A DNA stretch of 64,000 bases from an uncultured Clostridia bacterium (GCA_947631905.1 CANRND010000010.1:2827-66826), one strand, 5' to 3'; counted from the first letter of the stretch, positions 1-64,000 are shown. Numbers and translations: made by a program. Notes: generated from the letters alone by a model not told the origin.

Positions 1-153
1 CTCTGCATCGTGCGCCTTGAATTTTTTGGTGCGGGTGATCGTCTTTTTGTAGACGGGGTGCTTGCGCTTGTCCGTCACTGCGACGACGACCGTTTTATCC
101 ATTTTGTCGGAGACCACGATGCCGACTCTTTCTTTTCTCAAATTTCTTTCCAT
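1..153 (-). CDS. rpsQ: 30S ribosomal protein S17 (partial, 3' end runs off the window)
   Basis: Minus-strand ATG at 151-153. My translation [51 protein letters not shown] is a typical S17 N-terminus. Absent from the ORF track because no stop lies in the window. Directly downstream of rpmC, as in S10/spc operons. Confidence 0.9.
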
Positions 154-164
154 TTTCGTCTACC

Positions 165-359
165 TCACGCCTTTAATTCCCGTGCGCGGATCTCCGTGTT
201 CACTCTTGCGATGTCCCGCTTGCACGTCCTGATGGACAGGGGATTTTCGAGCTGCCCCGAAGCATGGCGGAAACGGAGATTGAAGAGTTCCGTTTTGAGT
301 TCTTTGAGCTTCTTTTCAAGCTCGACGTCGGTCATATTGTGAAATTCGTTGCCTTTCAT
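165..359 (-). CDS. rpmC: 50S ribosomal protein L29
   Basis: 64 aa, [40 protein letters not shown] is a classic L29 sequence. Overlaps the rplP stop by 4 nt. Confidence 0.95.
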
Positions 360-799
360 TTGGTTTCACCGCCTTCTGCCGGATTTTCAAGGTCCGCCTT
401 CCTGACGAATTTGCACTTGACGGGGAGTTTATGTCCCGCAAGGCGCATCGCTTCGCGCGCAACATCCTCGGGTACGCCCGCCATTTCGAACATCACTCTG
501 CCCGGTTTTACGATGGCGACCCAATATTCCACCGCGCCCTTACCAGAACCCATACGGGCTTCGGCGGGGTGACGGGTGATGGGCTTGTGGGGGAAGATGT
601 CGATCCACACCTGCCCGCCGCGCTTGATGAAACGGGTCATGGCGATACGGGCCGCCTCGATCTGGTTGGACTTGATCCTGCCCGCTTCCTCCGCCACGAG
701 GCCGTACTCTCCGTACGCCACGAAATTGCCCTTATGCGCCGCGCCCTTCAAAGAGCCGCGGTGCTGTTTTCTTCTCTTCACTCTCTTCGGAATTAACAT
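356..799 (-). CDS. rplP: 50S ribosomal protein L16
   Basis: ORF 356..862 trimmed to the internal start [15 protein letters not shown] (canonical L16 N-terminus). That ATG at 797-799 overlaps the rpsC stop (TAATG). Confidence 0.95.
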
Positions 800-1461
800 T
801 ACTTGTTGCCTCCTTCCGTCTTCTTCGCGGCTTTCAACACCTCGCCCTTGTAGATCCAGCACTTCACGCCGATCATGCCGAACGTGGTGTGCGCTTCCGC
901 AAAGCCGTAGTCGATGTCCGCCCGCAAGGTTTGAAGCGGGATACTGCCGTCGTGGTAGTGTTCGCTGCCCGCGATCTCACGCCCGTCAAGACGGCCCGAA
1001 ACCTGCATTTTAACGCCCTTCACGCCGGCGCGCATCGTTCTGCCGATCGCCTGCTTGATGGCTCTTCTGAACGCAACGCGCTTTTCGAGCTGGGCGGCTA
1101 CGCCCTCCGCCACGAGCTGTGCGTCCGCGTCGGGCTTTCTCACTTCGGTGACGTTGATACCGACCTGCTTGCCGTTCGTGAGCTTGGCGAGATCTTTCTT
1201 GATGACCTCGATCTCCGCGCCCGCTTTGCCGATGAGAACGCCGGGACGGCCCGTATGGATGGTGACGACGATCTTGCCCGCCGCCCTCTCGATGAGGATG
1301 CGGGAAATTGCCGCCGCGTAGTACTTCTTTTTGAGGAATGTGCGGATGGTGTGATCTTCTTTGAGATAAGCGCTGAACTCCTTCTTGTCGGCATACCACT
1401 GGGTATCCCAACCTTTGATGACGCCGACTCTCAAACCGTGAGGATTAACTTTCTGTCCCAT
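799..1461 (-). CDS. rpsC: 30S ribosomal protein S3
   Basis: 220 aa, [29 protein letters not shown] is a canonical S3 N-terminus; operon context. Confidence 0.97.
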
Positions 1462-1462
1462 G

Positions 1463-1864
1463 TCAAATATCTCCTTCCGCTTTCTTTACATCGAGGATTA
1501 CCGTGATGTGGCTCGTTCTTTTGAGGATCGCATGCCCTCTTCCTTTGGAAACGGGTTGCATGCGTTTGAGACTCGTACCGCCGTTCGCATAGCACGCCGC
1601 AACCATGAGGTCGCCTCTGTCCATGCCCTGGTTATGCTCCGCGTTTGCGACCGCGCTCATCAACACTTTGAGGGTGGGCGCCGCGCCGCCGTTGGGCATA
1701 TGCTCTAAAATGGCCTTTGCCTCCGCAACGCTCTTGCCGCGGATGAGATCGAGTACCGTTCTCACTTTGTACGGAGAGATCCTGATATATTTTGCGACTG
1801 CATAGGGGCGCTTTTCCTTGATTTGTGCGACCCGTTCTGCTTTTTTCTTCATATTGCCTGCCAT
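1463..1864 (-). CDS. rplV: 50S ribosomal protein L22
   Basis: 133 aa, [32 protein letters not shown] is an L22 signature; between rpsS and rpsC. Confidence 0.95.
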
Positions 1865-1875
1865 TTCTCTTCTCC

Positions 1876-2154
1876 TTATTTCCCGGGCGCCGTGGTTTTC
1901 GCCGTGTGTCCCCTGAACGTCCTCGTGGGAGCGAACTCACCGAGCTTGCAGCCCACCATGTCCTCTGTGATGTAGACGGGAACGTGCTTCCTGCCGTCGT
2001 AAACGGCGATCGTATGCCCTACCATCTGAGGGAAGATCGTCGATGCTCTCGACCATGTTTTGAGTACTTTCTTTTCGTTTGCCTCGTTCATCGCCTCGAT
2101 CCTTGCAAGGAGCTTGGCTTCGACGTAAGGCCCTTTCTTAACACTTCTCGACAT
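1876..2154 (-). CDS. rpsS: 30S ribosomal protein S19
   Basis: 92 aa, [16 protein letters not shown]...[38 protein letters not shown] is canonical S19. Confidence 0.97.
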
Positions 2155-2169
2155 TTTTCATCCCTCCTC

Positions 2170-2997
2170 TCAGTTGATCCTCTTCAAGATGAATTTGCTC
2201 GTGGGATTCTTCTTCTTTCTCGTCTTGTAGCCGAGTGCGGGTTTGCCCCACGGCGTTTCGGGACCCGCATGGCCGACGGGAGACTTGCCTTCGCCGCCGC
2301 CGTGAGGGTGGTCGTTCGGGTTCATGACCGAGCCGCGGACGGTGGGACGGATCCCGAGGTGACGGGTCTTGCCCGCCTTGCCCACGCGGATGATGTCGTG
2401 TTCGAGGTTGCCGACCTGCCCGACCGTCGCCTTGCACTCTGCGGGGATGAGCCTCATCTCGCCCGAGGGCATCTTGATGGTGGCGTACTTCCCTTCGCAT
2501 GCCATGATCTGGGCGAAGATGCCCGCGCTTCTGGCAACCTGTCCGCCGCGGCCGGGTTTCATCTCGATGTTATGCACGAGGGTGCCGACGGGGATATTTT
2601 TGAGGGGAAGGTTGTTGCCTACCTTGATGTCCGCGTTCTCGCCGCTCATGATCGTATCTCCGACGTTGAGCCCGACGGGAGCGAGGATGTAGCGCTTTTC
2701 GCCGTCCGCATAGACGAGGAGAGCGATGTTCGCGCTGCGGTTGGGATCGTATTGGATGCTCTTGACTTTTGCGGGGATGTTGTCCTTGTTCCGCTTGAAG
2801 TCGATGATGCGGTATTTGCGCTTGTTGCCGCCGCCGATGTGGCGGACGGTGATGCGCCCTGCGTTATTTCTGCCGCCCGACTTGCGCTGGTCTTCCAAAA
2901 GCGCGCGCTCGGCGGGTTCTTTGGAAAGTTCCGAATAATCGGGAACGGTCATGAAGCGCCGCGCCGCGGACGTAGGTTTATATCTCTTTACTGCCAT
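2170..2997 (-). CDS. rplB: 50S ribosomal protein L2
   Basis: 275 aa, [14 protein letters not shown]...[19 protein letters not shown] is canonical L2. Confidence 0.98.
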
Positions 2998-3015
2998 TTT
3001 CTCTTCTCCTCCCCG

Positions 3016-3306
3016 TTACGACAACGAATTGAAGTATTCGATGGGTTTGCTGCTCTCTTTGAGCTGCACGACCGCTTTCTTGGTAACGGGCGTATAGCCC
3101 TGGTTCCTGCCCATTCTCTTGAGCTTGCCGCGTTGCGTCACCGTGTTCACGCTCTTTACCTGTACGTCGAACATCTGCTCGACGGCGATCTTGATCTGCG
3201 TCTTGTTCGCGCTTTTGAGAACTACGAAAGTGTAGCGCTTATCCGCGATCCCGTCGTAACCTTTCTCGGTGAGTACGGGTTTCAAAATGATGTCTTCGGC
3301 TGTCAT
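3016..3306 (-). CDS. rplW: 50S ribosomal protein L23
   Basis: 96 aa, ILKPVLTEKGYDGIADKRYTFVVLKSANKTQIKIAVEQMFDVQV is L23-like; operon position. Confidence 0.95.
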   Translation of the reverse strand: MTAEDIILKPVLTEKGYDGIADKRYTFVVLKSANKTQIKIAVEQMFDVQVKSVNTVTQRGKLKRMGRNQGYTPVTKKAVVQLKESSKPIEYFNSLS

Positions 3307-3929
3307 ACCGCATAGGCCTCCTCGAGTTTTTTCACCGAACCCGCAGTGAGGACCACAACGGCGTTCGCAACGATTTCGTAGGTATTGATCTCTTCGACGG
3401 AGAGGGTGGAAAGTCCTTCGAGGTTTCTCGCCGCGCGGATCACGTCCTCATCCTTTTCGTCCATGACGACGACGGTGCGCTTTTCGAGATGGAGCGCCTT
3501 TTGGAACGCCGCCATTTCTTTGGTCTTTGCCTCGGTGACTTTCAGCTCGTCCACAACGAGGAGTTCGCCATCCGCCACTTTCTTGGAAAGCGCGGAAAGA
3601 AGCGCGCCTCTCTTCGCCTTGTCGTTCATCTTCTTGGAGAAGTCGCGGCTCTTGGGTGCGAACACCACGCCGCCTTTCGTCCACTGGGGAGCGCGGATGG
3701 AACCCTGCCTAGCGCGGCCCGTTTCCTTCTGTCTCCACGGCTTCACGCCGCCGCCGCGCACCTCCGTGCGGGTGAGGGTACTCTTGGTCCCCTGGCGCTG
3801 GTTGGAAAGATAGGTAACGACCGCCTGATGGATGAGGGGTTCGTTGTATTCCACGCCGAACACTGCGTCGGAAAGCTCCAACTCGCCGACCTCGGCGCCT
3901 TTCATATTATAAACTTTCACGTTTGCCAT
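3303..3929 (-). CDS. rplD: 50S ribosomal protein L4
   Basis: 208 aa, TRTEVRGGGVKPWRQKETGRARQGSIRAPQWTKGGVVFAPK is the L4 signature. Confidence 0.95.
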   Translation of the reverse strand: MANVKVYNMKGAEVGELELSDAVFGVEYNEPLIHQAVVTYLSNQRQGTKSTLTRTEVRGGGVKPWRQKETGRARQGSIRAPQWTKGGVVFAPKSRDFSKKMNDKAKRGALLSALSKKVADGELLVVDELKVTEAKTKEMAAFQKALHLEKRTVVVMDEKDEDVIRAARNLEGLSTLSVEEINTYEIVANAVVVLTAGSVKKLEEAYAV

Positions 3930-3930
3930 T

Positions 3931-4572
3931 TCAGTTCTCCTTCTGCTTCACGCTGTTGGAAATCGTGACGACGCTCCCTTTGGGACCGGGGATCGCGCCC
4001 TTGATGAGGATCGCGTTCCGCTCCGCGTCTACCCGCACGACTTCGAGGTTCTGGACGGTGACGTTCTCAACGCCCCAATGTCCCGCGAGGTGCTTGTGCT
4101 TGAACACGCGCGAGGGATCGCTGATCGAACCCATGGAACCCGGCTCTCTGTGTACGGGGCCTACGCCGTGGGTCTCTTTGAGACGGTGCTGGTTCCATTT
4201 CTTGATGACGCCCGTAAATCCGTGGCCCTTGCTCACGCCCGCGACGTCCACCTTGTCGCCCGCCGCAAAGACGTCCGCCTTCACGAAGTCGCCCACTTGG
4301 TAGCCGTCCACCTTGTCAAGGCGCACTTCTTTCAACACCTTGCAGGGTTTTACGCCCGCTTTCTTGAACTGCCCGAGTTCGGGCTTATTGAGCGCTTTCT
4401 CGCTCGTTTCGCCGAAGCCGAGTTTGAGCGCCGTGTAGCCGTCGCTCTCCGCCGTCTTTACCTGAACGACGGGGCAGGGACCTGCTTCCACTACGGTGAC
4501 GGGGATCATTTTCCCGTCCGGCGCAAAGATCTGCGTCATGCCCGCTTTGCGCCCGATGATTGCTTTATTCAT
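3931..4572 (-). CDS. rplC: 50S ribosomal protein L3
   Basis: 213 aa, [40 protein letters not shown] is canonical L3. Confidence 0.97.
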
Positions 4573-4651
4573 GGATAAAGTTCACTCCTTAAAATTTTAT
4601 TTGTGAAAACCGCTTTTTGCAGTTTTTCAACTTCCGCTTTGTCTGGCTCTT

Positions 4652-4954
4652 TTAGCCGAGCTTGACCTTGATGTCTACGCCGGCGGGAAGGTGGATGCTG
4701 TCGAGTAGCTTGGCGTTGGGCGAATAGATGTCGATGATGCGGCGGTAGGTGCGCATTTCGAACTGTTCGCGCGAATCCTTATCTTTATGGGGACTCCTGA
4801 GGATGGTGACGATCTCGCGTTCCGTGGGAAGCGGAATGGGACCTGAGATCTTCGCTCCGCCCTTTTGCATGGTTTCGACGATGCGGCCCGCCGCTTGGTC
4901 GACGAGTTCGTGATCGTATGCCGACAATTTGATCCTGATTTTTTGGCCTGCCAT
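4652..4954 (-). CDS. rpsJ: 30S ribosomal protein S10
   Basis: 100 aa, [42 protein letters not shown] is canonical S10; first gene of the operon. Confidence 0.97.
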
Positions 4955-5200
4955 TGTTCCTTACTCCTTTTTTATACTAACTTGGTTTTGCTTACGTCAA
5001 CTTTACCGTGCGTATCGAGGTCTTCGGCAGTAAAAAACACCTTTTGTTTTTGCGGTGTTTTCACGCAAAAGCCTCGGTTAGTCGCAGAAGTCGTGCTTCC
5101 ACACTTGTCAACGGAAATTATCTGCCGAGGGGCTTTCCTGCCTCGATTTTTCAGTAACTTCCCGTCTCAACCCTATACGCCACAATAACGCAGCTTGATT

Positions 5201-5230
5201 ATAATACCATAATGTCAAGCCGCTTGTCAA
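5201..5230 (-). promoter_or_regulatory. Candidate sigma-A promoter of the S10 operon
   Basis: Minus strand reads TTGACA (5225-5230), an 18-nt spacer, then TGgTATTAT (-10 at 5201-5206). Lies about 245 nt upstream of the rpsJ ATG. Confidence 0.5.
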
Positions 5231-5282
5231 CGATTTTTATGCGCAAATTCCGACTTTTTCCATCGAATCGGCGCTATTTTTG

Positions 5283-5321
5283 CCAAAAAACAAAAAAAGA
5301 GGAAGAGACCTCTCTCCCTCT
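5283..5321 (-). terminator. Rho-independent terminator ending the opp transcription unit
   Basis: Minus-strand RNA AGAGGGAGAGA-GG-UCUCUUCCUCU (11-bp stem with one G-U) followed by UUUUUUGUUUUUU. Starts 7 nt after the stop of the 89-aa ORF. Confidence 0.8.
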
Positions 5322-5327
5322 TATGGT

Positions 5328-5597
5328 TTACAGTCTGCCTGCGGCGGCAAGAATGATGATATAGACGATCGTCAGCGCCGCAAGGGTTGCGAGCATGGGA
5401 ATGACCATCTTCTTCATCACGGTAAAGAACGTGCGCGCCTGTTCTTTGAGCGGCGTCTTTTGCCGCGGCGTTTTTTCTTTCCGCGTGCCGCTCATATCGG
5501 CAACGGTGGAACCGTCATCGTAATAGATAACTTTTACTTTCTTCTCTTTCGGCTTTTCCGGAAGCTGTTCCTCCGTTTTTTGTTCCTTTTTGCGCAT
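5328..5597 (-). CDS. Small basic tail-anchored membrane protein (89 aa), function unknown
   Basis: ORF 5328..5669 trimmed to MRKKEQKTEEQ, whose ATG overlaps the oppF stop (TGATG). Lys/Glu-rich N-terminal part and a single C-terminal hydrophobic helix MVIPMLATLAALTIVYIIILAAAG. Confidence 0.55.
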   Translation of the reverse strand: MRKKEQKTEEQLPEKPKEKKVKVIYYDDGSTVADMSGTRKEKTPRQKTPLKEQARTFFTVMKKMVIPMLATLAALTIVYIIILAAAGRL

Positions 5598-6788
5598 CAA
5601 TTCTCCCCGGCTTCGTCCTGCAACGAAACTGCCTTGACGGGGCCATTCACCTCGCCCTGCGGATAGCAATGGCAGGCGGCGAAATGCCCGGGTTCGTACT
5701 CTTTATAGACGGGTGCGATGTGGCTGCATATCTCCTTTGCCATCGGGCAACGGGTATGGAACTTGCACCCTTTCGGAGGATTTGCGGGCGAGGGGATGTC
5801 CCCTTTCAGCACGATGCGGTTCATCTTCACATCGGGGTTGGGATTGGGTACCGCCGAGAAGAGCGCCTGCGTATAAGGGTGCAGGGGATTTTCGAAAATG
5901 CTCTTCTTGTCCCCAAATTCCACCATCGAGCCGAGATACATCACGCCGATCTGGTCGGAAATGTGCTTTACGACGGACAGATCGTGCGAGATGAACACAT
6001 AGGTAAAGCCCATCGTCGTTTGGAGCTGTTTGAGCAGGTTGATGATCTGCGCCTGGATGGACACGTCGAGCGCGGAGACGGGTTCGTCGCAGATGACGAG
6101 CTTGGGCTGGACCGTGAGCGCGCGGGCGATGCAAATTCTTTGGCGCTGGCCGCCCGAGAACTCATGCGGATAGCGTTCGTAATAATAATCGCGCAAGCCG
6201 CACTGCTCCATGATTTTAAGGACGTAGTCCTTGACTTCGTTCGGCGGCACGATCTTGTGTACCTTTACGGGTTCGGACAGGATCCCCCCCACCGTACTGC
6301 GCGGAGGCAGCGAGGAATAGGGGTCCTGGAAGATGATCTGCATCTGCGTGCGGAGCGGGCGCATTTTGGAGGGCTTGTACTTGGCGATCTCCTGCCCCTC
6401 GAAAAAGATCTGCCCGTCCGTGGGTTCGTGGAGCTTTAAGATCGTTCTGCCGAGCGTCGTTTTGCCGCAACCCGATTCGCCCACGATGCCGAGGGTCTCC
6501 CCCGCTTTGAGTTTGAACGAGACGTCGTCTACGGCGCGGAGAGATACCAACACCTTGCCCGACATCGACTTTTTGATGGGGAAATATTTTTTGAGGTGCC
6601 TGACTTCGAGCAAAACGTCGGGGTCGGGCGGGAGATCCAAATCCGCTTTGGCTTGCGCGTCCCGCGCGGCCTGCTCTTTTTCGGCTTCGAGCGCGTCGTC
6701 GAACGAGGCAAATTCTCCGCCCGCCGCCTGTTCCCGTTCCTCTTTCAGCTCCTCTTTTTCGAGCGCCTCTTCGTAAGATTCTGTCTTT

Positions 6789-6799
<11 letters not shown>
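5597..6799 (-). CDS. oppF: Oligopeptide/dipeptide ABC transporter ATP-binding protein (OppF type) with ~60-aa acidic N-terminal extension
   Basis: Walker A GESGCGKTT, signature FSGGQRQR, Walker B LVICDEPVSALD, and a C-terminal Cys motif GCKFHTRCPMAKEIC...AACHC typical of Opp/Dpp ATPases. Confidence 0.9.
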
Positions 6800-8882
<2,083 letters not shown>

Positions 8883-8883
8883 G

Positions 8884-10026
8884 TCATCTCCTCATCTTGG
8901 GGTCGAGCGCGTCCCTCAGGCCGTCGCCCACAAAGTTGAACCCGAGTACTGCAATGATGATGCAAATTCCGGGCGGCCCCCAGATGTTGAAGTAGTTTTC
9001 AAGGACCTCGGCGTCCTCTGCCGCGCTGACCATAGACCCCCAGGAAGCATAGGGGGGCAGCACGCCGAGTCCTAAATAGGAGAGCGACGCTTCATACAAG
9101 ATCATACTGCCGAGCGAGAGCGTCATCGAAACGATGAGCTGGGGCATGACGTTCGGCACGAGGTGTTTGAAGATCTTCCGCGCCGTGGAGTACCCCATCG
9201 CCTCCGCCGCTACCATGTATTCCTGTTCGCGCAGGAACAATATTTGTCCGCGCACGAGGCGCGCCGTCCCCGACCATGAGAACACGGTCAAAAAGATCAT
9301 GAGATAGTAGATACGGTCGCCGCCTCTCACCCCCATCGCGTCCAGCACCGAGCCTAAGATCAGCAGGATGGGAAGCCCGGGCAGACACATCAGAATATCG
9401 CAGATACGCATGATGACGTTGTCCACCTTTCCGCCGAAATAGCCCGCGATACCGCCGAAGATAACGCCGATGATCATGATCGCAAACACGGCGATAAAGC
9501 TGATGGCGATGGATTTCTGCCCGCCGTACATGAGACGGACGAACACGTCGAGGCCCGTCTGGTCGGTGCCGAGCCAGTGCGCGCGGCTCGGGTAGGAACG
9601 TTTATTGATGCGCGCTTGCGTTTCCACGACCTGGTAGAAGCGGTCTACGATCTGCTCCCCGTTTTCGTCGAGTACGGGCGCGCCGTTTTCTACGCGCGGG
9701 ACCTCTACGAGTTTGGAGTTTTCATAGCTGATGGGGCCGTTATAGTCGGTCTCCGTTTCGCCCCATCCGCCGTATTCGTTGGGAATGGCGGACATGATGA
9801 GCGGTCCCACCCACGAGAACAGGATGAGAGAGAGGATCATGACAAGCCCGATGATGGAGAGTTTGCTGCGGAAGAACCGGCGGGCGACCATCCGCCCGGG
9901 GGACATGAGCCGCACGTTTTTATCGAGGGGCTTTTCGCCGTCCTCCGCGCCCGCGCCGTTTTCGGGGAGACCTTCGGGTAGGTTCGCCGCGGGACCCGTT
10001 AAAGTTTCGTTGAATTCTTCGTTCAT
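8884..10026 (-). CDS. oppC: Oligopeptide ABC transporter permease (OppC type)
   Basis: 380 aa. Has the HWLGTDQTGLDVF motif after TM1 and the BPD-transport EAA-like region AAEAMGYSTARKIFKHLVPN. Long N-terminal tail and an enlarged first external loop. Confidence 0.9.
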   Translation of the reverse strand: MNEEFNETLTGPAANLPEGLPENGAGAEDGEKPLDKNVRLMSPGRMVARRFFRSKLSIIGLVMILSLILFSWVGPLIMSAIPNEYGGWGETETDYNGPISYENSKLVEVPRVENGAPVLDENGEQIVDRFYQVVETQARINKRSYPSRAHWLGTDQTGLDVFVRLMYGGQKSIAISFIAVFAIMIIGVIFGGIAGYFGGKVDNVIMRICDILMCLPGLPILLILGSVLDAMGVRGGDRIYYLMIFLTVFSWSGTARLVRGQILFLREQEYMVAAEAMGYSTARKIFKHLVPNVMPQLIVSMTLSLGSMILYEASLSYLGLGVLPPYASWGSMVSAAEDAEVLENYFNIWGPPGICIIIAVLGFNFVGDGLRDALDPKMRR

Positions 10027-10039
10027 GCGGGGACCTCCT

Positions 10040-11035
10040 TTAAGCGAGTTTTACCCGAGGGTCTACGACCATATACATGAGGTCGGAAAGCAGCACGCCG
10101 ATGACGGAGAGGAGTGCAAGGAACATGTTATAGGTCATGATGACGGGAATATCGCCCGCCTGCGTTGCGGCGAGCGCCCAGTTCCCGATGCCGGGGAGAT
10201 TGAACACTTTCTCCGTGATCATTGCGCCCGAGAAGAGGGAGGGAAGCACGCCCGCCATCATCGTCACGATGGGGATCATCGTGTTGCGGAACGCGTGCTT
10301 GTAGATGACTTTCGTCTCTTTCAGCCCCTTTGCCCGCGCCGTGCGGATATAGTCGGAGTTCAGCACTTCGAGCATATTGGTACGCATATAGCGCATGGTG
10401 CCGCCGATGCCTAAGATGACCGTGGACGCGACGGGCAGGGTGATGTGGCGCAGATAGTCGCCGATCTTTCCGAAGAACGTGAAATCCGCCGCGGCATTTT
10501 CGAGACCCGCGGGATAGAACCAATTCAGCGGGGCCGTTGCAAACGCTTTCTGCAAAACTCTGCCGAGGAAGAAGCTCGGGAGCGAAATGCCGATCATGAC
10601 GAGGACGGTTACCACGTAGTCGCGGATGGAATACTGGTGGGTCGCCGCGGTGACGCCGAGCGGGATGGCGATCATGTATTCGAAGATGATCGCAATAAAC
10701 GCGATGATGAACGAAACACCCATATGGTTGGCAATCTCGGAAACGACCTCGCCGCCCGAGACGAAACTCACGCCGAAGTCGAGACGGCACAGCGACCAGA
10801 GCCACGAGCCGTAGCCCTGCAAAATGCCTAAAAAGCTCGAATCGGAGAGATTGTAGCGCTCATACATCTTCTCAATGGTCTCCTGCGGGACCTGCGCGCC
10901 GCCCTGGTTCATAGCCGACAGCTTCTGCATGACGAAGTCCACGGGCATGCATCTTACGAGGATGTAGATGATCAGGGAAACGCCGACCAGAATGATGATC
11001 GAAAGCCCCAACCGTTTGAAAATATATTTGAGCAT
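10040..11035 (-). CDS. oppB: Oligopeptide ABC transporter permease (OppB type)
   Basis: 331 aa, MLKYIFKRLGLSIIILVGVSLIIYILV and DYIRTARAKGLKETKVIYKHAFRN are canonical OppB/DppB motifs. Confidence 0.92.
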   Translation of the reverse strand: MLKYIFKRLGLSIIILVGVSLIIYILVRCMPVDFVMQKLSAMNQGGAQVPQETIEKMYERYNLSDSSFLGILQGYGSWLWSLCRLDFGVSFVSGGEVVSEIANHMGVSFIIAFIAIIFEYMIAIPLGVTAATHQYSIRDYVVTVLVMIGISLPSFFLGRVLQKAFATAPLNWFYPAGLENAAADFTFFGKIGDYLRHITLPVASTVILGIGGTMRYMRTNMLEVLNSDYIRTARAKGLKETKVIYKHAFRNTMIPIVTMMAGVLPSLFSGAMITEKVFNLPGIGNWALAATQAGDIPVIMTYNMFLALLSVIGVLLSDLMYMVVDPRVKLA

Positions 11036-11048
11036 AATTTAACTCCAT

Positions 11049-11088
11049 AGTCCTGCCGTGGGGTCCACGGCAGGACTGTTTGTTTTTT
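11049..11088. promoter_or_regulatory. Intercistronic 13-bp hairpin between oppA and oppB
   Basis: AGTCCTGCCGTGG-ggt-CCACGGCAGGACT (11049-11077). The T-run (GTTTGTTTTTT) follows it on the plus strand only. On the mRNA (minus) strand it sits just 5' of the oppB RBS GGAG. Confidence 0.5.
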
Positions 11089-11162
11089 CGGGAAGCGGGT
11101 CCCCTTTGGGGAGTCCGCCCTTTCTTTTTCACGGCCGCATGCCGCGGGCCGCCCTCGGGGAA

Positions 11163-13976
11163 TTATTTGGTAAATTCGAGTTCCCAGATCTTGGCAAGGG
11201 GCGAGGTGTAGGGATTGACCGCAAGCTGGCCCTGTTCGTTGTGCGGCATAGAGCTTTCCTCGATGACGTTGAGGTTATAAGCGTACAACGTCTTTCTCTG
11301 GTAGAGCGGAAGCTCTACGGCAAGGTCGAGAACATAGCTCATCGCGTCTTTGTACTTGGCGGCACGATCGGCGATAACGTCGGTCTCGCGCGCTTCGTCG
11401 ATCAGGACGGAGAGTTTGTTGAGAATATCTCTCTCTTCCTTGTATTCGCTCTGCGCCGTATCCTTGATGGAGGGATAACCCCAGGCAAGCACGCTGGTCG
11501 CGGTGGAGTTCTTATGATACACCTGATACATATCGGGGTCGATCGTGGAACCCCACGCTGCCGCCCATACGGCAAGGGAACCTGTGGAGAGCTTGGTGAG
11601 CCCGTTGGCGTCGGGCTTGATGGAAACTTTCCATCCGCATTCGTCGTTCAGAATATCCATTGCGTTCTTGAACACAAGATATGCGGGGTGGTCGTACATG
11701 TTGGCGCCTGCAATGGTGAATTCGATTTCGAGCGCGGAGTTCCCGGCCGCTACGTTCGCCTGCGCCATATACTGCTTGATGAGTTTCACCGCATTTTCCT
11801 TGTCGGTGTATTTGGTGTACTCATGCTTGTTGTCGTCGTCCTTGTTCGCGGTGGGGTTGGTGCCGTCGTAAGTGGTACCCGTCTTTCTCGGATAAGCCCA
11901 GCTCACGCAGGACATCGGCCAATAGATATTTTCCGCCGTGCCGGCCAGATAGTATTCGAGCGCGAGCGAGGTATCCATCGCCGCCATAATGGCTTTACGG
12001 AGTTCGAGCTTCGGCACTTTTGCGGCGTTGATGCCGATGTAGCCGTAGCCGAGCTGCCAGCTGTCCACAGAGCCGACGCCCTTGCCTTTCAGCTTATCGA
12101 TCTTCTCCGCGTTCTTTTTGGTGAACTGCGGGCTGACAAAGTGGACCTGTCCGCTTTCGAGAGTGGAAAGCGCGTTGGAAACAGACAGCTCCATGTAACG
12201 CATATGCTCGATTTTGGGAACGCACGGCGTTACGCCGTCGAGCGAGAAGTTGTGGTTCGCCTTGTAATAGACGATATTATTCTCAAAGAAACCCTCTGCG
12301 GTGGGTTGGTCTCTGTCGTTTTTATCCGTTGCGATGTAGGGACCCGCGCCCAGCGGCACTTTGGTCTTTTTCACGCCCCAGCTGTTGTCGCCCTGCAAAA
12401 TGGTCGTCTGGAAGTCGGAATCCGCCCACGCGACGCCGAACTTGTTGCTCGCAATATCCACTTCGCCAACGTTTTGCCAGCAGGATCTCTTCAAGAGTTC
12501 CTCATTCGAAGCGGTATCGGGGATCGCAAGATTTTTCTTTGCGAGAGCGGTCTGCGCGCCCTTGTCGGAATAATAGTGATAGGGCGCTACGGTGAAGCCG
12601 AAGTTCCACTTCGCTTTGGGGTCGATCTTGTTGATGGTGATGCGCAGAACGTCGTATTCGCCGGCATTTTGGGGAGTGCCGTCGGGGTTGTGGTCGTGCG
12701 CGACGGGATAGCTCTTATCGCCGATGTCGACTTTGGTCTCCTGCGTGGTATGGCCGAGGGAGACGATCCCCGAAACATTCTTATGTTTGAGTTCCGTGCC
12801 GTCCACGTCTCTGTGGAGGAGAATATCTTTCGCCTTGCCGGTGAACTCGGTGAGCAGCTGCGTACCCGTCGCCCAGTATTGCAAAACCTGGTCGAGCGCG
12901 CCCTGCGTGTTGCTTCTGTAAACGAAATCGATCGCCTGCTCTTCGTTCGTGATGGTGTTGGGGTTATAGCTCAGGGTTGCCTTTTCGATCTTCTCCATGT
13001 TTTTCCCTTTGCCCGCTTCGGTCGGATACTCGACCTGCACGAGGTGTTCCGCATACATGAAAGAAATGATCTCGTCGAAGCCCGTTCCGATCTGCTGTCC
13101 GCTGTAATAAATGGGCGCGGACTTGTAGGGTTCCTCCGTGTAGGAACTGCGCGCGCTCTTATAGTCGCTTTTAAGTTCTTCCTTGAACTTGTCGAGCGCG
13201 TTCTGGTAGTCCTCCCAAAGCTGGTCGCATGCCGCCTCATAGTCCTCTAAGCCGATCGCTTCGAGATAGCTGTCGGGAAGAGGATAATCGGGATTGCCGC
13301 CATTATGATAGGCTTCTTTCATCGCCGCGATCGCGTTCTTCATGTCCGTCTCGCTCGCCGAATGTGCTGCGCTCGGGGAAGGATCGTCCATCTGCGCGAC
13401 TTCGCGGTAAAAATCCACCAACGCCTGTATGCGGTTCCGTGCATAGTTGTTTGCGCTGTTGTTGGTTTCCTCGTCCGCGTTGTCGTCGCTCGTATTCTTC
13501 TGCGTTCTGTATGCCTGCAAGCCCACGATGTCCGTCGAATACATGGTGGTGGACCCCGTGTAAGCGGGATCGAGATAGACATAGAGATTGAACATGACGT
13601 CGTTCATCGTGAGCGGTACGCCGTCCGAGAATTTGAGCCCGTTTTTGAGGACGTAATAATAAGAGGTGGTGTCCGTTGCGGGATCGTATTCGCTCTTATA
13701 GTCGAGAACGACGGTGGGTTCGTCGTTTCCGTAGGCAAGATCGCCGTTTTCGTCCGTGGAGAGCATGGAGATCTGGGTCTGGCCTACGACGTCCATATCC
13801 GTGCCTGCGGTGGAATAGAACGGGTTGTAAAGCTCGTTCAGATCTTCCGTCATGATGACGAGCGCCGCCTTGTCGGAGGGGATGCCGCCGCAACCTGCGA
13901 GGAGACTGACGCTCCCCATGCAAAGCACCGAACCGACTGTGAGTGCGATTGCACGTAGCGCAAATTTCTTTTTCAT
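11163..13976 (-). CDS. oppA: Oligopeptide-binding lipoprotein, SBP family 5, unusually large (937 aa)
   Basis: Signal peptide with lipobox LLAGC. Family-5 core YYYVLKNGLKFSDGVPLTMNDVMFNLYVYLDP. First gene of the ABC cassette. Confidence 0.88.
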   Translation of the reverse strand: MKKKFALRAIALTVGSVLCMGSVSLLAGCGGIPSDKAALVIMTEDLNELYNPFYSTAGTDMDVVGQTQISMLSTDENGDLAYGNDEPTVVLDYKSEYDPATDTTSYYYVLKNGLKFSDGVPLTMNDVMFNLYVYLDPAYTGSTTMYSTDIVGLQAYRTQKNTSDDNADEETNNSANNYARNRIQALVDFYREVAQMDDPSPSAAHSASETDMKNAIAAMKEAYHNGGNPDYPLPDSYLEAIGLEDYEAACDQLWEDYQNALDKFKEELKSDYKSARSSYTEEPYKSAPIYYSGQQIGTGFDEIISFMYAEHLVQVEYPTEAGKGKNMEKIEKATLSYNPNTITNEEQAIDFVYRSNTQGALDQVLQYWATGTQLLTEFTGKAKDILLHRDVDGTELKHKNVSGIVSLGHTTQETKVDIGDKSYPVAHDHNPDGTPQNAGEYDVLRITINKIDPKAKWNFGFTVAPYHYYSDKGAQTALAKKNLAIPDTASNEELLKRSCWQNVGEVDIASNKFGVAWADSDFQTTILQGDNSWGVKKTKVPLGAGPYIATDKNDRDQPTAEGFFENNIVYYKANHNFSLDGVTPCVPKIEHMRYMELSVSNALSTLESGQVHFVSPQFTKKNAEKIDKLKGKGVGSVDSWQLGYGYIGINAAKVPKLELRKAIMAAMDTSLALEYYLAGTAENIYWPMSCVSWAYPRKTGTTYDGTNPTANKDDDNKHEYTKYTDKENAVKLIKQYMAQANVAAGNSALEIEFTIAGANMYDHPAYLVFKNAMDILNDECGWKVSIKPDANGLTKLSTGSLAVWAAAWGSTIDPDMYQVYHKNSTATSVLAWGYPSIKDTAQSEYKEERDILNKLSVLIDEARETDVIADRAAKYKDAMSYVLDLAVELPLYQRKTLYAYNLNVIEESSMPHNEQGQLAVNPYTSPLAKIWELEFTK

Positions 13977-14020
13977 TTTCCTATACTCCTTTTCTTGATT
14001 TCGCTATATAAAAATTTATA

Positions 14021-15649
14021 TCAACCGATTTTGATTTCGCCCGTGGCGGAGTCCGCGACGGAGGCGGAAATGCGATCCGTTTTTAAGACGATCCTATCGC
14101 CGATCTGCACGCCGCCCGTGACGAAGTTGCCCGTCAAAAGCCCGATCTGGTAGGGATACGTGGGTGTGGCCAGCCCCGTATCGGGGTTGAAGCCTCTGTC
14201 GTAATAGACGGTGTCCGCGATGAAGAGTTCGCCCGAAACCGTTACGTTGGTCAGAGTCGCTTCTGCGCTCATCTCGCCCGCGAAAAGCCCGAACATTGCA
14301 CCCGTTTTGCGGGAAGCCGCTTCGAGATTATAAGTAATGTTCCCAAACGTGATGTTCTCGAACGCTGCGGTTTCGGAGATCGTGCCGAACAGCCCGCCCC
14401 GCGTGTCTTCCGCCGAGGTCTGATGAATGGTAACGCCCGAGATCGTATGGTTGTTGCCGCGGAACGTACCCGTGAAACTGCCCTGGCTGAATGCGGTGGG
14501 CCATTCGTCCTCTTCGCCGTATTCGAGGTCGGCAAGCAATTCGAAACTGCGCGCCGCGCCCGCGTTTGCCGCAAGCTGTTCTTTGGTTTTGATGCGGTAC
14601 CAAACGCCCTTTTCCCATTTGGCGAAGTAGCGGGTGACATTCCCCGTTGCGGTGGCCGTCTCCTCGTCCCACGTGCCGTGGTTTTCGAGGACGGTCAACG
14701 CTCCCGTGCCGTTTGCAAAGTCCTCTTCGGTGGCGTAAGCGTTGACAAACGTCTTGTCTGCGGGGGTGGAGAAGTCGCCGTATTCGAGCGCGCCCGTCTC
14801 ATCGTTCCAGACGGGAACGGAGAGCGTGCCGAGGTCCTCATGAATGGGATTGAAGCGGCGGGAAGAGACGGAATACCACGTCTTTCCGTTGTCGAGGAAA
14901 GATACGCCGCCGCAGGTCTCGGTAATGGTTTTTCCGTTCTCGTCCACCTCGCCCGTATCGATCTGCGCGGTGCAGCGCTCGGGCTTGGTCTCTTGGTGAT
15001 AGGCGGTTCCGCACTTTTCGCAAACCCATTCCTCTTCCTGTCCCTGCAACTCATAGGAGAACTCGGGGACCCACGCCGCGTAGAGCGTGAACGCATATCC
15101 GCCGTCCTCTTCGTATACGAAATCGTTGCGTTTGAGGAGAGAGCTGAAATCCCATTTTTCCGCATAAGTATAGCCCTGCGGCTTGCCGTATGCGGAATAA
15201 TAGGTCTTTTGCACGTTGCCGTCGTCGTCATACACGGGATTTCCGCCCGCGTCGAGAAGGTCGGTCTCTACGTCGCAGAGGTTCCCCTCTTCGTCGAGCG
15301 GGTTTCCGTTCCCGTCCACACGGGGCGAGCGCACGGCGTACCATCCCGCAAGAAAGTAGCCGTCCCGCTCCACGTTGAAGCTGTCGGTGCCGATCGGGCC
15401 TTTCCCCGTATCCTGGGGTTCATACAGCTTGATCCCCTTTTGTACGTCCTCGTACCGATAGGTATTCACGATCTTGCTGTCGTTTTTTCCCGCGGCCTTG
15501 CCCCCGTTCGCGTCGTAACAGACGGAGAACGTATAGCCCTCTTGCGCGTAGTCTTTGTAGGGACTATCGTTGGAACTGCACGCGCCGAAGATGAGCGTCC
15601 CCGCGCACAGCGCCGCAAGCCCGATGATGATCTTCGTTCTCTTTCTCAT
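14021..15649 (-). CDS. Lipoprotein with Listeria-Bacteroides (InlB B-type) repeat, a Cys4 motif and a GLUG-like C-terminal region
   Basis: Signal plus Cys (LIFGACSS). YTFSVCYDANGGKA...RDGYFLAGWY and YAFTLYAAW are typical Flg_new/InlB-B repeat motifs. Also CEKCG...CTAQ...ETCGG, and FTGTFRGNNHTISGVTI...GGLFGTISE, which is GLUG-like. The ATG lies 1 nt after the upstream stop. Confidence 0.8.
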   Translation of the reverse strand: MRKRTKIIIGLAALCAGTLIFGACSSNDSPYKDYAQEGYTFSVCYDANGGKAAGKNDSKIVNTYRYEDVQKGIKLYEPQDTGKGPIGTDSFNVERDGYFLAGWYAVRSPRVDGNGNPLDEEGNLCDVETDLLDAGGNPVYDDDGNVQKTYYSAYGKPQGYTYAEKWDFSSLLKRNDFVYEEDGGYAFTLYAAWVPEFSYELQGQEEEWVCEKCGTAYHQETKPERCTAQIDTGEVDENGKTITETCGGVSFLDNGKTWYSVSSRRFNPIHEDLGTLSVPVWNDETGALEYGDFSTPADKTFVNAYATEEDFANGTGALTVLENHGTWDEETATATGNVTRYFAKWEKGVWYRIKTKEQLAANAGAARSFELLADLEYGEEDEWPTAFSQGSFTGTFRGNNHTISGVTIHQTSAEDTRGGLFGTISETAAFENITFGNITYNLEAASRKTGAMFGLFAGEMSAEATLTNVTVSGELFIADTVYYDRGFNPDTGLATPTYPYQIGLLTGNFVTGGVQIGDRIVLKTDRISASVADSATGEIKIG

Positions 15650-15650
15650 A

Positions 15651-18600
15651 TTATTTGTCGTCCGATGATTGTTCGGTCCCCTCTTGGGGTTCCGTTTGTT
15701 CGGTCTCTTCCTTATTTTCCTCTTCCGCGCTTTCTGCCGCGTCGGCGTCTTGCGTCTCTTCGGTCTCTTCGGAGGTTTCGCCCTCGGTTTCGGACGTCTC
15801 TTCCGCAGGTTCGGTCCCGTCCGTCTCCCCTTTCTTGGACTTTTTGAGGAGCAGGACCGCTACGACCGCCGCAATCGCCGCGACCGCGACAACACCCGCT
15901 ACGATATACAGCCAGAGATAAGGGTTCCCTTGGGGCGTATTGTCCTCGTCGGGGCCTTTCTCCTGCGAGTGCAGATAGCTGATGCGGTTCTCCGCGGTGA
16001 GGAGTTTTTGCAGATTTTCATTGTAAACGCAACCCTGCTGGTCGGGATTGAGCGCGTCGTAGAGTTCTCTGATGTGCTTCACCGTCGCCTCGTCTTCGAG
16101 GGACACGGTCTCGGGCAGAGCGTCGATGAGGTCGATGACAAGCTGTGCGTCGTCGCTGACCGCCGTCGGGCCGTTGAGGATCACGTCAAAGTACTGTCCG
16201 TAGATGAAGTTCTCATAGCCCGTGCCGTTAATGGGGCGGACCATGACGAGCGTCTTGTTCTTGTGAACTTCTCTTCCTTCGGGGGTGCCGATCGCCGCAA
16301 CGAAGTTCGCGCCGAAGAGGATCCCCGTGGGATCGGCGCTCCACGTGCGGTACGGAACGATTTCCGCCCCGTAATATGTGCCTCTGAAATTGTAACTGCC
16401 CACGTTATAGAGGAGATAGTTCGAGATACCCGAATCGCCCGTTCTTCCGAGCGCGAACTCGGCGTCGTACTGCTCTTCGAGGATCGGGGCTTCGATGCTC
16501 GTAAATGCGACCGCCGCAAGCTGGTTGCATTCGTAGAACGCTTTATCGCCGATCGCCTTTACGCGGCGGCCGATTTCCACGGAGTAGAGCTTGGAGCCGA
16601 GGAACGCCCGCGCGCCTATGCGCACAACGTCTTTCGCTACGGTGAACGATTCTCCTTTCTTCTCGATAGGATAGGTGATCAAAACGTATCCGTTGGGGCA
16701 TCTGCCGAAGAGAACGCCGTCGACAACTTTTGCGTTTTCGCCGAGGCCGAAAGTGGTTTCGCCCGCGTCGTTCTTGAAATCTCCGATCTTACATCCTGCG
16801 AACGGATTTTCTCCCAACAGCGTGAGGTTTTCGCCGAGTTTCACGGATTTGAGCTTGCTGTCCGCGAACGCGAAGTTGCCGAGGAGGGAAACGCCCGAAA
16901 GGTCGGCGGTTTCAAGCGCGGTTTGTTCAAACGCCTGCGCGCCGATAGAGGCCGCTTTTTCGAGATTGTTGACCGTTGCAAGTTGCGTGCAACCCGAGAA
17001 CGCGCTCGCGCCAACCGCAGCGTTTTCCGCAAGGGAGACCGCCTTGATCGCCGTGTCCGTAAACGCGCCCACGCCGACGGAAGCAAGTTCTCCCGCCTCG
17101 AAGCCCATAAGCGCGGTGCAGCCGTAGAACGTTTCGGCGGGAACATTGTCGAGCCACTCGGGAAGTTTTACGGTCGTAAGGGAAAGATTTTGCCCGAACG
17201 CGCCCGCCCCGAGCGGAGTTTCCGCTTCGGGATCGAGGCCCGAAAGATCGATTTCGGTGAATGCCGCGGCAAAAGGCGTTGCGCGGACGGCCACCAGACC
17301 GACGTCGGAATAATTTACATATTCAAGCTGCTGCCCCATGAACGCATAGTTGCCGATGGACTTCACTTTGGAGAAGTCGATGTCGCTGAGATAATGGCAA
17401 CCGCTGAACGCTTCGTCTCCGATCACCGTACCCTCGCCGAGCGTCACCGTCGTCAAACGGCCGCCGATGGAGATCGTTCCGCCGCTCGTTGTAGGCAGGT
17501 TGTAACTGCCCGAGCCCGCACCCTGGAAAGCAAAACCGCCGATCGTTACATTCTTGCCGATCGTAACACTCGTCAGCGAGGACAAGTAGGGGTTGATATA
17601 GGTGGGGATCGACTGTGTGTTTGTGACGTAGGTATTGCCGCTGCTGATGGGACCGCCCGTCAGAGTGGCAACGCTGATCGCGGAGAACGCGCCGTTCCCG
17701 ATCGTAACGTTGTCCCCGACCGTGACGGTGGTCATGGCGTAATTCGCAAAGAACGCACCCTCGCCGAGAACGGTCTGCGCGCCCACGCTCACCGTACGGA
17801 GCGAGTAGTTCTGCGCAAACGCATACTCACCGATTTTCATGTTTTCGGGCAGAGTCACGGTAAGAAGATTGGTCGCGGAGAACGCGCGCTCGCCCACCGT
17901 TATGCCGGGGTTCAAAGTCGGAAGGGTGGTGATGGCGGTGCGGAAGAACGCATAGTCGCCCACGCTTTCAAGCCGTCCCAGCGAAACGGAACTGAGTTGC
18001 TGGCAATTCGAGAAAGCGTAGTCCCCCACTTTCGTTACGGCGGGCATAGTCACTTGCGTAAGGCCCGCGGCAACGGAGAACGCGCCTTCGCCGATCTCGG
18101 TGATCTGCGTATCGCGGAACGTCATTGTGGCGGGAGCGATGAGCGCAAGAACGCCCGTATCTTTTTCGAGAAGATACTGCCCGTTGGGCGAAGCCGTAAA
18201 GTTGGGGTTGGCGGGATCGACTTCGAGCCTTGAAATCTTGGTGCCGCGGAGGGCATAGTCGCCGATGACTTCCACGTCCGCGCCGATTTTGAGCTTGCTA
18301 AGCGCCGTGCATCCGGCGAAGAGCTGTTCGGGCAGAACGGAGGCGTTGAGTTCCATCACCTGGATCTTCGAGCAACCGTAGAACGCCTGCGCGCCGATCT
18401 TGACTTTCCGCGCCGAGATGGAGACGCTTTCAATGGCCGAGTCGCCCGCAAACGCCTGCGCGCCGATAGATTGGGTCGTGGCGGGAAGCGAAACGCCGAT
18501 AAGCCCCGCGTTTGCGAACGCGCCGTCCCCGATCGCCACGATGGAGCGGAACGGGAAGCTCGTCAGCAAGCCGCAATTTTCGAACGCCTGCTGGTTGATG

Positions 18601-21600
18601 AATTGCAGATTGTTCTCTCCATTGAACTTGACGGTGGCAAGCGATCTGCAATCGCGGAAAGCGCCCGTCTGGATCTTCGTCAACGTAGAGGGGAACGTTA
18701 CGGAGCGCAAATTCGTGAGGCCCGCAAAGGCGTACATGCCGATGGTCTTGACGCCCTCGGGAATGACGACTTCGGTGATGATGTCGTTGCCGATATACCA
18801 CTGTTTGCTGTAAAGCGGGTCCTCTTCGGTGATCTCGTCGCCCGCGGCGAGGTCTTTCGGCACAAGTTCGTAGTTGGAGAACGCGAACTGCTGGATCTCC
18901 GTAATGCCGAGGTCGAGAGGGATCTCCACCTTATCCCCGAGGCCCATATAGCTGAGAAGATACGGCCCGTTCGTGGTGTAAGGCGCTTTCACCGTGACGG
19001 AGATGGAACGCGTCATAATGGTGGACTTATATTCCCCCGTGTCGGGATCGCGCATATACAGGCGGACGGAAATATTCGCGGAACGCTCGTAATTGAGCGG
19101 TTTGCCGCTCGTGTCCACGTTCTTCGCGGTGATCTGCCCCGTCTCCTTGTTCACTTCCACCACATTGGGGTTGCTCGAAGTGAACTCCACTTTATATTCG
19201 CTTTCGTCGAAATACCCTCTCAGATCGTATTGGATGGTAACGGATTCGGAGGGAAGCATTTTGAGCGAGTAGCTATCCGAAGAAAACAGGACGATGTCCC
19301 CCGCTTCGGTAGCGCCGAGATCGCGCTCGTCGCTCGAAAGGAAGTAGTAGACGCGGTTGACTTCGTAACCCGTCAAACGGAAGTTCTCCGCAATGGGACG
19401 GTCGAAATCTTCGAACTCATCATCTTCGGGTTTCCAGACGTGTACTTTTACTTTCGTTGTGATCGCGGGGTTGTGGTTGCTCGTTGCGGTGAGTTCCGCG
19501 TCGCCCGAGGAAACGCCGATGAGCTTGCCGTTGACGACCCGCGCGACTTTCTCGTCGCTCGAAGTATAAATGATGCTCTCCGCCCATGCCACGTCCTGCG
19601 AAGGGCTGATCGTGGGTTTGAGACGGTAGATCTCGTTGGGAGAGATGTTGATCACGTCTTCCTCGAAATCGATTTTGCCGATCTCGTCGGGGATCGTAAG
19701 CTCGAACATGGAAACGTTCTGCGCGCAGTCCACAAGCTGTACGAGGAAACTGTTCTTACTGTAAGATTCCTCCTTGATGATGTTCAGGCTGTCGGTAAGA
19801 TCGATCTGTACGACGCTCGTGGAGTTGCGCCCGCCGTTGACAGGAACGATGTAGCGGTCAAAACTGTAAAACCCGTACGGGGCGTCGGCGCCTGGTTCGC
19901 TTTCGACGAGATAACCCGGGATGATGCCGCGCACATAATGATTGTCGTATACGCTGATATTTGCGTAGAGCCTGTTCGTTTCGGTGTCCCTGTCGTACTC
20001 GTAGGTATATTCCACGCCCGTGACGATGGGAGCGGTGAAATCGGCGTAGAACGGGAACTCGAACGTGTTGTTGGCAACGCTGCCGTCCTTGTAGTCGATA
20101 TAGCCCGTCAAACGGAAGAGATACTTGGTATTGTTTTTGAGATCGTAATCCGCCGCGCTGAAATCCACGTCGAAACTGCTGCCGTAGATCGCGCCGCCGT
20201 AGTTATACGCCTTGGACAGGTTGCGCTCTTCCTTTGCGAACACGAGTTCGCCCGTCGTGGTATCGGTGACGGTCGCCACCATCCGCTTCGCGCCGCGCAG
20301 AAGCCCGAGCTGTACGCTGTAAATGGAGTTGATGCCGCCGCCCTCGCCCGTTTGGTTGGTGAGCGCGATGTGGTCCCTGTCCGCGGAGATCTTGTTCGTG
20401 GAGCTGGGGTCCTGCAAGAACGGGAACGCGCCGAGATAGGCGATGTAGTCGTCGTACAGACCGCCGATGGGACGGGTCGCATAAGCGTCGGGGAGAGTCT
20501 TTTCGAGCGTCTCTTTGCTGTCGTCGAGTTCGTCCGCGTTGGTCGCAAAGTAGTCGAGGTCGAAGAGAGGCGCCGCGCTCCACGAACCGTAGAACGCGAG
20601 GAAAGGTGCGTTCAGATCGTACTTGTTGCTGCCGTTGCTCCTGTCTTTGAGCGTGACGAACCCTTCCACATACATGCCGTTTTTGAAAGAACGTTCGATG
20701 TATTCTTTATTCTCTTCGGTAAGGGTCACCGTGAGGGTGACGGTTGCGGTGGTTTTGCCGCTGACCGTGACGGAATTTCCCGAACGGGTGCAGTTTTCGG
20801 CTCCGGTCACTTCGATCTTCGCGCCGTCGAGCAGATAGCCTTTTTCCGTAACGGTGGTATCGCCCTTGTAGGTGAGGACCTCGCTCACGCCCTCCGTCAT
20901 CACGGTCGCGCTCACATCGTAAGAAACGTTGCTGTTTCCGATGTTGACGATGTTGAACTTCATCGTGTACACGCCCGTTTTGCCGGGGTCGTCGCCGAGT
21001 TCGATCTTGGCCTTATCCATGATCTCGCCCGAATCCCGGTCGAACGTCTCCAAATATGCGGGCGAGTGGGTGGATTTTTCGAGATTGGCAAGCCCCGCGC
21101 CCTGTTTTCTCACGGAGAACGGAAGCCCGTTGGTGTTGAGCGCAATGTCCGCGGTGGACATCATGATCTGGTTCACGGTTGCGGTGATCTTGCGCCTGGT
21201 CTCGGGATCGTTGCCCTCGAACCCGAAGTTATCTTTCACGTATTGGCGGACAAGCGCCGTAACGCCCGCCTGGTTGGGGGACGCCATCGAGGTACCCGAC
21301 ATTCTGTCGTAGCTCTGCCCGGGGATGGCGGAATAGATGTCGCCGCCGTGCGCCGTGATCTCGGGTTTGATGCGGAGATCGGGCGTGGGACCCCACGAGG
21401 AGAAGTCGGACATGAACGGACCCGCTTCCTGAGAGCGGCTGATCCTGATCTTCTTCGTAGCGGCTCTCAGAAGCAGTTCGCCGTCGTCCCGCGAAAGGGA
21501 GCAGACGGGATAGTTGCCGAGCCGCCCGACGTTCATCGAGATCGTACCCGAAACGTTGTTATAGATGATGCAGCCCACCGCGCCGTATTTGCGCGCAAGG

Positions 21601-23201
21601 CTCGCTTTTTCTTCGAAGTTGGTCTGGCCTCTGCAAATGAGCGCGATCTTGCCGTCGAGCCGTCCGTTGGACTTGCCCGTGCCGTCGTCGTATTCCATGA
21701 AGTTCTGCGCGCTGCCGATGCCGGGGATGATCTCATACTCGAAATCCCACGTATCCGCGCCCGCGGTCACATAGCCCTGTTCCGCGCCGTACGCCAAGAT
21801 CTCTTCGACGAAATCTTTGGGTTCCGCCGCGCTGTCGGAGGCCTCGGTGAAATAGATGATCGTTTCGCCCAGTTTGAGATAGGGCGTTTTCACACCGCTG
21901 ATGGAGGCGACGGAGAGAGCCGCGTCGTAAGTGGAGGGCGAACCGACGGTGGAAGAGTCGGGATTGCTCGTAAGCCCGAGGTTGCCGTTCTTTTCCGAAC
22001 CGAAAGTGGAGTTATAGCTGTTGGAGGCGGCCACCACAAGGCTGATGCCCTGCTCTTTGATCCTGTCGTACACCGCATAGCGCTGGTCCGAGTCCACCTC
22101 TCTCGTAAAGCCCGCGGCGGAGCCGAGGGACATGTTGATGACGTCTACGCCGAGTTTCACGCAGTCTTCGAGGGCGGCGACGATCCACGAGGTCCTTGCG
22201 CCGTCCGTTCTGTCGGAGAATGTCTTCATCACGGCGAGCTGTGCGTTGGGCGCGACCCCTCTGATGCCGTTTTCGTTCACGTCTCTGTCGTTGCCGACCA
22301 TAACGCCCGCCACGTGGGTGCCGTGTTCGTTGTAAATGGGCGAAACGTCGTCGTCCTTATCCGCGTAGTCGTAAGCGTAGGGGACCTTGCGGCTCAAATA
22401 GACGTTCGCCGCCGTCAGACCGGGGGTCGTTTTGGCGGCTTCGAGTTCCCCCACCACCGTGCGCAAAGTTGCGGGCGTGATCACGTCCGAAGCCGCGTCC
22501 GGGGTAAAGCGGGCGGGATCGAACGCGGTGTGCGTAGAATCGAGACCGGTATCGAGTACGGCGATGACCGTACCCGTGCCGTCGTATTCGGAATCGGAGC
22601 TGTCGAAAATACCCGTGTCGTACACGTTGACTTTGTTTTCGACGACCTGCGTCTCGCACGCGGCGTACTCTTCGCCGACCATTACGCTCGCCTGCCCTTT
22701 CACGGCGTTGCAGAGCGTGTTAAAGGCGCTCGCCTTGATGATGACTTCCACGCCGCCGAGGAGGGTATCGAAGCGGTCGCCCGTCTCGTACTGCACGCCC
22801 GCGTTGGTGAGTTTCGTCAAAAGCGCGTTGCTCTTCTTTGCAATGGCGGAAGATACCGCTTTCCCCTCGCGGGTCGCGGCATACTCGCCCACCGTCATAT
22901 CCCCGCCGAACGCGTTAAAGCCGTCGAGGACGGTATCGCTCTCCACGCCGAGGATCACGGAGATCTCACGGTCGCCCGCTACGCCCTCCGGGAGTTTTTC
23001 TACCACGGAACTGTCGAAATATTGCGAAAGATCGCTGCCGACCGCTCCCGTAACGTCGACAACTTCGCCCTTCTCTGCGCCGCTGCTGGCAGACAACGTT
23101 TTTCCGTGCGATTGCAAAGAAGGCAATACCGCCGAAAAAACCATCGTGCCGGAGAGTATCAAAGCGGACATTCCGAGAAGAAATTTCCTTTTGGACTTCA
23201 T
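15651..23201 (-). CDS. Giant (2516 aa) cell-envelope subtilisin-family (S8) protease fused to Big_2 and BspA-type leucine-rich repeats, with C-terminal TM anchor and acidic tail
   Basis: Signal peptide. Catalytic motifs VLDTGLD (~nt 22550), NEHGTHVAG (~22315), GTSMASP (~21285). PA-like insert GKIALICRGQTNFEEKA. Big_2-like segment VARVVNGKLIGVSSGDAELTA (~19441-19560). About 800 aa of xIGxxAFxxC LRRs (~16500-18905). TM helix YLWLYIVAGVVAVAAIAAVVAVLLL (~15843-15922), then a Glu/Thr-rich tail. Confidence 0.9.
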   Translation of the reverse strand: MKSKRKFLLGMSALILSGTMVFSAVLPSLQSHGKTLSASSGAEKGEVVDVTGAVGSDLSQYFDSSVVEKLPEGVAGDREISVILGVESDTVLDGFNAFGGDMTVGEYAATREGKAVSSAIAKKSNALLTKLTNAGVQYETGDRFDTLLGGVEVIIKASAFNTLCNAVKGQASVMVGEEYAACETQVVENKVNVYDTGIFDSSDSEYDGTGTVIAVLDTGLDSTHTAFDPARFTPDAASDVITPATLRTVVGELEAAKTTPGLTAANVYLSRKVPYAYDYADKDDDVSPIYNEHGTHVAGVMVGNDRDVNENGIRGVAPNAQLAVMKTFSDRTDGARTSWIVAALEDCVKLGVDVINMSLGSAAGFTREVDSDQRYAVYDRIKEQGISLVVAASNSYNSTFGSEKNGNLGLTSNPDSSTVGSPSTYDAALSVASISGVKTPYLKLGETIIYFTEASDSAAEPKDFVEEILAYGAEQGYVTAGADTWDFEYEIIPGIGSAQNFMEYDDGTGKSNGRLDGKIALICRGQTNFEEKASLARKYGAVGCIIYNNVSGTISMNVGRLGNYPVCSLSRDDGELLLRAATKKIRISRSQEAGPFMSDFSSWGPTPDLRIKPEITAHGGDIYSAIPGQSYDRMSGTSMASPNQAGVTALVRQYVKDNFGFEGNDPETRRKITATVNQIMMSTADIALNTNGLPFSVRKQGAGLANLEKSTHSPAYLETFDRDSGEIMDKAKIELGDDPGKTGVYTMKFNIVNIGNSNVSYDVSATVMTEGVSEVLTYKGDTTVTEKGYLLDGAKIEVTGAENCTRSGNSVTVSGKTTATVTLTVTLTEENKEYIERSFKNGMYVEGFVTLKDRSNGSNKYDLNAPFLAFYGSWSAAPLFDLDYFATNADELDDSKETLEKTLPDAYATRPIGGLYDDYIAYLGAFPFLQDPSSTNKISADRDHIALTNQTGEGGGINSIYSVQLGLLRGAKRMVATVTDTTTGELVFAKEERNLSKAYNYGGAIYGSSFDVDFSAADYDLKNNTKYLFRLTGYIDYKDGSVANNTFEFPFYADFTAPIVTGVEYTYEYDRDTETNRLYANISVYDNHYVRGIIPGYLVESEPGADAPYGFYSFDRYIVPVNGGRNSTSVVQIDLTDSLNIIKEESYSKNSFLVQLVDCAQNVSMFELTIPDEIGKIDFEEDVINISPNEIYRLKPTISPSQDVAWAESIIYTSSDEKVARVVNGKLIGVSSGDAELTATSNHNPAITTKVKVHVWKPEDDEFEDFDRPIAENFRLTGYEVNRVYYFLSSDERDLGATEAGDIVLFSSDSYSLKMLPSESVTIQYDLRGYFDESEYKVEFTSSNPNVVEVNKETGQITAKNVDTSGKPLNYERSANISVRLYMRDPDTGEYKSTIMTRSISVTVKAPYTTNGPYLLSYMGLGDKVEIPLDLGITEIQQFAFSNYELVPKDLAAGDEITEEDPLYSKQWYIGNDIITEVVIPEGVKTIGMYAFAGLTNLRSVTFPSTLTKIQTGAFRDCRSLATVKFNGENNLQFINQQAFENCGLLTSFPFRSIVAIGDGAFANAGLIGVSLPATTQSIGAQAFAGDSAIESVSISARKVKIGAQAFYGCSKIQVMELNASVLPEQLFAGCTALSKLKIGADVEVIGDYALRGTKISRLEVDPANPNFTASPNGQYLLEKDTGVLALIAPATMTFRDTQITEIGEGAFSVAAGLTQVTMPAVTKVGDYAFSNCQQLSSVSLGRLESVGDYAFFRTAITTLPTLNPGITVGERAFSATNLLTVTLPENMKIGEYAFAQNYSLRTVSVGAQTVLGEGAFFANYAMTTVTVGDNVTIGNGAFSAISVATLTGGPISSGNTYVTNTQSIPTYINPYLSSLTSVTIGKNVTIGGFAFQGAGSGSYNLPTTSGGTISIGGRLTTVTLGEGTVIGDEAFSGCHYLSDIDFSKVKSIGNYAFMGQQLEYVNYSDVGLVAVRATPFAAAFTEIDLSGLDPEAETPLGAGAFGQNLSLTTVKLPEWLDNVPAETFYGCTALMGFEAGELASVGVGAFTDTAIKAVSLAENAAVGASAFSGCTQLATVNNLEKAASIGAQAFEQTALETADLSGVSLLGNFAFADSKLKSVKLGENLTLLGENPFAGCKIGDFKNDAGETTFGLGENAKVVDGVLFGRCPNGYVLITYPIEKKGESFTVAKDVVRIGARAFLGSKLYSVEIGRRVKAIGDKAFYECNQLAAVAFTSIEAPILEEQYDAEFALGRTGDSGISNYLLYNVGSYNFRGTYYGAEIVPYRTWSADPTGILFGANFVAAIGTPEGREVHKNKTLVMVRPINGTGYENFIYGQYFDVILNGPTAVSDDAQLVIDLIDALPETVSLEDEATVKHIRELYDALNPDQQGCVYNENLQKLLTAENRISYLHSQEKGPDEDNTPQGNPYLWLYIVAGVVAVAAIAAVVAVLLLKKSKKGETDGTEPAEETSETEGETSEETEETQDADAAESAEEENKEETEQTEPQEGTEQSSDDK

Positions 23202-23248
23202 GTTGTTTTACCTCCGAGAAGTTCTTTCTTCGAGCATTATACCGTACT

Positions 23249-23277
23249 ATTATAACCGAATGGAATTTTTTTTGCAA
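23249..23277 (-). promoter_or_regulatory. Candidate sigma-A promoter of the protease/opp unit
   Basis: Minus strand reads TTGCAA (23272-23277), a 17-nt spacer, then TATAAT (23249-23254). A second TATAAT lies at 23236-23241. The start codon at 23201 has RBS GGAGG. Confidence 0.6.
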
Positions 23278-23324
23278 GCATTTCAACGGGCCAAAAATGC
23301 GCGCTTTCCCTTTATAAAGCAAAA

Positions 23325-23375
23325 TTATTCATAAAACATGAAAATTTCGTGAAAATATTCATGTTTATTCATAAA
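23325..23375. promoter_or_regulatory. 51-nt composite operator-like element
   Basis: Layout is [TTATTCATAAA][ACATGAA][aatttcgtgaaaata][TTCATGT][TTATTCATAAA]. Two 11-nt direct repeats 40 nt apart flank a 7-nt inverted repeat. Lies about 50-100 nt upstream of the -35. Confidence 0.4.
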
Positions 23376-23752
23376 TAAAGATATAAGTATTACTTATAAT
23401 TTATGCAGATATGCGTAAATATGCAAACCCGCCCCGAATTTGTTCTCAATACTTTTTGCAAATCGGGGAGCGCGGGAAAAAACGGTCCGCAAAAAAGAAA
23501 GTTTCGAACAATTTCTGCAAGCGGCAAACAACTTTTCGGGGGTCGCGGGCGGGAATAAATATTTTTCCAAGAAAAGGAGAAAGAAAAATATGAAAAATTC
23601 GTGAAATTTTTTGCAAAATAACCCGCCACAAGATATGGTGTGTCGGCGCGCGCCCGAACGCAATTTTTGGCGCAAAAAGCGCCTTTTTTTCGGACCATGC
23701 GCGAAAAAACGCATACGTTCGCGGAAAAAAATTTGCCCGCGAAGCGCGGCAA

Positions 23753-23789
23753 GGGCAAAAATCGGGGGCGCCGCGTGTGCGGCGCCCCC
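23753..23789 (-). terminator. Rho-independent terminator after the GGGtGRT gene
   Basis: 11-bp GC stem GGGGGCGCCGC-gtgt-GCGGCGCCCCC (23764-23789) followed on the minus strand by GAUUUUUG. Lies 30 nt after the stop at 23819. Confidence 0.75.
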
Positions 23790-23818
23790 TTGCAATTATG
23801 CTTGATTTTTTGCAAATT

Positions 23819-24820
23819 TTACTTGTTCATGCCCTCTTGCACGGCGACCGCAACGGCGACCGTAGCGCCGACCATCGGGTTGTTCCCCATGCCGATCAGC
23901 CCCATCATTTCCACGTGCGCGGGAACGGACGAGGAGCCTGCGAACTGCGCGTCGGAGTGCATCCTGCCCATCGTATCGGTCATGCCGTAGGAGGAAGGAC
24001 CCGCCGCCATGTTGTCGGGGTGGAGGGTCCTGCCCGTGCCGCCGCCCGAAGCCACGGAGAAGTAGTTGAACCCGTTCTCGACGCACCACTTCTTGTAGGT
24101 GCCCGCGACGGGGTGCTGGAAGCGCGTGGGGTTGGTGGAGTTGCCCGTGATGGAGACGCCCACCTTTTCGAGTTTCATGATGGCAACGCCCTCGGGAACG
24201 TTGTCCGCGCCGTAGCACTTGACTTTCGCGCGGGGGCCGTTCGAGTAAGGCACCTCTTTGGTGACGGTGACGGTCTCGGTGTAGGGATCGAACACCGTCT
24301 CGCAATAGGTGAAGCCGTTGATGCGGGAAATGATGAACGCCGCGTCCTTGCCGAGGCCGTTCAAAATGACGCGGAGCGGGTTTTTACGCACCTTGTTCGC
24401 GTTCATTGCAATGGAGATCGCCCCCTCTGCCGCCGCAAAGGACTCGTGTCCCGCGAGGAAGCAGAAGCAGTCCGTCTCTTCGGAGAGGAGCATCTTGCCG
24501 AGGTTGCCGTGGCCGAGACCCACTTTTCTGTTCTCCGCAACCGACCCGGGGATGCAGAACGATTGAAGCCCCACGCCGATCGCCGCGGCCGCGTCCGCGG
24601 CCTTTGTGCAACCTTTCTTGATTGCGATCGCCGCGCCGACGGTGTACGCCCAGACGGCGTTCTCGAAGCAGATGGGCTGGGTGCCGCGGACGAGCTTATC
24701 GCAGTCCACGCCCTTTGCAAGGCAGATGTCTCTGCACTCTTCCACGGAGGAGATGCCGTACTCTTTCAAAACGGCGTTGATTTTATCGATCCTTCTTTCA
24801 TAACCTTCAAACAGAGCCAT
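23819..24820 (-). CDS. GGGtGRT family protein (function unknown)
   Basis: 333 aa containing the eponymous motif FSVASGGGTGRTLHPDNMAAGPSSYGMTDTMGRMHSDAQFAGSS. Confidence 0.85.
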   Translation of the reverse strand: MALFEGYERRIDKINAVLKEYGISSVEECRDICLAKGVDCDKLVRGTQPICFENAVWAYTVGAAIAIKKGCTKAADAAAAIGVGLQSFCIPGSVAENRKVGLGHGNLGKMLLSEETDCFCFLAGHESFAAAEGAISIAMNANKVRKNPLRVILNGLGKDAAFIISRINGFTYCETVFDPYTETVTVTKEVPYSNGPRAKVKCYGADNVPEGVAIMKLEKVGVSITGNSTNPTRFQHPVAGTYKKWCVENGFNYFSVASGGGTGRTLHPDNMAAGPSSYGMTDTMGRMHSDAQFAGSSSVPAHVEMMGLIGMGNNPMVGATVAVAVAVQEGMNK

Positions 24821-24831
24821 GTTACACCTCC

Positions 24832-25533
24832 TTATTCCTTACGAGGGTCGATGTACTTCACCGCGCCCTGTTCTTTGTCGAATCTGCCGTAATGGCCCAT
24901 CGCTTTCTGCCATGCTTCGTTGGGTTCGAGGCCTTTTTTGATGAAGTCCGTCATTTTGCCCAGAGAGACGAACTCATAGCCGATCACCTGGTTGTCCTCG
25001 TCGAGCGCAAGGCGGGTGACATAGCCCTCCGCCATTTCGAGATAGCGGACGCCCTTTGCGGCGGTGCCGTACATGGTGCCGACCTGCGAACGGAGGCCCT
25101 TGCCGAGGTCTTCGAGGCCCGCGCCGACGACCAGCCCGTCGTCCGAAAACGCAGACTGCGTTCTGCCGTACACGATCTGCAAGAAGAGTTCGCGCATGGC
25201 GGTGTTGATCGCGTCGCACACGAGGTCGGTGTTGAGCGCTTCGAGAATGGTCTTATGGGGCAGGATCTCCGCCGCCATTGCCGCGGAATGGGTCATGCCC
25301 GAGCAACCGATGGTTTCGATGAGCGCCTCTTGGATCACGCCCTGTTTCACGTTGAGGGTGAGCTTGCACGCGCCCTGCTGGGGAGCGCACCAACCCACGC
25401 CGTGGGTAAAGCCGCTGATGTCCGTGATCTGCTTGGCGCACACCCATTTGCCCTCTTCGGGAATGGGAGCGGGGTCGTGTTTCGGGCCCTTCGCAACACA
25501 GCACATCTCTTCCACTTCACGAGAATATTGCAT
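24832..25533 (-). CDS. NifU/IscU-like N-terminal domain protein (putative Fe-S scaffold-like), partner of the GGGtGRT protein
   Basis: ORF 24832..25593 trimmed to MQYSREVEEMCC (RBS GGAGG 8 nt upstream). Cys-containing motifs GVGWCAPQQGAC and IETIGCSGMTHSAAMAAE resemble IscU/NifU-N. Confidence 0.65.
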   Translation of the reverse strand: MQYSREVEEMCCVAKGPKHDPAPIPEEGKWVCAKQITDISGFTHGVGWCAPQQGACKLTLNVKQGVIQEALIETIGCSGMTHSAAMAAEILPHKTILEALNTDLVCDAINTAMRELFLQIVYGRTQSAFSDDGLVVGAGLEDLGKGLRSQVGTMYGTAAKGVRYLEMAEGYVTRLALDEDNQVIGYEFVSLGKMTDFIKKGLEPNEAWQKAMGHYGRFDKEQGAVKYIDPRKE

Positions 25534-25583
25534 TGTGATTTTCCTCCATATGATCCCCCCTCGGGGAATTGATTTCAACAGCC

Positions 25584-25612
25584 ATTCTACCATATTTTAG
25601 CGGGAATTACAA
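25584..25612 (-). promoter_or_regulatory. Candidate promoter of the NifU-like/GGGtGRT pair
   Basis: Minus strand reads TTGTAA (25607-25612), a 17-nt spacer, then TGgTAGAAT (extended -10, 25584-25589). Confidence 0.5.
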
Positions 25613-25685
25613 GCGCTTACGGCAAAAAAGTTTATATTTTGGCGATGGGAAAGAACGGCCTGCCCTCTTTTAAGGGGGCGCGCGG

Positions 25686-26025
25686 CGAAATGACAATAAA
25701 ACCTCTCGGCGGCCTTTTCCAAAATGTCATGTCGTCCCGCGCGCTACTCTATTTCTCTAAGCGCGGCACGAGCCGTAAGCGAAGTACCGAAGTGGAGACT
25801 ATTTTTGACACCCCTTTTCTCAATACGTCATCCCGAGCGTAGTCGAGGGATCTCTACTTCATTTTTAATGATGTTGAGATTTCTCGATTGCGCTACGCTC
25901 CACTCGAAATGACAAAAGAAGCGCGGAACGAAATGGCACTTAGAATATGTACCTTAGGCGGAATTGAATTCCGCCGCTCCGCCCGCTATTCTAATCACGT
26001 CACCCTGAGCCTGTCGAAAGGTGTC
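25686..26025. repeat. Cluster of dispersed hairpin modules (GTCA-N4-GAGCG...GTCGA-N4'-TCTC family)
   Basis: Modules start at 25726 and 25827 (gtcaTCCCgagcgtagtcgaGGGAtctc). An inverted copy lies at 25876-25912 and another module at 25999-26025 (gtcaCCCTgagcctgtcgaAAGG). The same family recurs at five other loci in the window. Confidence 0.7.
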
Positions 26026-26138
26026 CGCATAAAAGCCGAGCGAATGAGAGGACGAACTCGTTGATGCAGGAGGAGGGTTTCCTCGCACAATTCTTTTCGT
26101 AGCGAAGCAAGCAAAGAATTGTGCGAAACTCGCGTGAA

Positions 26139-26438
26139 TTAAATCTCGATATGTTCGAAGTTTTCGCGGCTCGAACGGCGGTAAAAGATCGCTTTTCGCC
26201 CGATGACGGCAACGACTTCCGCGCCGAGAAGATCGGCGATGTTTGCGGCGAGATTTTCGCCGTCCTCGCCCGCGGCGGGCAGGAGGTTGACCTTGATCAG
26301 CTCATGGGCTTCTAAGGCGGCGGAGAGGCCGTTTAAGAGGTTTTCCGACACTCCCTCTTTCCCGACCTGTGCAATGGGTTTTTGGGTGCTTGCGAGCGAT
26401 TTTAAGCGCGCCCGCTGTTTGGATGTAAACATGCTCAT
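26139..26438 (-). CDS. yhbY: YhbY-like (CRM domain) ribosome-assembly RNA-binding protein
   Basis: 99 aa, TSKQRARLKSLASTQKPIAQVGKEGVSENLLNGLSAALEAHELIKVNL matches the YhbY/CRS1 pattern. Downstream of obg. Confidence 0.8.
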   Translation of the reverse strand: MSMFTSKQRARLKSLASTQKPIAQVGKEGVSENLLNGLSAALEAHELIKVNLLPAAGEDGENLAANIADLLGAEVVAVIGRKAIFYRRSSRENFEHIEI

Positions 26439-26508
26439 TTCTCCTTGTAAGGCTCATTTTTCGGCCGTCTTGCGGCGGTTTGCGGCTCCCCGTCACGTGC
26501 GTCCGTGC

Positions 26509-26542
26509 CGCCCGCCCCCGCGCGAACGCGCGGGGGCGGGCG
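26509..26542 (-). other. 16-bp perfect GC hairpin after obg (terminator-like, no U tract)
   Basis: CGCCCGCCCCCGCGCG-aa-CGCGCGGGGGCGGGCG, 14 nt after the obg stop. Confidence 0.4.
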
Positions 26543-26555
26543 AAATCAAGCGGTT

Positions 26556-27836
26556 TTACGGAACAAACTCGAACTCCGTTTCTCCGACGAGAACGCTGTC
26601 CCCCTCTTTGCAACCCATTTCCGCGAGTTGCTTAAACACGCCGCGCAGTTTGAGAACGCGCTGGAAGTACATCATCGAATCGGGATTGTTCATCACGACG
26701 TTGCGGCAGAGCATGTCGATCAGCCCGCCCGTTAGGACGTACGCGCCGTTTTCGTCCACGAAAATTTCGCAGGTCAGCCCCTCGTCCGTTTCGAGCGCAA
26801 AGTCCTCGTCGGCGGGAATGCGCTCGGCGGGCGGCAGGGTCGCCAAAAGCTCCGCGCAAGCGCGCACCAGCTCTTCGGTCCCCTCCCCCGTGAGGGCGGT
26901 AATGGGGAAAATGCGGTACTTTCTGCCGAATTTCTTGCGGAAGGCTTTCAGATTTTCCTCCGCGCCGAAGCAATCGCACTTGTTGGCGGCGATGAGCATG
27001 GGGAGCGCGGAGAGTTTTTCGGAATAGGCGGCAAGTTCGGCGTTGATTTTGAGAAAATCGTCGATGGGGTCGCGTCCCTCAACGCCCGAAATATCGACGA
27101 CATGGACGATCATGCGCGTGCGTTCGATGTGGCGCAAAAAGTCATGCCCGAGTCCCGCGCCCTCGCTCGCGCCCTCGATAAGGCCGGGGATGTCCGCGGC
27201 GACAAAGCTCTCGTCGTAGTACTTCACCACGCCCAAATTGGGGGACAGGGTGGTGAAATGGTAGTCGGCAATTTTGGGCTTTGCGGCGGAAATTTTGGAG
27301 AGGAGGGTGCTTTTCCCGACGTTGGGGAAGCCGACAAGCCCGACGTCGGCAATGACTTTCATTTCGAGAATGACGACGTGCGGTTTTGTAGCGACCCCTT
27401 TCTGCGCGAAATCGGGGGCGTGGCGGCGCGCGGTGGTAAAGCGGAGGTTTCCCTTGCCCCCTCTGCCGCCCGTGAGCAGGAGGATCTTTTCGCCGTCCTC
27501 AAACACGTCGCAGACGATCTTGCCCGTTTCCGCGTCGCGCACGAGGGTTCCGCAGGGGACTTTGATAACCACGTCCGCGCCGCGCTTCCCCGTGCATTGG
27601 TTGGAGCCGCCCCGTTCGCCGTTTTCGGCGAAGAATTTAGAGGTGAAGCGGAAAGAGAGCAGATCGGTAGTATTGCGGTCGGCAAGAAGATAAACGGAGC
27701 CTCCATCGCCGCCGTCGCCGCCGTCGGGGCCGCAGGCAGGTTTGCCCTTATAGGCTTTGAAAGAATTCATACCGTCGCCGCCGTCGCCGGCTTTTACGGT
27801 GATTTTCACTTTATCGATAAAAGGTCGGTTGTCCAT
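26556..27836 (-). CDS. obg: GTPase Obg/CgtA
   Basis: 426 aa. Obg fold FIDKVKITVKAGDGGDGMNSFKAYKGKPACGPDGGDGGDGGSVYL, G1 GFPNVGKST, and a C-terminal OCT-like domain. Confidence 0.95.
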   Translation of the reverse strand: MDNRPFIDKVKITVKAGDGGDGMNSFKAYKGKPACGPDGGDGGDGGSVYLLADRNTTDLLSFRFTSKFFAENGERGGSNQCTGKRGADVVIKVPCGTLVRDAETGKIVCDVFEDGEKILLLTGGRGGKGNLRFTTARRHAPDFAQKGVATKPHVVILEMKVIADVGLVGFPNVGKSTLLSKISAAKPKIADYHFTTLSPNLGVVKYYDESFVAADIPGLIEGASEGAGLGHDFLRHIERTRMIVHVVDISGVEGRDPIDDFLKINAELAAYSEKLSALPMLIAANKCDCFGAEENLKAFRKKFGRKYRIFPITALTGEGTEELVRACAELLATLPPAERIPADEDFALETDEGLTCEIFVDENGAYVLTGGLIDMLCRNVVMNNPDSMMYFQRVLKLRGVFKQLAEMGCKEGDSVLVGETEFEFVP

Positions 27837-27842
27837 ACAGTC

Positions 27843-27871
27843 AGTATAGCAAAATTTGCGGAATTTAGCAA
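27843..27871 (-). promoter_or_regulatory. Candidate obg promoter placed for a leaderless transcript
   Basis: Minus strand reads TTGCTA (27866-27871), a 17-nt spacer, then TATACT (27843-27848). Only 6 nt (GACTGT) separate it from the ATG at 27836, and no Shine-Dalgarno is present. Confidence 0.45.
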
Positions 27872-27884
27872 GTAAAAATGCGGC

Positions 27885-28254
27885 GGCCCTTCGACAGGCT
27901 CAGGGTGACGTATTTAGAAAGGACCCCCTCCATTGGAGGGGGATTAAGGGGGTGGGCAACATTCCTAATTGTCATGTTGAGCGGAGGCGTAAGCCGAAGT
28001 CGAGACATCGCCTTGCTTCTAACACTGCGGTGACCCTTCGACAGGCTCAGGGTGACGTTTTTAGAACGCACCTTTTCTAAATACGTCATGTTGAGCGGAG
28101 GCGTAAGCCGAAGTCGAAACATCTCTACTGTTTCTAAAATTGTCATGTCGACCGTAGTGGAGACATCTCATCCGCATTATTATAAGGTGAGATTTCTCGA
28201 CTACGCTACGCTCCGCTCGAAATGACAAGAGGGAAAACGTAGGTCGAAATGACA
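27885..28254. repeat. Cluster of dispersed hairpin modules
   Basis: Modules lie at 27885-27909 and 27971-28016 (TGTT/GACA). Further modules: 28029-28055 (CCCT/AGGG), 28085-28137 (TGTT/AACA) and 28142-28169 (TGTC/GACA). An inverted copy lies at 28189-28226 (TTTC/GAAA) and a partial copy at 28239-28254. Confidence 0.75.
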
Positions 28255-28257
28255 TTA

Positions 28258-28845
28258 GTCGCCCTCCCCCCCTCCCTGCCCTCCCCCCAAACAAGTTGGG
28301 GGGAGGCGGAAAATAAGGTTGCCCCCTCCCCTACCCCTCCCCCAACAAGTTGGGGGAGGGCAAGAAAAGCTGTCCCCCGCTCCGCGGGGGAAAGTGGCGA
28401 ACGCAGTGAGCCGAAAGGGGGGAACATTGTGAAATAAGGTTGCCCCTCTCCCTGCCCTCCCCCCAAACAAGTTGGGGGGAGGCGAAAAATAAGGTTGCCC
28501 CCTCCCCTACCCCTCCCCCGCGCGAATGCGCGGGGGAGGGCAAGAAGAGCTGTCCCCCGCTCCGCAGGGGAAAGTACCCGAGCAACGCGAGGGGGAAGGG
28601 AGGAAGCATTGTGAAAATAAGGTTGCCCCCTCTCCCTGCCCTCCCCCCAAACAAGTTGGGGGAGGCGGAAATTTGCCCCCTCCCCTACCCCTCCCCCAAC
28701 AAGTTGGGGGAGGGCAAAGAGAGCTGTCCCCCGCGAAGCGGGGGAAAGTGGCGAACGCAGTGAGCCGAAAGGGGGGACATTGTGAAATAAGGTTCCCCCT
28801 CTCCCTGCCCTCCCCCCAAACAAGTTGGGGGGAGGCGAAAAAAGG
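28258..28845. repeat. Tandem array, about 3.3 copies of a ~180-bp unit, each unit containing three GC hairpins
   Basis: The motif ccctgccctccccccaaacaagttggggggaggcg recurs at ~28276, 28452, 28634 and 28804. Units run 28258-28433, 28434-28616, 28617-28786, with a partial unit at 28787-28845. Confidence 0.9.
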
Positions 28846-28879
28846 AACTTCCCGAGGGTTGCCCCTCGGGAAGTTCCTT
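28836..28879 (-). terminator. Rho-independent terminator of the 3074-aa gene
   Basis: 17-bp perfect stem AAGGAACTTCCCGAGGG-ttgc-CCCTCGGGAAGTTCCTT (28842-28879) followed on the minus strand by UUUUUCG. A second bulged hairpin lies at 28925-28953, directly after the stop. Confidence 0.75.
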
Positions 28880-28964
28880 GCTATTGGACTATCAATCAAC
28901 CAGATTGTAGTTAGCTGTTTTCACCACCCCTGCCCCGCGAGGGGCAAGGGGTGATTTGCTTGTG

Positions 28965-31900
28965 TTACTCGTCTCTTGCTGCAAGCCCCGTAAGACCTTC
29001 GATAACTTTCTGAGCAACCTCGGGTGTAACGGTCTTATCTTCCGTAGCCGCCGTCTTGCTATCAGCGTTACCGAGAGTGGTGTACACGAACACGTTCTGG
29101 CCGAGCTTGAACGCAACCTCGACATTGGTGACCGTGAGTTTCACGAGAGCGGAAGTAGCTTCCGACGCTTTCGCGCTCACAACTGCTACGGAGATTTCGG
29201 ACACGGTTGTTTCCGTGGCTTTCTTGTAGTAGTAGTCGAAGTTTTCAAGCTTCGTGGTCTTCGTTTCGTCGGCTTCCCCAGCTTTCAACACGTTGGAGGG
29301 AGCGTAATCAGTCACTTTCTCCAGGACCGCGAACTCGGTCTTTTCGCCCTTAACGGTGACCGTCACAGGCGCGTCGTAACCGCCGCCCTTTGCGTTGACG
29401 ACAAGGTTCGCTCTCGTTTCTTTCGGGAAACCATTGCTGCCGCTACCGAGCCACGTTACTTCTTCGCCATTCGATTCCCACTTGTCGTCCGAAGAGGTTA
29501 CAAACGTGCAATTCTCGAAAGTAACGTCACCGGAGCAGACCTGCACTGCGGCAACACTGCCGTAGAACAAGCAGTTCGTAGCCACGATCGTCGTCTTGCC
29601 TGCGATCCAGAGGGCAAGGCCGTTGTTGGAGAGGAACTCGGAATCGGTAAGCGTCACCGTTGCGCCGTCCACATTGCCGTTGACATACAGAGGAGTATCT
29701 GCAGTCTCAGTGCCGCTGCATGTTACGGTGCTGCCCGTGAGGGTGATGTGCGCGGTGCTTTCCTTAGCCACTGCTTCCGCGGGATAGGTCAAATTGATCC
29801 CGCCGGTGAGGTCCACGTCATTCAGCGTAACGTTGCCCTCTTCGAGAACAGTGACATTTGCAGTCACGCTGCCGCCCTTGACGGTGAGCGCTGTATCGTC
29901 GCTCACTTTGATGCCATTCGTCACCGCAAGCGTGTTGCCGTTGAGGTTGATCGTGGTGTCTTCGGCAACGGTGAGCGCTGTATCGGAAGAAACGGTCAAG
30001 GTTTTGCCCTGTGCTTCCGCTGCGGGAGCGGTGAAAGTAAGTTCGCCGCCGTTGGCAAGAACGTCTTTCAACGTATCCGCCGCAGTTCCGGCATCCGGTG
30101 CAGTCTCTTCGTTGATCTTGATAGACGCATAGGTAGCTTCCCCTGTTCCGGGCGTCGTATCGTACTTCACATCAAAGCTGTTGCGGGTAGCCGTGCCGCA
30201 GAAGAATGCGTTGGTACCTTTCGTGAGAGCTTCGCCGCCGATAAACGCTTTCGCGGTATTCAAATCGGAGAAAGCAACCGTCGTCTTCGTGCTGTTATAA
30301 GCGACAACGGAAAAGAGTTTGGTGTTCGCGTCGGCAATCGTCGCCGTAGCGGACTTGCCATAGCCGGGAACGGCCACTTTGCCCGTGCCTTTCTTGAGGG
30401 TGTCCTTTTCGGTATCCCACTCGTACACGTCAGAGTTGACGCCCGTTGTAGGTTGACCCTGGCCAGCCGCTTTCGCCGTAACGGTTTCAACTTTGCAGTC
30501 GGTAATCATAGCGTCTACCGCGCCGTATGCATCGCCCTGGCCGTTACCGATAACAAGCACTGCGAGAACTTCCTTAGGAAGGGTGGCGCCTGCGCCCCAC
30601 TTCGTCTCGGTGGAAGCAACCCCGCCGCCAACGAACGTGCAACCCGCAAACACGGCTTTCTTCGCCGCGCGGACCCACACTGCGCCGCTCGTTCCGTAGA
30701 ACGTGCAACCGCCCGCATAGATCTCGGCATTCTTGTTGTTCACGAGAACTGCAAAGCTACTACCCTCCGACGCGTCAGCCGTCTTGGTGTCGTTGATGAA
30801 CGCGGAGTTGATCAGAATGAATTTCGCGCTCGTCTGGTCCTGAGCGTTGGTGCCGAGCACCTTGCCGACGGAGGAGTAAACAACGGAGTTGCTCACGTTG
30901 ACCGTTGCGCCGTTCTTTGCATAGATCGCATAGGGTGCGCCGTTAACGTTTTCGCCACTGCTTACGCTGAGGTTACCGCCCTTGATGTTGAGTTCGGCAT
31001 TTTCGCCGTCCACCAACACGCCGATGTTTCCGCTCGTGCGCTTCTGCACCAAAAGGGTGCCGTCGCCCTCGACCGTGAGTTTGCCCTTTACGTCGAGACC
31101 CTTTGCAAGGTCTACCTGGCTGCCCTCGCCGATGTCGATTTCAAGCTCTACGCCGGCGGGGATTTCAAGAGAGGAGTCGCCGCTGACGGAGAAGCTGAGG
31201 TCCTGAGGCAGAGCGACATAGCCGCCCTTCGTTGCCAAGCTCTCAACGAGCTTGGCAGCGGTTGCTTTTTGTTCTTCTTCGGTATCACCGAACGCTTCTG
31301 CGGTCATGTTCTGAGGAAGCACGACGCTGAATGTTGTCTTAGATGCGTCTTCTTCGGACTTGTAGCCGCGGGTCGTGTCAATGAAAGTCTTCGTATTGAC
31401 GTAGCTCTTAGGATCGAGCGTTACCGTCGTCTTGCGCACTTCACCCTCGCTCTGCGCGACAGATACTACCGCGATCGCGGGATCTTGTGCGGTGCAATCG
31501 GTCTCGGTAAGCGCAACCGTCATGTACTTCTGCGCAAGCTCATCCGCATTGATCTCGTTGACGAGCTTGAAGTTGCAGTTGGTAAGGGTGACTTTCGCGT
31601 TGCCATAGGAGGCCGCCGCATCCCAGTTACCTGCGATCAACGCCGCGCTCGTCGCGATCTGCTCGCCACTGCTGTCGGTGCCTTTCTGACCTGCAACCGT
31701 CTCAAATACGCAATCGGTGAAGACTGCGGAGCCGCCACGGATGTAGGCGCCTGCCCACTTGCCTGCGAACACGCTATTCGTTGCCGTGACTGCAACCCAA
31801 CGGTTCCAAATCGAAAGTGCAACCGAACCGGTGCTTGCAAACACACTGTCTTCGATGACTACCTGGCTGCCGCCCAGTGCCGCTTTACGGTTGAATGTGA

Positions 31901-34900
31901 ACGGCGTATCATTGCTCACAACCGTCGCATTCTTAAAGGTAAAGGTGTTGTACTTTCCTTGCACAGCAATTTGTGTGTCGCTCGTCGAATCCGCCTCTTC
32001 GAGGACAACCTTTACGTTTTCAAACGTGAGGTCAACATTGTTCCACGCTTCCAGCAATCCGTTGACGTCGGAGAAGTCTACCGTAGCGCCTTCCTCGCCC
32101 ACGAACTTAACCTTTCCGTGGAATTCAATACCGGGTTCCACAGCTGCGGTGTCGGCCTTGAAAGTAACGGTCTTATTTTTGCCGACAACCACGGTCGTTT
32201 CACTGCCGAGTTTGCCGACCTGGCCCTCGCCCTTCAAGGTGAACGTAACATCCTCGTTGACGATGTTTAAGCCCTCGTCAAAGATGCTCGCGCCGGCGGC
32301 GATAGTGCCGTCCTCAACGCCACCCGTCAAAACGTCTTCCGTACGGACGAGCTGAGCTCTGTACTTCGTATCTTCGAGGTGCTTCTCGTCAGCGTTCCAC
32401 TTGTCGACGAAAGCGTTCCAGATGTCGATCTGGCTCTCGGTAGCAACTTGGTATTGCTCACGATCGCCCTCACCGGAGGTGGTGTCGCCCCATTCACGGT
32501 CGAAGTGCATGCCGCAGATGACGCAGGTAAGAAGCATGCTTGCATTCTTGCCGGTCTTGGGATCGGGTGCCTTGTAGCTGGTCGTATACTCCCAATAATT
32601 CTCAACAGGAGCACGGGTATGGCCTACCGCTTCGTAATCCTTATGACGCTTAGCATCGATATGTCCGCAACGTTCGGTGGTGCCGCGTCTCGGGTTCACG
32701 CACACATAATCGGTGTAGTAACCGTCTTCGCAGACCCTCTCGTCGAACTTCGCCGCATAGTGGTAGTTGCCATCCTCATCGGTCCAGCCGTTATCCCACT
32801 GGTCCTGGGTGTATTCTTCGAACTCATCTTCGATGACCTCGCCCTTTTCGTTGACCTTAGGCAGATAGTATCTGATCTCGTACTTGTGAGGAGCCTTATC
32901 GATCTCTTCTACGAAGTAGTTGTTCGTCGAATTAGCCTTGTTCTCGGAAGTGGTCCAGTTCACCTTGCCTTTCTCGGTGCCCATGGTCTGGTCCCAAGTC
33001 AGCTTCTTGCCCTCTGCGTCGCCCTTGATCATCGAGTTGTAGATGACTTCGAGTTCGCCCGAGCAAACATAGATGTTGTTGCCGACTTCCCTGCCGGCGC
33101 CGGTTTCGTCGCCCTCGTAGCAGGTGTCTTCGAGGATCGTCCAATCTTTCGCCCAATCGAACTTCGTCCAGTCGAAGTCAGCGGCCTGCGCGGCGGCGCT
33201 GAGTTCGATCACGCCTTCAAGCCATTTGACCTTGCCGTCCTTGAACGCCTTGAGAACTTCGATCCACGCTGCCTGCAAAGACTTATCTTCGATCTGGTTG
33301 GCGGGATTTTCGGGAGTGCCGGGCTTCGGATCTACCCGAAGGAGCTTGTGGCTCGCTTTGGTACCGATGGGCTGGCCGCAGGTGTCGCAAAGGTCTTTAT
33401 GCTGGCAGTTTGCAACGTGCGTGTCGTAACCGAAGTCGCCGACGTACGGGTCGTCATGCGGGTTCTCGGGATCCTTCTTCGTGCAAAGTCTGCCGGTGAA
33501 GCCTTTCTCTTCGTTCGGTGTGAAGTGATACCAGTGGCAACGGAGAGATACCCAGCAGGACGGGTTGCCGTTGTCGTTCATAGGACGCCACTTGGAGACA
33601 ATACCGTTCGTGATATTCTCCCAAAGAAGCTGCGCGTTCACTGCATCGAACAACGCCTGGAGCTTCACAAAATCTACGTCTTTGGTACCCTCTTTAAGAG
33701 GAAGTGTGATTGTAGGATACTTCGCCCGACGTGCCGCGCCGTTCGTTGCGTCGTTGAGCCATTCGGCGGGGATGAAGAGGGCGTTCCAATACTTCTGCAA
33801 CGTGTAGAGGTTGAGAAGGTCGGCGTCCATTGCGGCCTGCGCGGCGGTATCTTTCTGCTCTTTGCTTGCCGCAGTCCACCTTGCCTCGTCGGTTGCGCCC
33901 GCTACGGTGCTGGGAAGATACTTCGCAGCAGCGGCGGCATTCCAGTAGGTGTCAACCTCGTTCAGGTTGTAGTAGACATGGGTAGGAGCCTCGTCTTCAA
34001 CTTCCGCAGGAATCGTTTCAATATCCGTGGTAGGATAACCCGTTACGCTGCTTGCCTGATACTTCTCGTAAGACATTACGTGATCGGTTGCGGCATAGTA
34101 GCCTGCGGTGAACTCATCTTCTCCGGTGTAATTGCCCGTCGAGAGGGTGTACTTCGTATGATGAGGGCAGTTTTCACGGCCGCATGCGCCGAGAATACCG
34201 TACTTCTCTACCGCCTGCTTGAAATCATCGGACAGATGTTCCGGATTGAACTGACCGGCCTGGACCCAACCTGCATCCGCCGTACCTTTAAGATAACGGG
34301 CTTTACCGGTTTCATAAGGCTTCGTAGGATCGTAAGCGGGGTTAGTCTTGTACTTGCCTGTCTGAGTGTCCTTATCGGGTTCTACCCACTTCACCATGTA
34401 GCCGGCGTCGTAGAACACTTTCAGTTCTTCGCTCTGGTAGTCGGTGCAGAGAGGATCGGTCTTAAGGTTGATGACGGTGCCGTTCTCTCTTCTCCAAAGG
34501 TGACCGGCGATGGGAACTGTGGTTGCCGCGAAGTCGATGGTCTTGTTCGCGGGAAGAGCCTCGGTTTGAGCTGTGCCGCTCTGGGTGTAGTAAACGGTGA
34601 TATCGCCGGCGGTGGTGCCGTGTCCGTTCGTCTTGGCAAGATCCTTAGCGATCGCAAGGATGTCTGCTTTTTGATCGGCGGTAAGGCTGAGCTTGCCATC
34701 CTTATACACCTGGCCGCGTGCCGCTGCGTACAGTTCGGTGGTTGCAAACTGAGCGCCTTCCTGAAGTTTCGCAACTTCTGCTGCAAGGTAGCCGCCCTTG
34801 AGCGTTTCGCCGATCTTGTAACCGTCGGTATAGTAAGTATCGATGATGTTGTTGAGATAGCCGTGGTTGAGGAGCCAGTCGAACTGTGCCGCTTCCGTCT

Positions 34901-37900
34901 TAGCCGCGTCTACCTGCATACCCGCCGTATCCATGACCGTAAGAGCTTCCCATTCGAGCTGAAGGTCAGTCTTGGTATAGGTCTTGCCTTCGCCGCGGTT
35001 CTCTTCGGCAACAGCGGCCTCGAAGAGTTGTTTATCGGTCTTATACTCTCTCTTGCTGTCTACGACCTGCTTCAGCTTGGTCTCAACCGAATTGCTACCG
35101 CTCTGATAGGTAAGCTTATCGCTGCCGATAGTAGCGGTTCCTTTCAAGCCGCATACGGAGCAGATGTAAACATACTGTCCGGGAGCGTCGCATTCTTCGG
35201 CGGCCAACAGGGTCACTGCGTCGAACGTATGGCCGAGAACAACGGGCGTCATCGCCCCACTCTTGAAGGTGTACAGTACCTCGAACACCCCGATCTTATC
35301 GCTGAGAAGAACATTGCTATGGGTGAAGTAGTCTTCGGCCTTTAAGGTCGGATTAAGGAAGCCCGTTCTCTCCAGCATAGCTTGCAGTTCCGTCGCGTAA
35401 GGCCCATACTTTTTATTACTGGCCTCATCAACCATGAGTTCGCCAAGTCCCTCATAGCCGATCGTGGGATCGATTACACTCCAATCTACTGTGGTATCGC
35501 TGTCACGGTAATCTTTAAGGTAGCCGTACTTCAAAAGCCACATCAATTTGGCATCATCCCCGAGGGTCTTAACCTTATTCCACGAAAGATCGAGGTCGGT
35601 CTGGTAGCCGGTGGGAGCCGCCGTCGTGGACGCATAGCCTGCAACAACGAAATCGTCGTCGCCCGTTACGGACTTATAAGGAGGATTTACAACAACCTTT
35701 CCGCCTTCCGTCGTAGCGTCGGGATCGCCGGTCTTCTGTCCGCACTCGGAGCAGAAGTATACATGGCGTTCGTACATTACGCAGTTGCCGATAACCAATT
35801 CAAACTTATCGTTGAACTTATGGCCCACAACGGGAAGTTCGAACGCTTTCACAACAGCAACCTTAGTGTCAGGATCGTTTTTCGCCTGCTCGGGCCCGAG
35901 GAGCATGTTGCTTGCAACATTCTTAGTCGCGGTATTCTCTGCGCTGTAACCGTTGTAAAGGGTAGCAAGGTCGAAGCTGCTGCCGAGCTTATCAAGATAA
36001 CCCTGGATCGTGGCCGTAGCGGTCTCTGTCAGTTCGCCGTCCTCATACCAGCCGTCTGCGGTGGATTTGCTGATGCTGCCGAACACTTCGTCATCTTTTC
36101 CGTCACGGACAAGATAGCCGTGCTTTGCAAGCCATGCAAATACGGTGATCCTATCTGCCGGAGCAAGCCCTTCCCATTCCAACGTAAGGTCGGACTTCAA
36201 CGTTGCCGTGTCATCGGCGGTCGCCTTACCGGAGACGACCTTGAGAAGATCTGCGAGTGTCTTAGGGTTGGTGTTGCTGTCCGGGAGATTCTTCAGAGAG
36301 TAAGGGGAAGCTGCGTCTTTCCGATAGAACAACGCATCCGCATTCTCTGTCGTACCGGTTTGGGTAAGTTGATCGAACGTCTTTCCGGTGCTGTCCTTGA
36401 AGCACACCTTGCAGACGAGGACATAGTCCTGCGCGGTAACGCAGTCCTGCGTGTTGATGTAAACGGGAACGAACTCATGGCCTTTCACGGGTTTCATTTC
36501 CGTAGCCATGTCGTAAGCCTTCTTGTTCGTCTTCCAATCTTTCGACATGTCGTTAATGACTTTGCCGTCAAGATCGGTCATGTAGCTTCTTGTATAGTTG
36601 AGAGACTCTTTGCTAACCTCTACAAGGCCATTTTTCATCGTTACTTCGCCGTCCTTAAAGAAGAAGAAGTAACCGCACTTATCGCAGTAGTAGTAGTCTT
36701 CCGTGCCGTCCATCGTGCAGGTTGCGTCTTTCTCGGGTGCAACTTGCTGGAAGTCATGCCCGTCGGGACTGCCGAACGTGTACGCATAGCGAACGCCGCA
36801 CTCCATGCACTCTACCACGATCAACGCAGGGTCGACGCAGGTAGGAGCGGAGTAGTAAACGATGTTGAGGCCGTAAGTGTAAGTCTTATCGGCATCGTTT
36901 TCCTTGACCGTGAATTTGCCCTCTTTGAGAAGCTCGTTGAGGTCTTGCGTCTTGCTCACGCTGAGTTCGCTAAGATCCTTGATCTGATCGGCGGGATAAG
37001 CGTTGTTCCAGACCTTGACCTTCTCGGCGTCGGTCATCGGGCGCTTGTTGTTGCCGTCCTCATCCGCAACATAATAATAGTTGTGGTCGTTGGAGGAACT
37101 GCTGCTGTCGTTGGCAACATAAGCGCCACCGCAGGTCTCGCAGTGGTAAACGCTGACTACCTTAGAAGTGCATACGCCGGTCTTGTCCGTATCGGTCACC
37201 ACTTCGGTCGTTTCGACATAGTGGTGCTGATAGGTGGGCTGGCCGACTTCGGTCCATTCGCCTGTCCACTCATTGCAGTTTGCGCAATGGCCCTCTACGC
37301 GTTCGGGCGTAATGCAGGTCGCGGCGTAATGGTGAGCGGGATCGGTTCTACCCGTCTTGAACTCGGTCGCGTGGCCGGTCGCCATAACGGTGACGTCGCC
37401 ATCTTTCACTTCGTCGCAGAATGCGCAGCCCCAAACGTAGGTGTTGGGCGTGGTGCAGCTGTACGTCGTGCCTTTCTTGAGTTCGAGAACCCAGTTATGT
37501 ACGTGCGCGGAAGTACCCGTGCCGCCGACAAGCAGATCGTAAAGGCTTTCCTGGCTCACGCCCTTTGCATAGTTATTGTAAAGAGCGTTCACTTGCTTGT
37601 AGAGCGAGCTGATAACTTCGCCAAGCGTACTGCCGCTGCTGGCTTCATCCACGAGCGCGAGATCGCCGATGTCGAAATCGAAATCGAGATCGAGCGCGTC
37701 GAGCGCGGACTTGATCTCCGCCAACTTATCATAAAGGCTGGGGATCGTGCTGTCCGAAGTCGAAAGCGCGGCAACGATCTTTTGCGTCAATTCGTTCACG
37801 CCCGAGGAGGTGGTATCAACTTTGCCGCTGATGGTGTTGAGAACGGTCGTAAGATCGTCCTTGACCTGTTGCAGCGTCAAACCCTCCGCAGCGTCTTTCG

Positions 37901-38189
37901 AGATGCCGCAAACCGAGCATCTGTCGTTCACCCAAGTGTGGTTGCCGGTAGCAAGAGTTCCCGTCACGGTAACCTCGGCGCCACATTTGGAGCATTCGTA
38001 AGTTACAGTCCCGGTCGTGCCGCAGTTTCCTTGCGTGATTGCAACGACTTTACTGCCATCGAGATCATGTTCGCATGTAAGGGGATCGGTCCCGCAGGAT
38101 GCAAACAATATGGCAGACGTGCAAAGCACAAAGAAAGCCACAACGGCAATCAGGGCTCTGAAAAGCTTACTGGTTGATTGTCTTTCCAT
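28965..38189 (-). CDS. Giant (3074 aa) N-terminally anchored surface protein: Cys/His modules plus parallel beta-helix region
   Basis: N-terminal signal/anchor with Cys (LFASCG). More than 10 modules of the form H-x-[FWY]...C...C-x2-C (e.g. GHEFVPVYINTQDCVTAQDYVLVCKVC) in res ~38-1900. Res ~1950-2960 have beta-helix-like repeats (TLTNCNF, FTDCVFE, FAGCTFVGG, FENCTFV). No LPXTG motif. Confidence 0.85.
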   Translation of the reverse strand: MERQSTSKLFRALIAVVAFFVLCTSAILFASCGTDPLTCEHDLDGSKVVAITQGNCGTTGTVTYECSKCGAEVTVTGTLATGNHTWVNDRCSVCGISKDAAEGLTLQQVKDDLTTVLNTISGKVDTTSSGVNELTQKIVAALSTSDSTIPSLYDKLAEIKSALDALDLDFDFDIGDLALVDEASSGSTLGEVISSLYKQVNALYNNYAKGVSQESLYDLLVGGTGTSAHVHNWVLELKKGTTYSCTTPNTYVWGCAFCDEVKDGDVTVMATGHATEFKTGRTDPAHHYAATCITPERVEGHCANCNEWTGEWTEVGQPTYQHHYVETTEVVTDTDKTGVCTSKVVSVYHCETCGGAYVANDSSSSSNDHNYYYVADEDGNNKRPMTDAEKVKVWNNAYPADQIKDLSELSVSKTQDLNELLKEGKFTVKENDADKTYTYGLNIVYYSAPTCVDPALIVVECMECGVRYAYTFGSPDGHDFQQVAPEKDATCTMDGTEDYYYCDKCGYFFFFKDGEVTMKNGLVEVSKESLNYTRSYMTDLDGKVINDMSKDWKTNKKAYDMATEMKPVKGHEFVPVYINTQDCVTAQDYVLVCKVCFKDSTGKTFDQLTQTGTTENADALFYRKDAASPYSLKNLPDSNTNPKTLADLLKVVSGKATADDTATLKSDLTLEWEGLAPADRITVFAWLAKHGYLVRDGKDDEVFGSISKSTADGWYEDGELTETATATIQGYLDKLGSSFDLATLYNGYSAENTATKNVASNMLLGPEQAKNDPDTKVAVVKAFELPVVGHKFNDKFELVIGNCVMYERHVYFCSECGQKTGDPDATTEGGKVVVNPPYKSVTGDDDFVVAGYASTTAAPTGYQTDLDLSWNKVKTLGDDAKLMWLLKYGYLKDYRDSDTTVDWSVIDPTIGYEGLGELMVDEASNKKYGPYATELQAMLERTGFLNPTLKAEDYFTHSNVLLSDKIGVFEVLYTFKSGAMTPVVLGHTFDAVTLLAAEECDAPGQYVYICSVCGLKGTATIGSDKLTYQSGSNSVETKLKQVVDSKREYKTDKQLFEAAVAEENRGEGKTYTKTDLQLEWEALTVMDTAGMQVDAAKTEAAQFDWLLNHGYLNNIIDTYYTDGYKIGETLKGGYLAAEVAKLQEGAQFATTELYAAARGQVYKDGKLSLTADQKADILAIAKDLAKTNGHGTTAGDITVYYTQSGTAQTEALPANKTIDFAATTVPIAGHLWRRENGTVINLKTDPLCTDYQSEELKVFYDAGYMVKWVEPDKDTQTGKYKTNPAYDPTKPYETGKARYLKGTADAGWVQAGQFNPEHLSDDFKQAVEKYGILGACGRENCPHHTKYTLSTGNYTGEDEFTAGYYAATDHVMSYEKYQASSVTGYPTTDIETIPAEVEDEAPTHVYYNLNEVDTYWNAAAAAKYLPSTVAGATDEARWTAASKEQKDTAAQAAMDADLLNLYTLQKYWNALFIPAEWLNDATNGAARRAKYPTITLPLKEGTKDVDFVKLQALFDAVNAQLLWENITNGIVSKWRPMNDNGNPSCWVSLRCHWYHFTPNEEKGFTGRLCTKKDPENPHDDPYVGDFGYDTHVANCQHKDLCDTCGQPIGTKASHKLLRVDPKPGTPENPANQIEDKSLQAAWIEVLKAFKDGKVKWLEGVIELSAAAQAADFDWTKFDWAKDWTILEDTCYEGDETGAGREVGNNIYVCSGELEVIYNSMIKGDAEGKKLTWDQTMGTEKGKVNWTTSENKANSTNNYFVEEIDKAPHKYEIRYYLPKVNEKGEVIEDEFEEYTQDQWDNGWTDEDGNYHYAAKFDERVCEDGYYTDYVCVNPRRGTTERCGHIDAKRHKDYEAVGHTRAPVENYWEYTTSYKAPDPKTGKNASMLLTCVICGMHFDREWGDTTSGEGDREQYQVATESQIDIWNAFVDKWNADEKHLEDTKYRAQLVRTEDVLTGGVEDGTIAAGASIFDEGLNIVNEDVTFTLKGEGQVGKLGSETTVVVGKNKTVTFKADTAAVEPGIEFHGKVKFVGEEGATVDFSDVNGLLEAWNNVDLTFENVKVVLEEADSTSDTQIAVQGKYNTFTFKNATVVSNDTPFTFNRKAALGGSQVVIEDSVFASTGSVALSIWNRWVAVTATNSVFAGKWAGAYIRGGSAVFTDCVFETVAGQKGTDSSGEQIATSAALIAGNWDAAASYGNAKVTLTNCNFKLVNEINADELAQKYMTVALTETDCTAQDPAIAVVSVAQSEGEVRKTTVTLDPKSYVNTKTFIDTTRGYKSEEDASKTTFSVVLPQNMTAEAFGDTEEEQKATAAKLVESLATKGGYVALPQDLSFSVSGDSSLEIPAGVELEIDIGEGSQVDLAKGLDVKGKLTVEGDGTLLVQKRTSGNIGVLVDGENAELNIKGGNLSVSSGENVNGAPYAIYAKNGATVNVSNSVVYSSVGKVLGTNAQDQTSAKFILINSAFINDTKTADASEGSSFAVLVNNKNAEIYAGGCTFYGTSGAVWVRAAKKAVFAGCTFVGGGVASTETKWGAGATLPKEVLAVLVIGNGQGDAYGAVDAMITDCKVETVTAKAAGQGQPTTGVNSDVYEWDTEKDTLKKGTGKVAVPGYGKSATATIADANTKLFSVVAYNSTKTTVAFSDLNTAKAFIGGEALTKGTNAFFCGTATRNSFDVKYDTTPGTGEATYASIKINEETAPDAGTAADTLKDVLANGGELTFTAPAAEAQGKTLTVSSDTALTVAEDTTINLNGNTLAVTNGIKVSDDTALTVKGGSVTANVTVLEEGNVTLNDVDLTGGINLTYPAEAVAKESTAHITLTGSTVTCSGTETADTPLYVNGNVDGATVTLTDSEFLSNNGLALWIAGKTTIVATNCLFYGSVAAVQVCSGDVTFENCTFVTSSDDKWESNGEEVTWLGSGSNGFPKETRANLVVNAKGGGYDAPVTVTVKGEKTEFAVLEKVTDYAPSNVLKAGEADETKTTKLENFDYYYKKATETTVSEISVAVVSAKASEATSALVKLTVTNVEVAFKLGQNVFVYTTLGNADSKTAATEDKTVTPEVAQKVIEGLTGLAARDE

Positions 38190-38477
38190 AATGATTCTCC
38201 TTTCCTTATTTTTCTTACCTTAGAAGTTGCACATAAAGGGCCTTTATGGCACTATCGGGCTACATTTTATCACGATTTGCGCGGGCGGTCAAGCAATTAC
38301 AAACAAAAAAGAAAGCATTTTTTGAAAAAAACGACAGAAATACCCGAAGTCGGCAGAAAAACATCACCGCTTCGGGGTGTGCGTTTCCGCTTTTTTTACA
38401 AAATTCAACCGTTTTCACGCTCTTCGTATTCAATTGTAGACCCAAAGCGCATAGAAACCCGCTAAGTGTACATGGGT

Positions 38478-38506
38478 ATTATAACAAAGCAAGTGACGTG
38501 TGTCAA
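38478..38506 (-). promoter_or_regulatory. Consensus sigma-A promoter of the 3074-aa gene
   Basis: Minus strand reads TTGACA (38501-38506), a 17-nt spacer, then TATAAT (38478-38483), about 280 nt upstream of the ATG. A second candidate, TTGACC-17-TAAAAT, lies at 38264-38292. Confidence 0.65.
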
Positions 38507-38730
38507 GAGTTTTAAGAAATTTTTTCACGTTATTTTTTGAGATTTTGTGCCTTTTTTGGATATTTCAACCTTTTTTGTCAATTTGTCACATCCTACGCGC
38601 GCGCATACACGCGTATATATAGTGTGAAAGTGCAAGGGCGGGGCAGAACCTGCCCCCATTTATGGGGGCGGGTGGCGCCGTTCTTACCGGAGGGGGGGAA
38701 GCCGCGCGCGAAGCCCCCGTTCCAAATCAC

Positions 38731-39013
38731 GTCATGTTGAGCGAAGTGGAGACATCTCTACCTCTTTAATAATTGGAGATTTCTCCACGCGCCGCTAACG
38801 CGGCTTGGTACTTCGCCTGCGGCTCGTGCCGCCCTTAGACAACATAGAACGTGCGGGCGGTCGAAATGACAAATTGGGGAGCCTCGCAGTTCCTAATTGT
38901 CATCCCGAGCGTAGTCGCCCCGCGCGCTGTTCTAAATCACGTCATCCCGAGCGGAACGCCGTTCTAAATCACGTCATGTTGAGCGGAACGAAGTGGAGTC
39001 GAAACATCTCTAC
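38731..39013. repeat. Cluster of dispersed hairpin modules including one long composite element
   Basis: A module at 38731 (gtcaTGTTgagcgaagtggaGACAtctc), an AT-rich loop and a long inverted arm ending tcgaaatgac (38776-38872) form the composite. Further modules lie at 38898, 38941 and 38973-39013. Confidence 0.75.
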
Positions 39014-39085
39014 CTTATTTCCCCCGCCCCGTTATATTATTTCGACAATTATCTAAATATGAAAAATTTTTAATTAGATAATCAT

Positions 39086-40192
39086 CTAATTATGCCGTTT
39101 TGCGCCATTTTTCGCGCCAAAAACAGGCTTTGAGAGGATACCGCTCTCCAAAGTGAGCTTTTCGGTTTCCGCGCGCATTCCCTCTTCCACAAGCAAATTG
39201 AGGAGCGCGCGCGCCTTTGTAAGGCTCTCTCCGAAGAGGTAGGTTGCGAGCGTCCCCGGAACGGTATTCAGCTCGTTGAAATAAACCTCGCCCTCTTGCG
39301 AGAGCAAAAAGTCCGCACGCACGATGCCGCGGATGTTCAGCCGCGCATAGACGCATTTGAGCATTTGCGCAATTTTTTCCGCCGTCTCCTCAGGGAGCTT
39401 TGCGGGAAGCTCGTGGCGGCGTTCGCCCTCGCCCTCGTATTTTTCTCCGAACGTGAGAATGGGTGAACCCGAAAACACTTCTTCGATGGGCGATAAAACG
39501 ATTTCCCCGCCCGCGCGGTAGGCCGCAATGTTCAGATCGCGCTTACCCGCAAGATACTTTTCGACGAGCGCGGCCCTGTCGAGGCGGAACGCGAGCGCGA
39601 GTGCCTCATTCAGTTCTTCCTCATTTTTCGCCACAGAAATGCCCACGCTCGAACCGAGCTTGCAGGGCTTTACGATCACGGGATAGCCGAGCGCCTCTGC
39701 CTGCGCCCGCCAGCCGCCAGCCACAAACTCGCTTTCGGTAAGCGGAAAGGACTCTACGACGGGGATCTGCATTCCTTTCAAAAAATCCTTTGCGAGAATT
39801 TTATCGAGAAAGAGCGCAGAGGTTGCAAGGTCGGGCGAAGCCGAGGGGATGCCGTACCATGTAAGAAGTGCCGAGAGAACGCCCCCCTCGCCCATGCCGC
39901 CGTGGCAACAGTTGAGCGCGCAGTCTATGGGGATCGTCTTTTTGGGCTTCCGCGCCTCGGCAATGCCGCCGCGGGTAAAGACCGCGCGTTTCAGGCCCTT
40001 CGGCGTTCCCCCCCCCGTGCGAAACTCCTCCACGCCGAACGCGTCGCCGAACAGCATCCCGCCGTCGGGATCGAGATAGACGGGCAGTACCCGATGATCG
40101 CCACGCAACAGATTGGCGCAATACAGCCCCGTGATCACCGAGATCTCTCTTTCGTTGGACTTCCCGCCGAAAAACACCGCTACCGTTTTCAT
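39086..40192 (-). CDS. ddl: D-alanine--D-alanine ligase
   Basis: 368 aa, MKTVAVFFGGKSNEREISVITG, an ATP-grasp core, and C-terminal YFNELNTVPG; adjacent to murF. Confidence 0.93.
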   Translation of the reverse strand: MKTVAVFFGGKSNEREISVITGLYCANLLRGDHRVLPVYLDPDGGMLFGDAFGVEEFRTGGGTPKGLKRAVFTRGGIAEARKPKKTIPIDCALNCCHGGMGEGGVLSALLTWYGIPSASPDLATSALFLDKILAKDFLKGMQIPVVESFPLTESEFVAGGWRAQAEALGYPVIVKPCKLGSSVGISVAKNEEELNEALALAFRLDRAALVEKYLAGKRDLNIAAYRAGGEIVLSPIEEVFSGSPILTFGEKYEGEGERRHELPAKLPEETAEKIAQMLKCVYARLNIRGIVRADFLLSQEGEVYFNELNTVPGTLATYLFGESLTKARALLNLLVEEGMRAETEKLTLESGILSKPVFGAKNGAKRHN

Positions 40193-40270
40193 ATTTTTTC
40201 TCCTTATATTTTCCTGCCGCCCGCCTTTTCCCCGTTTCGCGGGGAAAAGGCGGGCGGCGAATTTTTCCGC

Positions 40271-40300
40271 AAAAAAACACCGAAGCGGTCGTCTTCGGTG
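40271..40300 (-). terminator. Rho-independent terminator after murF
   Basis: Minus-strand CACCGAAG-acgaccg-CTTCGGTG followed by UUUUUUU. Confidence 0.7.
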
Positions 40301-40334
40301 CTAATCGCCGTTTGGCGGAAGTTACAATAAGAAG

Positions 40335-41918
40335 TTACGCGTAGATGTCGGGCAGGTCGTTGAGGAACAGCACGCTGTCGCCCGCGGAAAGCTCCCGCGC
40401 GAGGATCTCCTGCGCCTTTTGCAGGGTGGGGACGACGCGGAGCCGCCCCTCTTCGCCGCCCGCTTCCGCATAGCCGCGGCGGACGGGTTGCACGAGGGTC
40501 TCGCCCACGAGGATCACGTCAAGCCCCACGAGGGACGCGCCGAGTTCCATGTTCTTCTCCTCTTCGAGCGCGCCGAGTTCCACGATCCCGGGTGTGACGA
40601 CATACCGTTTGCCGCCGAAGCATTTGAGCGTTTCCACGGCGTTCTGCGCGCCCGCCACGTTGGAGTTGTAGCTGTCGTCGAGAATGTTCAGCCCGTTTGC
40701 TTTGAGCAGTTGCAGGCGGTGCGGCACGGGTTGCAATTTTTCCGCGGCGCGGGCGATCTCCTCTGCCGTCATGCCGAGCAAAGAGCAGAGCGCGCCCGCC
40801 AGCGCAATGTCCTCGGCGGCGTGTCTGCCCAAAAGCCGCGTGAAGATATGCGCACGTGCGCTCCCGATCCGCAGATCGAAATTCGTCCCCTCTTCGGAAA
40901 TTCCGACGTTTTCCGCCGCAAAGTCCTCCCCCTCGCGCAGGGCGTTCTCCGCGGAAATATCCGCCGCGCTTTCGCCCAAAACCGCATGGCTAACCTGCGC
41001 GGCGAGCGTCCCCTTTTCCTCTTTGATCGCTTTAAGCGTGCCGAACGTCTCGATGTGCTGGGGGCATACGCCCGTAACAACGCCGTATTCGGGCCGCACA
41101 AGGTCGCAAAGCTCGGCAATGTCCCCCGTGTGCCGCGCGCCCATCTCCGCGAGGAAAATATCGCAGTCCGTTCCGAGTTCTTTCACCGTTTTGGCGACGC
41201 CCATCGGCGTGTTGTAAGAGGCAGGCGTGGCGATCACCTTAAATTTTTCCGAGAGCATGGCGGCGGCGTAGTGCTTTACGCTCGTCTTGCCGAAACTCCC
41301 CGTAATGCCGACCTTGATACATTTGCTTGCGGAAAGTGCCTTTTGCGCTTTGCGGACAAATGCGCGGTTGTGCGGGATCTCATATGCGCACATGAGGAAG
41401 TTCGCCGCGCAGAGGGTAAACGGCAACAGCGCGGGCAAAAGGGCGAACGGCACAAAGCGCAACAAAAAGAACCACGTCTCATCCACCGCGAGCGAGGCGT
41501 AAGCCAGCCCGAACCCGAGTCCCACGCAGAGCGCAAACACCAAAATATAGTGCGCGGCGGCAAGCCGTATCACCCGCGCCGAGGGTTTCGGGCTCACTTT
41601 GAGGGCATACTTCTTCTCCGACCAAAGATAGAGAACGAAAATGCCTATAAAGGGGGCAATGGAAATGGTATTTGCCCATACGTATCCCAAAAAGGAAAAG
41701 CAAACGTTGAAAAGCGCGGTAAGCAAGGCAAGCGAGAGCGCCAGAAGGGAGAGCCGTTTGCGCTGGATGTTGCCTTTCCCGAAATACCACTTGAAAAAGC
41801 GGCGCGCCGAATACCCGCTCTGTTGCAAGAGCGCGCAAAGCCGCAGGGAAGCGTCCGCGAAAAGATACCCCGCGATTGCAGCTCCGAACAAAATTCCTAT
41901 GAGAAGATGGTCATTCAT
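40335..41918 (-). CDS. murF: UDP-MurNAc-tripeptide--D-Ala-D-Ala ligase (MurF) with polytopic membrane N-terminal domain
   Basis: Mur ligase P-loop VGITGSFGKTSVKHY and C-terminal LDDSYNSNVAGAQNAVETL (the MurF DDSYNANP motif). Residues 1-~190 are about 5 hydrophobic helices instead of the usual soluble domain 1. Confidence 0.8.
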   Translation of the reverse strand: MNDHLLIGILFGAAIAGYLFADASLRLCALLQQSGYSARRFFKWYFGKGNIQRKRLSLLALSLALLTALFNVCFSFLGYVWANTISIAPFIGIFVLYLWSEKKYALKVSPKPSARVIRLAAAHYILVFALCVGLGFGLAYASLAVDETWFFLLRFVPFALLPALLPFTLCAANFLMCAYEIPHNRAFVRKAQKALSASKCIKVGITGSFGKTSVKHYAAAMLSEKFKVIATPASYNTPMGVAKTVKELGTDCDIFLAEMGARHTGDIAELCDLVRPEYGVVTGVCPQHIETFGTLKAIKEEKGTLAAQVSHAVLGESAADISAENALREGEDFAAENVGISEEGTNFDLRIGSARAHIFTRLLGRHAAEDIALAGALCSLLGMTAEEIARAAEKLQPVPHRLQLLKANGLNILDDSYNSNVAGAQNAVETLKCFGGKRYVVTPGIVELGALEEEKNMELGASLVGLDVILVGETLVQPVRRGYAEAGGEEGRLRVVPTLQKAQEILARELSAGDSVLFLNDLPDIYA

Positions 41919-42612
41919 TGAAAAACTCCTCTGCCGCTAAATTGAAAGCGAGCGGATCGTCGAGGTGGCAGAAATGCCCGCAACCGCGCATCGTGATCCG
42001 CTTGCTTCCCGCCACGCGGGCTTCGTATATCTTTGCCGAGGAGGGCGGGGTCGCCGTATCCTTTTCTCCGTTGATAAAGAGTACGGGGCGGGAAATTTTT
42101 TCCGCGTCCTCCCTCAGATCCTCGTTCACGATCTTTTTATAGCTCTCCCGCATCAGGGGAGAGAGGGTGCGGTATTCCGCGCTCCCGAAGTGCGTTTTTG
42201 CATACATGGGTGCGATTTTCCGCACAAATTTATAGGTGTACACCTGCGCATAATAGCGCATGTTCCGCCTCGGGCGGATGCCCGCGCAACCGCACAGCAC
42301 GGCGCGGTCGAAGAGGTCACCCCGCGAAAGACATTTCACCGCGACCCGTCCCCCAAATGAATGGGCGATGACGAGCGGGAACGCGATCCCCTCTTCCAGC
42401 AAAAAATTCTCCGTCCAGTCGGCATAGTCGCCCACCGACCACGCGTCGGGGATGGGATCGCTCCCGCCAAAGCCCGGGAAGTCGAACGCCGTCACGCGGT
42501 AAAAACGGGAAAAATATTCGATCTGGGGATAAAAACTCTCCTTTGTCGCCAGGTAACCGTGCAGAAACACGAGGTCGCGCCCCGTCCCCCTGCGAAGCAC
42601 GGAAACGTTCAA
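41911..42612 (-). CDS. Alpha/beta-fold hydrolase
   Basis: 233 aa, LVFLHGYL, nucleophile elbow AHSFGG, and C-terminal GHFCHLDDP (His of the triad). Confidence 0.75.
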   Translation of the reverse strand: MNVSVLRRGTGRDLVFLHGYLATKESFYPQIEYFSRFYRVTAFDFPGFGGSDPIPDAWSVGDYADWTENFLLEEGIAFPLVIAHSFGGRVAVKCLSRGDLFDRAVLCGCAGIRPRRNMRYYAQVYTYKFVRKIAPMYAKTHFGSAEYRTLSPLMRESYKKIVNEDLREDAEKISRPVLFINGEKDTATPPSSAKIYEARVAGSKRITMRGCGHFCHLDDPLAFNLAAEEFFNE

Positions 42613-43047
42613 TCAAAGCTCCTTTTTCATGACGATGGCGTCCTCGCCGTTGGCATAGTATCGGGAGCGCGCATACAGCCCCTCGAACCCGTTTTTCAGA
42701 TAGAACATGAGCGCGGGCGCATTGGAAACGCGCACTTCGAGAAAGAGCCGCTTCACGCCCCGTTTTTTGCTCTCGCGGACGAGATCTTCGAGGACTTTTT
42801 GCCCGCGGCCGCAACGGCGGTACATTTCGGCGGTGGCGATGAGTTCGAGTTCGCCCTCTTCCTCCACAAAGCTCACGCCGCCGTAAGCGGTGATCACGCC
42901 GTCCTCTTCGAGCAACGTGCCGATGAACCTGCCCGAGAGAAAGGACTCCGCAAGGGAGCGCACGTTCCACGCGTCGTCCGAAAAGCACTCCTTTTCGAGC
43001 TGGGCGATCTCGTTCAGATCTTCGAATGTCCAGAATCTGCCGTTCAT
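42613..43047 (-). CDS. rimI: Ribosomal-protein-alanine N-acetyltransferase (GNAT)
   Basis: ORF trimmed to MNGRFWTFEDLNEIAQLEKECFSDDAW, whose ATG overlaps the tsaB stop (ATGA). GNAT motif RRCGRGQKVLEDL. Sits in the rimI-tsaB-tsaE context. Confidence 0.8.
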   Translation of the reverse strand: MNGRFWTFEDLNEIAQLEKECFSDDAWNVRSLAESFLSGRFIGTLLEEDGVITAYGGVSFVEEEGELELIATAEMYRRCGRGQKVLEDLVRESKKRGVKRLFLEVRVSNAPALMFYLKNGFEGLYARSRYYANGEDAIVMKKEL

Positions 43048-43652
43048 TTGCGGTTCTCCTCTGCGGACGATCTTCTCATATAAAAAGCGCGAAGCCCGCT
43101 TGCGGGCGCGGCTTCCCCCGCTTTTTTTAGCACGGCGCGGACGAGTCCCTCGCAAGGATCGGCGCGCTCGGCCCCGAACGGGATCTCCTCCGCCGAAAGC
43201 GGGACAAAGCCCCCGCGCACAAGTTCCTCGGCCTGCGCAAGTGAGACAATGGCGGGACCCGAAACGATACCGCTTCCCGCATAACCGCAGGCGTATAGCT
43301 CTCCCCGTCCCGCATCGATGAGCGCGAGCCGCTTTTCGCTCTCCTCATTGTATGCGATACAGTCGAAAGAGGTGACGGAAAGGGCGGGCTTTTGCAAGGC
43401 GAAGCACAGCCCCTTGACCGTGGAAATGCCGATACGGATGCCCGTAAACGAACCGGGGCCTGTGACGGCGGCAAAGAAGTCGCATTCCTGCGCGGACATA
43501 TGCGCGCGGGAGAATGCCTCCGCGATCTTGTCCATTAAGACCACCGAATGCTTCATGGCGCAATCGTTTTCGAGGATCTTTTCCGCCCTGCCCTCGTTAT
43601 ATGCAACGACGGACAGATATTTTCCGCTCGTATCTATTGCCAAAAATTTCAA
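43044..43652 (-). CDS. tsaB: tRNA t6A biosynthesis protein TsaB
   Basis: (M)KFLAIDTSGKYLSVVAY...TGPGSFTGIRIGISTVKG is the canonical TsaB pattern. I propose a TTG start at 43650-43652 (RBS GGGAG upstream) overlapping the tsaE stop. The ORF-track start at 43742 adds a non-homologous extension. Confidence 0.8.
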   Translation of the reverse strand: MKFLAIDTSGKYLSVVAYNEGRAEKILENDCAMKHSVVLMDKIAEAFSRAHMSAQECDFFAAVTGPGSFTGIRIGISTVKGLCFALQKPALSVTSFDCIAYNEESEKRLALIDAGRGELYACGYAGSGIVSGPAIVSLAQAEELVRGGFVPLSAEEIPFGAERADPCEGLVRAVLKKAGEAAPASGLRAFYMRRSSAEENRK

Positions 43653-44050
43653 AATTCGATCTCCCGCGGGCCGTCCCCCATGCCGCAAATGCGCACCCGT
43701 TTGCAGTTTTCGGGCAAAAGCCCCGCAATGTTTTCGCTCCACTCCACGAGGCAGACGCCGCCCGCTTCAAAATAATCGCAAAAGCCGAGTTCGATCGCCT
43801 GCCGCTCGGAAACAATGCGGTAGCAGTCGAAATGAAAAAGTTTGTCCCCGTACGTGTTGACATAGGCGTAAGTGGGGCTTGTAATCTCGTCCCGAATGCC
43901 CAGCCCCTTTGCGATCCCCTTTGCAAGCACGGTTTTTCCCGCGCCCATATTGCCGTCGAGCAGCACGGTATCGCCCGCTTTCAAACTTTTGGCATACCTC
44001 TCCGCCCACGCGGCCGTCTCCGCGGGGGAGTGCGAAACAAAAACAGCCAT
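43649..44050 (-). CDS. tsaE: tRNA t6A biosynthesis ATPase TsaE
   Basis: 133 aa, LDGNMGAGKTVLAKGIAKGLGI...SPTYAYVNTY is the TsaE signature. Confidence 0.9.
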   Translation of the reverse strand: MAVFVSHSPAETAAWAERYAKSLKAGDTVLLDGNMGAGKTVLAKGIAKGLGIRDEITSPTYAYVNTYGDKLFHFDCYRIVSERQAIELGFCDYFEAGGVCLVEWSENIAGLLPENCKRVRICGMGDGPREIEF

Positions 44051-44090
44051 ATCCTTATTATAGCGGATAAGGCTGTAATTTGCAAGAATT

Positions 44091-44708
44091 TTATTTGGAA
44101 TTTTTCCCCTCGGCGGGCTTTTTCGAAAACCTTTCGGCGGTCGCCCTGATGAGCCGCGAGAGCGGCTTATAGATGAGAAAGACGATGAGGCTCACCGCAA
44201 CGCTCTTGATGAGGTTGAAATAGACGACGAACGGCCAGAGCCTCCCGAAATATTCTGTGACATTCAGGTTATACAGCTTGCCGTAGAGCGGGAAATTGAT
44301 ATAGCGGTTGACGAGGAGGCTCACGCCGACTTGGAAAAAGCAGGCGATGATAAGCGAGAGCGTCACCCACCACTTCCCCTTTTTGAAGCGGTACAGGATC
44401 GACGGGAAAATGATGTAAGAAACGGACATGAGGAAGTTCGCAAGTTCCCCCACGCCCACGGAGGAGGACTTGGTGAGGCAGAGCAGTTCCTTGATCCCGA
44501 TGGAAACGACCGCCTCGACGGGGCCGAAGATAAAGCCCTCGATCATGAAAAAGACGTTGGCAAAGTCGAGTTTCAAAAAGTCCGCGGCGGGGAAAATGGG
44601 AAATTCGAGAAAGGTGACGACGAACGCCAGCGCCGTGAAGAGGGCCATATAGGCGATATGGGTCGCGGAAAAGTGACGTTTCAGCATGCTCTTTGTTTCT
44701 TCTTTCAT
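44091..44708 (-). CDS. ribU: ECF-transporter S component, riboflavin-specific (RibU-like)
   Basis: ORF trimmed to MKEETKSM (RBS AAGGAG). Multi-TM with LKLDFANVFFMIEGFIFGPVEA, typical of RibU. Preceded by an FMN riboswitch. Confidence 0.8.
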   Translation of the reverse strand: MKEETKSMLKRHFSATHIAYMALFTALAFVVTFLEFPIFPAADFLKLDFANVFFMIEGFIFGPVEAVVSIGIKELLCLTKSSSVGVGELANFLMSVSYIIFPSILYRFKKGKWWVTLSLIIACFFQVGVSLLVNRYINFPLYGKLYNLNVTEYFGRLWPFVVYFNLIKSVAVSLIVFLIYKPLSRLIRATAERFSKKPAEGKNSK

Positions 44709-44764
44709 AAAACACTCCTTATCGCGGCGCGCGCCCCCGAAAACGGGGGCGCGCGCCGAAAAAT

Positions 44765-44885
44765 TTCTTTTCTCATCCGGACTATACCGTCGGTGCGGGA
44801 ATTTCACCCGCTCGGTCCCATGAGGGATTCGCAGACTTTACTGCCGGTGGAGACTTTCACTCCGCCCCAAAGATAACAGATTGAG
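44765..44885 (-). promoter_or_regulatory. FMN riboswitch (RFN element)
   Basis: Minus strand reads CUUUGGGGCGGAGUGAAAGUCUCCACCGGCAGUAAAGUCUGCGAAUCCC...GGGUGAAAUUCCCGCACCGACGGUAUAGUCCGGAUGAGAAAAG, which matches conserved RFN cores. A 15-bp GC hairpin at 44725-44758 sits between the aptamer and the RBS. Confidence 0.85.
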
Positions 44886-44935
44886 TTTTGATCTCCGTAA
44901 AGGAAGTTTCGTCCGAAAACGATGGATCGGGTCGG

Positions 44936-45640
44936 TTATTTCTCCGCTTTCGGCTCGGGATAGTGGCAGACATAGCACTCCCGTTTTTCTTTGGGGAACT
45001 GCTGGGCGTCGATGAGCGCTTTCTGGCGGTTCCCCTCCTGCCCCGTAGCGCCTATATTGGCGGGAGACAAGAGGAAGAGCGTCTCCTCTTCGCCTGCGCG
45101 GCTCGCAAGGAACACGATCTCCTGCACAGTCATATCGTCGTCGGAGGCTTGCAGACGGAAATACGAGTATGTCGAAAGACGCAACCCGCCTCCGGGGAAT
45201 TCCCCCGCTGCTTTTACCCAGCCGTAGCTTCCCACGGGGATCTCTACGGAGTTCTCGAATGTGCCGCTCGCCGAGGTGGAGTACGAAATGCGCAAGGAAG
45301 CCGTTTCGGATTCCGTACAAACCCAAATTTCTTTGATGAGAATTTCGCGGGGATCCCCCTCCGCGGAAACTTTCAAAAGGGGGACAGGCGCGTTCTTGCT
45401 GTTGTAAACGGTATAACTCTGCCCCACCACGTTGCGGAACGTGTGCGTCGCCTCCACGAATTTTTCATGGCAGATCAAGCACTCCCGCCAATGGGTCTCG
45501 GGACCCTGTATCCAGTCGTCGCCGTATTCGTGTTCACAAACCGCCGGGGTGGGATCGTTTGGTTTGCACCCCGCAAGCCCCGGGACAAGACACAGCGCTG
45601 CCGCAAGCGCAGCTGTTATGATCGAAAATTTATGTTTCAT
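44936..45640 (-). CDS. Lipoprotein (234 aa), function unknown, with a Cys/His module and a jelly-roll-like domain
   Basis: Signal peptide with canonical lipobox GLAGC. Contains CEHEYGDDWIQGPETHWRECLICHEKFVEATHTF. Its C-terminal domain is shared with the GT39-like protein at 55695-57737. Confidence 0.75.
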   Translation of the reverse strand: MKHKFSIITAALAAALCLVPGLAGCKPNDPTPAVCEHEYGDDWIQGPETHWRECLICHEKFVEATHTFRNVVGQSYTVYNSKNAPVPLLKVSAEGDPREILIKEIWVCTESETASLRISYSTSASGTFENSVEIPVGSYGWVKAAGEFPGGGLRLSTYSYFRLQASDDDMTVQEIVFLASRAGEEETLFLLSPANIGATGQEGNRQKALIDAQQFPKEKRECYVCHYPEPKAEK

Positions 45641-45668
45641 GGTGGTATGTCTCCTGATTTTCCGTTAC

Positions 45669-45697
45669 AGTATACCATCTTTCGCGGAAAATATCAA
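45669..45697 (-). promoter_or_regulatory. Candidate promoter of the 234-aa lipoprotein gene
   Basis: Minus strand reads TTGATA (45692-45697), a 17-nt spacer, then TGgTATACT (45669-45674). Confidence 0.5.
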
Positions 45698-45726
45698 CCT
45701 TTTCAAAGGCATTGTCTGAAATTCCC

Positions 45727-45756
45727 TGTTAAAAGCCGCCGCGGGTTCGCGGCGGC
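45727..45756 (-). terminator. Terminator after trxA
   Basis: GCCGCCGCG-ggtt-CGCGGCGGC (45735-45756) followed on the minus strand by UUUUAAC. Confidence 0.6.
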
Positions 45757-45762
45757 TTTCGA

Positions 45763-46074
45763 TCAAAGATTATTTTTCAAAAACGTTTTCATCTGTTCTT
45801 TCGGAAGATAGCCGAGGTTGTGCGCTTTTACTTCCCCGTTTTCAAACACGTACACGTCTGGAATGGAGAACACGCCGAGCGACGCGGCGAGGTCGCCGTT
45901 TTTGTCCACATCCACTTTGGCGAACGTCACGCCTTCGAACTCTTCGGAGAGTTCTTCCATTACGGAGGACAGCATCCTGCACGGCCCGCACCATGTTGCG
46001 AAGAAGTCGCACACGACTTTCGCGCCCGTCTCCACCAGCCCGTCAAGTTCCATGCCCGTCATTTCTTTTACCAT
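45763..46074 (-). CDS. trxA: Thioredoxin
   Basis: ORF trimmed to MVKEMTG (RBS AAGAGGTGA). Active site FFATWCGPCRML. Confidence 0.9.
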   Translation of the reverse strand: MVKEMTGMELDGLVETGAKVVCDFFATWCGPCRMLSSVMEELSEEFEGVTFAKVDVDKNGDLAASLGVFSIPDVYVFENGEVKAHNLGYLPKEQMKTFLKNNL

Positions 46075-46078
46075 GATC

Positions 46079-47335
46079 TCACCTCTTTTTGTTGATATAT
46101 TGCGCAAGCAACCCGAATTTTACCCGTTCGGAGGAAGAACTGCGCATATCCTTGACTTCCGCGACGCCCTCGTTCAGCTCGTTCTCCCCGATGACGGCGA
46201 CGAACTTCGCCCCGAGCTTGTCCGCGTACTTGAATTGCGCCTTTACCGAGCGTTCCAAAAGGTCGGTCTCGCAGGAAATGCCCTCTTTGCGGAGTTCTTC
46301 CGCGAGCAAAAACGCCTTTTTGCGGCTCTCGGGGTCCATGCCGAGCAAGTAGCAACTCACCCCATCGGGCATGGGAATCTCCACCCCCTCCGCTTCCAGA
46401 ACCATGAGGAGCCGTTCGATCCCCGCGCCGAACCCGACCGCGGGAGTGGGTTTTGCGCCGAGCTGGGACAAAAGCCCGTCGTATCTTCCCCCGCCGAGGA
46501 CGGTACCCTGTGCGCCCGCCGCCGACGAGGTAAATTCAAACACCGTGCGGCTGTAATAGTCGAGGCCGCGCACGATGGACGGATCGATCCGATAGCCGAT
46601 CCCCGCGCACGTCAAGAGTTCCTGCACCGCTTCGAAGTGCTTCTTGCAGTCGTCGCAGAGGAAGTCGAGCATCCGCGGCGCGCCCGCCGTGAATTTTTTA
46701 CAATTCTCCTCCTTGCAGTCGATCATGCGCATGGGGTTCTTTTCGAAGCGCGCGTTGCAATCGGGACACATCTCGGAAAGGTGAGGGCGGAAATAGTCGC
46801 GGAGCGCCTCCTGATACTTTGCGCGGCAGGCGGGGCAACCGATGGAATTGAGGTTGAGTTGCACCTGTTTGAGACCCAAATTTTTGAGGAACCCGTCCGC
46901 AAGGGCGATGACTTCCGCGTCCGCTTCGGGAGAGGCCGCGCCGTACAGTTCCGCGCCGAATTGGTGGAACTCGCGGAGCCGTCCCGCCTGCGGGCGTTCA
47001 TAGCGGTAGGCGGAAAAGAGGTAGTAGGCCTTAAAGGGCATTGCGCCCCCTTGCAGCCCGTTTTCGATAAACGCGCGCGCGACCCCTGCCGTTCCCTCGG
47101 GGCGGAGGGTGATGGACCGCCCTCCCTTGTCGAGGAAAGTATACATCTCCTTGCCGACGACGTCCGTCGTCTCCCCCACGCCGCGCTGAAAGAGTTCGGT
47201 ATACTCGAACACGGGGGTGCGGATCTCCGAAAAACCGTACCCGTGTGCGGTTTTGCGGGCGATTTCTTCGATGTACTGCCACTTATAAACGTCGCCCGGA
47301 AGCACGTCTTTGGTTCCCTTTGGAATGCTGATCAT
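46079..47335 (-). CDS. hisS: Histidine--tRNA ligase
   Basis: ORF trimmed to MISIPKGTKDVLPGD (RBS AAGGAG). Class II motifs FRYERPQAGRLREFHQFG and GGGRYDGL. Confidence 0.93.
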   Translation of the reverse strand: MISIPKGTKDVLPGDVYKWQYIEEIARKTAHGYGFSEIRTPVFEYTELFQRGVGETTDVVGKEMYTFLDKGGRSITLRPEGTAGVARAFIENGLQGGAMPFKAYYLFSAYRYERPQAGRLREFHQFGAELYGAASPEADAEVIALADGFLKNLGLKQVQLNLNSIGCPACRAKYQEALRDYFRPHLSEMCPDCNARFEKNPMRMIDCKEENCKKFTAGAPRMLDFLCDDCKKHFEAVQELLTCAGIGYRIDPSIVRGLDYYSRTVFEFTSSAAGAQGTVLGGGRYDGLLSQLGAKPTPAVGFGAGIERLLMVLEAEGVEIPMPDGVSCYLLGMDPESRKKAFLLAEELRKEGISCETDLLERSVKAQFKYADKLGAKFVAVIGENELNEGVAEVKDMRSSSSERVKFGLLAQYINKKR

Positions 47336-47519
47336 TCTTTTCTCCTTATTTCCTTTTGCCCCCCTTAGGAGGGGGGTAGGGGATAGTGTCCTTTTCGGTC
47401 GACATGACAATTTAGGACGGCTTTAAGCGCACACAATTTGCCGCACACTTACGGCTTATTGTCCGACAACGCGACCGCGAGGACAACTAAGTTAAACCGC
47501 AAAAGCCCGTTTCCTCACG

Positions 47520-47563
47520 GCGTTTCTTTTCGAACGCCCCAACGGGGCGGAGCAAAGAAACGC
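47520..47563 (-). other. Terminator-like compound hairpin after hslU (no clear U tract)
   Basis: Minus strand GCGTTTCTTT...CCGCCCC-gtt-GGGGCG...AAAGAAACGC, starting 7 nt after the stop. Confidence 0.35.
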
Positions 47564-47569
47564 GTGAAC

Positions 47570-48895
<1,326 letters not shown>

Positions 48896-48913
48896 AGATA
48901 CCCCCGTCTCGCG

Positions 48914-49447
48914 TTATACGGTTTCGCAAATGATGTGATCGTTTGTAAACACGCAGATCTCGCTTGCGATTTTGAGCGACTTTCTGGCGATCTCCTCGGC
49001 GGAGAAATCGGTGTTCTGCGCGAGCGCGCGGGCGGCCGCAAGGGCGTAATTCCCGCCGCTTCCGATGGCGCAGATCCCCTCGTCTGGTTCAATGACTTCC
49101 CCCGTCCCCGACAAGATCAAGAGAGTGTCTTTATCGGCGGTGATCATCATCGCGTCGAGCTTTCTGCCGATTTTATCGCTCCGCCACAGGTCGGCAAGTT
49201 CCACCGCCGAGCGCATGAGATTGCCCGCAAACTTGTTGAGCATGCCCTCGAAGCGTTCGGAGAGAGAGAACGCGTCGGTCACGCTCCCCGCAAAGCCCAA
49301 AATGACCTTGCCCCCGTAAATTCTGCGCACCTTTATCGCGCTGTTTTTGAACACGACGCTCTCGCCCATGGTGACTTGTCCGTCCCCCGCGATCGCCGTA
49401 ACGCCGTCCTTTTTGACGGCGCAGATCGTAGTTCCTCTGAATTCCAT
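48914..49447 (-). CDS. hslV: ATP-dependent protease subunit HslV
   Basis: 177 aa, [26 protein letters not shown] (the N-terminal Thr after processing is canonical). Confidence 0.95.
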
Positions 49448-49530
49448 ACCGTTCTCCTTGTTACGCCCGCGGGCGCAGAGATTTTTTTATATATACCCCG
49501 TTTTCGCCGCCGTAAAACGGCAAGCGCGCG

Positions 49531-50817
49531 TTAAATTTCGGAATAGGTCTTAAATTTTTCGATCTCTCCGAGCGCGCGCTCCGCCATCTGGCGGCGTTTT
49601 TCTTTCTTATCCCGCACGTCGAGGGGGCGCAGAATGCCGTAGTTCGCGTTCATCGGCTCGAAATGCTTGTTCGGCGCGGCGATATAGCGGGAGAGCGCCC
49701 CGCACACCGACGTGTCCTCGGGAATGTACACGCCTCTGCCGTTCCTTTCGTTCCAAACGTGGATGGCGGCGAGAAGTCCGCTCATGGCGCTCTCCACATA
49801 TCCCTCCACGCCCGTGATCTGTCCCGCAAAATACAACCCGTGTTGCGATTTTGCCGAAAAATCGGCGTTCAGCACTTCGGGCGCGTTGAGGTAGGAATTG
49901 CGGTGCATCACGCCGTAGCGCAAAAATTCCGCGTTACGGAGGGCGGGGATGAGGGAAAATACCCGCTTTTGCTCCCCGAATTTGAGGTTGGTCTGGCACC
50001 CGACGAGACCGTACATCGTCCCCTCCGCGTTCTCTTTCCTCAGTTGAAGCACGGCGTAGGGGTGTTTTCCGTCGCCACAGGAAAGCCCCACGGGCTTAAA
50101 TGTGCCGAAGCGCAGGGTATCTTTTCCCCGCGCCGCCATTACTTCGACGGGCATACACCCCTCGAAGATCTCGTTTTTTTCAAACGTATGCAGTTTTGCG
50201 CGTTCCGCGCCGAGAAGTTCCCGTACGAAAATTTCGTATTCCTCTTTCGTGAGCGGGCAGTTGAGATAGTCTCCCGTGCCGTTCCCGTAGCGATCGGCGG
50301 TAAAAACGTGTTCAAAATCGATGCTCTCCGCCGAGACGATGGGCGCGGATGCGTCGAAAAAGTGCTGGGAGCCGAACTTTGCCTCGATGTCCTGCATGAG
50401 CGCGTCCGAGGTGAGCGGCCCCGTCGCCACGATCCCCGCTTGCGGCAGGGCGCATACTTCCCCGCAAACGACGGTGATATGCTCGCACGCACGGATGTTT
50501 TCGGTGACATATGCGGAAAACTTCTCACGGTCTACGGCGAGCGCGCCGCCCGCAGGCACGCGCGAGGCCTCCGCCGCCCGCATGGTGAGCGAGCCGAGCC
50601 GCCGCAGTTCCTCTTTCAGAAGCCCGCAAGCGTTGCCGTAAACGTCGTCGCTCTTCAAAGAGTTCGAACAGACGAGTTCGCAGAAGTCCGCGCTCGAATG
50701 GGCGGGCGTGAATCTGAGGGGCTTCATTTCGAAAAGTTCCACGTCCACGCCGCGGCTTCCCAAAAAGTACGCCGCTTCGCATCCCGCAAGCCCCGCGCCG
50801 ACAATACGGACGCTCAC
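49531..50817 (-). CDS. trmFO: Methylenetetrahydrofolate--tRNA-(uracil-5)-methyltransferase TrmFO
   Basis: 428 aa, VRIVGAGLAGCEAAYFL...ELVCSNSLKS...FAGQITGVEGYVES. Lies in the topA-trmFO-hslVU synteny. Confidence 0.93.
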   Translation of the reverse strand: MSVRIVGAGLAGCEAAYFLGSRGVDVELFEMKPLRFTPAHSSADFCELVCSNSLKSDDVYGNACGLLKEELRRLGSLTMRAAEASRVPAGGALAVDREKFSAYVTENIRACEHITVVCGEVCALPQAGIVATGPLTSDALMQDIEAKFGSQHFFDASAPIVSAESIDFEHVFTADRYGNGTGDYLNCPLTKEEYEIFVRELLGAERAKLHTFEKNEIFEGCMPVEVMAARGKDTLRFGTFKPVGLSCGDGKHPYAVLQLRKENAEGTMYGLVGCQTNLKFGEQKRVFSLIPALRNAEFLRYGVMHRNSYLNAPEVLNADFSAKSQHGLYFAGQITGVEGYVESAMSGLLAAIHVWNERNGRGVYIPEDTSVCGALSRYIAAPNKHFEPMNANYGILRPLDVRDKKEKRRQMAERALGEIEKFKTYSEI

Positions 50818-53045
50818 GCTTTCGCCTTTTTGGCGGACTTCGCCGCTTTTTCGGGCTTTTCGGGCTTATAGGAGCATTCGCGGTTGGAACACTTCACCGA
50901 GCCTTTGGGGGTGGAGACGAGCGCGCTCCCGCAGACGGGACACTTCTGCCCCGTGGGGACGTCCCAGCTCATAAACTTGCACGCGGGGTATCCGCTGCAA
51001 CCGTAATACGGTTTTCCCGTGCGGGAGAAGAGCTTCTTCGTCGGCTTGCCGCAGTCGGGGCAGATCCCCTCGTAAACGGTCTCTTTCTTCTCGTCTTCAA
51101 AGGGAAGCGTGGACTTACAGGCGGGATAGTTGGGGCAGGCGAGGAACTTCCCGTAGCGCCCCGTCTTTACAGTCATCATTGCGCCGCACTTGGGGCAGGG
51201 GGTATCCGTGACTTCCGCCTCTCCCTCGCTGATAATGTTGGAGCAGGCGGGATAGCCCGTGCAGGCGAGATATTTGCCGTATTTCCCGCTCTTGCGCACC
51301 ATCGGGCGGCCGCATTTTTCGCAGAGGATGTCGGTGATCTCGTCGCCGTCCGAGCTTGCGAAGCGCAGTTTTTCCTCAAACGGGGGGTAGAATGCCGAAA
51401 TGATGGAGTGCCAGTCCTTGCCGCCCTCCTCGATCTCGTCGAGCTTTTCCTCCATGTCCGCGGTGAACCCTACGTCCATCACGTCCGTGAAGTATTTCAC
51501 GAGCATATCGGTAATGCGGTATGCGACCTCGGTGGGGACCATATATTTTCCGTCTTTCGTGACGTATTTGCGCTTATTGAGGACGGAGATGATGGAAGCA
51601 TAGGTGGACGGGCGGCCGATGCCCTTGTCCTCCATCGCCTTGACGAGGGAAGCGTCGGTATAGCGGATCGGGGGCTTTGTGAATTTTTGTTCCCCCTTTT
51701 CGCCGGGCGAAAGGAGCGCGTCCCCCTCTTTGATCGGCGGCAAAAGTTTTCCGTTCGTCTCCTCGTCGTCCTCTTTTTTATAGTCCTGGTAGACGGCGGT
51801 ATAGCCCGCGAAGCGGAGCGTTTTGCCTGCGGCGCGGAGACCGTACCCGCTGTTTCCGATCTCTATCTGCTTGGAATCGTACTGCGCTTCCGCCATCTGG
51901 GAGGCGATAAAGCGCTCATAGATGAGTTTATACACGTTATAGTGCTTGCGGTCGAGCATTTTCTTCGCAAGCTCGGGCGTGAGGTTGAGATCGATGGGAC
52001 GGATCGCCTCGTGCGCATCCTGCGCGCCCTTTTTGGAGGCGTAAAAGTTGGGCTTTGCGGGGCAATATTCCTTGCCGTACTTCTCGGCGATGTAGCCGAG
52101 CGCGGCCGTTTGCGCGTCGGAAGAAACGCGGGTGGAGTCGGTACGGATATAGGTGACAAAGGCGATATGCCCCTCCCCCTCGACGTCGATGCCCTCGTAG
52201 AGGTGCTGCGCCATGAGCATGGTCTCGGGCGCGGTCATGCCGAGTTTATTCGAAGCGTCCTGTTGCAGCGTGCTTGTTGTAAAGGGCGCGGGCGCGTGCG
52301 ATTTCGTAACGGACGATTTGACGGAAAGAACGGTATATTCCCCGCTCTTCAACGCGGCAAGAACGGCGTCCGCCTGCTCTTTGGAGGAAACTTTGCACTT
52401 TTTGCCCCCCTGTTTTTCGAGCAACGCCCTGAACGGGGAAAATTTCTTCCCCGCGTCCTGCAATTCCACGGAGATCGTCCAATACTCTTCGGGTTTGAAC
52501 GCAGAGATCTCGCGCTCGCGGTCCACCACGAGGCGGAGCGCAACCGACTGCACCCTGCCCGCCGAAAGGCCGTTCTGGATCTTGTTGTTGAGCAGGGGGG
52601 AGAGCTTGTAGCCCACGAGGCGGTCCAGCACCCGCCGCGCCTGCTGGGCGTCGACGAGATTATAATCGATCTTGCGGGGATGTTCGAGCGCCTGCCGCAC
52701 CGCTTTCGGGGAGATCTCGTTAAATTCGATGCGGTTTTCCTTGTCCGCGTCGAGCCCGAGAACGGTCTGCAAATGCCACGAGATCGCCTCGCCCTCGCGG
52801 TCGGGGTCGGTCGCAAGGTATACTCTTCCCGCTTTCTTCGCCTCGTCCGAAAGCCGCTTGATCGTCTCTTCCTTGCCCGGAGAGGTGACGTACTGCGGTT
52901 CGAAGTTCTGCGACACGGACACGCCGAGTTTTTTCTGCGGCAGGTCGCGGATATGTCCGCCCGAAGCGTCCACGCGGTATTTTCCTTTGAGATATTTTGA
53001 AATTGTTTTCGCCTTGCTCGGCGATTCTACGATGATCAGATCCAT
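50814..53045 (-). CDS. topA: DNA topoisomerase I
   Basis: 743 aa. TOPRIM MDLIIVESPSKAKTISKYL, active-site region GHIAFVTYIRTDSTRVS, and several C-terminal CxxC zinc ribbons. Confidence 0.96.
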   Translation of the reverse strand: MDLIIVESPSKAKTISKYLKGKYRVDASGGHIRDLPQKKLGVSVSQNFEPQYVTSPGKEETIKRLSDEAKKAGRVYLATDPDREGEAISWHLQTVLGLDADKENRIEFNEISPKAVRQALEHPRKIDYNLVDAQQARRVLDRLVGYKLSPLLNNKIQNGLSAGRVQSVALRLVVDREREISAFKPEEYWTISVELQDAGKKFSPFRALLEKQGGKKCKVSSKEQADAVLAALKSGEYTVLSVKSSVTKSHAPAPFTTSTLQQDASNKLGMTAPETMLMAQHLYEGIDVEGEGHIAFVTYIRTDSTRVSSDAQTAALGYIAEKYGKEYCPAKPNFYASKKGAQDAHEAIRPIDLNLTPELAKKMLDRKHYNVYKLIYERFIASQMAEAQYDSKQIEIGNSGYGLRAAGKTLRFAGYTAVYQDYKKEDDEETNGKLLPPIKEGDALLSPGEKGEQKFTKPPIRYTDASLVKAMEDKGIGRPSTYASIISVLNKRKYVTKDGKYMVPTEVAYRITDMLVKYFTDVMDVGFTADMEEKLDEIEEGGKDWHSIISAFYPPFEEKLRFASSDGDEITDILCEKCGRPMVRKSGKYGKYLACTGYPACSNIISEGEAEVTDTPCPKCGAMMTVKTGRYGKFLACPNYPACKSTLPFEDEKKETVYEGICPDCGKPTKKLFSRTGKPYYGCSGYPACKFMSWDVPTGQKCPVCGSALVSTPKGSVKCSNRECSYKPEKPEKAAKSAKKAKA

Positions 53046-53064
53046 ATCGTTACCTCTTTCCGTC

Positions 53065-54132
53065 TTATTTTACGCAACCGTAGCGGTTTCCGCCCGCCTT
53101 TACGACGAGGCCTTTGAGTTCGAGGGAGGCGAGCAATGCCGCCGCTTCATACACGGGGATCCCCGCCCGTTCGGCGAGGACCGCGGCATGCAACTCCCCT
53201 TCGGAGTGCAGAACGTTGTAAAGTTTTTCTTCGTCCGCCGTTAAAGCGGCGGCTTTCTCCTCTTCGGGAAGGATCCCGTAACAGTCGAAAATATCTTGCG
53301 CGCAGGTACACACATATGCGCCCTTTTTCAAAAGTTCGTTACAGCCCACGCCGCGGCTGATACCGGGATTGTAGGGAACGGCGAACACGTCTCTGCCGTA
53401 TTCGAGGGCGGCGTTCGCGGTGAGGAGCGCGCCGCTCTTTTCGCCCGCCGAAAGCACCAACACCCCGCGGCACAGCCCCGCCAGAATGCGGTTGCGCGCA
53501 TGAAAGGAATATTTCTTCGTCTTTTCGCGGAACGGGTATTCGCTCAGCAACAGCCCGACGCGGCGGACCTCCTCTTTGATCGCGGCATGCGCCGCGGGAT
53601 AGCATTCGTCGAGGCCGCACGGAAGCACGCAGACGAGCTTCCCCGATAAAAGCGCCCCGCGGACGGCGGCGAGATCCCCGCCCTCCGCAAGCCCCGTTAC
53701 GACGGCGAACCGCGACGAAAGTTTCTGCGCGATGTCCATGCCGAACTTTTCCGCCCACGGCGGGGTGATACGGGAACCGACGATGCAAAACAGCTCCTCT
53801 TGGAGCAGTTCCCGCCTGCCTGCGCCGAACAGAACGAGGGGCGGGAACGCGGCTTTCAACCCGTCGGGATAGTCGCGGCTCAAAACGGTCACCGCAAAGT
53901 AGCCCTTTTCCTCCGCCTCCCGCAAAAATCCGCCGAGGTCGCGCTTGCGGTCTTCAAGCTCCTTGCAGGGGCATTCGCGCCCAAAGGTTTTTTCATAGAA
54001 AAACTCAAACCGTTCGAAGAGCGCTGCGGGCGCGCCCGCAACGCGGAGCAGTTCCGCCCGCTCCCGCGGTTCGAGTTCCGTGCAGGCGCACAGCCAGATG
54101 AGCGCCTGTTCGTCTTTGGTATATTTCGTCAT
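53065..54132 (-). CDS. dprA: DNA-protecting/processing protein DprA
   Basis: ORF trimmed to MTKYTKDEQALIWL, whose ATG overlaps the comM stop (ATGA). Rossmann core IVGSRITPPWAEKF...VVTGLAEGGDLAAVRGAL. Confidence 0.88.
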   Translation of the reverse strand: MTKYTKDEQALIWLCACTELEPRERAELLRVAGAPAALFERFEFFYEKTFGRECPCKELEDRKRDLGGFLREAEEKGYFAVTVLSRDYPDGLKAAFPPLVLFGAGRRELLQEELFCIVGSRITPPWAEKFGMDIAQKLSSRFAVVTGLAEGGDLAAVRGALLSGKLVCVLPCGLDECYPAAHAAIKEEVRRVGLLLSEYPFREKTKKYSFHARNRILAGLCRGVLVLSAGEKSGALLTANAALEYGRDVFAVPYNPGISRGVGCNELLKKGAYVCTCAQDIFDCYGILPEEEKAAALTADEEKLYNVLHSEGELHAAVLAERAGIPVYEAAALLASLELKGLVVKAGGNRYGCVK

Positions 54133-55652
54133 CAGAATTTTTCTTCGAGACGGTAAGACACCGCTTCGAACACATGCTTGGGCAGGATGTTCTCGCACCC
54201 GTCGAGGTCGGCAATGGTGCGGGAAACCTTAATGATGCGCGCCCGCGCACGTGCGGACAGCCGCATACGCTCGAACGCGTCGCGCAAGATCTTTTCGCTC
54301 TCGGCGCCGAGGCCGCAAAACTCGTCGATCTCCCGCTCCCCCATCTCGGCGTTGGTGCGGAGTTTGCACCCCGAAAAGCGGTTGCGCTGGATCTTCCGCG
54401 CAAAATTCACCCGCTCTTTCACGGTCTCCGAGTCCTCGCGCTTTCCGGCGGAGGTCAGCTCGTCGTAAGAAATGTTGTCTACCTCCACTTGAAGATCGAT
54501 CCTGTCGAGAAGAGGACCCGAGATCTTCTTGCGGTACCGCCTGATCTCCGCGGGCGTACAGGTGCAGACGAGATTTGCCGACCCATAGTTGCCGCAGGGG
54601 CAGGGATTCATGCTCGCGCAGAGCATAAAGCGGGAGGGATAGGAACAGGTGCCGCCCGAGCGGGAGATGGTGATCTGCCCGTCTTCGAGGGGCTGGCGGA
54701 GCGCTTCGAGCGTCGACCGCTTGTATTCGGGCAGTTCGTCGAGGAACAGCACGCCGCCGTGCGCGAGGGAGATCTCCCCCGGGTGGACGACGCGGTTGCC
54801 GCCGCCGCACATCGACACGGTGGTCGCCGTGTGGTGCGGGGTGCGGAAAGGCCGTTCGGTCACGATCCCCTCTTCCCCGAGAATGCCTGCCACCGAGTGT
54901 ATTTTTGTGATTTCGAGGGCTTCCTCGAACGAGAGATCGGGCATGATGGTGGGCAGACACCGCGCGAGCATGGTCTTGCCCGTTCCGGGCGGGCCGATCA
55001 TGAGCAAGTTGTGTCCGCCCGCGACGGCGATCTCGATCGCCCGCCGCGCCATCGGCTGTCCTTTCACGTATTTGAGGTCTGCGGAGGAAGTTCTCTTCTT
55101 GCAGACGGCGAACTCCGCCGTTTCGAGCGGCTCGATCGGAGCCGCCCCGATGAGGTGGTTTACGACGTCGAGCAACGTTTCGGCGGGATAAATTTCCGCG
55201 CCGCCCAAAAACCGCGCTTCTTTCGCGTTGGCGGCGGGGATGACGAACCGCGTAAAACCGTGTCCCTTTGCGCTGATCAGAATGGGCAGAAGCCCGCCGA
55301 TCGGGCGCAGGTCGCCGTTGAGGGCAAGTTCGCCCAAAAACACGGTGTCCGACACGTCCGCGCCGATGAGCTGTTCGCTCGCTTTGAGCAGGGAAATTGC
55401 GATCGCAAGGTCGAAAGACGCCCCCTCTTTTTTGAGGTCGGCGGGCGCAAAGTTGACGGTGATCCTGTTCATGGGGAACAGAAGCCCGCTGTTTTTGAGC
55501 GCCGAGCGCACCCGCTCTTTGGATTCTTTTACGGCGGTGTCGGGAAGTCCCACCATATCGTAGGAGGGAACGCCCCTGTTGACGTCCGTCTCCACTTCCA
55601 CGGGAACGCCGTCAAGCCCCGACAGCGCATAGCAGATGATTTTTGCGATCAT
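54132..55652 (-). CDS. comM: Mg-chelatase-like AAA+ protein YifB/ComM
   Basis: 506 aa. Has the Lon-like N-domain GLPDTAVKESKERV, Walker A GPPGTGKTMLA, and GVLFLDELPEY. Confidence 0.9.
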   Translation of the reverse strand: MIAKIICYALSGLDGVPVEVETDVNRGVPSYDMVGLPDTAVKESKERVRSALKNSGLLFPMNRITVNFAPADLKKEGASFDLAIAISLLKASEQLIGADVSDTVFLGELALNGDLRPIGGLLPILISAKGHGFTRFVIPAANAKEARFLGGAEIYPAETLLDVVNHLIGAAPIEPLETAEFAVCKKRTSSADLKYVKGQPMARRAIEIAVAGGHNLLMIGPPGTGKTMLARCLPTIMPDLSFEEALEITKIHSVAGILGEEGIVTERPFRTPHHTATTVSMCGGGNRVVHPGEISLAHGGVLFLDELPEYKRSTLEALRQPLEDGQITISRSGGTCSYPSRFMLCASMNPCPCGNYGSANLVCTCTPAEIRRYRKKISGPLLDRIDLQVEVDNISYDELTSAGKREDSETVKERVNFARKIQRNRFSGCKLRTNAEMGEREIDEFCGLGAESEKILRDAFERMRLSARARARIIKVSRTIADLDGCENILPKHVFEAVSYRLEEKF

Positions 55653-55694
55653 GGTTTTTCCGGAACGTAAGTGTTTCCCGCGCGGCGGGAACGG

Positions 55695-57737
55695 TTATGC
55701 CCACAGCGCGGACAAAAATCCGGCGGTGGGGACAGAGAACGTGAACACGCTGAACAGCGCGAAGCACACTACAAGCACGGCCAAACAGACGCAGGAGAGG
55801 ATCGTTACGATCTTCCCGTATTTTCCGCCCTCTTCGGCAAAGCCTTTGGCGGCGAGCGCAAACAGGCAGACGTAGGCAAGCAGGATAAACGCAAGCCCGC
55901 CCTGTGCGAAAGCGGCGGTCACAAGCCCGAGTACCACGCCGAGGATGGGGATGAGCAGGGAGACGAACTCTTCCTTGAACGTCCCCTCTTCGAGCTTGCC
56001 GATGAGGATCACCGTGGCAAGCACGGCGCCGATCACGCCCGAAACGAGCGCGCCGACGGCCATGAGCGAACCTGCGGAAGTTACGGCAAATTTTTCGCCC
56101 GTCCCCTTAAAGAGGAGATAGAGCGGACTCCACGCCGATTGGGCGGCGGGCAAGAGGTTGTTGCCCGTAAAGCCGCCGCAGAAAGCTTTCCAGATAAAGT
56201 AGAAGATGCTCATCGAAGGGTCCGCGGGATCGTCGTAACGTTTCACGTACGGGAAGTACATGGGAAGCGCCGCGAGCATGGAGATGAGGACCACGCCGAG
56301 AACGAGGAACAGCGAGAACGTAACGGCGGACACGCTTCCCTTGAAGCGGTGTTCTTTGAGCGCGGAAGCAAGTTTCTTTCTCGGTTCGGAAACGCCCTCC
56401 TCCGTGTGGGGCGTTCCGCCCGCGCCCTCGTCGGCTTCCACCTCTTCGATGGCGAGATCGAGCGCGGCGCGGGTCGCCTTGCGTTGACGGAGATAGCCCG
56501 CCACGAACAGACCCACAACGCCGAGAACGGGAATGAGGAACGCTCCGTTCACGCAGACCGCCGCCGCGGCAAACAGACCCGCAAGCATGGTGGGGACCGC
56601 GGAGAGATAGTCCGCTTTTTGCATGCCGTCCTTGAAGAACACCGTCGCAAAGTAGAGAGCGGCGGTCAGGAAGAACACGCCGATCGTGAGCGGGGTCCCG
56701 AAATGCCCGAGGCTCATGCTCACGCCGCACAGGGCGTAGAGCAGGGCGAACGCAAAGCCCGCCTTTTCACTGCCCGTGAGCTTCCGCACGAAGAGGAAAC
56801 CGAACACGAGTATGCCGAACGAGGCGAGGAACGGAAAGATACGAAGCCCGAACGGACTCATCCCGAAGATCGAAGTCCCCAGCGCGAGCAGGTCGGTGCC
56901 GAACGTGTTGTAAACCGTGTCGACATGGTATACGGCGTCACGGATATAGTTCCTGCCCTGCCGGATTTCGGAGACCGTCATAAGGGATACGATCTCTTCC
57001 TGCCCGAAACGGACAAAAGAGCTTTGCGCAAGGGAGGGAATGCGGGGCCTGTCCACAATGGCGCCCGCGCGTTCTACCGCGGTCTGCAAGGTCTCGCCCT
57101 TGTCCTTGTCGAAAGGCAATAGTGTGCCGTTCGTGCCGTCGTAAACGGTCGGGCGGAGCGCAACGGGTTTATGCGTTCCATCCGCGGTATCCTTGTCGTT
57201 TGCAACGAACACGATCTCGTTGACAAGAACGCTCCCGCCCGAAACTCTGATACGGTAGTAAGGATAGGTGGAAATACGCCAGCCGTCCTGCGTCGGCACG
57301 TCGTATTTCACCCAGTTGTAGAGGGCGTCGGTATAAGGCGCGACGGATTTCTCTCCCTCGCCGAGTTCTTCGTACATATTGGCGAAGTTGATGTCCACTT
57401 CGGACTGATAGGTGCTGTCGGATGTGGTACCGCGGGCGACATGGATGGTAACGACGTCGCCGTAATCGGTATAGATCGCGCCGAGGTTGAAATAGATCTC
57501 TTTGATATAGAGGTCGCGGTGCGTGTGGTTTTCTCCGCCGTGTCCGGGGTCGGTGGTGTGGAGAACGATGCAAGGTTCCTTGCCGTCGGTAGCTCTCTTG
57601 GAAGAGAGAGCGTACGCCTTGCCTGTGGAGGCGGCGGAACCGAGCGTTCCCAACCCGAGGACGAGAAAGGCGAGTGCGAGAATGAGGAAAGCGCGAAGCC
57701 ATGCCGACATTCTGTTCCAGATGTTTGTTTTCTTCAT
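55695..57737 (-). CDS. GT39/PMT-like (phospholipid-carrier-dependent) glycosyltransferase with an extra N-terminal extracytoplasmic domain
   Basis: 680 aa. N-terminal TM, a ~130-aa soluble domain, then FGQEEIVSLMT...GTDLLALGTSIFGMSPFGLRIFPFLASFGILVFGFLFVRKL, resembling the PMT/ArnT loop-1 and TM pattern, followed by about 10 TM helices. Confidence 0.6.
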   Translation of the reverse strand: MKKTNIWNRMSAWLRAFLILALAFLVLGLGTLGSAASTGKAYALSSKRATDGKEPCIVLHTTDPGHGGENHTHRDLYIKEIYFNLGAIYTDYGDVVTIHVARGTTSDSTYQSEVDINFANMYEELGEGEKSVAPYTDALYNWVKYDVPTQDGWRISTYPYYRIRVSGGSVLVNEIVFVANDKDTADGTHKPVALRPTVYDGTNGTLLPFDKDKGETLQTAVERAGAIVDRPRIPSLAQSSFVRFGQEEIVSLMTVSEIRQGRNYIRDAVYHVDTVYNTFGTDLLALGTSIFGMSPFGLRIFPFLASFGILVFGFLFVRKLTGSEKAGFAFALLYALCGVSMSLGHFGTPLTIGVFFLTAALYFATVFFKDGMQKADYLSAVPTMLAGLFAAAAVCVNGAFLIPVLGVVGLFVAGYLRQRKATRAALDLAIEEVEADEGAGGTPHTEEGVSEPRKKLASALKEHRFKGSVSAVTFSLFLVLGVVLISMLAALPMYFPYVKRYDDPADPSMSIFYFIWKAFCGGFTGNNLLPAAQSAWSPLYLLFKGTGEKFAVTSAGSLMAVGALVSGVIGAVLATVILIGKLEEGTFKEEFVSLLIPILGVVLGLVTAAFAQGGLAFILLAYVCLFALAAKGFAEEGGKYGKIVTILSCVCLAVLVVCFALFSVFTFSVPTAGFLSALWA

Positions 57738-57769
57738 ACGATTATTTCCTTATTATATCGTCGCATACT

Positions 57770-57798
57770 ATTCTAACCGAAACGGCGGGAATTGTAAA
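57770..57798 (-). promoter_or_regulatory. Candidate promoter of the GT39-like gene
   Basis: Minus strand reads TTTACA (57793-57798), a 17-nt spacer, then TAGAAT (57770-57775). Confidence 0.45.
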
Positions 57799-57903
57799 CG
57801 ATTTTCAACGGTTTTTTCAAAAAAAATCGAACGCAACAAAATTCTTGTCTTTAAAAGGTCCCCCTCTCGTCTCTGTGCAACGAAGCGTCGGCTACGAAGC
57901 AAC

Positions 57904-58040
57904 TCATATCGTCCCGCGCGCTGTTCTGTTTTCTAAGCGCGGCACGAGGAGGGTAAGCGACGAAGTAGAAATCTCTACCTCGTCCCCAAATGTCATTTCG
58001 ACCGAAGTGAGCGATGCGAACGAAGTGGAGAAATCTCTAC
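57904..58040. repeat. Cluster of dispersed hairpin modules
   Basis: atcgtcccgcgcgctgttct...aagcgcggcacgag...gaagtagaaatctctac and gtcaTTTCgaccgaagtgagcgatgcgaacgaagtggaGAAAtctctac (57992-58040). Confidence 0.65.
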
Positions 58041-58056
58041 CTCGTCACCGCAACAA

Positions 58057-58085
58057 AGAAAAAAGCGCTTTCAAAGCGCTTTTTT
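58057..58085. terminator. Bidirectional rho-independent terminator (serves rplS on the minus strand)
   Basis: AAAAAAA-AGCGCTT-tca-AAGCGCT-TTTTT. Lies 8 nt after the rplS stop. Confidence 0.8.
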
Positions 58086-58092
58086 CTTTGTC

Positions 58093-58437
58093 TTATTTCT
58101 TTTCTTTGATCTTGGCAGCCTTGCCGGTGCGGCCTCTGAGGTAGTAGAGCTTTGCCCTTCTCACCTTGCCTGCGCGCACGACGTTGACATATGCCACTTT
58201 CGGGGAATGCAACGGGAAGCAACGCTCCACGCCGACGCCGAAAGAAAGGCGGCGGACGGTGAACGTCTCGCGGATGCCGCCGTGCTTTTTGGCGATGACC
58301 ACACCCTCGAAGTTCTGGATCCTCTCCTTGCCGCCCTCGATGATGCGGTAGCCTACCTTAACGGTATCGCCCACGTTGAATTGGGGGACGTTTTCTTTCA
58401 GCCCCTCTTTTTCGATCGCTTCGACCAAACCTTTCAT
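58093..58437 (-). CDS. rplS: 50S ribosomal protein L19
   Basis: 114 aa, [46 protein letters not shown] is canonical L19. Confidence 0.96.
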
Positions 58438-58531
58438 TGACTTTACCTCCGTTCCGAAAAGACGTTCATTCCCGTTCTTGGTTTGGCGTATTTTTTCGCC
58501 GCGGCAGAGGAACGCCCAAAGTCACTTGATT

Positions 58532-58560
58532 ATTATAGCGGAAGAAAATTAAAAAATCAA
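58532..58560 (-). promoter_or_regulatory. Candidate rplS promoter
   Basis: Minus strand reads TTGATT (58555-58560), a 17-nt spacer, then TATAAT (58532-58537). It gives a ~90-nt leader that might hold an L19-type autoregulatory structure (not verified). Confidence 0.55.
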
Positions 58561-58589
58561 CCGATTTTGCGCCCGTTCCGCAAATTTTT

Positions 58590-59846
58590 TTACGCTTTCT
58601 CGCCGTCTGCGGCTGCGGGCGGCGCAGCAGGAGGGGCTTCCTCCCGTTTGACCGAAATTTTTCCCCTCACGGGCGCATAGCTATCCTTTCTGATACGGGT
58701 GCGCGACAAGAGCGAGCCGTCCGCGGAGTAGACCGAAAGATAGCTCTCGCTCCTGATCCCCTCTTTCTCCTTGCGCAGAACGGCGTTTTCTTCTCCCTCC
58801 TCCACCTCGGGCGGTCCGGGAGAGACGCGTTCCGTCACCCTGCTCTCCACAAGATAGCGCTTGCCGTCGGGCATGCCGAAAAAGCGGAAACAGACGCTCC
58901 CCTGCCCCATTTCCGCGAGAATGTATACGGGAAACGGGTACGGGTTGCGGAATTTGAGATCGCTCGTCTCGGACACCATCGCGTCCTCGGAGGGCGGGAC
59001 GTACCCCACCGTAAGGGAATGGGCGCGGCTCTCCACAACTTCCATGCCCGCCCTGAGCGCCGCGCCGAAGAGGGTGGTGCTTGTCTGGCACACTCCCCCG
59101 CCCACCCCCGGGACGAACTCTCCTTCGAGGATCACCTGCGCCGTGCGGAAGCCGTTCTCCGCGGTGCGCTTCCCCACCGCGGCGTTGAACGAAAAGGTCT
59201 CGCTCGGCGCAATCTCCGTCCCCGCGACGCGGCAGGCGGCGAGGGCGATGTTGTGCCTGCGGGGCGCGTTGGAACCGTCGAAAAAAGTGCGGAAACAGGA
59301 AAGTTCGCGGGTGCGCGCGCGCAGGCTTTCTTCGGTGACCGCAGGCGGATATTCCCGCGCGGAGAGGGTGACCTCTCCCCCGTCCGCAAGAACGCTCTGC
59401 ACGTCGGTCAAAAGTTTTTGGTAGTCGCACGCAACGCCGTTTGTCTCATGCGTATAGCAAAATCCCGCCGCGGAGAAAGACATCTCCGCGTTTTTTGCCT
59501 CCCGCGCGTTTTTTGCGCAGAGTTCGCGTAAAACGCTCTCCGCGTCCGCCCAGTTCCTGCGGTAAGTTACCGAAAGCCGCTCCCCGCGCCTTGCTTTTCT
59601 CACGAGCCGCGCCACGTCGTCTTTGACGGAAAACTCGTCTTTTAAGACGACGTCTCCCGAGGGCGTATGCACCGTCACGGGGGGAAGATCGCGGTAAAAT
59701 TGCATACGTATCGCGTTTTCCGCCTCGGCGTAGGGCATTCCGCCCACGTCTACGCCGCCGATCGTAACGTCCTGTTTCACTCTCCCCGCGGAAAAGAAAA
59801 AAAAGCTCCCCGCGAGGAAGAGCGCTGTCGCAACCGTAACATTCAT
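58590..59846 (-). CDS. VanW/YoaR family protein
   Basis: 418 aa. N-terminal TM, then a VanW core SFNAAVGKRTAENGFRTAQVILEGEFVPGVGGGVCQTSTTLFGAALRAGMEVVESRAHS. Confidence 0.85.
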   Translation of the reverse strand: MNVTVATALFLAGSFFFFSAGRVKQDVTIGGVDVGGMPYAEAENAIRMQFYRDLPPVTVHTPSGDVVLKDEFSVKDDVARLVRKARRGERLSVTYRRNWADAESVLRELCAKNAREAKNAEMSFSAAGFCYTHETNGVACDYQKLLTDVQSVLADGGEVTLSAREYPPAVTEESLRARTRELSCFRTFFDGSNAPRRHNIALAACRVAGTEIAPSETFSFNAAVGKRTAENGFRTAQVILEGEFVPGVGGGVCQTSTTLFGAALRAGMEVVESRAHSLTVGYVPPSEDAMVSETSDLKFRNPYPFPVYILAEMGQGSVCFRFFGMPDGKRYLVESRVTERVSPGPPEVEEGEENAVLRKEKEGIRSESYLSVYSADGSLLSRTRIRKDSYAPVRGKISVKREEAPPAAPPAAADGEKA

Positions 59847-59915
59847 TCCCGAACCTCTTGTGACAGTATGCGGCTTTTATCCTTTTTTATACCCGTTCCG
59901 CGCGCCCGCGGGCCG

Positions 59916-61001
59916 TCAGCGTACGATCTTTCCGCCCGAAATGCGGATCTTGTTGCACTCCTTGCCGTAGAGAACGCGCTCGGCGTGCGTGCAGGTGAGG
60001 ATGCACTGCACTCCCCCCGTGCGGGCGAGCAATTTTTTGCGCCGCGTCAGGTCGAGTTCGCTCATCACGTCATCTAAAATGAGGACGGGCGCCTCGCCCG
60101 AGAGCTGTTTGAAAATTTCGAGTTCGGCAAGTTTCATGGAGAGCGCCGCCGTCCGCGTCTGCCCCTGCGAGGCGAACCCGCGCGCGTCGTTGCCGTCGAT
60201 GAGGATGCGGATGTCGTCGCGGTGAGGGCCAACGGTGGTAAAGCCGAGCCGTACGTCCCGCTCATAGGCGTTTTTCAGTTCTTTGAGAAGTTTTTCGGCG
60301 ATCTCCTCCTCGTCTCCGGGGTAATTCCCCTCGGCCCCGAGTTCGAGTTTTTCGCCCCCGTCCGTCAAAAAGGCGTGCGCATCCGCGGCGTAGGGCGCAA
60401 GCCTGCCGAGATACTCCCTGCGGCTGCGGATGAGAACGGCGGCATAGCGCGCGAGCTGTTCGTCCCACACGGGCAGGGTGTCGAAGATGAGAGACACGTC
60501 CCGCTCTTTGAGCAAATTGTTCCTCTGGTCGAGAATTTTATTGTAGCGGAGAAGGGCGGAGGCGTAGCTTTTGGAGGTCTGGGAAATGGAGAGGTTCAAA
60601 AAGCGTCTGCGTTCGTCGGGTCCGTCCTGCACGATGCGCAGTTCCCCGGGGGAGAAGAACACGCTCTTCATGTTCCCGAGGAAATCGACGGCGCGCGCCA
60701 CTTTTACGCCGTTGAGGGTGAGTTCCCGCTTGTTTTCGCGGATCTCCGCCCCGAGGGTGATCTTGCCGTAGCGGCACTCCGTCTCCGCGGAAAGCAATGC
60801 GCAGTCCGCCCCCCTGCGGATGAGCTGCCTGTCGTGCCTGATCCTCAGGGACGCTCCCGTGCAGAGATAGAAGATCGCCTCGGCGCAGTTGGTCTTGCCC
60901 TGCGCGTTTTTGCCCACGAGGACGTTGATCCCCTCTCCGAACTCGAACGTCTCCCGTTCGTAATTTCTGAAATTTTGTAAATTCAATTTTTTGATTATCA
61001 C
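59916..61001 (-). CDS. recF: DNA replication and repair protein RecF
   Basis: 361 aa, MIIKKLNLQNFRNYERETFEF, Walker A GKNAQGKTN, signature SQGQTRTAALSMKLAE, Walker B VLILDDVMSELD. Confidence 0.93.
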   Translation of the reverse strand: MIIKKLNLQNFRNYERETFEFGEGINVLVGKNAQGKTNCAEAIFYLCTGASLRIRHDRQLIRRGADCALLSAETECRYGKITLGAEIRENKRELTLNGVKVARAVDFLGNMKSVFFSPGELRIVQDGPDERRRFLNLSISQTSKSYASALLRYNKILDQRNNLLKERDVSLIFDTLPVWDEQLARYAAVLIRSRREYLGRLAPYAADAHAFLTDGGEKLELGAEGNYPGDEEEIAEKLLKELKNAYERDVRLGFTTVGPHRDDIRILIDGNDARGFASQGQTRTAALSMKLAELEIFKQLSGEAPVLILDDVMSELDLTRRKKLLARTGGVQCILTCTHAERVLYGKECNKIRISGGKIVR

Positions 61002-61142
61002 CGAATTTACCCGAAAAACACTTTCTTTTTGCGCGAAATTATATTATAATTTAGAATAGGCGCCAAGGTCCCGCAATTTGCAGGCCGGACAAGCCCATTA
61101 TAGCAAATTTTGCGGAAAAAACAAAGCGTTTGAGAGGGAAAA

Positions 61143-62492
61143 ATGGCTGAAAATACCCAACTCGAATTTCTGTGGAGCAGGATCAAAGAACGGGCGGAGA
61201 AGCTCATCAACACCATCTCGTTCAGTTCGTTCATCGAGGACCTCGTCCCCGTGGACGTCGTGAACAAGAAGATCGTCTTAAAAGCGAGTACGGAAGTGGT
61301 GGCAAAGACGGTGACGCAACACCATCTCGAACAGCTCCGCGAAGCGGCGCAGTCCGCGGACGTGGGGATCGTGGGGGTCGTCATCGTGGTAGACGGAAGC
61401 GACACCTATACCCTCGAAGAGGCGCCCGACGCGTTCGAGGAATCTTCGGTCGTCCTCGATCCGCGCTATACGTTCGACTCTTTCGTGGTAGGGCCCTCGA
61501 ACAAATTCGTATATGCGGCGGCGAAGTCGGTGGCGGAAGCGCCGGGGGAAAATTTCAATCCCCTCTATATCTACGGCGGCACGGGGCTGGGCAAGACCCA
61601 CCTCATGCAGGCGATCGCCAACGAGATCGCCAAGAAAAAGCCCTCGCTGAAAGTCATTTACACCACGAGCGAGAAGTTTTTGAACGAGTATGTGGACAGC
61701 ATGTACGCCAAAAAGTCCGCGGGGACGGACAACGAGTTCCGCTTCCGCAACCGCTACCGCAACGTGGACGTCCTCATCATCGACGACATCCAGTTCTGGG
61801 CGGGAAAATACGGCGTGCAGGAGGCGTTTTTCCACACGTTCAACGAACTGTTCTCCCAGCACAAGCAGATCGTCATCTCTTCGGACTGCCCCGCAAAGGA
61901 ACTGACGACCCTCGAAGAGCGGCTCCGCACCCGCTTCGAGGGCGGGCTGATCGCAGACATCCAGCCGCCCGATTTAGAGACGAAGATCGCCATTTTAAAG
62001 CGCAAGGCGCTCGAAAAGAAATATATCGTACCCGACGACGTGCTGGCGTTCCTCGTGAAAAATTCGGATAATAACGTCCGCACTCTCGAAGGGCGGCTCA
62101 ACACAGTCATCTTTGCGAGCAAGCTCCACGAGGAGCCGATCTCGCTCAAACTCGCGGGGATCGCCCTGCAAGAGAGCATCGGCAACGACGAGGAGCAGGA
62201 AGAGATCACGCCCGAGACGATCATCAAGGCGACCTGCGCCTACTATTCGGTGACAAAGGCCGACCTCATCGGCAAGAGCAAGCGGCAGGAGCTGGTGCGC
62301 GCGCGGCAGGTGTGCGTCTATCTCCTTTGCAACATGCTTGCGCTCCCGCTCGTCTCCATCGGCAAGATCATGGGCGGCAGGGACCACGCCACGATCATCT
62401 ACGCGCGGGACAAGATCACCGAACTCATGCGCGTGAACGACGCGATCTCGAAAGGCGTCACGGACATCCGCAGCTCCGTCCTCAAACAATAA
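61143..62492 (+). CDS. dnaA: Chromosomal replication initiator DnaA
   Basis: 449 aa. Walker A IYGGTGLGKTHLMQAI, box VII, and C-terminal DNA-binding domain KSKRQELVRARQVCVYLLCNMLALPLVSIGKIMGGRDHATIIYA. Confidence 0.97.
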   Translation: MAENTQLEFLWSRIKERAEKLINTISFSSFIEDLVPVDVVNKKIVLKASTEVVAKTVTQHHLEQLREAAQSADVGIVGVVIVVDGSDTYTLEEAPDAFEESSVVLDPRYTFDSFVVGPSNKFVYAAAKSVAEAPGENFNPLYIYGGTGLGKTHLMQAIANEIAKKKPSLKVIYTTSEKFLNEYVDSMYAKKSAGTDNEFRFRNRYRNVDVLIIDDIQFWAGKYGVQEAFFHTFNELFSQHKQIVISSDCPAKELTTLEERLRTRFEGGLIADIQPPDLETKIAILKRKALEKKYIVPDDVLAFLVKNSDNNVRTLEGRLNTVIFASKLHEEPISLKLAGIALQESIGNDEEQEEITPETIIKATCAYYSVTKADLIGKSKRQELVRARQVCVYLLCNMLALPLVSIGKIMGGRDHATIIYARDKITELMRVNDAISKGVTDIRSSVLKQ

Positions 62493-62526
62493 TTGTCCTA
62501 TTCTTGCCCCCTATTCCCAAAAAATA

Positions 62527-62725
62527 TCATGTCGAGCTTGTCGCCCCGCGCGTCTTTCCAAATACGTCATGTTGAGCGGAGGCGTTAGCCGAAGTCGAAA
62601 CATCTCTACCTTATTTTTAATAATGTTAAGATTTCTCCACTCCGCTCGCGTTGCTCGCTTCGGTACTTCGCCTGCGGCTCGTGCCGCCCTTTGACAAAAC
62701 AGAACATGCGGGCGGTCGAAATGAC
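62527..62725. repeat. Dispersed hairpin modules including a long composite element
   Basis: A degenerate module lies at 62527. The module gtcaTGTTgagcggaggcgttagccgaagtcgaAACAtctctac at 62566, an AT-rich loop and a long inverted arm ending tcgaaatgac (62628-62725) form the composite. It closely resembles 38731-38872. Confidence 0.75.
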
Positions 62726-62817
62726 AAATTAGAATAACAGGCCCCACCAACGGCGGCGAGCCGGAAGAGGTGTCCCCCCATTCCCAAATCTCACCGCATA
62801 CCCTCAACCAATCACTC

Positions 62818-64000
62818 ATGCAAGAATTTCTCGAATCGGTCTGCGACGCCGTCGTCATCGGCGCGGGACACGCGGGCGCGGAAGCCGCTCTCGCGCTCGC
62901 CCGCACGGGACTTTCGACCGTCCTTATGACCCTCAATTTAGACAGTATCGGCTTCATGCCCTGCAACCCCTCCGTCGGCGGAACGGCGAAAGGGCATTTG
63001 GTGCGCGAGATCGACGCGCTCGGCGGGCAGATGGGCGTCACCGCGGACGAGTGCGCCCTGCAAGTGCGGATGCTGAACGCGGGCAAGGGCGCAGCGGTAC
63101 AGTCCCTCCGCGCGCAGGTGGACAAGAACAAGTACCACCGCCGCATGAAACGGGTGTTGGAGCATACGAAAAATCTGCGCATCGTGCAGGCGGAAGCCGC
63201 CGAGATCGTGACCGATCCCACACCGGGCGGAGCGCAGGAGAGCCGCCCCCGCGTCGCCGCCGTCAAGACGACTTACGGCGGCGTTTTTGAGTGCCGCGCC
63301 GTCGTCGTGGCGACGGGAGTCTATCTCAATTCGGACACGATCACGGGCGAACTCGTCACCGCGAGCGGCCCCAACGGCTTTCAAAACGCGACCCGTCTTA
63401 CAAAATCGCTCATAAAGCTCGGCTACAAGGTGCGCCGTTTCAAGACAGGGACTCCCGCCCGTCTGGACGGCAGAACGGTCGATTTCGGCCGTTTGGAGCG
63501 GCAAGACGGCGAGGACGTGTACCCCTTCTCTTTCCTGCACAGCCACGCGCCCAGAGCGCAGACTCCCTGCTACCTCGCCTATACCAACGAGCGTACCCAT
63601 GAACTCATTTTAAGCAATCTTAGCCGCGCGCCCCTCTACAACGGACAAATTTCCTCCACGGGACCGCGCTACTGCCCCTCGATCGAGACGAAAGTGGTGC
63701 GCTTCCGCGACAAGGAACGCCACCAGCTCTTTTTGGAACCCGAGGGCGCGGACACGACGGAAGTTTATGTGCAGGGGCTTTCGACCTCTCTCCCCCACGA
63801 CCTGCAAAAAGAGGTCTACCGCTCCGTCAAAGGGCTTGAACATTGCGAGATCGTGCGCTATGCCTACGCCATCGAATACGACTGCATCGACACCCTCGAC
63901 GTGCTTCCCACGTTGGAATCCAAAAAGGTGGAGGGTCTGTACACGGCGGGGCAGATCAACGGCACGAGCGGCTACGAAGAGGCGGCGGCGCAGGGGCTGA
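62818..64000 (+). CDS. mnmG: tRNA uridine 5-carboxymethylaminomethyl modification enzyme MnmG/GidA (partial, continues past window end)
   Basis: Not in the ORF track because no stop lies in the window. My translation from the ATG at 62818 is MQEFLESVCDAVVIGAGHAGAEAALALARTGLSTVLMTLNLDSIGFMPCNPSVGGTAKGHLVREIDALGG, and it ends ...GQINGTSGYEEAAAQGL. No obvious Shine-Dalgarno, so the exact start is uncertain. Confidence 0.92.
   Translation, partial: MQEFLESVCDAVVIGAGHAGAEAALALARTGLSTVLMTLNLDSIGFMPCNPSVGGTAKGHLVREIDALGGQMGVTADECALQVRMLNAGKGAAVQSLRAQVDKNKYHRRMKRVLEHTKNLRIVQAEAAEIVTDPTPGGAQESRPRVAAVKTTYGGVFECRAVVVATGVYLNSDTITGELVTASGPNGFQNATRLTKSLIKLGYKVRRFKTGTPARLDGRTVDFGRLERQDGEDVYPFSFLHSHAPRAQTPCYLAYTNERTHELILSNLSRAPLYNGQISSTGPRYCPSIETKVVRFRDKERHQLFLEPEGADTTEVYVQGLSTSLPHDLQKEVYRSVKGLEHCEIVRYAYAIEYDCIDTLDVLPTLESKKVEGLYTAGQINGTSGYEEAAAQGL

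Follow-up and report, generated by a model that had tools for sequence, protein, structure and literature searches.

Gene content and organization of the locus

The window analysed here is a 64,000-nt stretch of DNA from an uncultured rabbit-gut Clostridia bacterium. Its minus strand carries a block of eight genes, set between one promoter and one intrinsic terminator, that encodes a giant S8 protease, an accessory lipoprotein, the five components of an OppABCDF importer, and a small tail-anchored membrane protein (Table 1). In gene order, the junctions measure 1, 44, 127, 13, 1, −11, and −1 nt: the lipoprotein start codon lies 1 nt past the protease stop, oppD and oppF overlap by 11 nt, and the oppF stop and the start of the small open reading frame share 1 nt. 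A first-pass annotation of the window had the gene content and coordinates right, and the six junctions that it quoted, all except the 127-nt one, were exact. Its description of the junctions as tight holds for those six and fails for the one it omitted, between oppA and oppB, where the gap contains a hairpin.

Table 1. Coordinates of genes and control features of the eight-gene block, in nucleotides from the start of the window
Feature	Coordinates	Strand	Description
Conserved upstream block TGTTTGCCG.TTGCAGAAAGTGTTTGAAACTTTCTTTTTT	23491..23531	-	Kept in alignment A3
Conserved upstream block TGAATAAACRTGAATATTTTCAC..	23337..23372	-	About 70 to 100 nt ahead of the -35; largely kept in seven-species alignment A3
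Promoter	23249..23277	-	-35 TTGCAA, 17-nt spacer, -10 TATAAT; consensus scan 10/12
S8 protease	15651..23201	-	2516 aa; Pfam and PDB sequence matches
Lipoprotein (accessory)	14021..15649	-	542 aa; lipobox ..FGAC
OppA	11163..13976	-	937 aa; SBP_bac_5 (Pfam)
Hairpin	11047..11079	-	13-15 bp, G+C-rich, within the 127-nt oppA-oppB spacer
OppB permease	10040..11035	-	331 aa; BPD_transp_1 (Pfam)
OppC permease	8884..10026	-	380 aa; OppC_N and BPD_transp_1 (Pfam)
OppD ATPase	6789..8882	-	697 aa; ABC_tran in two pieces and oligo_HPY (Pfam)
OppF ATPase	5597..6799	-	400 aa; ABC_tran and oligo_HPY (Pfam), NCBIfam dipeptide/OppF models
89-aa tail-anchored membrane protein	5328..5597	-	Alignment A4
Intrinsic terminator	5283..5322	-	11-bp stem (5322-5297) and T-run; closes the unit

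The protease and its neighboring lipoprotein

From its N terminus, the protease comprises a signal peptide, an S8 domain with a PA insert, Fn3_5 and Big_2 domains, approximately 800 aa of BspA-type LRR_5 repeats, a transmembrane (TM) helix at about residues 2433 to 2452, and an acidic cytoplasmic tail. Pfam searches matched Peptidase_S8 with an E value of 3e-46, PA at residues 509 to 577, between the His and the Ser, and fn3_5 at residues 735 to 857. Matches in the PDB were to C5a peptidase, SpyCEP, and "cell envelope proteinase A," with E values of 1e-59 to 1e-52 over residues 202 to 875. The triad motifs VLDTG (D~217), HGTHV (H~293-296), and GTSMASP (S~638) are intact, and the D, H, and S motifs were present in all 14 family members checked (the window protein and 13 relatives). 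Judged by these matches, the protein is an S8 subtilase of the ScpA/SpyCEP/lactocepin type. It possesses the triad and the PA and Fn3-like domains of cell-envelope proteinases and lacks their LPXTG/sortase or wall-spanning/S-layer-type anchor; no LPXTG motif was found in its C terminus, and the best NCBIfam model, the LPXTG-anchored SGO_0316 family, scored 247 bits, its cut-off being 1400. The LRR region matched the HupY/LrrG model. The closest relatives of solved structure are virulence enzymes specific for host proteins rather than nutritional enzymes, which counts against a foraging role.

In the lipoprotein, an N-terminal Listeria-Bacteroides (Flg_new-like) repeat bears an insert specific to the clade; a Cys4 insert is also present, and the C-terminal part is a beta-helix. 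The window protein gave no significant match in Pfam or NCBIfam and falls into no curated family; among 36 family members, Flg_new was matched by 14 and Peptidase_M26_N by 6. An AF2 model (pLDDT 88.7) was all-beta and included the beta-helix, and its best fold match was a putative IgA1 protease (3n6z, 142 columns). The all-beta model and the lack of any rotamase or PrsA match in Pfam and NCBIfam speak against a PrtM-like PrsA/parvulin PPIase. In some lineages, the lipoprotein domain is fused to the C terminus of giant protease-LRR proteins (P0248 and P0315). In these fusions, an acidic linker separates two TM segments, and no lipobox is left.

The importer and the small membrane protein

A family-5 (cluster C) substrate-binding protein, two permeases, and two oligo_HPY ATPases place the five central genes among Opp/Dpp importers (TC 3.A.1.5). 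OppA matched SBP_bac_5 with an E value of 1.5e-19 and gave a weak sequence match to curated Opp models; it carries a mainly helical insert of about 230 aa (approximately residues 160 to 390), and its relatives measure 855 to 972 aa. When its AF2 model (pLDDT 80.7) was searched with Foldseek, the best matches were B. subtilis AppA (E value of 1e-16) and L. lactis OppA (TM-target 0.70 to 0.73); E values for AppA, OppA, and DppA ranged from 1e-16 to 1e-13, and MppA was also among the matches. Because the family-5 fold also binds nickel, sialic acid, EDTA, murein peptides, and other ligands, and because the curated Opp matches are weak, the predicted peptide specificity of OppA rests on the linked protease and the genomic context.

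Several importer components are enlarged. OppC has an extended loop after TM1, and both ATPases begin with extensions of about 65 aa, that of OppF being acidic. OppF scored 420.6 bits against the dipeptide ATPase subfamily model, above the curated cut-off of 408, whereas a tandem-repeat insert of about 300 aa between Walker A and the Q-loop (approximately nt 7590 to 8480) interrupts the OppD domain and so keeps its scores below the NCBIfam cut-offs. Alignment A5 displayed a series of OppD forms with no insert (384 aa), one unit (440 to 458 aa), or an expanded array (697 to 727 aa), the last found only in the window and in loci L001-L005. As read from this alignment, the array is a local tandem expansion confined to the rabbit-gut clade. 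Of the three noncanonical parts singled out in the first-pass annotation, two are conserved across the family, namely, the lipoprotein and the small membrane protein, and the OppD repeats are not.

The 89-aa protein has a basic N terminus, a single C-terminal TM helix, and the invariant motif K-x-K-[IV]-x-Y-x-D-D...D-[ML]-S. At least 2565 clusters make up its family, and all of them lack both a Pfam family and a name. The gene was kept wherever the 3' end of the block was readable and occupies the same terminal position in L013, L027, L037, and L047-L049.

Promoter, upstream blocks, and terminator

Seven species share the promoter block (GAAATGCTTGCAAAAAAA..CGGTTATAAT) without change, within a spacer that otherwise varies. 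A second TATAAT follows about 12 nt further downstream. Among the promoter blocks examined, the one ahead of the protease gene was the only one conserved; consensus scanning found weak 9/12 matches inside the region at 19592-19563 and 11542-11514, an internal promoter within coding sequence is possible as far as sequence goes, and the lipoprotein-oppA spacer was not conserved across sister loci. Of the two conserved blocks further upstream, that at TGAATAAACRTGAATATTTTCAC is a candidate regulator site, and the more distal one may serve as an operator or weakly terminate the unit before it; it carries the inverted repeat AGAAAGT/ACTTTCT with a T-run behind it.

The terminator is present at the equivalent place in all six sister loci. 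Scans of the region gave a total of 36 terminator matches compared to 26.3 ± 4.7 in shuffled sequences, with no other convincing one on the sense strand; the remaining minus-strand matches consisted of only 5 to 7 pairs. Promoter, end terminator, and the lack of a convincing terminator between them had all been proposed in the first-pass annotation, and each agrees with these scans and alignments, although the oppA-oppB gap holds a conserved hairpin without a U-tract. Beyond the terminator, a promoter at 5230-5201 begins the S10 ribosomal-protein operon, with genes for S10, L3, and L4 downstream.

Conservation of the block and transcript evidence

The order protease, lipoprotein, OppA, OppB, OppC, OppD, OppF, small protein was recovered in 8 GTDB species-level genomes, in 38 metagenome contigs, and in 3 further contigs reached via the lipoprotein or the small protein. 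Every related gut genome that was readable contained the block, and at none of these 49 loci were the partners found apart. Lipoprotein identity in the 38 metagenome loci was only 28 to 33%; the protease lay upstream in 27 of them and OppA downstream in 32, the rest being cut by contig ends. Flanking genes differ between lineages, the 3 further contigs having unrelated flanks, and the family occurs in gut samples of rabbit, roe deer, and gazelle and in other sources. Junctions in six sister species measured 1, 36 to 67, 73 to 104, 12 to 15, 1, −11, and −1 nt, with L006 deviating only at oppD-oppF, and in distant relatives 0 to 84 nt. Junction lengths, promoter, hairpin, and terminator were all retained in the six sister species. 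Neither of the two outcomes named in the first-pass annotation as refuting it appeared: the gene order recurs in varied neighborhoods without a counterexample, and no independent internal units came to light.

Transcripts were surveyed in gut metatranscriptomes. Contigs in X15 (X14 for one junction) bridged five of the seven junctions, namely, protease-lipoprotein, lipoprotein-oppA, oppA-hairpin-oppB, oppB-oppC, and oppD-oppF, leaving oppC-oppD and oppF-small uncovered; these contigs are 160 to 260 nt long, unstranded, and mostly from relatives (85 to 97% identity), and DNA carry-over is possible.

Estimates of dN/dS were 0.21 to 0.28 for the protease, lipoprotein, and OppA, 0.12 to 0.18 for OppB and OppC, and mostly 0.04 to 0.09 (up to 0.13) for OppD and OppF. 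By these estimates, rates of change follow the location of the product.

The oppA-oppB hairpin and probable graded expression

The hairpin between oppA and oppB is unique in the window and lies 3 nt ahead of the oppB ribosome-binding site. Its region (11030-11100) folds with a ΔG of −28.2 kcal/mol (z of −4.9 versus shuffles). A hairpin occupies the same spot in six sister species, with an invariant stem and variable loops; L001 and L003-L006 retain the stem AGTCCTGCCG/CGGCAGGACT, and L002 has a variant of it. Because the hairpin is conserved, expression is likely graded along the operon rather than carried by one uniform transcript, and we consider the structure a candidate attenuator, processing site, or 3'-end stabilizer. 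Hairpins located 3' of the binding-protein gene are known to confer differential expression in ABC importer operons, for example at malE-malF and hisJ-hisQ.

Alternatively, the genes could be functionally linked without forming one uniform transcript, the hairpin ending or processing most transcripts. An abundant protease-lipoprotein-oppA message would then be accompanied by a rarer message for oppBCDF and the small gene, arising either through read-through or at an internal promoter that escaped detection. The stability, uniqueness, and fixed position of the hairpin within a 127-nt gap favor such a split, as does the precedent of other importer operons, yet the sense strand of the hairpin lacks a U-tract, and no conserved promoter-like block was found between hairpin and oppB in the sister loci. 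Furthermore, an RNA contig from one relative spans oppB, the hairpin, and 126 nt further upstream, and distant relatives have no hairpin at this junction, their oppA-oppB spacers being 12 to 48 nt. A split of this kind is possible but somewhat doubtful, and it refines the explanation that we prefer more than it competes with it.

A candidate protein-foraging module

We propose, with a probability of roughly 0.7, that the eight genes form a single co-transcribed module with which uncultured gut Clostridia forage for protein; no description of it was found in the literature. Since the block recurs in every readable related gut genome, it probably serves as dedicated machinery for obtaining amino acids from external protein. 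On our best reading, the module is functionally like PrtP/Opp of lactic acid bacteria and is built differently.

In the proposed scheme, one conserved promoter would drive all eight genes, and in the rabbit-gut clade, the hairpin probably lowers or processes the transcript, so that protease, lipoprotein, and OppA would be produced in larger amounts than the permeases and ATPases. The C-terminal TM helix would hold the protease on the cell surface, where its LRR array probably serves either to capture protein substrates or to keep the catalytic head at a distance from the membrane, and the protease would cut external protein into oligopeptides. The lipoprotein would act alongside as a partner of the protease and may serve in substrate binding, tethering, or maturation. 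Enlarged OppA would bind the freed oligopeptides and deliver them to OppBC, with import powered by OppD and OppF, and the 89-aa protein may be a further importer subunit or a regulator. From this arrangement, we infer a nutritional role and a physical association of the parts.

It is also conceivable that the protease serves mainly in colonization or immune evasion, as an LRR adhesin joined to a subtilase that cleaves host proteins, with Opp salvaging the peptides or linked only by regulation. The best solved relatives, C5a peptidase and SpyCEP, would fit such a function, and so would the LRRs, which are of a type known from adhesins and match HupY/LrrG, the resemblance of the lipoprotein beta-helix to the N-terminal region of IgA1 protease, and the fast evolution of the exposed parts, as expected under host or phage pressure. 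Their dN/dS values nevertheless lie well below 1, and the importer genes share operon and promoter with the protease. Strict and ancient linkage to a complete importer in 49 of 49 loci argues for a shared flow of substrate, and a single host target is unlikely given that gut samples from several hosts contain the family. Overall, we consider this explanation improbable. Still less credible is processing and import of signaling or cell-wall peptides (quorum sensing, murein recycling) in place of food peptides: Opp systems of Firmicutes do import signaling peptides, and MppA-type family-5 proteins, which bind murein tripeptide, were among the OppA fold matches, but a 2500-aa surface protease with its LRR array far exceeds anything known from the maturation of signal peptides, the genes present include neither a regulator nor a pro-peptide, and the whole block is conserved across different genomic neighborhoods.

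Comparison with known systems

In lactic acid bacteria, protease and importer form separate transcription units under CodY control. The foraging module proposed here resembles their PrtP-PrtM-Opp pathway in its surface S8 subtilase with PA insert and Fn3-like domains, its adjacent lipoprotein gene, and its predicted oligopeptide uptake by OppABCDF, although in those bacteria transcription of prtP and prtM runs in opposite directions from between the two genes and opp is transcribed on its own (PMC8037685). OppA also matches the fold of L. lactis OppA. In contrast to the lactic acid bacterial genes, those of the module form one co-directional block behind one conserved promoter. The protease ends in a TM helix and acidic tail rather than LPXTG or a wall-spanning domain and has the additional LRR region, and the lipoprotein combines a B-repeat with a beta-helix in place of a PrsA/PPIase domain. 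OppA exceeds its counterpart by about 350 aa, both ATPases have N-terminal extensions, OppD has its insert, and the 89-aa protein is additional.

ScpA/ScpB and SpyCEP (ScpC) are the best solved-structure matches and share the catalytic domain, PA insert, and first Fn3-like domain. They differ as LPXTG-anchored, monocistronic virulence factors of about 1100 to 1650 aa with narrow host substrates and without an LRR array, linked importer, or accessory lipoprotein.

Opp of mollicutes, from another phylum-level lineage, likewise has an enlarged binding lipoprotein and an ATPase insertion after Walker A, the inserts being comparable by position. The NCBIfam minimal-cell OppD model (MMSYN1_0167, 561 positions) matched OppD with 313 bits, below its cut-off of 740, and the match lies after the model's own N-terminal region, which probably includes that model's insert. 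We know of no mollicute Opp operon with a linked surface protease. Finally, by analogy only, Sus-like polysaccharide/protein utilization loci of Bacteroidota also unite surface capture, hydrolysis, and dedicated import in one conserved locus, although their components are unrelated, their cell envelope is different, and import proceeds through SusC/D TonB-dependent transport rather than an ABC importer.

Organization of the gene block

Read as a whole, the eight minus-strand genes that lead from a large S8 protease to an 89-aa small protein probably form a co-transcribed protein-foraging module, a reading to which we give a probability of roughly 0.7. The first-pass annotation had proposed a good promoter at 23249-23277, no convincing internal terminator and an end at 5283-5321. 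Our scans agreed, with no canonical sense-strand terminator detected inside the block by the terminator scan. From the protease to the small open reading frame (ORF), the junctions measure 1, 44, 127, 13, 1, −11 and −1 nt; the six values quoted in the annotation were exact, and the 127-nt oppA-oppB gap had been left out of its list.

Features of the protease-importer block
Feature	Position	Strand	Remark
Promoter, sigma-70 type	23277-23249	-	TTGCAA-17-TATAAT, 10/12 consensus match
S8 protease	15651-23201	-	2516 aa
Lipoprotein	14021-15649	-	542 aa
OppA-like lipoprotein	11163-13976	-	937 aa
Hairpin in oppA-oppB spacer	11047-11079	-	13-15 bp, G+C-rich
OppB	10040-11035	-	331 aa
OppC	8884-10026	-	380 aa
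OppD	6789-8882	-	697 aa
OppF	5597-6799	-	400 aa
Small ORF	5328-5597	-	89 aa
Terminator	5322-5283	-	11-bp hairpin and T-run; closes the block

Both neighbors carry signals of their own. Upstream, a unit encoding NifU-like and GGGtGRT proteins closes with a strong terminator (23789-23764), and downstream, the S10 ribosomal-protein operon (S10, L3, and L4; window 3303-5230, minus strand) has a strong promoter at 5230-5201 that matches 11/12 positions and bears a TG extension. The block lies directly before the S10 operon in the sister-species loci that reach that far (S10 was matched in L001, L002, and L004 to L006), and this adjacency is absent from the loci of distant relatives. No known RNA family was found at the block locus with Rfam; the sole Rfam match in the window is an FMN riboswitch at 44761-44878 on the minus strand (104.8 bits; gathering score, 66.2). 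Also outside the block is a giant ORF (28965-38189, minus strand; 3,074 aa), probably another surface protein, in which Pfam recognizes only a right-handed beta-helix region.

Most of the spacer upstream of the protease gene varies in an alignment of seven species, within which the −35/−10 block is invariant. Ahead of the promoter, the same species conserve two more noncoding blocks (23337-23372 and 23491-23531, minus strand); the former displays TTTCAC-GAAA-type symmetry and the latter holds an inverted repeat, AGAAAGT/ACTTTCT, followed by a T-run. Both are candidate regulator sites. An internal promoter in the lipoprotein-oppA spacer was also considered and found no support, as the spacer is A+T-rich, yet unconserved between sister species.

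Parts of the locus are present in two public RNA runs as sparse, unstranded assembled contigs of 160-260 nt, for which DNA carry-over is possible; being 85-97% identical to the window, they derive mostly from relatives. These contigs bridge five of the seven junctions, namely, protease-lipoprotein, lipoprotein-oppA, oppA-hairpin-oppB, oppB-oppC (barely), and oppD-oppF, that is, all but oppC-oppD and oppF-small ORF. They back a single unit as supporting evidence, not proof.

A conserved hairpin between oppA and oppB

The oppA-oppB spacer contains a hairpin whose folded region (11030-11100) has a ΔG of −28.2 kcal/mol (z = −4.9), with none of 200 shuffled sequences folding as well. It ends 3 nt ahead of the oppB Shine-Dalgarno sequence, and no U-tract follows it on the sense strand. 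The stem, AGTCCTGCCG / CGGCAGGACT, is kept at the same position in six sister species (as a variant in L002), with loops that differ in sequence and length. Distant relatives have no hairpin at this junction, where the spacer is just 12-48 nt. A dispersed REP-like element was rejected, as the hairpin occurs once in the 64-kb window and, in relatives, at this junction only. Because of its position and by analogy with known features of other ABC importer operons, we infer that the hairpin may be a clade-specific device for graded expression, at which transcription partly stops, the transcript is processed, or its 3′ end is stabilized. That transcription is graded or split at this point is a tentative proposal, on the doubtful side of even, and is compatible with reading the block as one co-transcribed module.

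Gene order is kept across species and metagenomes

With the lipoprotein as query, a scan covering one genome per species recovered eight loci, in rabbit and roe-deer gut metagenome-assembled genomes labelled "Clostridia bacterium." All eight genes are present in the same order at the six complete sister loci, and the junctions are almost identical (1, 36-67, 73-104, 12-15, 1, −11, and −1 nt), with L006 as the exception at oppD-oppF. In that locus, a hydrophobic segment of about 220 aa that looks multi-transmembrane (17140-17900) is in frame ahead of the OppF ATPase and accounts for the 661-nt "gap" that separates oppD from oppF; this segment may represent either a gene insertion or the fusion of a membrane domain at the N terminus.

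When the lipoprotein alignment was used to search metagenomes, 38 further loci were found at a lipoprotein identity of just 28-33%. Of these, 27 have the protease upstream and 32 have OppA downstream, the remainder being cut by contig ends, and none of the 38 offered a counter-example to the gene order. Three further contigs, one reached through a distant lipoprotein and two through homologues of the small protein, carry the same eight genes between unrelated flanks (thioredoxin-like; polysaccharide synthesis; lipase and alcohol dehydrogenase). Junctions in the distant loci span 0-84 nt. The comparative check for which the first-pass annotation had called, conservation of the gene order, thus held across species genomes, metagenome loci, and the additional contigs.

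Protease, accessory lipoprotein, and their fusions

Pfam assigns the protease a Peptidase_S8 domain that contains a PA insert, together with fn3_5, Big_2, and eight stretches of LRR_5. C5a peptidase, SpyCEP, and "cell envelope proteinase A" align with residues 202-875 (E = 1e-59 to 1e-52), and BspA-type leucine-rich repeat (LRR) proteins of solved structure align with the LRR part. All three catalytic motifs (Asp, His, and Ser) occur in the window protease and 13 relatives, most relatives also share the signal peptide and C-terminal transmembrane (TM) helix, and the tail that follows this helix is acidic in sister species. The protein has the catalytic and domain features of cell-envelope proteinases and not their anchoring, LPXTG being absent.

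The window lipoprotein has no significant match in Pfam or NCBIfam. Among 36 relatives, 14 match the Listeria-Bacteroides repeat (Flg_new) and 6 the N-terminal region of M26 IgA1 proteases. An AlphaFold model built from 36 sequences (pLDDT 88.7) is almost all-beta; a sequence search of the PDB returned nothing, and the sole meaningful fold match is partial, to the beta-helix of the putative IgA1 protease 3n6z (E = 1e-3, 142 columns). This unnamed family comprises at least 331 clusters at 90% identity, and when 1.84 billion representatives were searched with a profile, 471 representatives at 50% identity matched with E ≤ 1e-30.

The same search found the lipoprotein domain at the C terminus of much longer proteins, two of which were read. 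One (P0248; 2,220 aa, N-terminally cut) has, in order, the protease middle region, the LRR array, a TM helix, a cytoplasmic acidic linker, a second TM helix, and the lipoprotein domain, which has lost the lipobox cysteine; the other (P0315) has an identical layout. This topology is coherent (outside, inside, outside), and the two are therefore taken as genuine natural fusions. Such fusions are a classic sign of two proteins acting side by side.

Importer and small membrane protein

The importer has every structural feature expected of Opp/Dpp systems. By sequence, OppA is weakly SBP_bac_5, and its model (pLDDT 80.7) matches Bacillus subtilis AppA, Lactococcus lactis OppA, and other family-5 proteins (E = 1e-16 to 1e-13). 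Its extra length, common to all relatives (855-972 aa), is mostly a helical insert at about residues 160-390.

The repeat-bearing OppD had been counted among three noncanonical parts of the system. In the OppD alignment (A5), insertions at a single site between Walker A and the Q-loop grow in steps, from none (384 aa; L013 and L047) through a single unit of roughly 55-70 aa (440-458 aa; L006, L027, L037, L048, and L049) to an array spanning about 300 aa (697-727 aa). The repeats are thus present as described, but since the array is limited to the window and L001 to L005, they are a recent local expansion and not a defining part. An N-terminal extension with the motif H/N-Y-L-[ST]-G-x-E-[IV]-R-x-I-A-K is conserved family-wide.

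The small protein combines an invariant K-x-K-[IV]-x-Y-x-D-D ... D-[ML]-S signature with a C-terminal TM helix, and it is the last gene of the block in every context read. At least 2,565 clusters were counted at the 90% level, none with a family or name.

D-E-N-G-x-P-like motifs were observed in three places: the cytoplasmic OppD insert (7590-8480), an OppC loop (about 9700-9760), and an extracellular lipoprotein insert (15200-15340) that is absent in L008 and most distant relatives. All three regions are elaborations of the rabbit-gut clade.

Rates of change and recombination

The rate of protein change follows the location of the component. Values of dN/dS are 0.21-0.28 for the protease, lipoprotein, and OppA, 0.12-0.18 for OppB and OppC, and mostly 0.04-0.09 for OppD and OppF (0.13 for OppD against L005), compared to 0.03 for the upstream flanking gene. 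Amino acid identity had first suggested a hypervariable island, with flanks at 96-99% versus 58-72% for the protease, lipoprotein, and OppA. This was rejected, as the flanks are S10, L3, and L4 downstream and the highly conserved GGGtGRT protein upstream, which inflates the contrast. Beyond this inflation, dN/dS still climbs from 0.03-0.06 to 0.21-0.28 and dS rises modestly; such a pattern is usual among exposed proteins and does not prove diversifying selection.

Against the sister locus L002, the stretch that begins within the oppD repeats and runs to the S10 gene (window 4680-8035; L002 17637-20993) is 96.6% identical at the DNA level, and the remainder of the locus is 73-76% identical. The jump, with its breakpoint inside the OppD repeat array, points to recent between-species recombination within the operon.

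Proposed mechanism and alternatives

The first-pass interpretation, that extracellular proteolysis and peptide import are hard-wired together, is supported. In the foraging module, a membrane-tethered, broad subtilase would cut external protein, with its LRR array serving in capture or spacing and its partner lipoprotein located beside it. The enlarged OppA would collect oligopeptides for import by OppBCDF, and the small protein may be an extra importer subunit or a regulator.

A stronger version, which we regard as rather improbable, is that the eight products constitute one physical surface machine, a Gram-positive "proteolysome," in which peptides are channelled from the cleavage site to the importer. 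Here, the LRR protease and the B-repeat/beta-helix lipoprotein, fused in some lineages, would dock on OppA via its helical insert. A cytoplasmic scaffold, comprising the acidic protease tail, the OppD and OppF N-terminal extensions, the OppD insert, and the K-x-K-[IV]-x-Y-x-D-D motif of the 89-aa protein, might couple or regulate both activities.

Alternatively, the protease could be a colonization or immune-evasion protease-adhesin, with Opp merely a salvage partner. The streptococcal relatives of the protease, the LRRs, and the IgA1-protease-like beta-helix would fit such a role; however, the linkage to a full importer is universal and extends over many host species, which speaks against this role, and we consider it unlikely. 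Import of signaling peptides or of murein peptides appears very unlikely.

Significance and comparison with known systems

The nitrogen supply of many uncultured, often amino-acid-dependent gut Clostridia of herbivores and humans is poorly known. The block would give them a concrete, testable route, surface proteolysis hard-wired to peptide import, and could guide cultivation media for these lineages, e.g., through protein or peptide feeding. It also contains two large uncharacterized families without a curated family, the accessory lipoprotein and the small membrane protein, the latter constantly paired with an Opp importer. The system merits follow-up for its strict hard-wiring, its wide spread among uncultured gut Clostridia, and these uncharacterized partners.

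As a general idea, a protease paired with Opp is textbook knowledge for lactic acid bacteria. The literature search returned only that system and unrelated papers, with no described protease-Opp operon of this arrangement, in line with the earlier claim that it is undescribed. Should its parts form one complex, the block would be a Gram-positive counterpart of Sus-like utilization machines. An oligopeptide substrate is suggested by the linked protease. Functionally, the block resembles the PrtP/PrtM/Opp system of lactic acid bacteria (PMC8037685). In contrast to that system, the lipoprotein does not belong to the PrsA-type maturases, the protease has an anchor other than LPXTG, and the genes appear to stand in one unit rather than in separate units; the block is thus not a strict member of it. 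Overall, the advance over the lactic acid bacterial system lies in architecture and breadth, not in principle.
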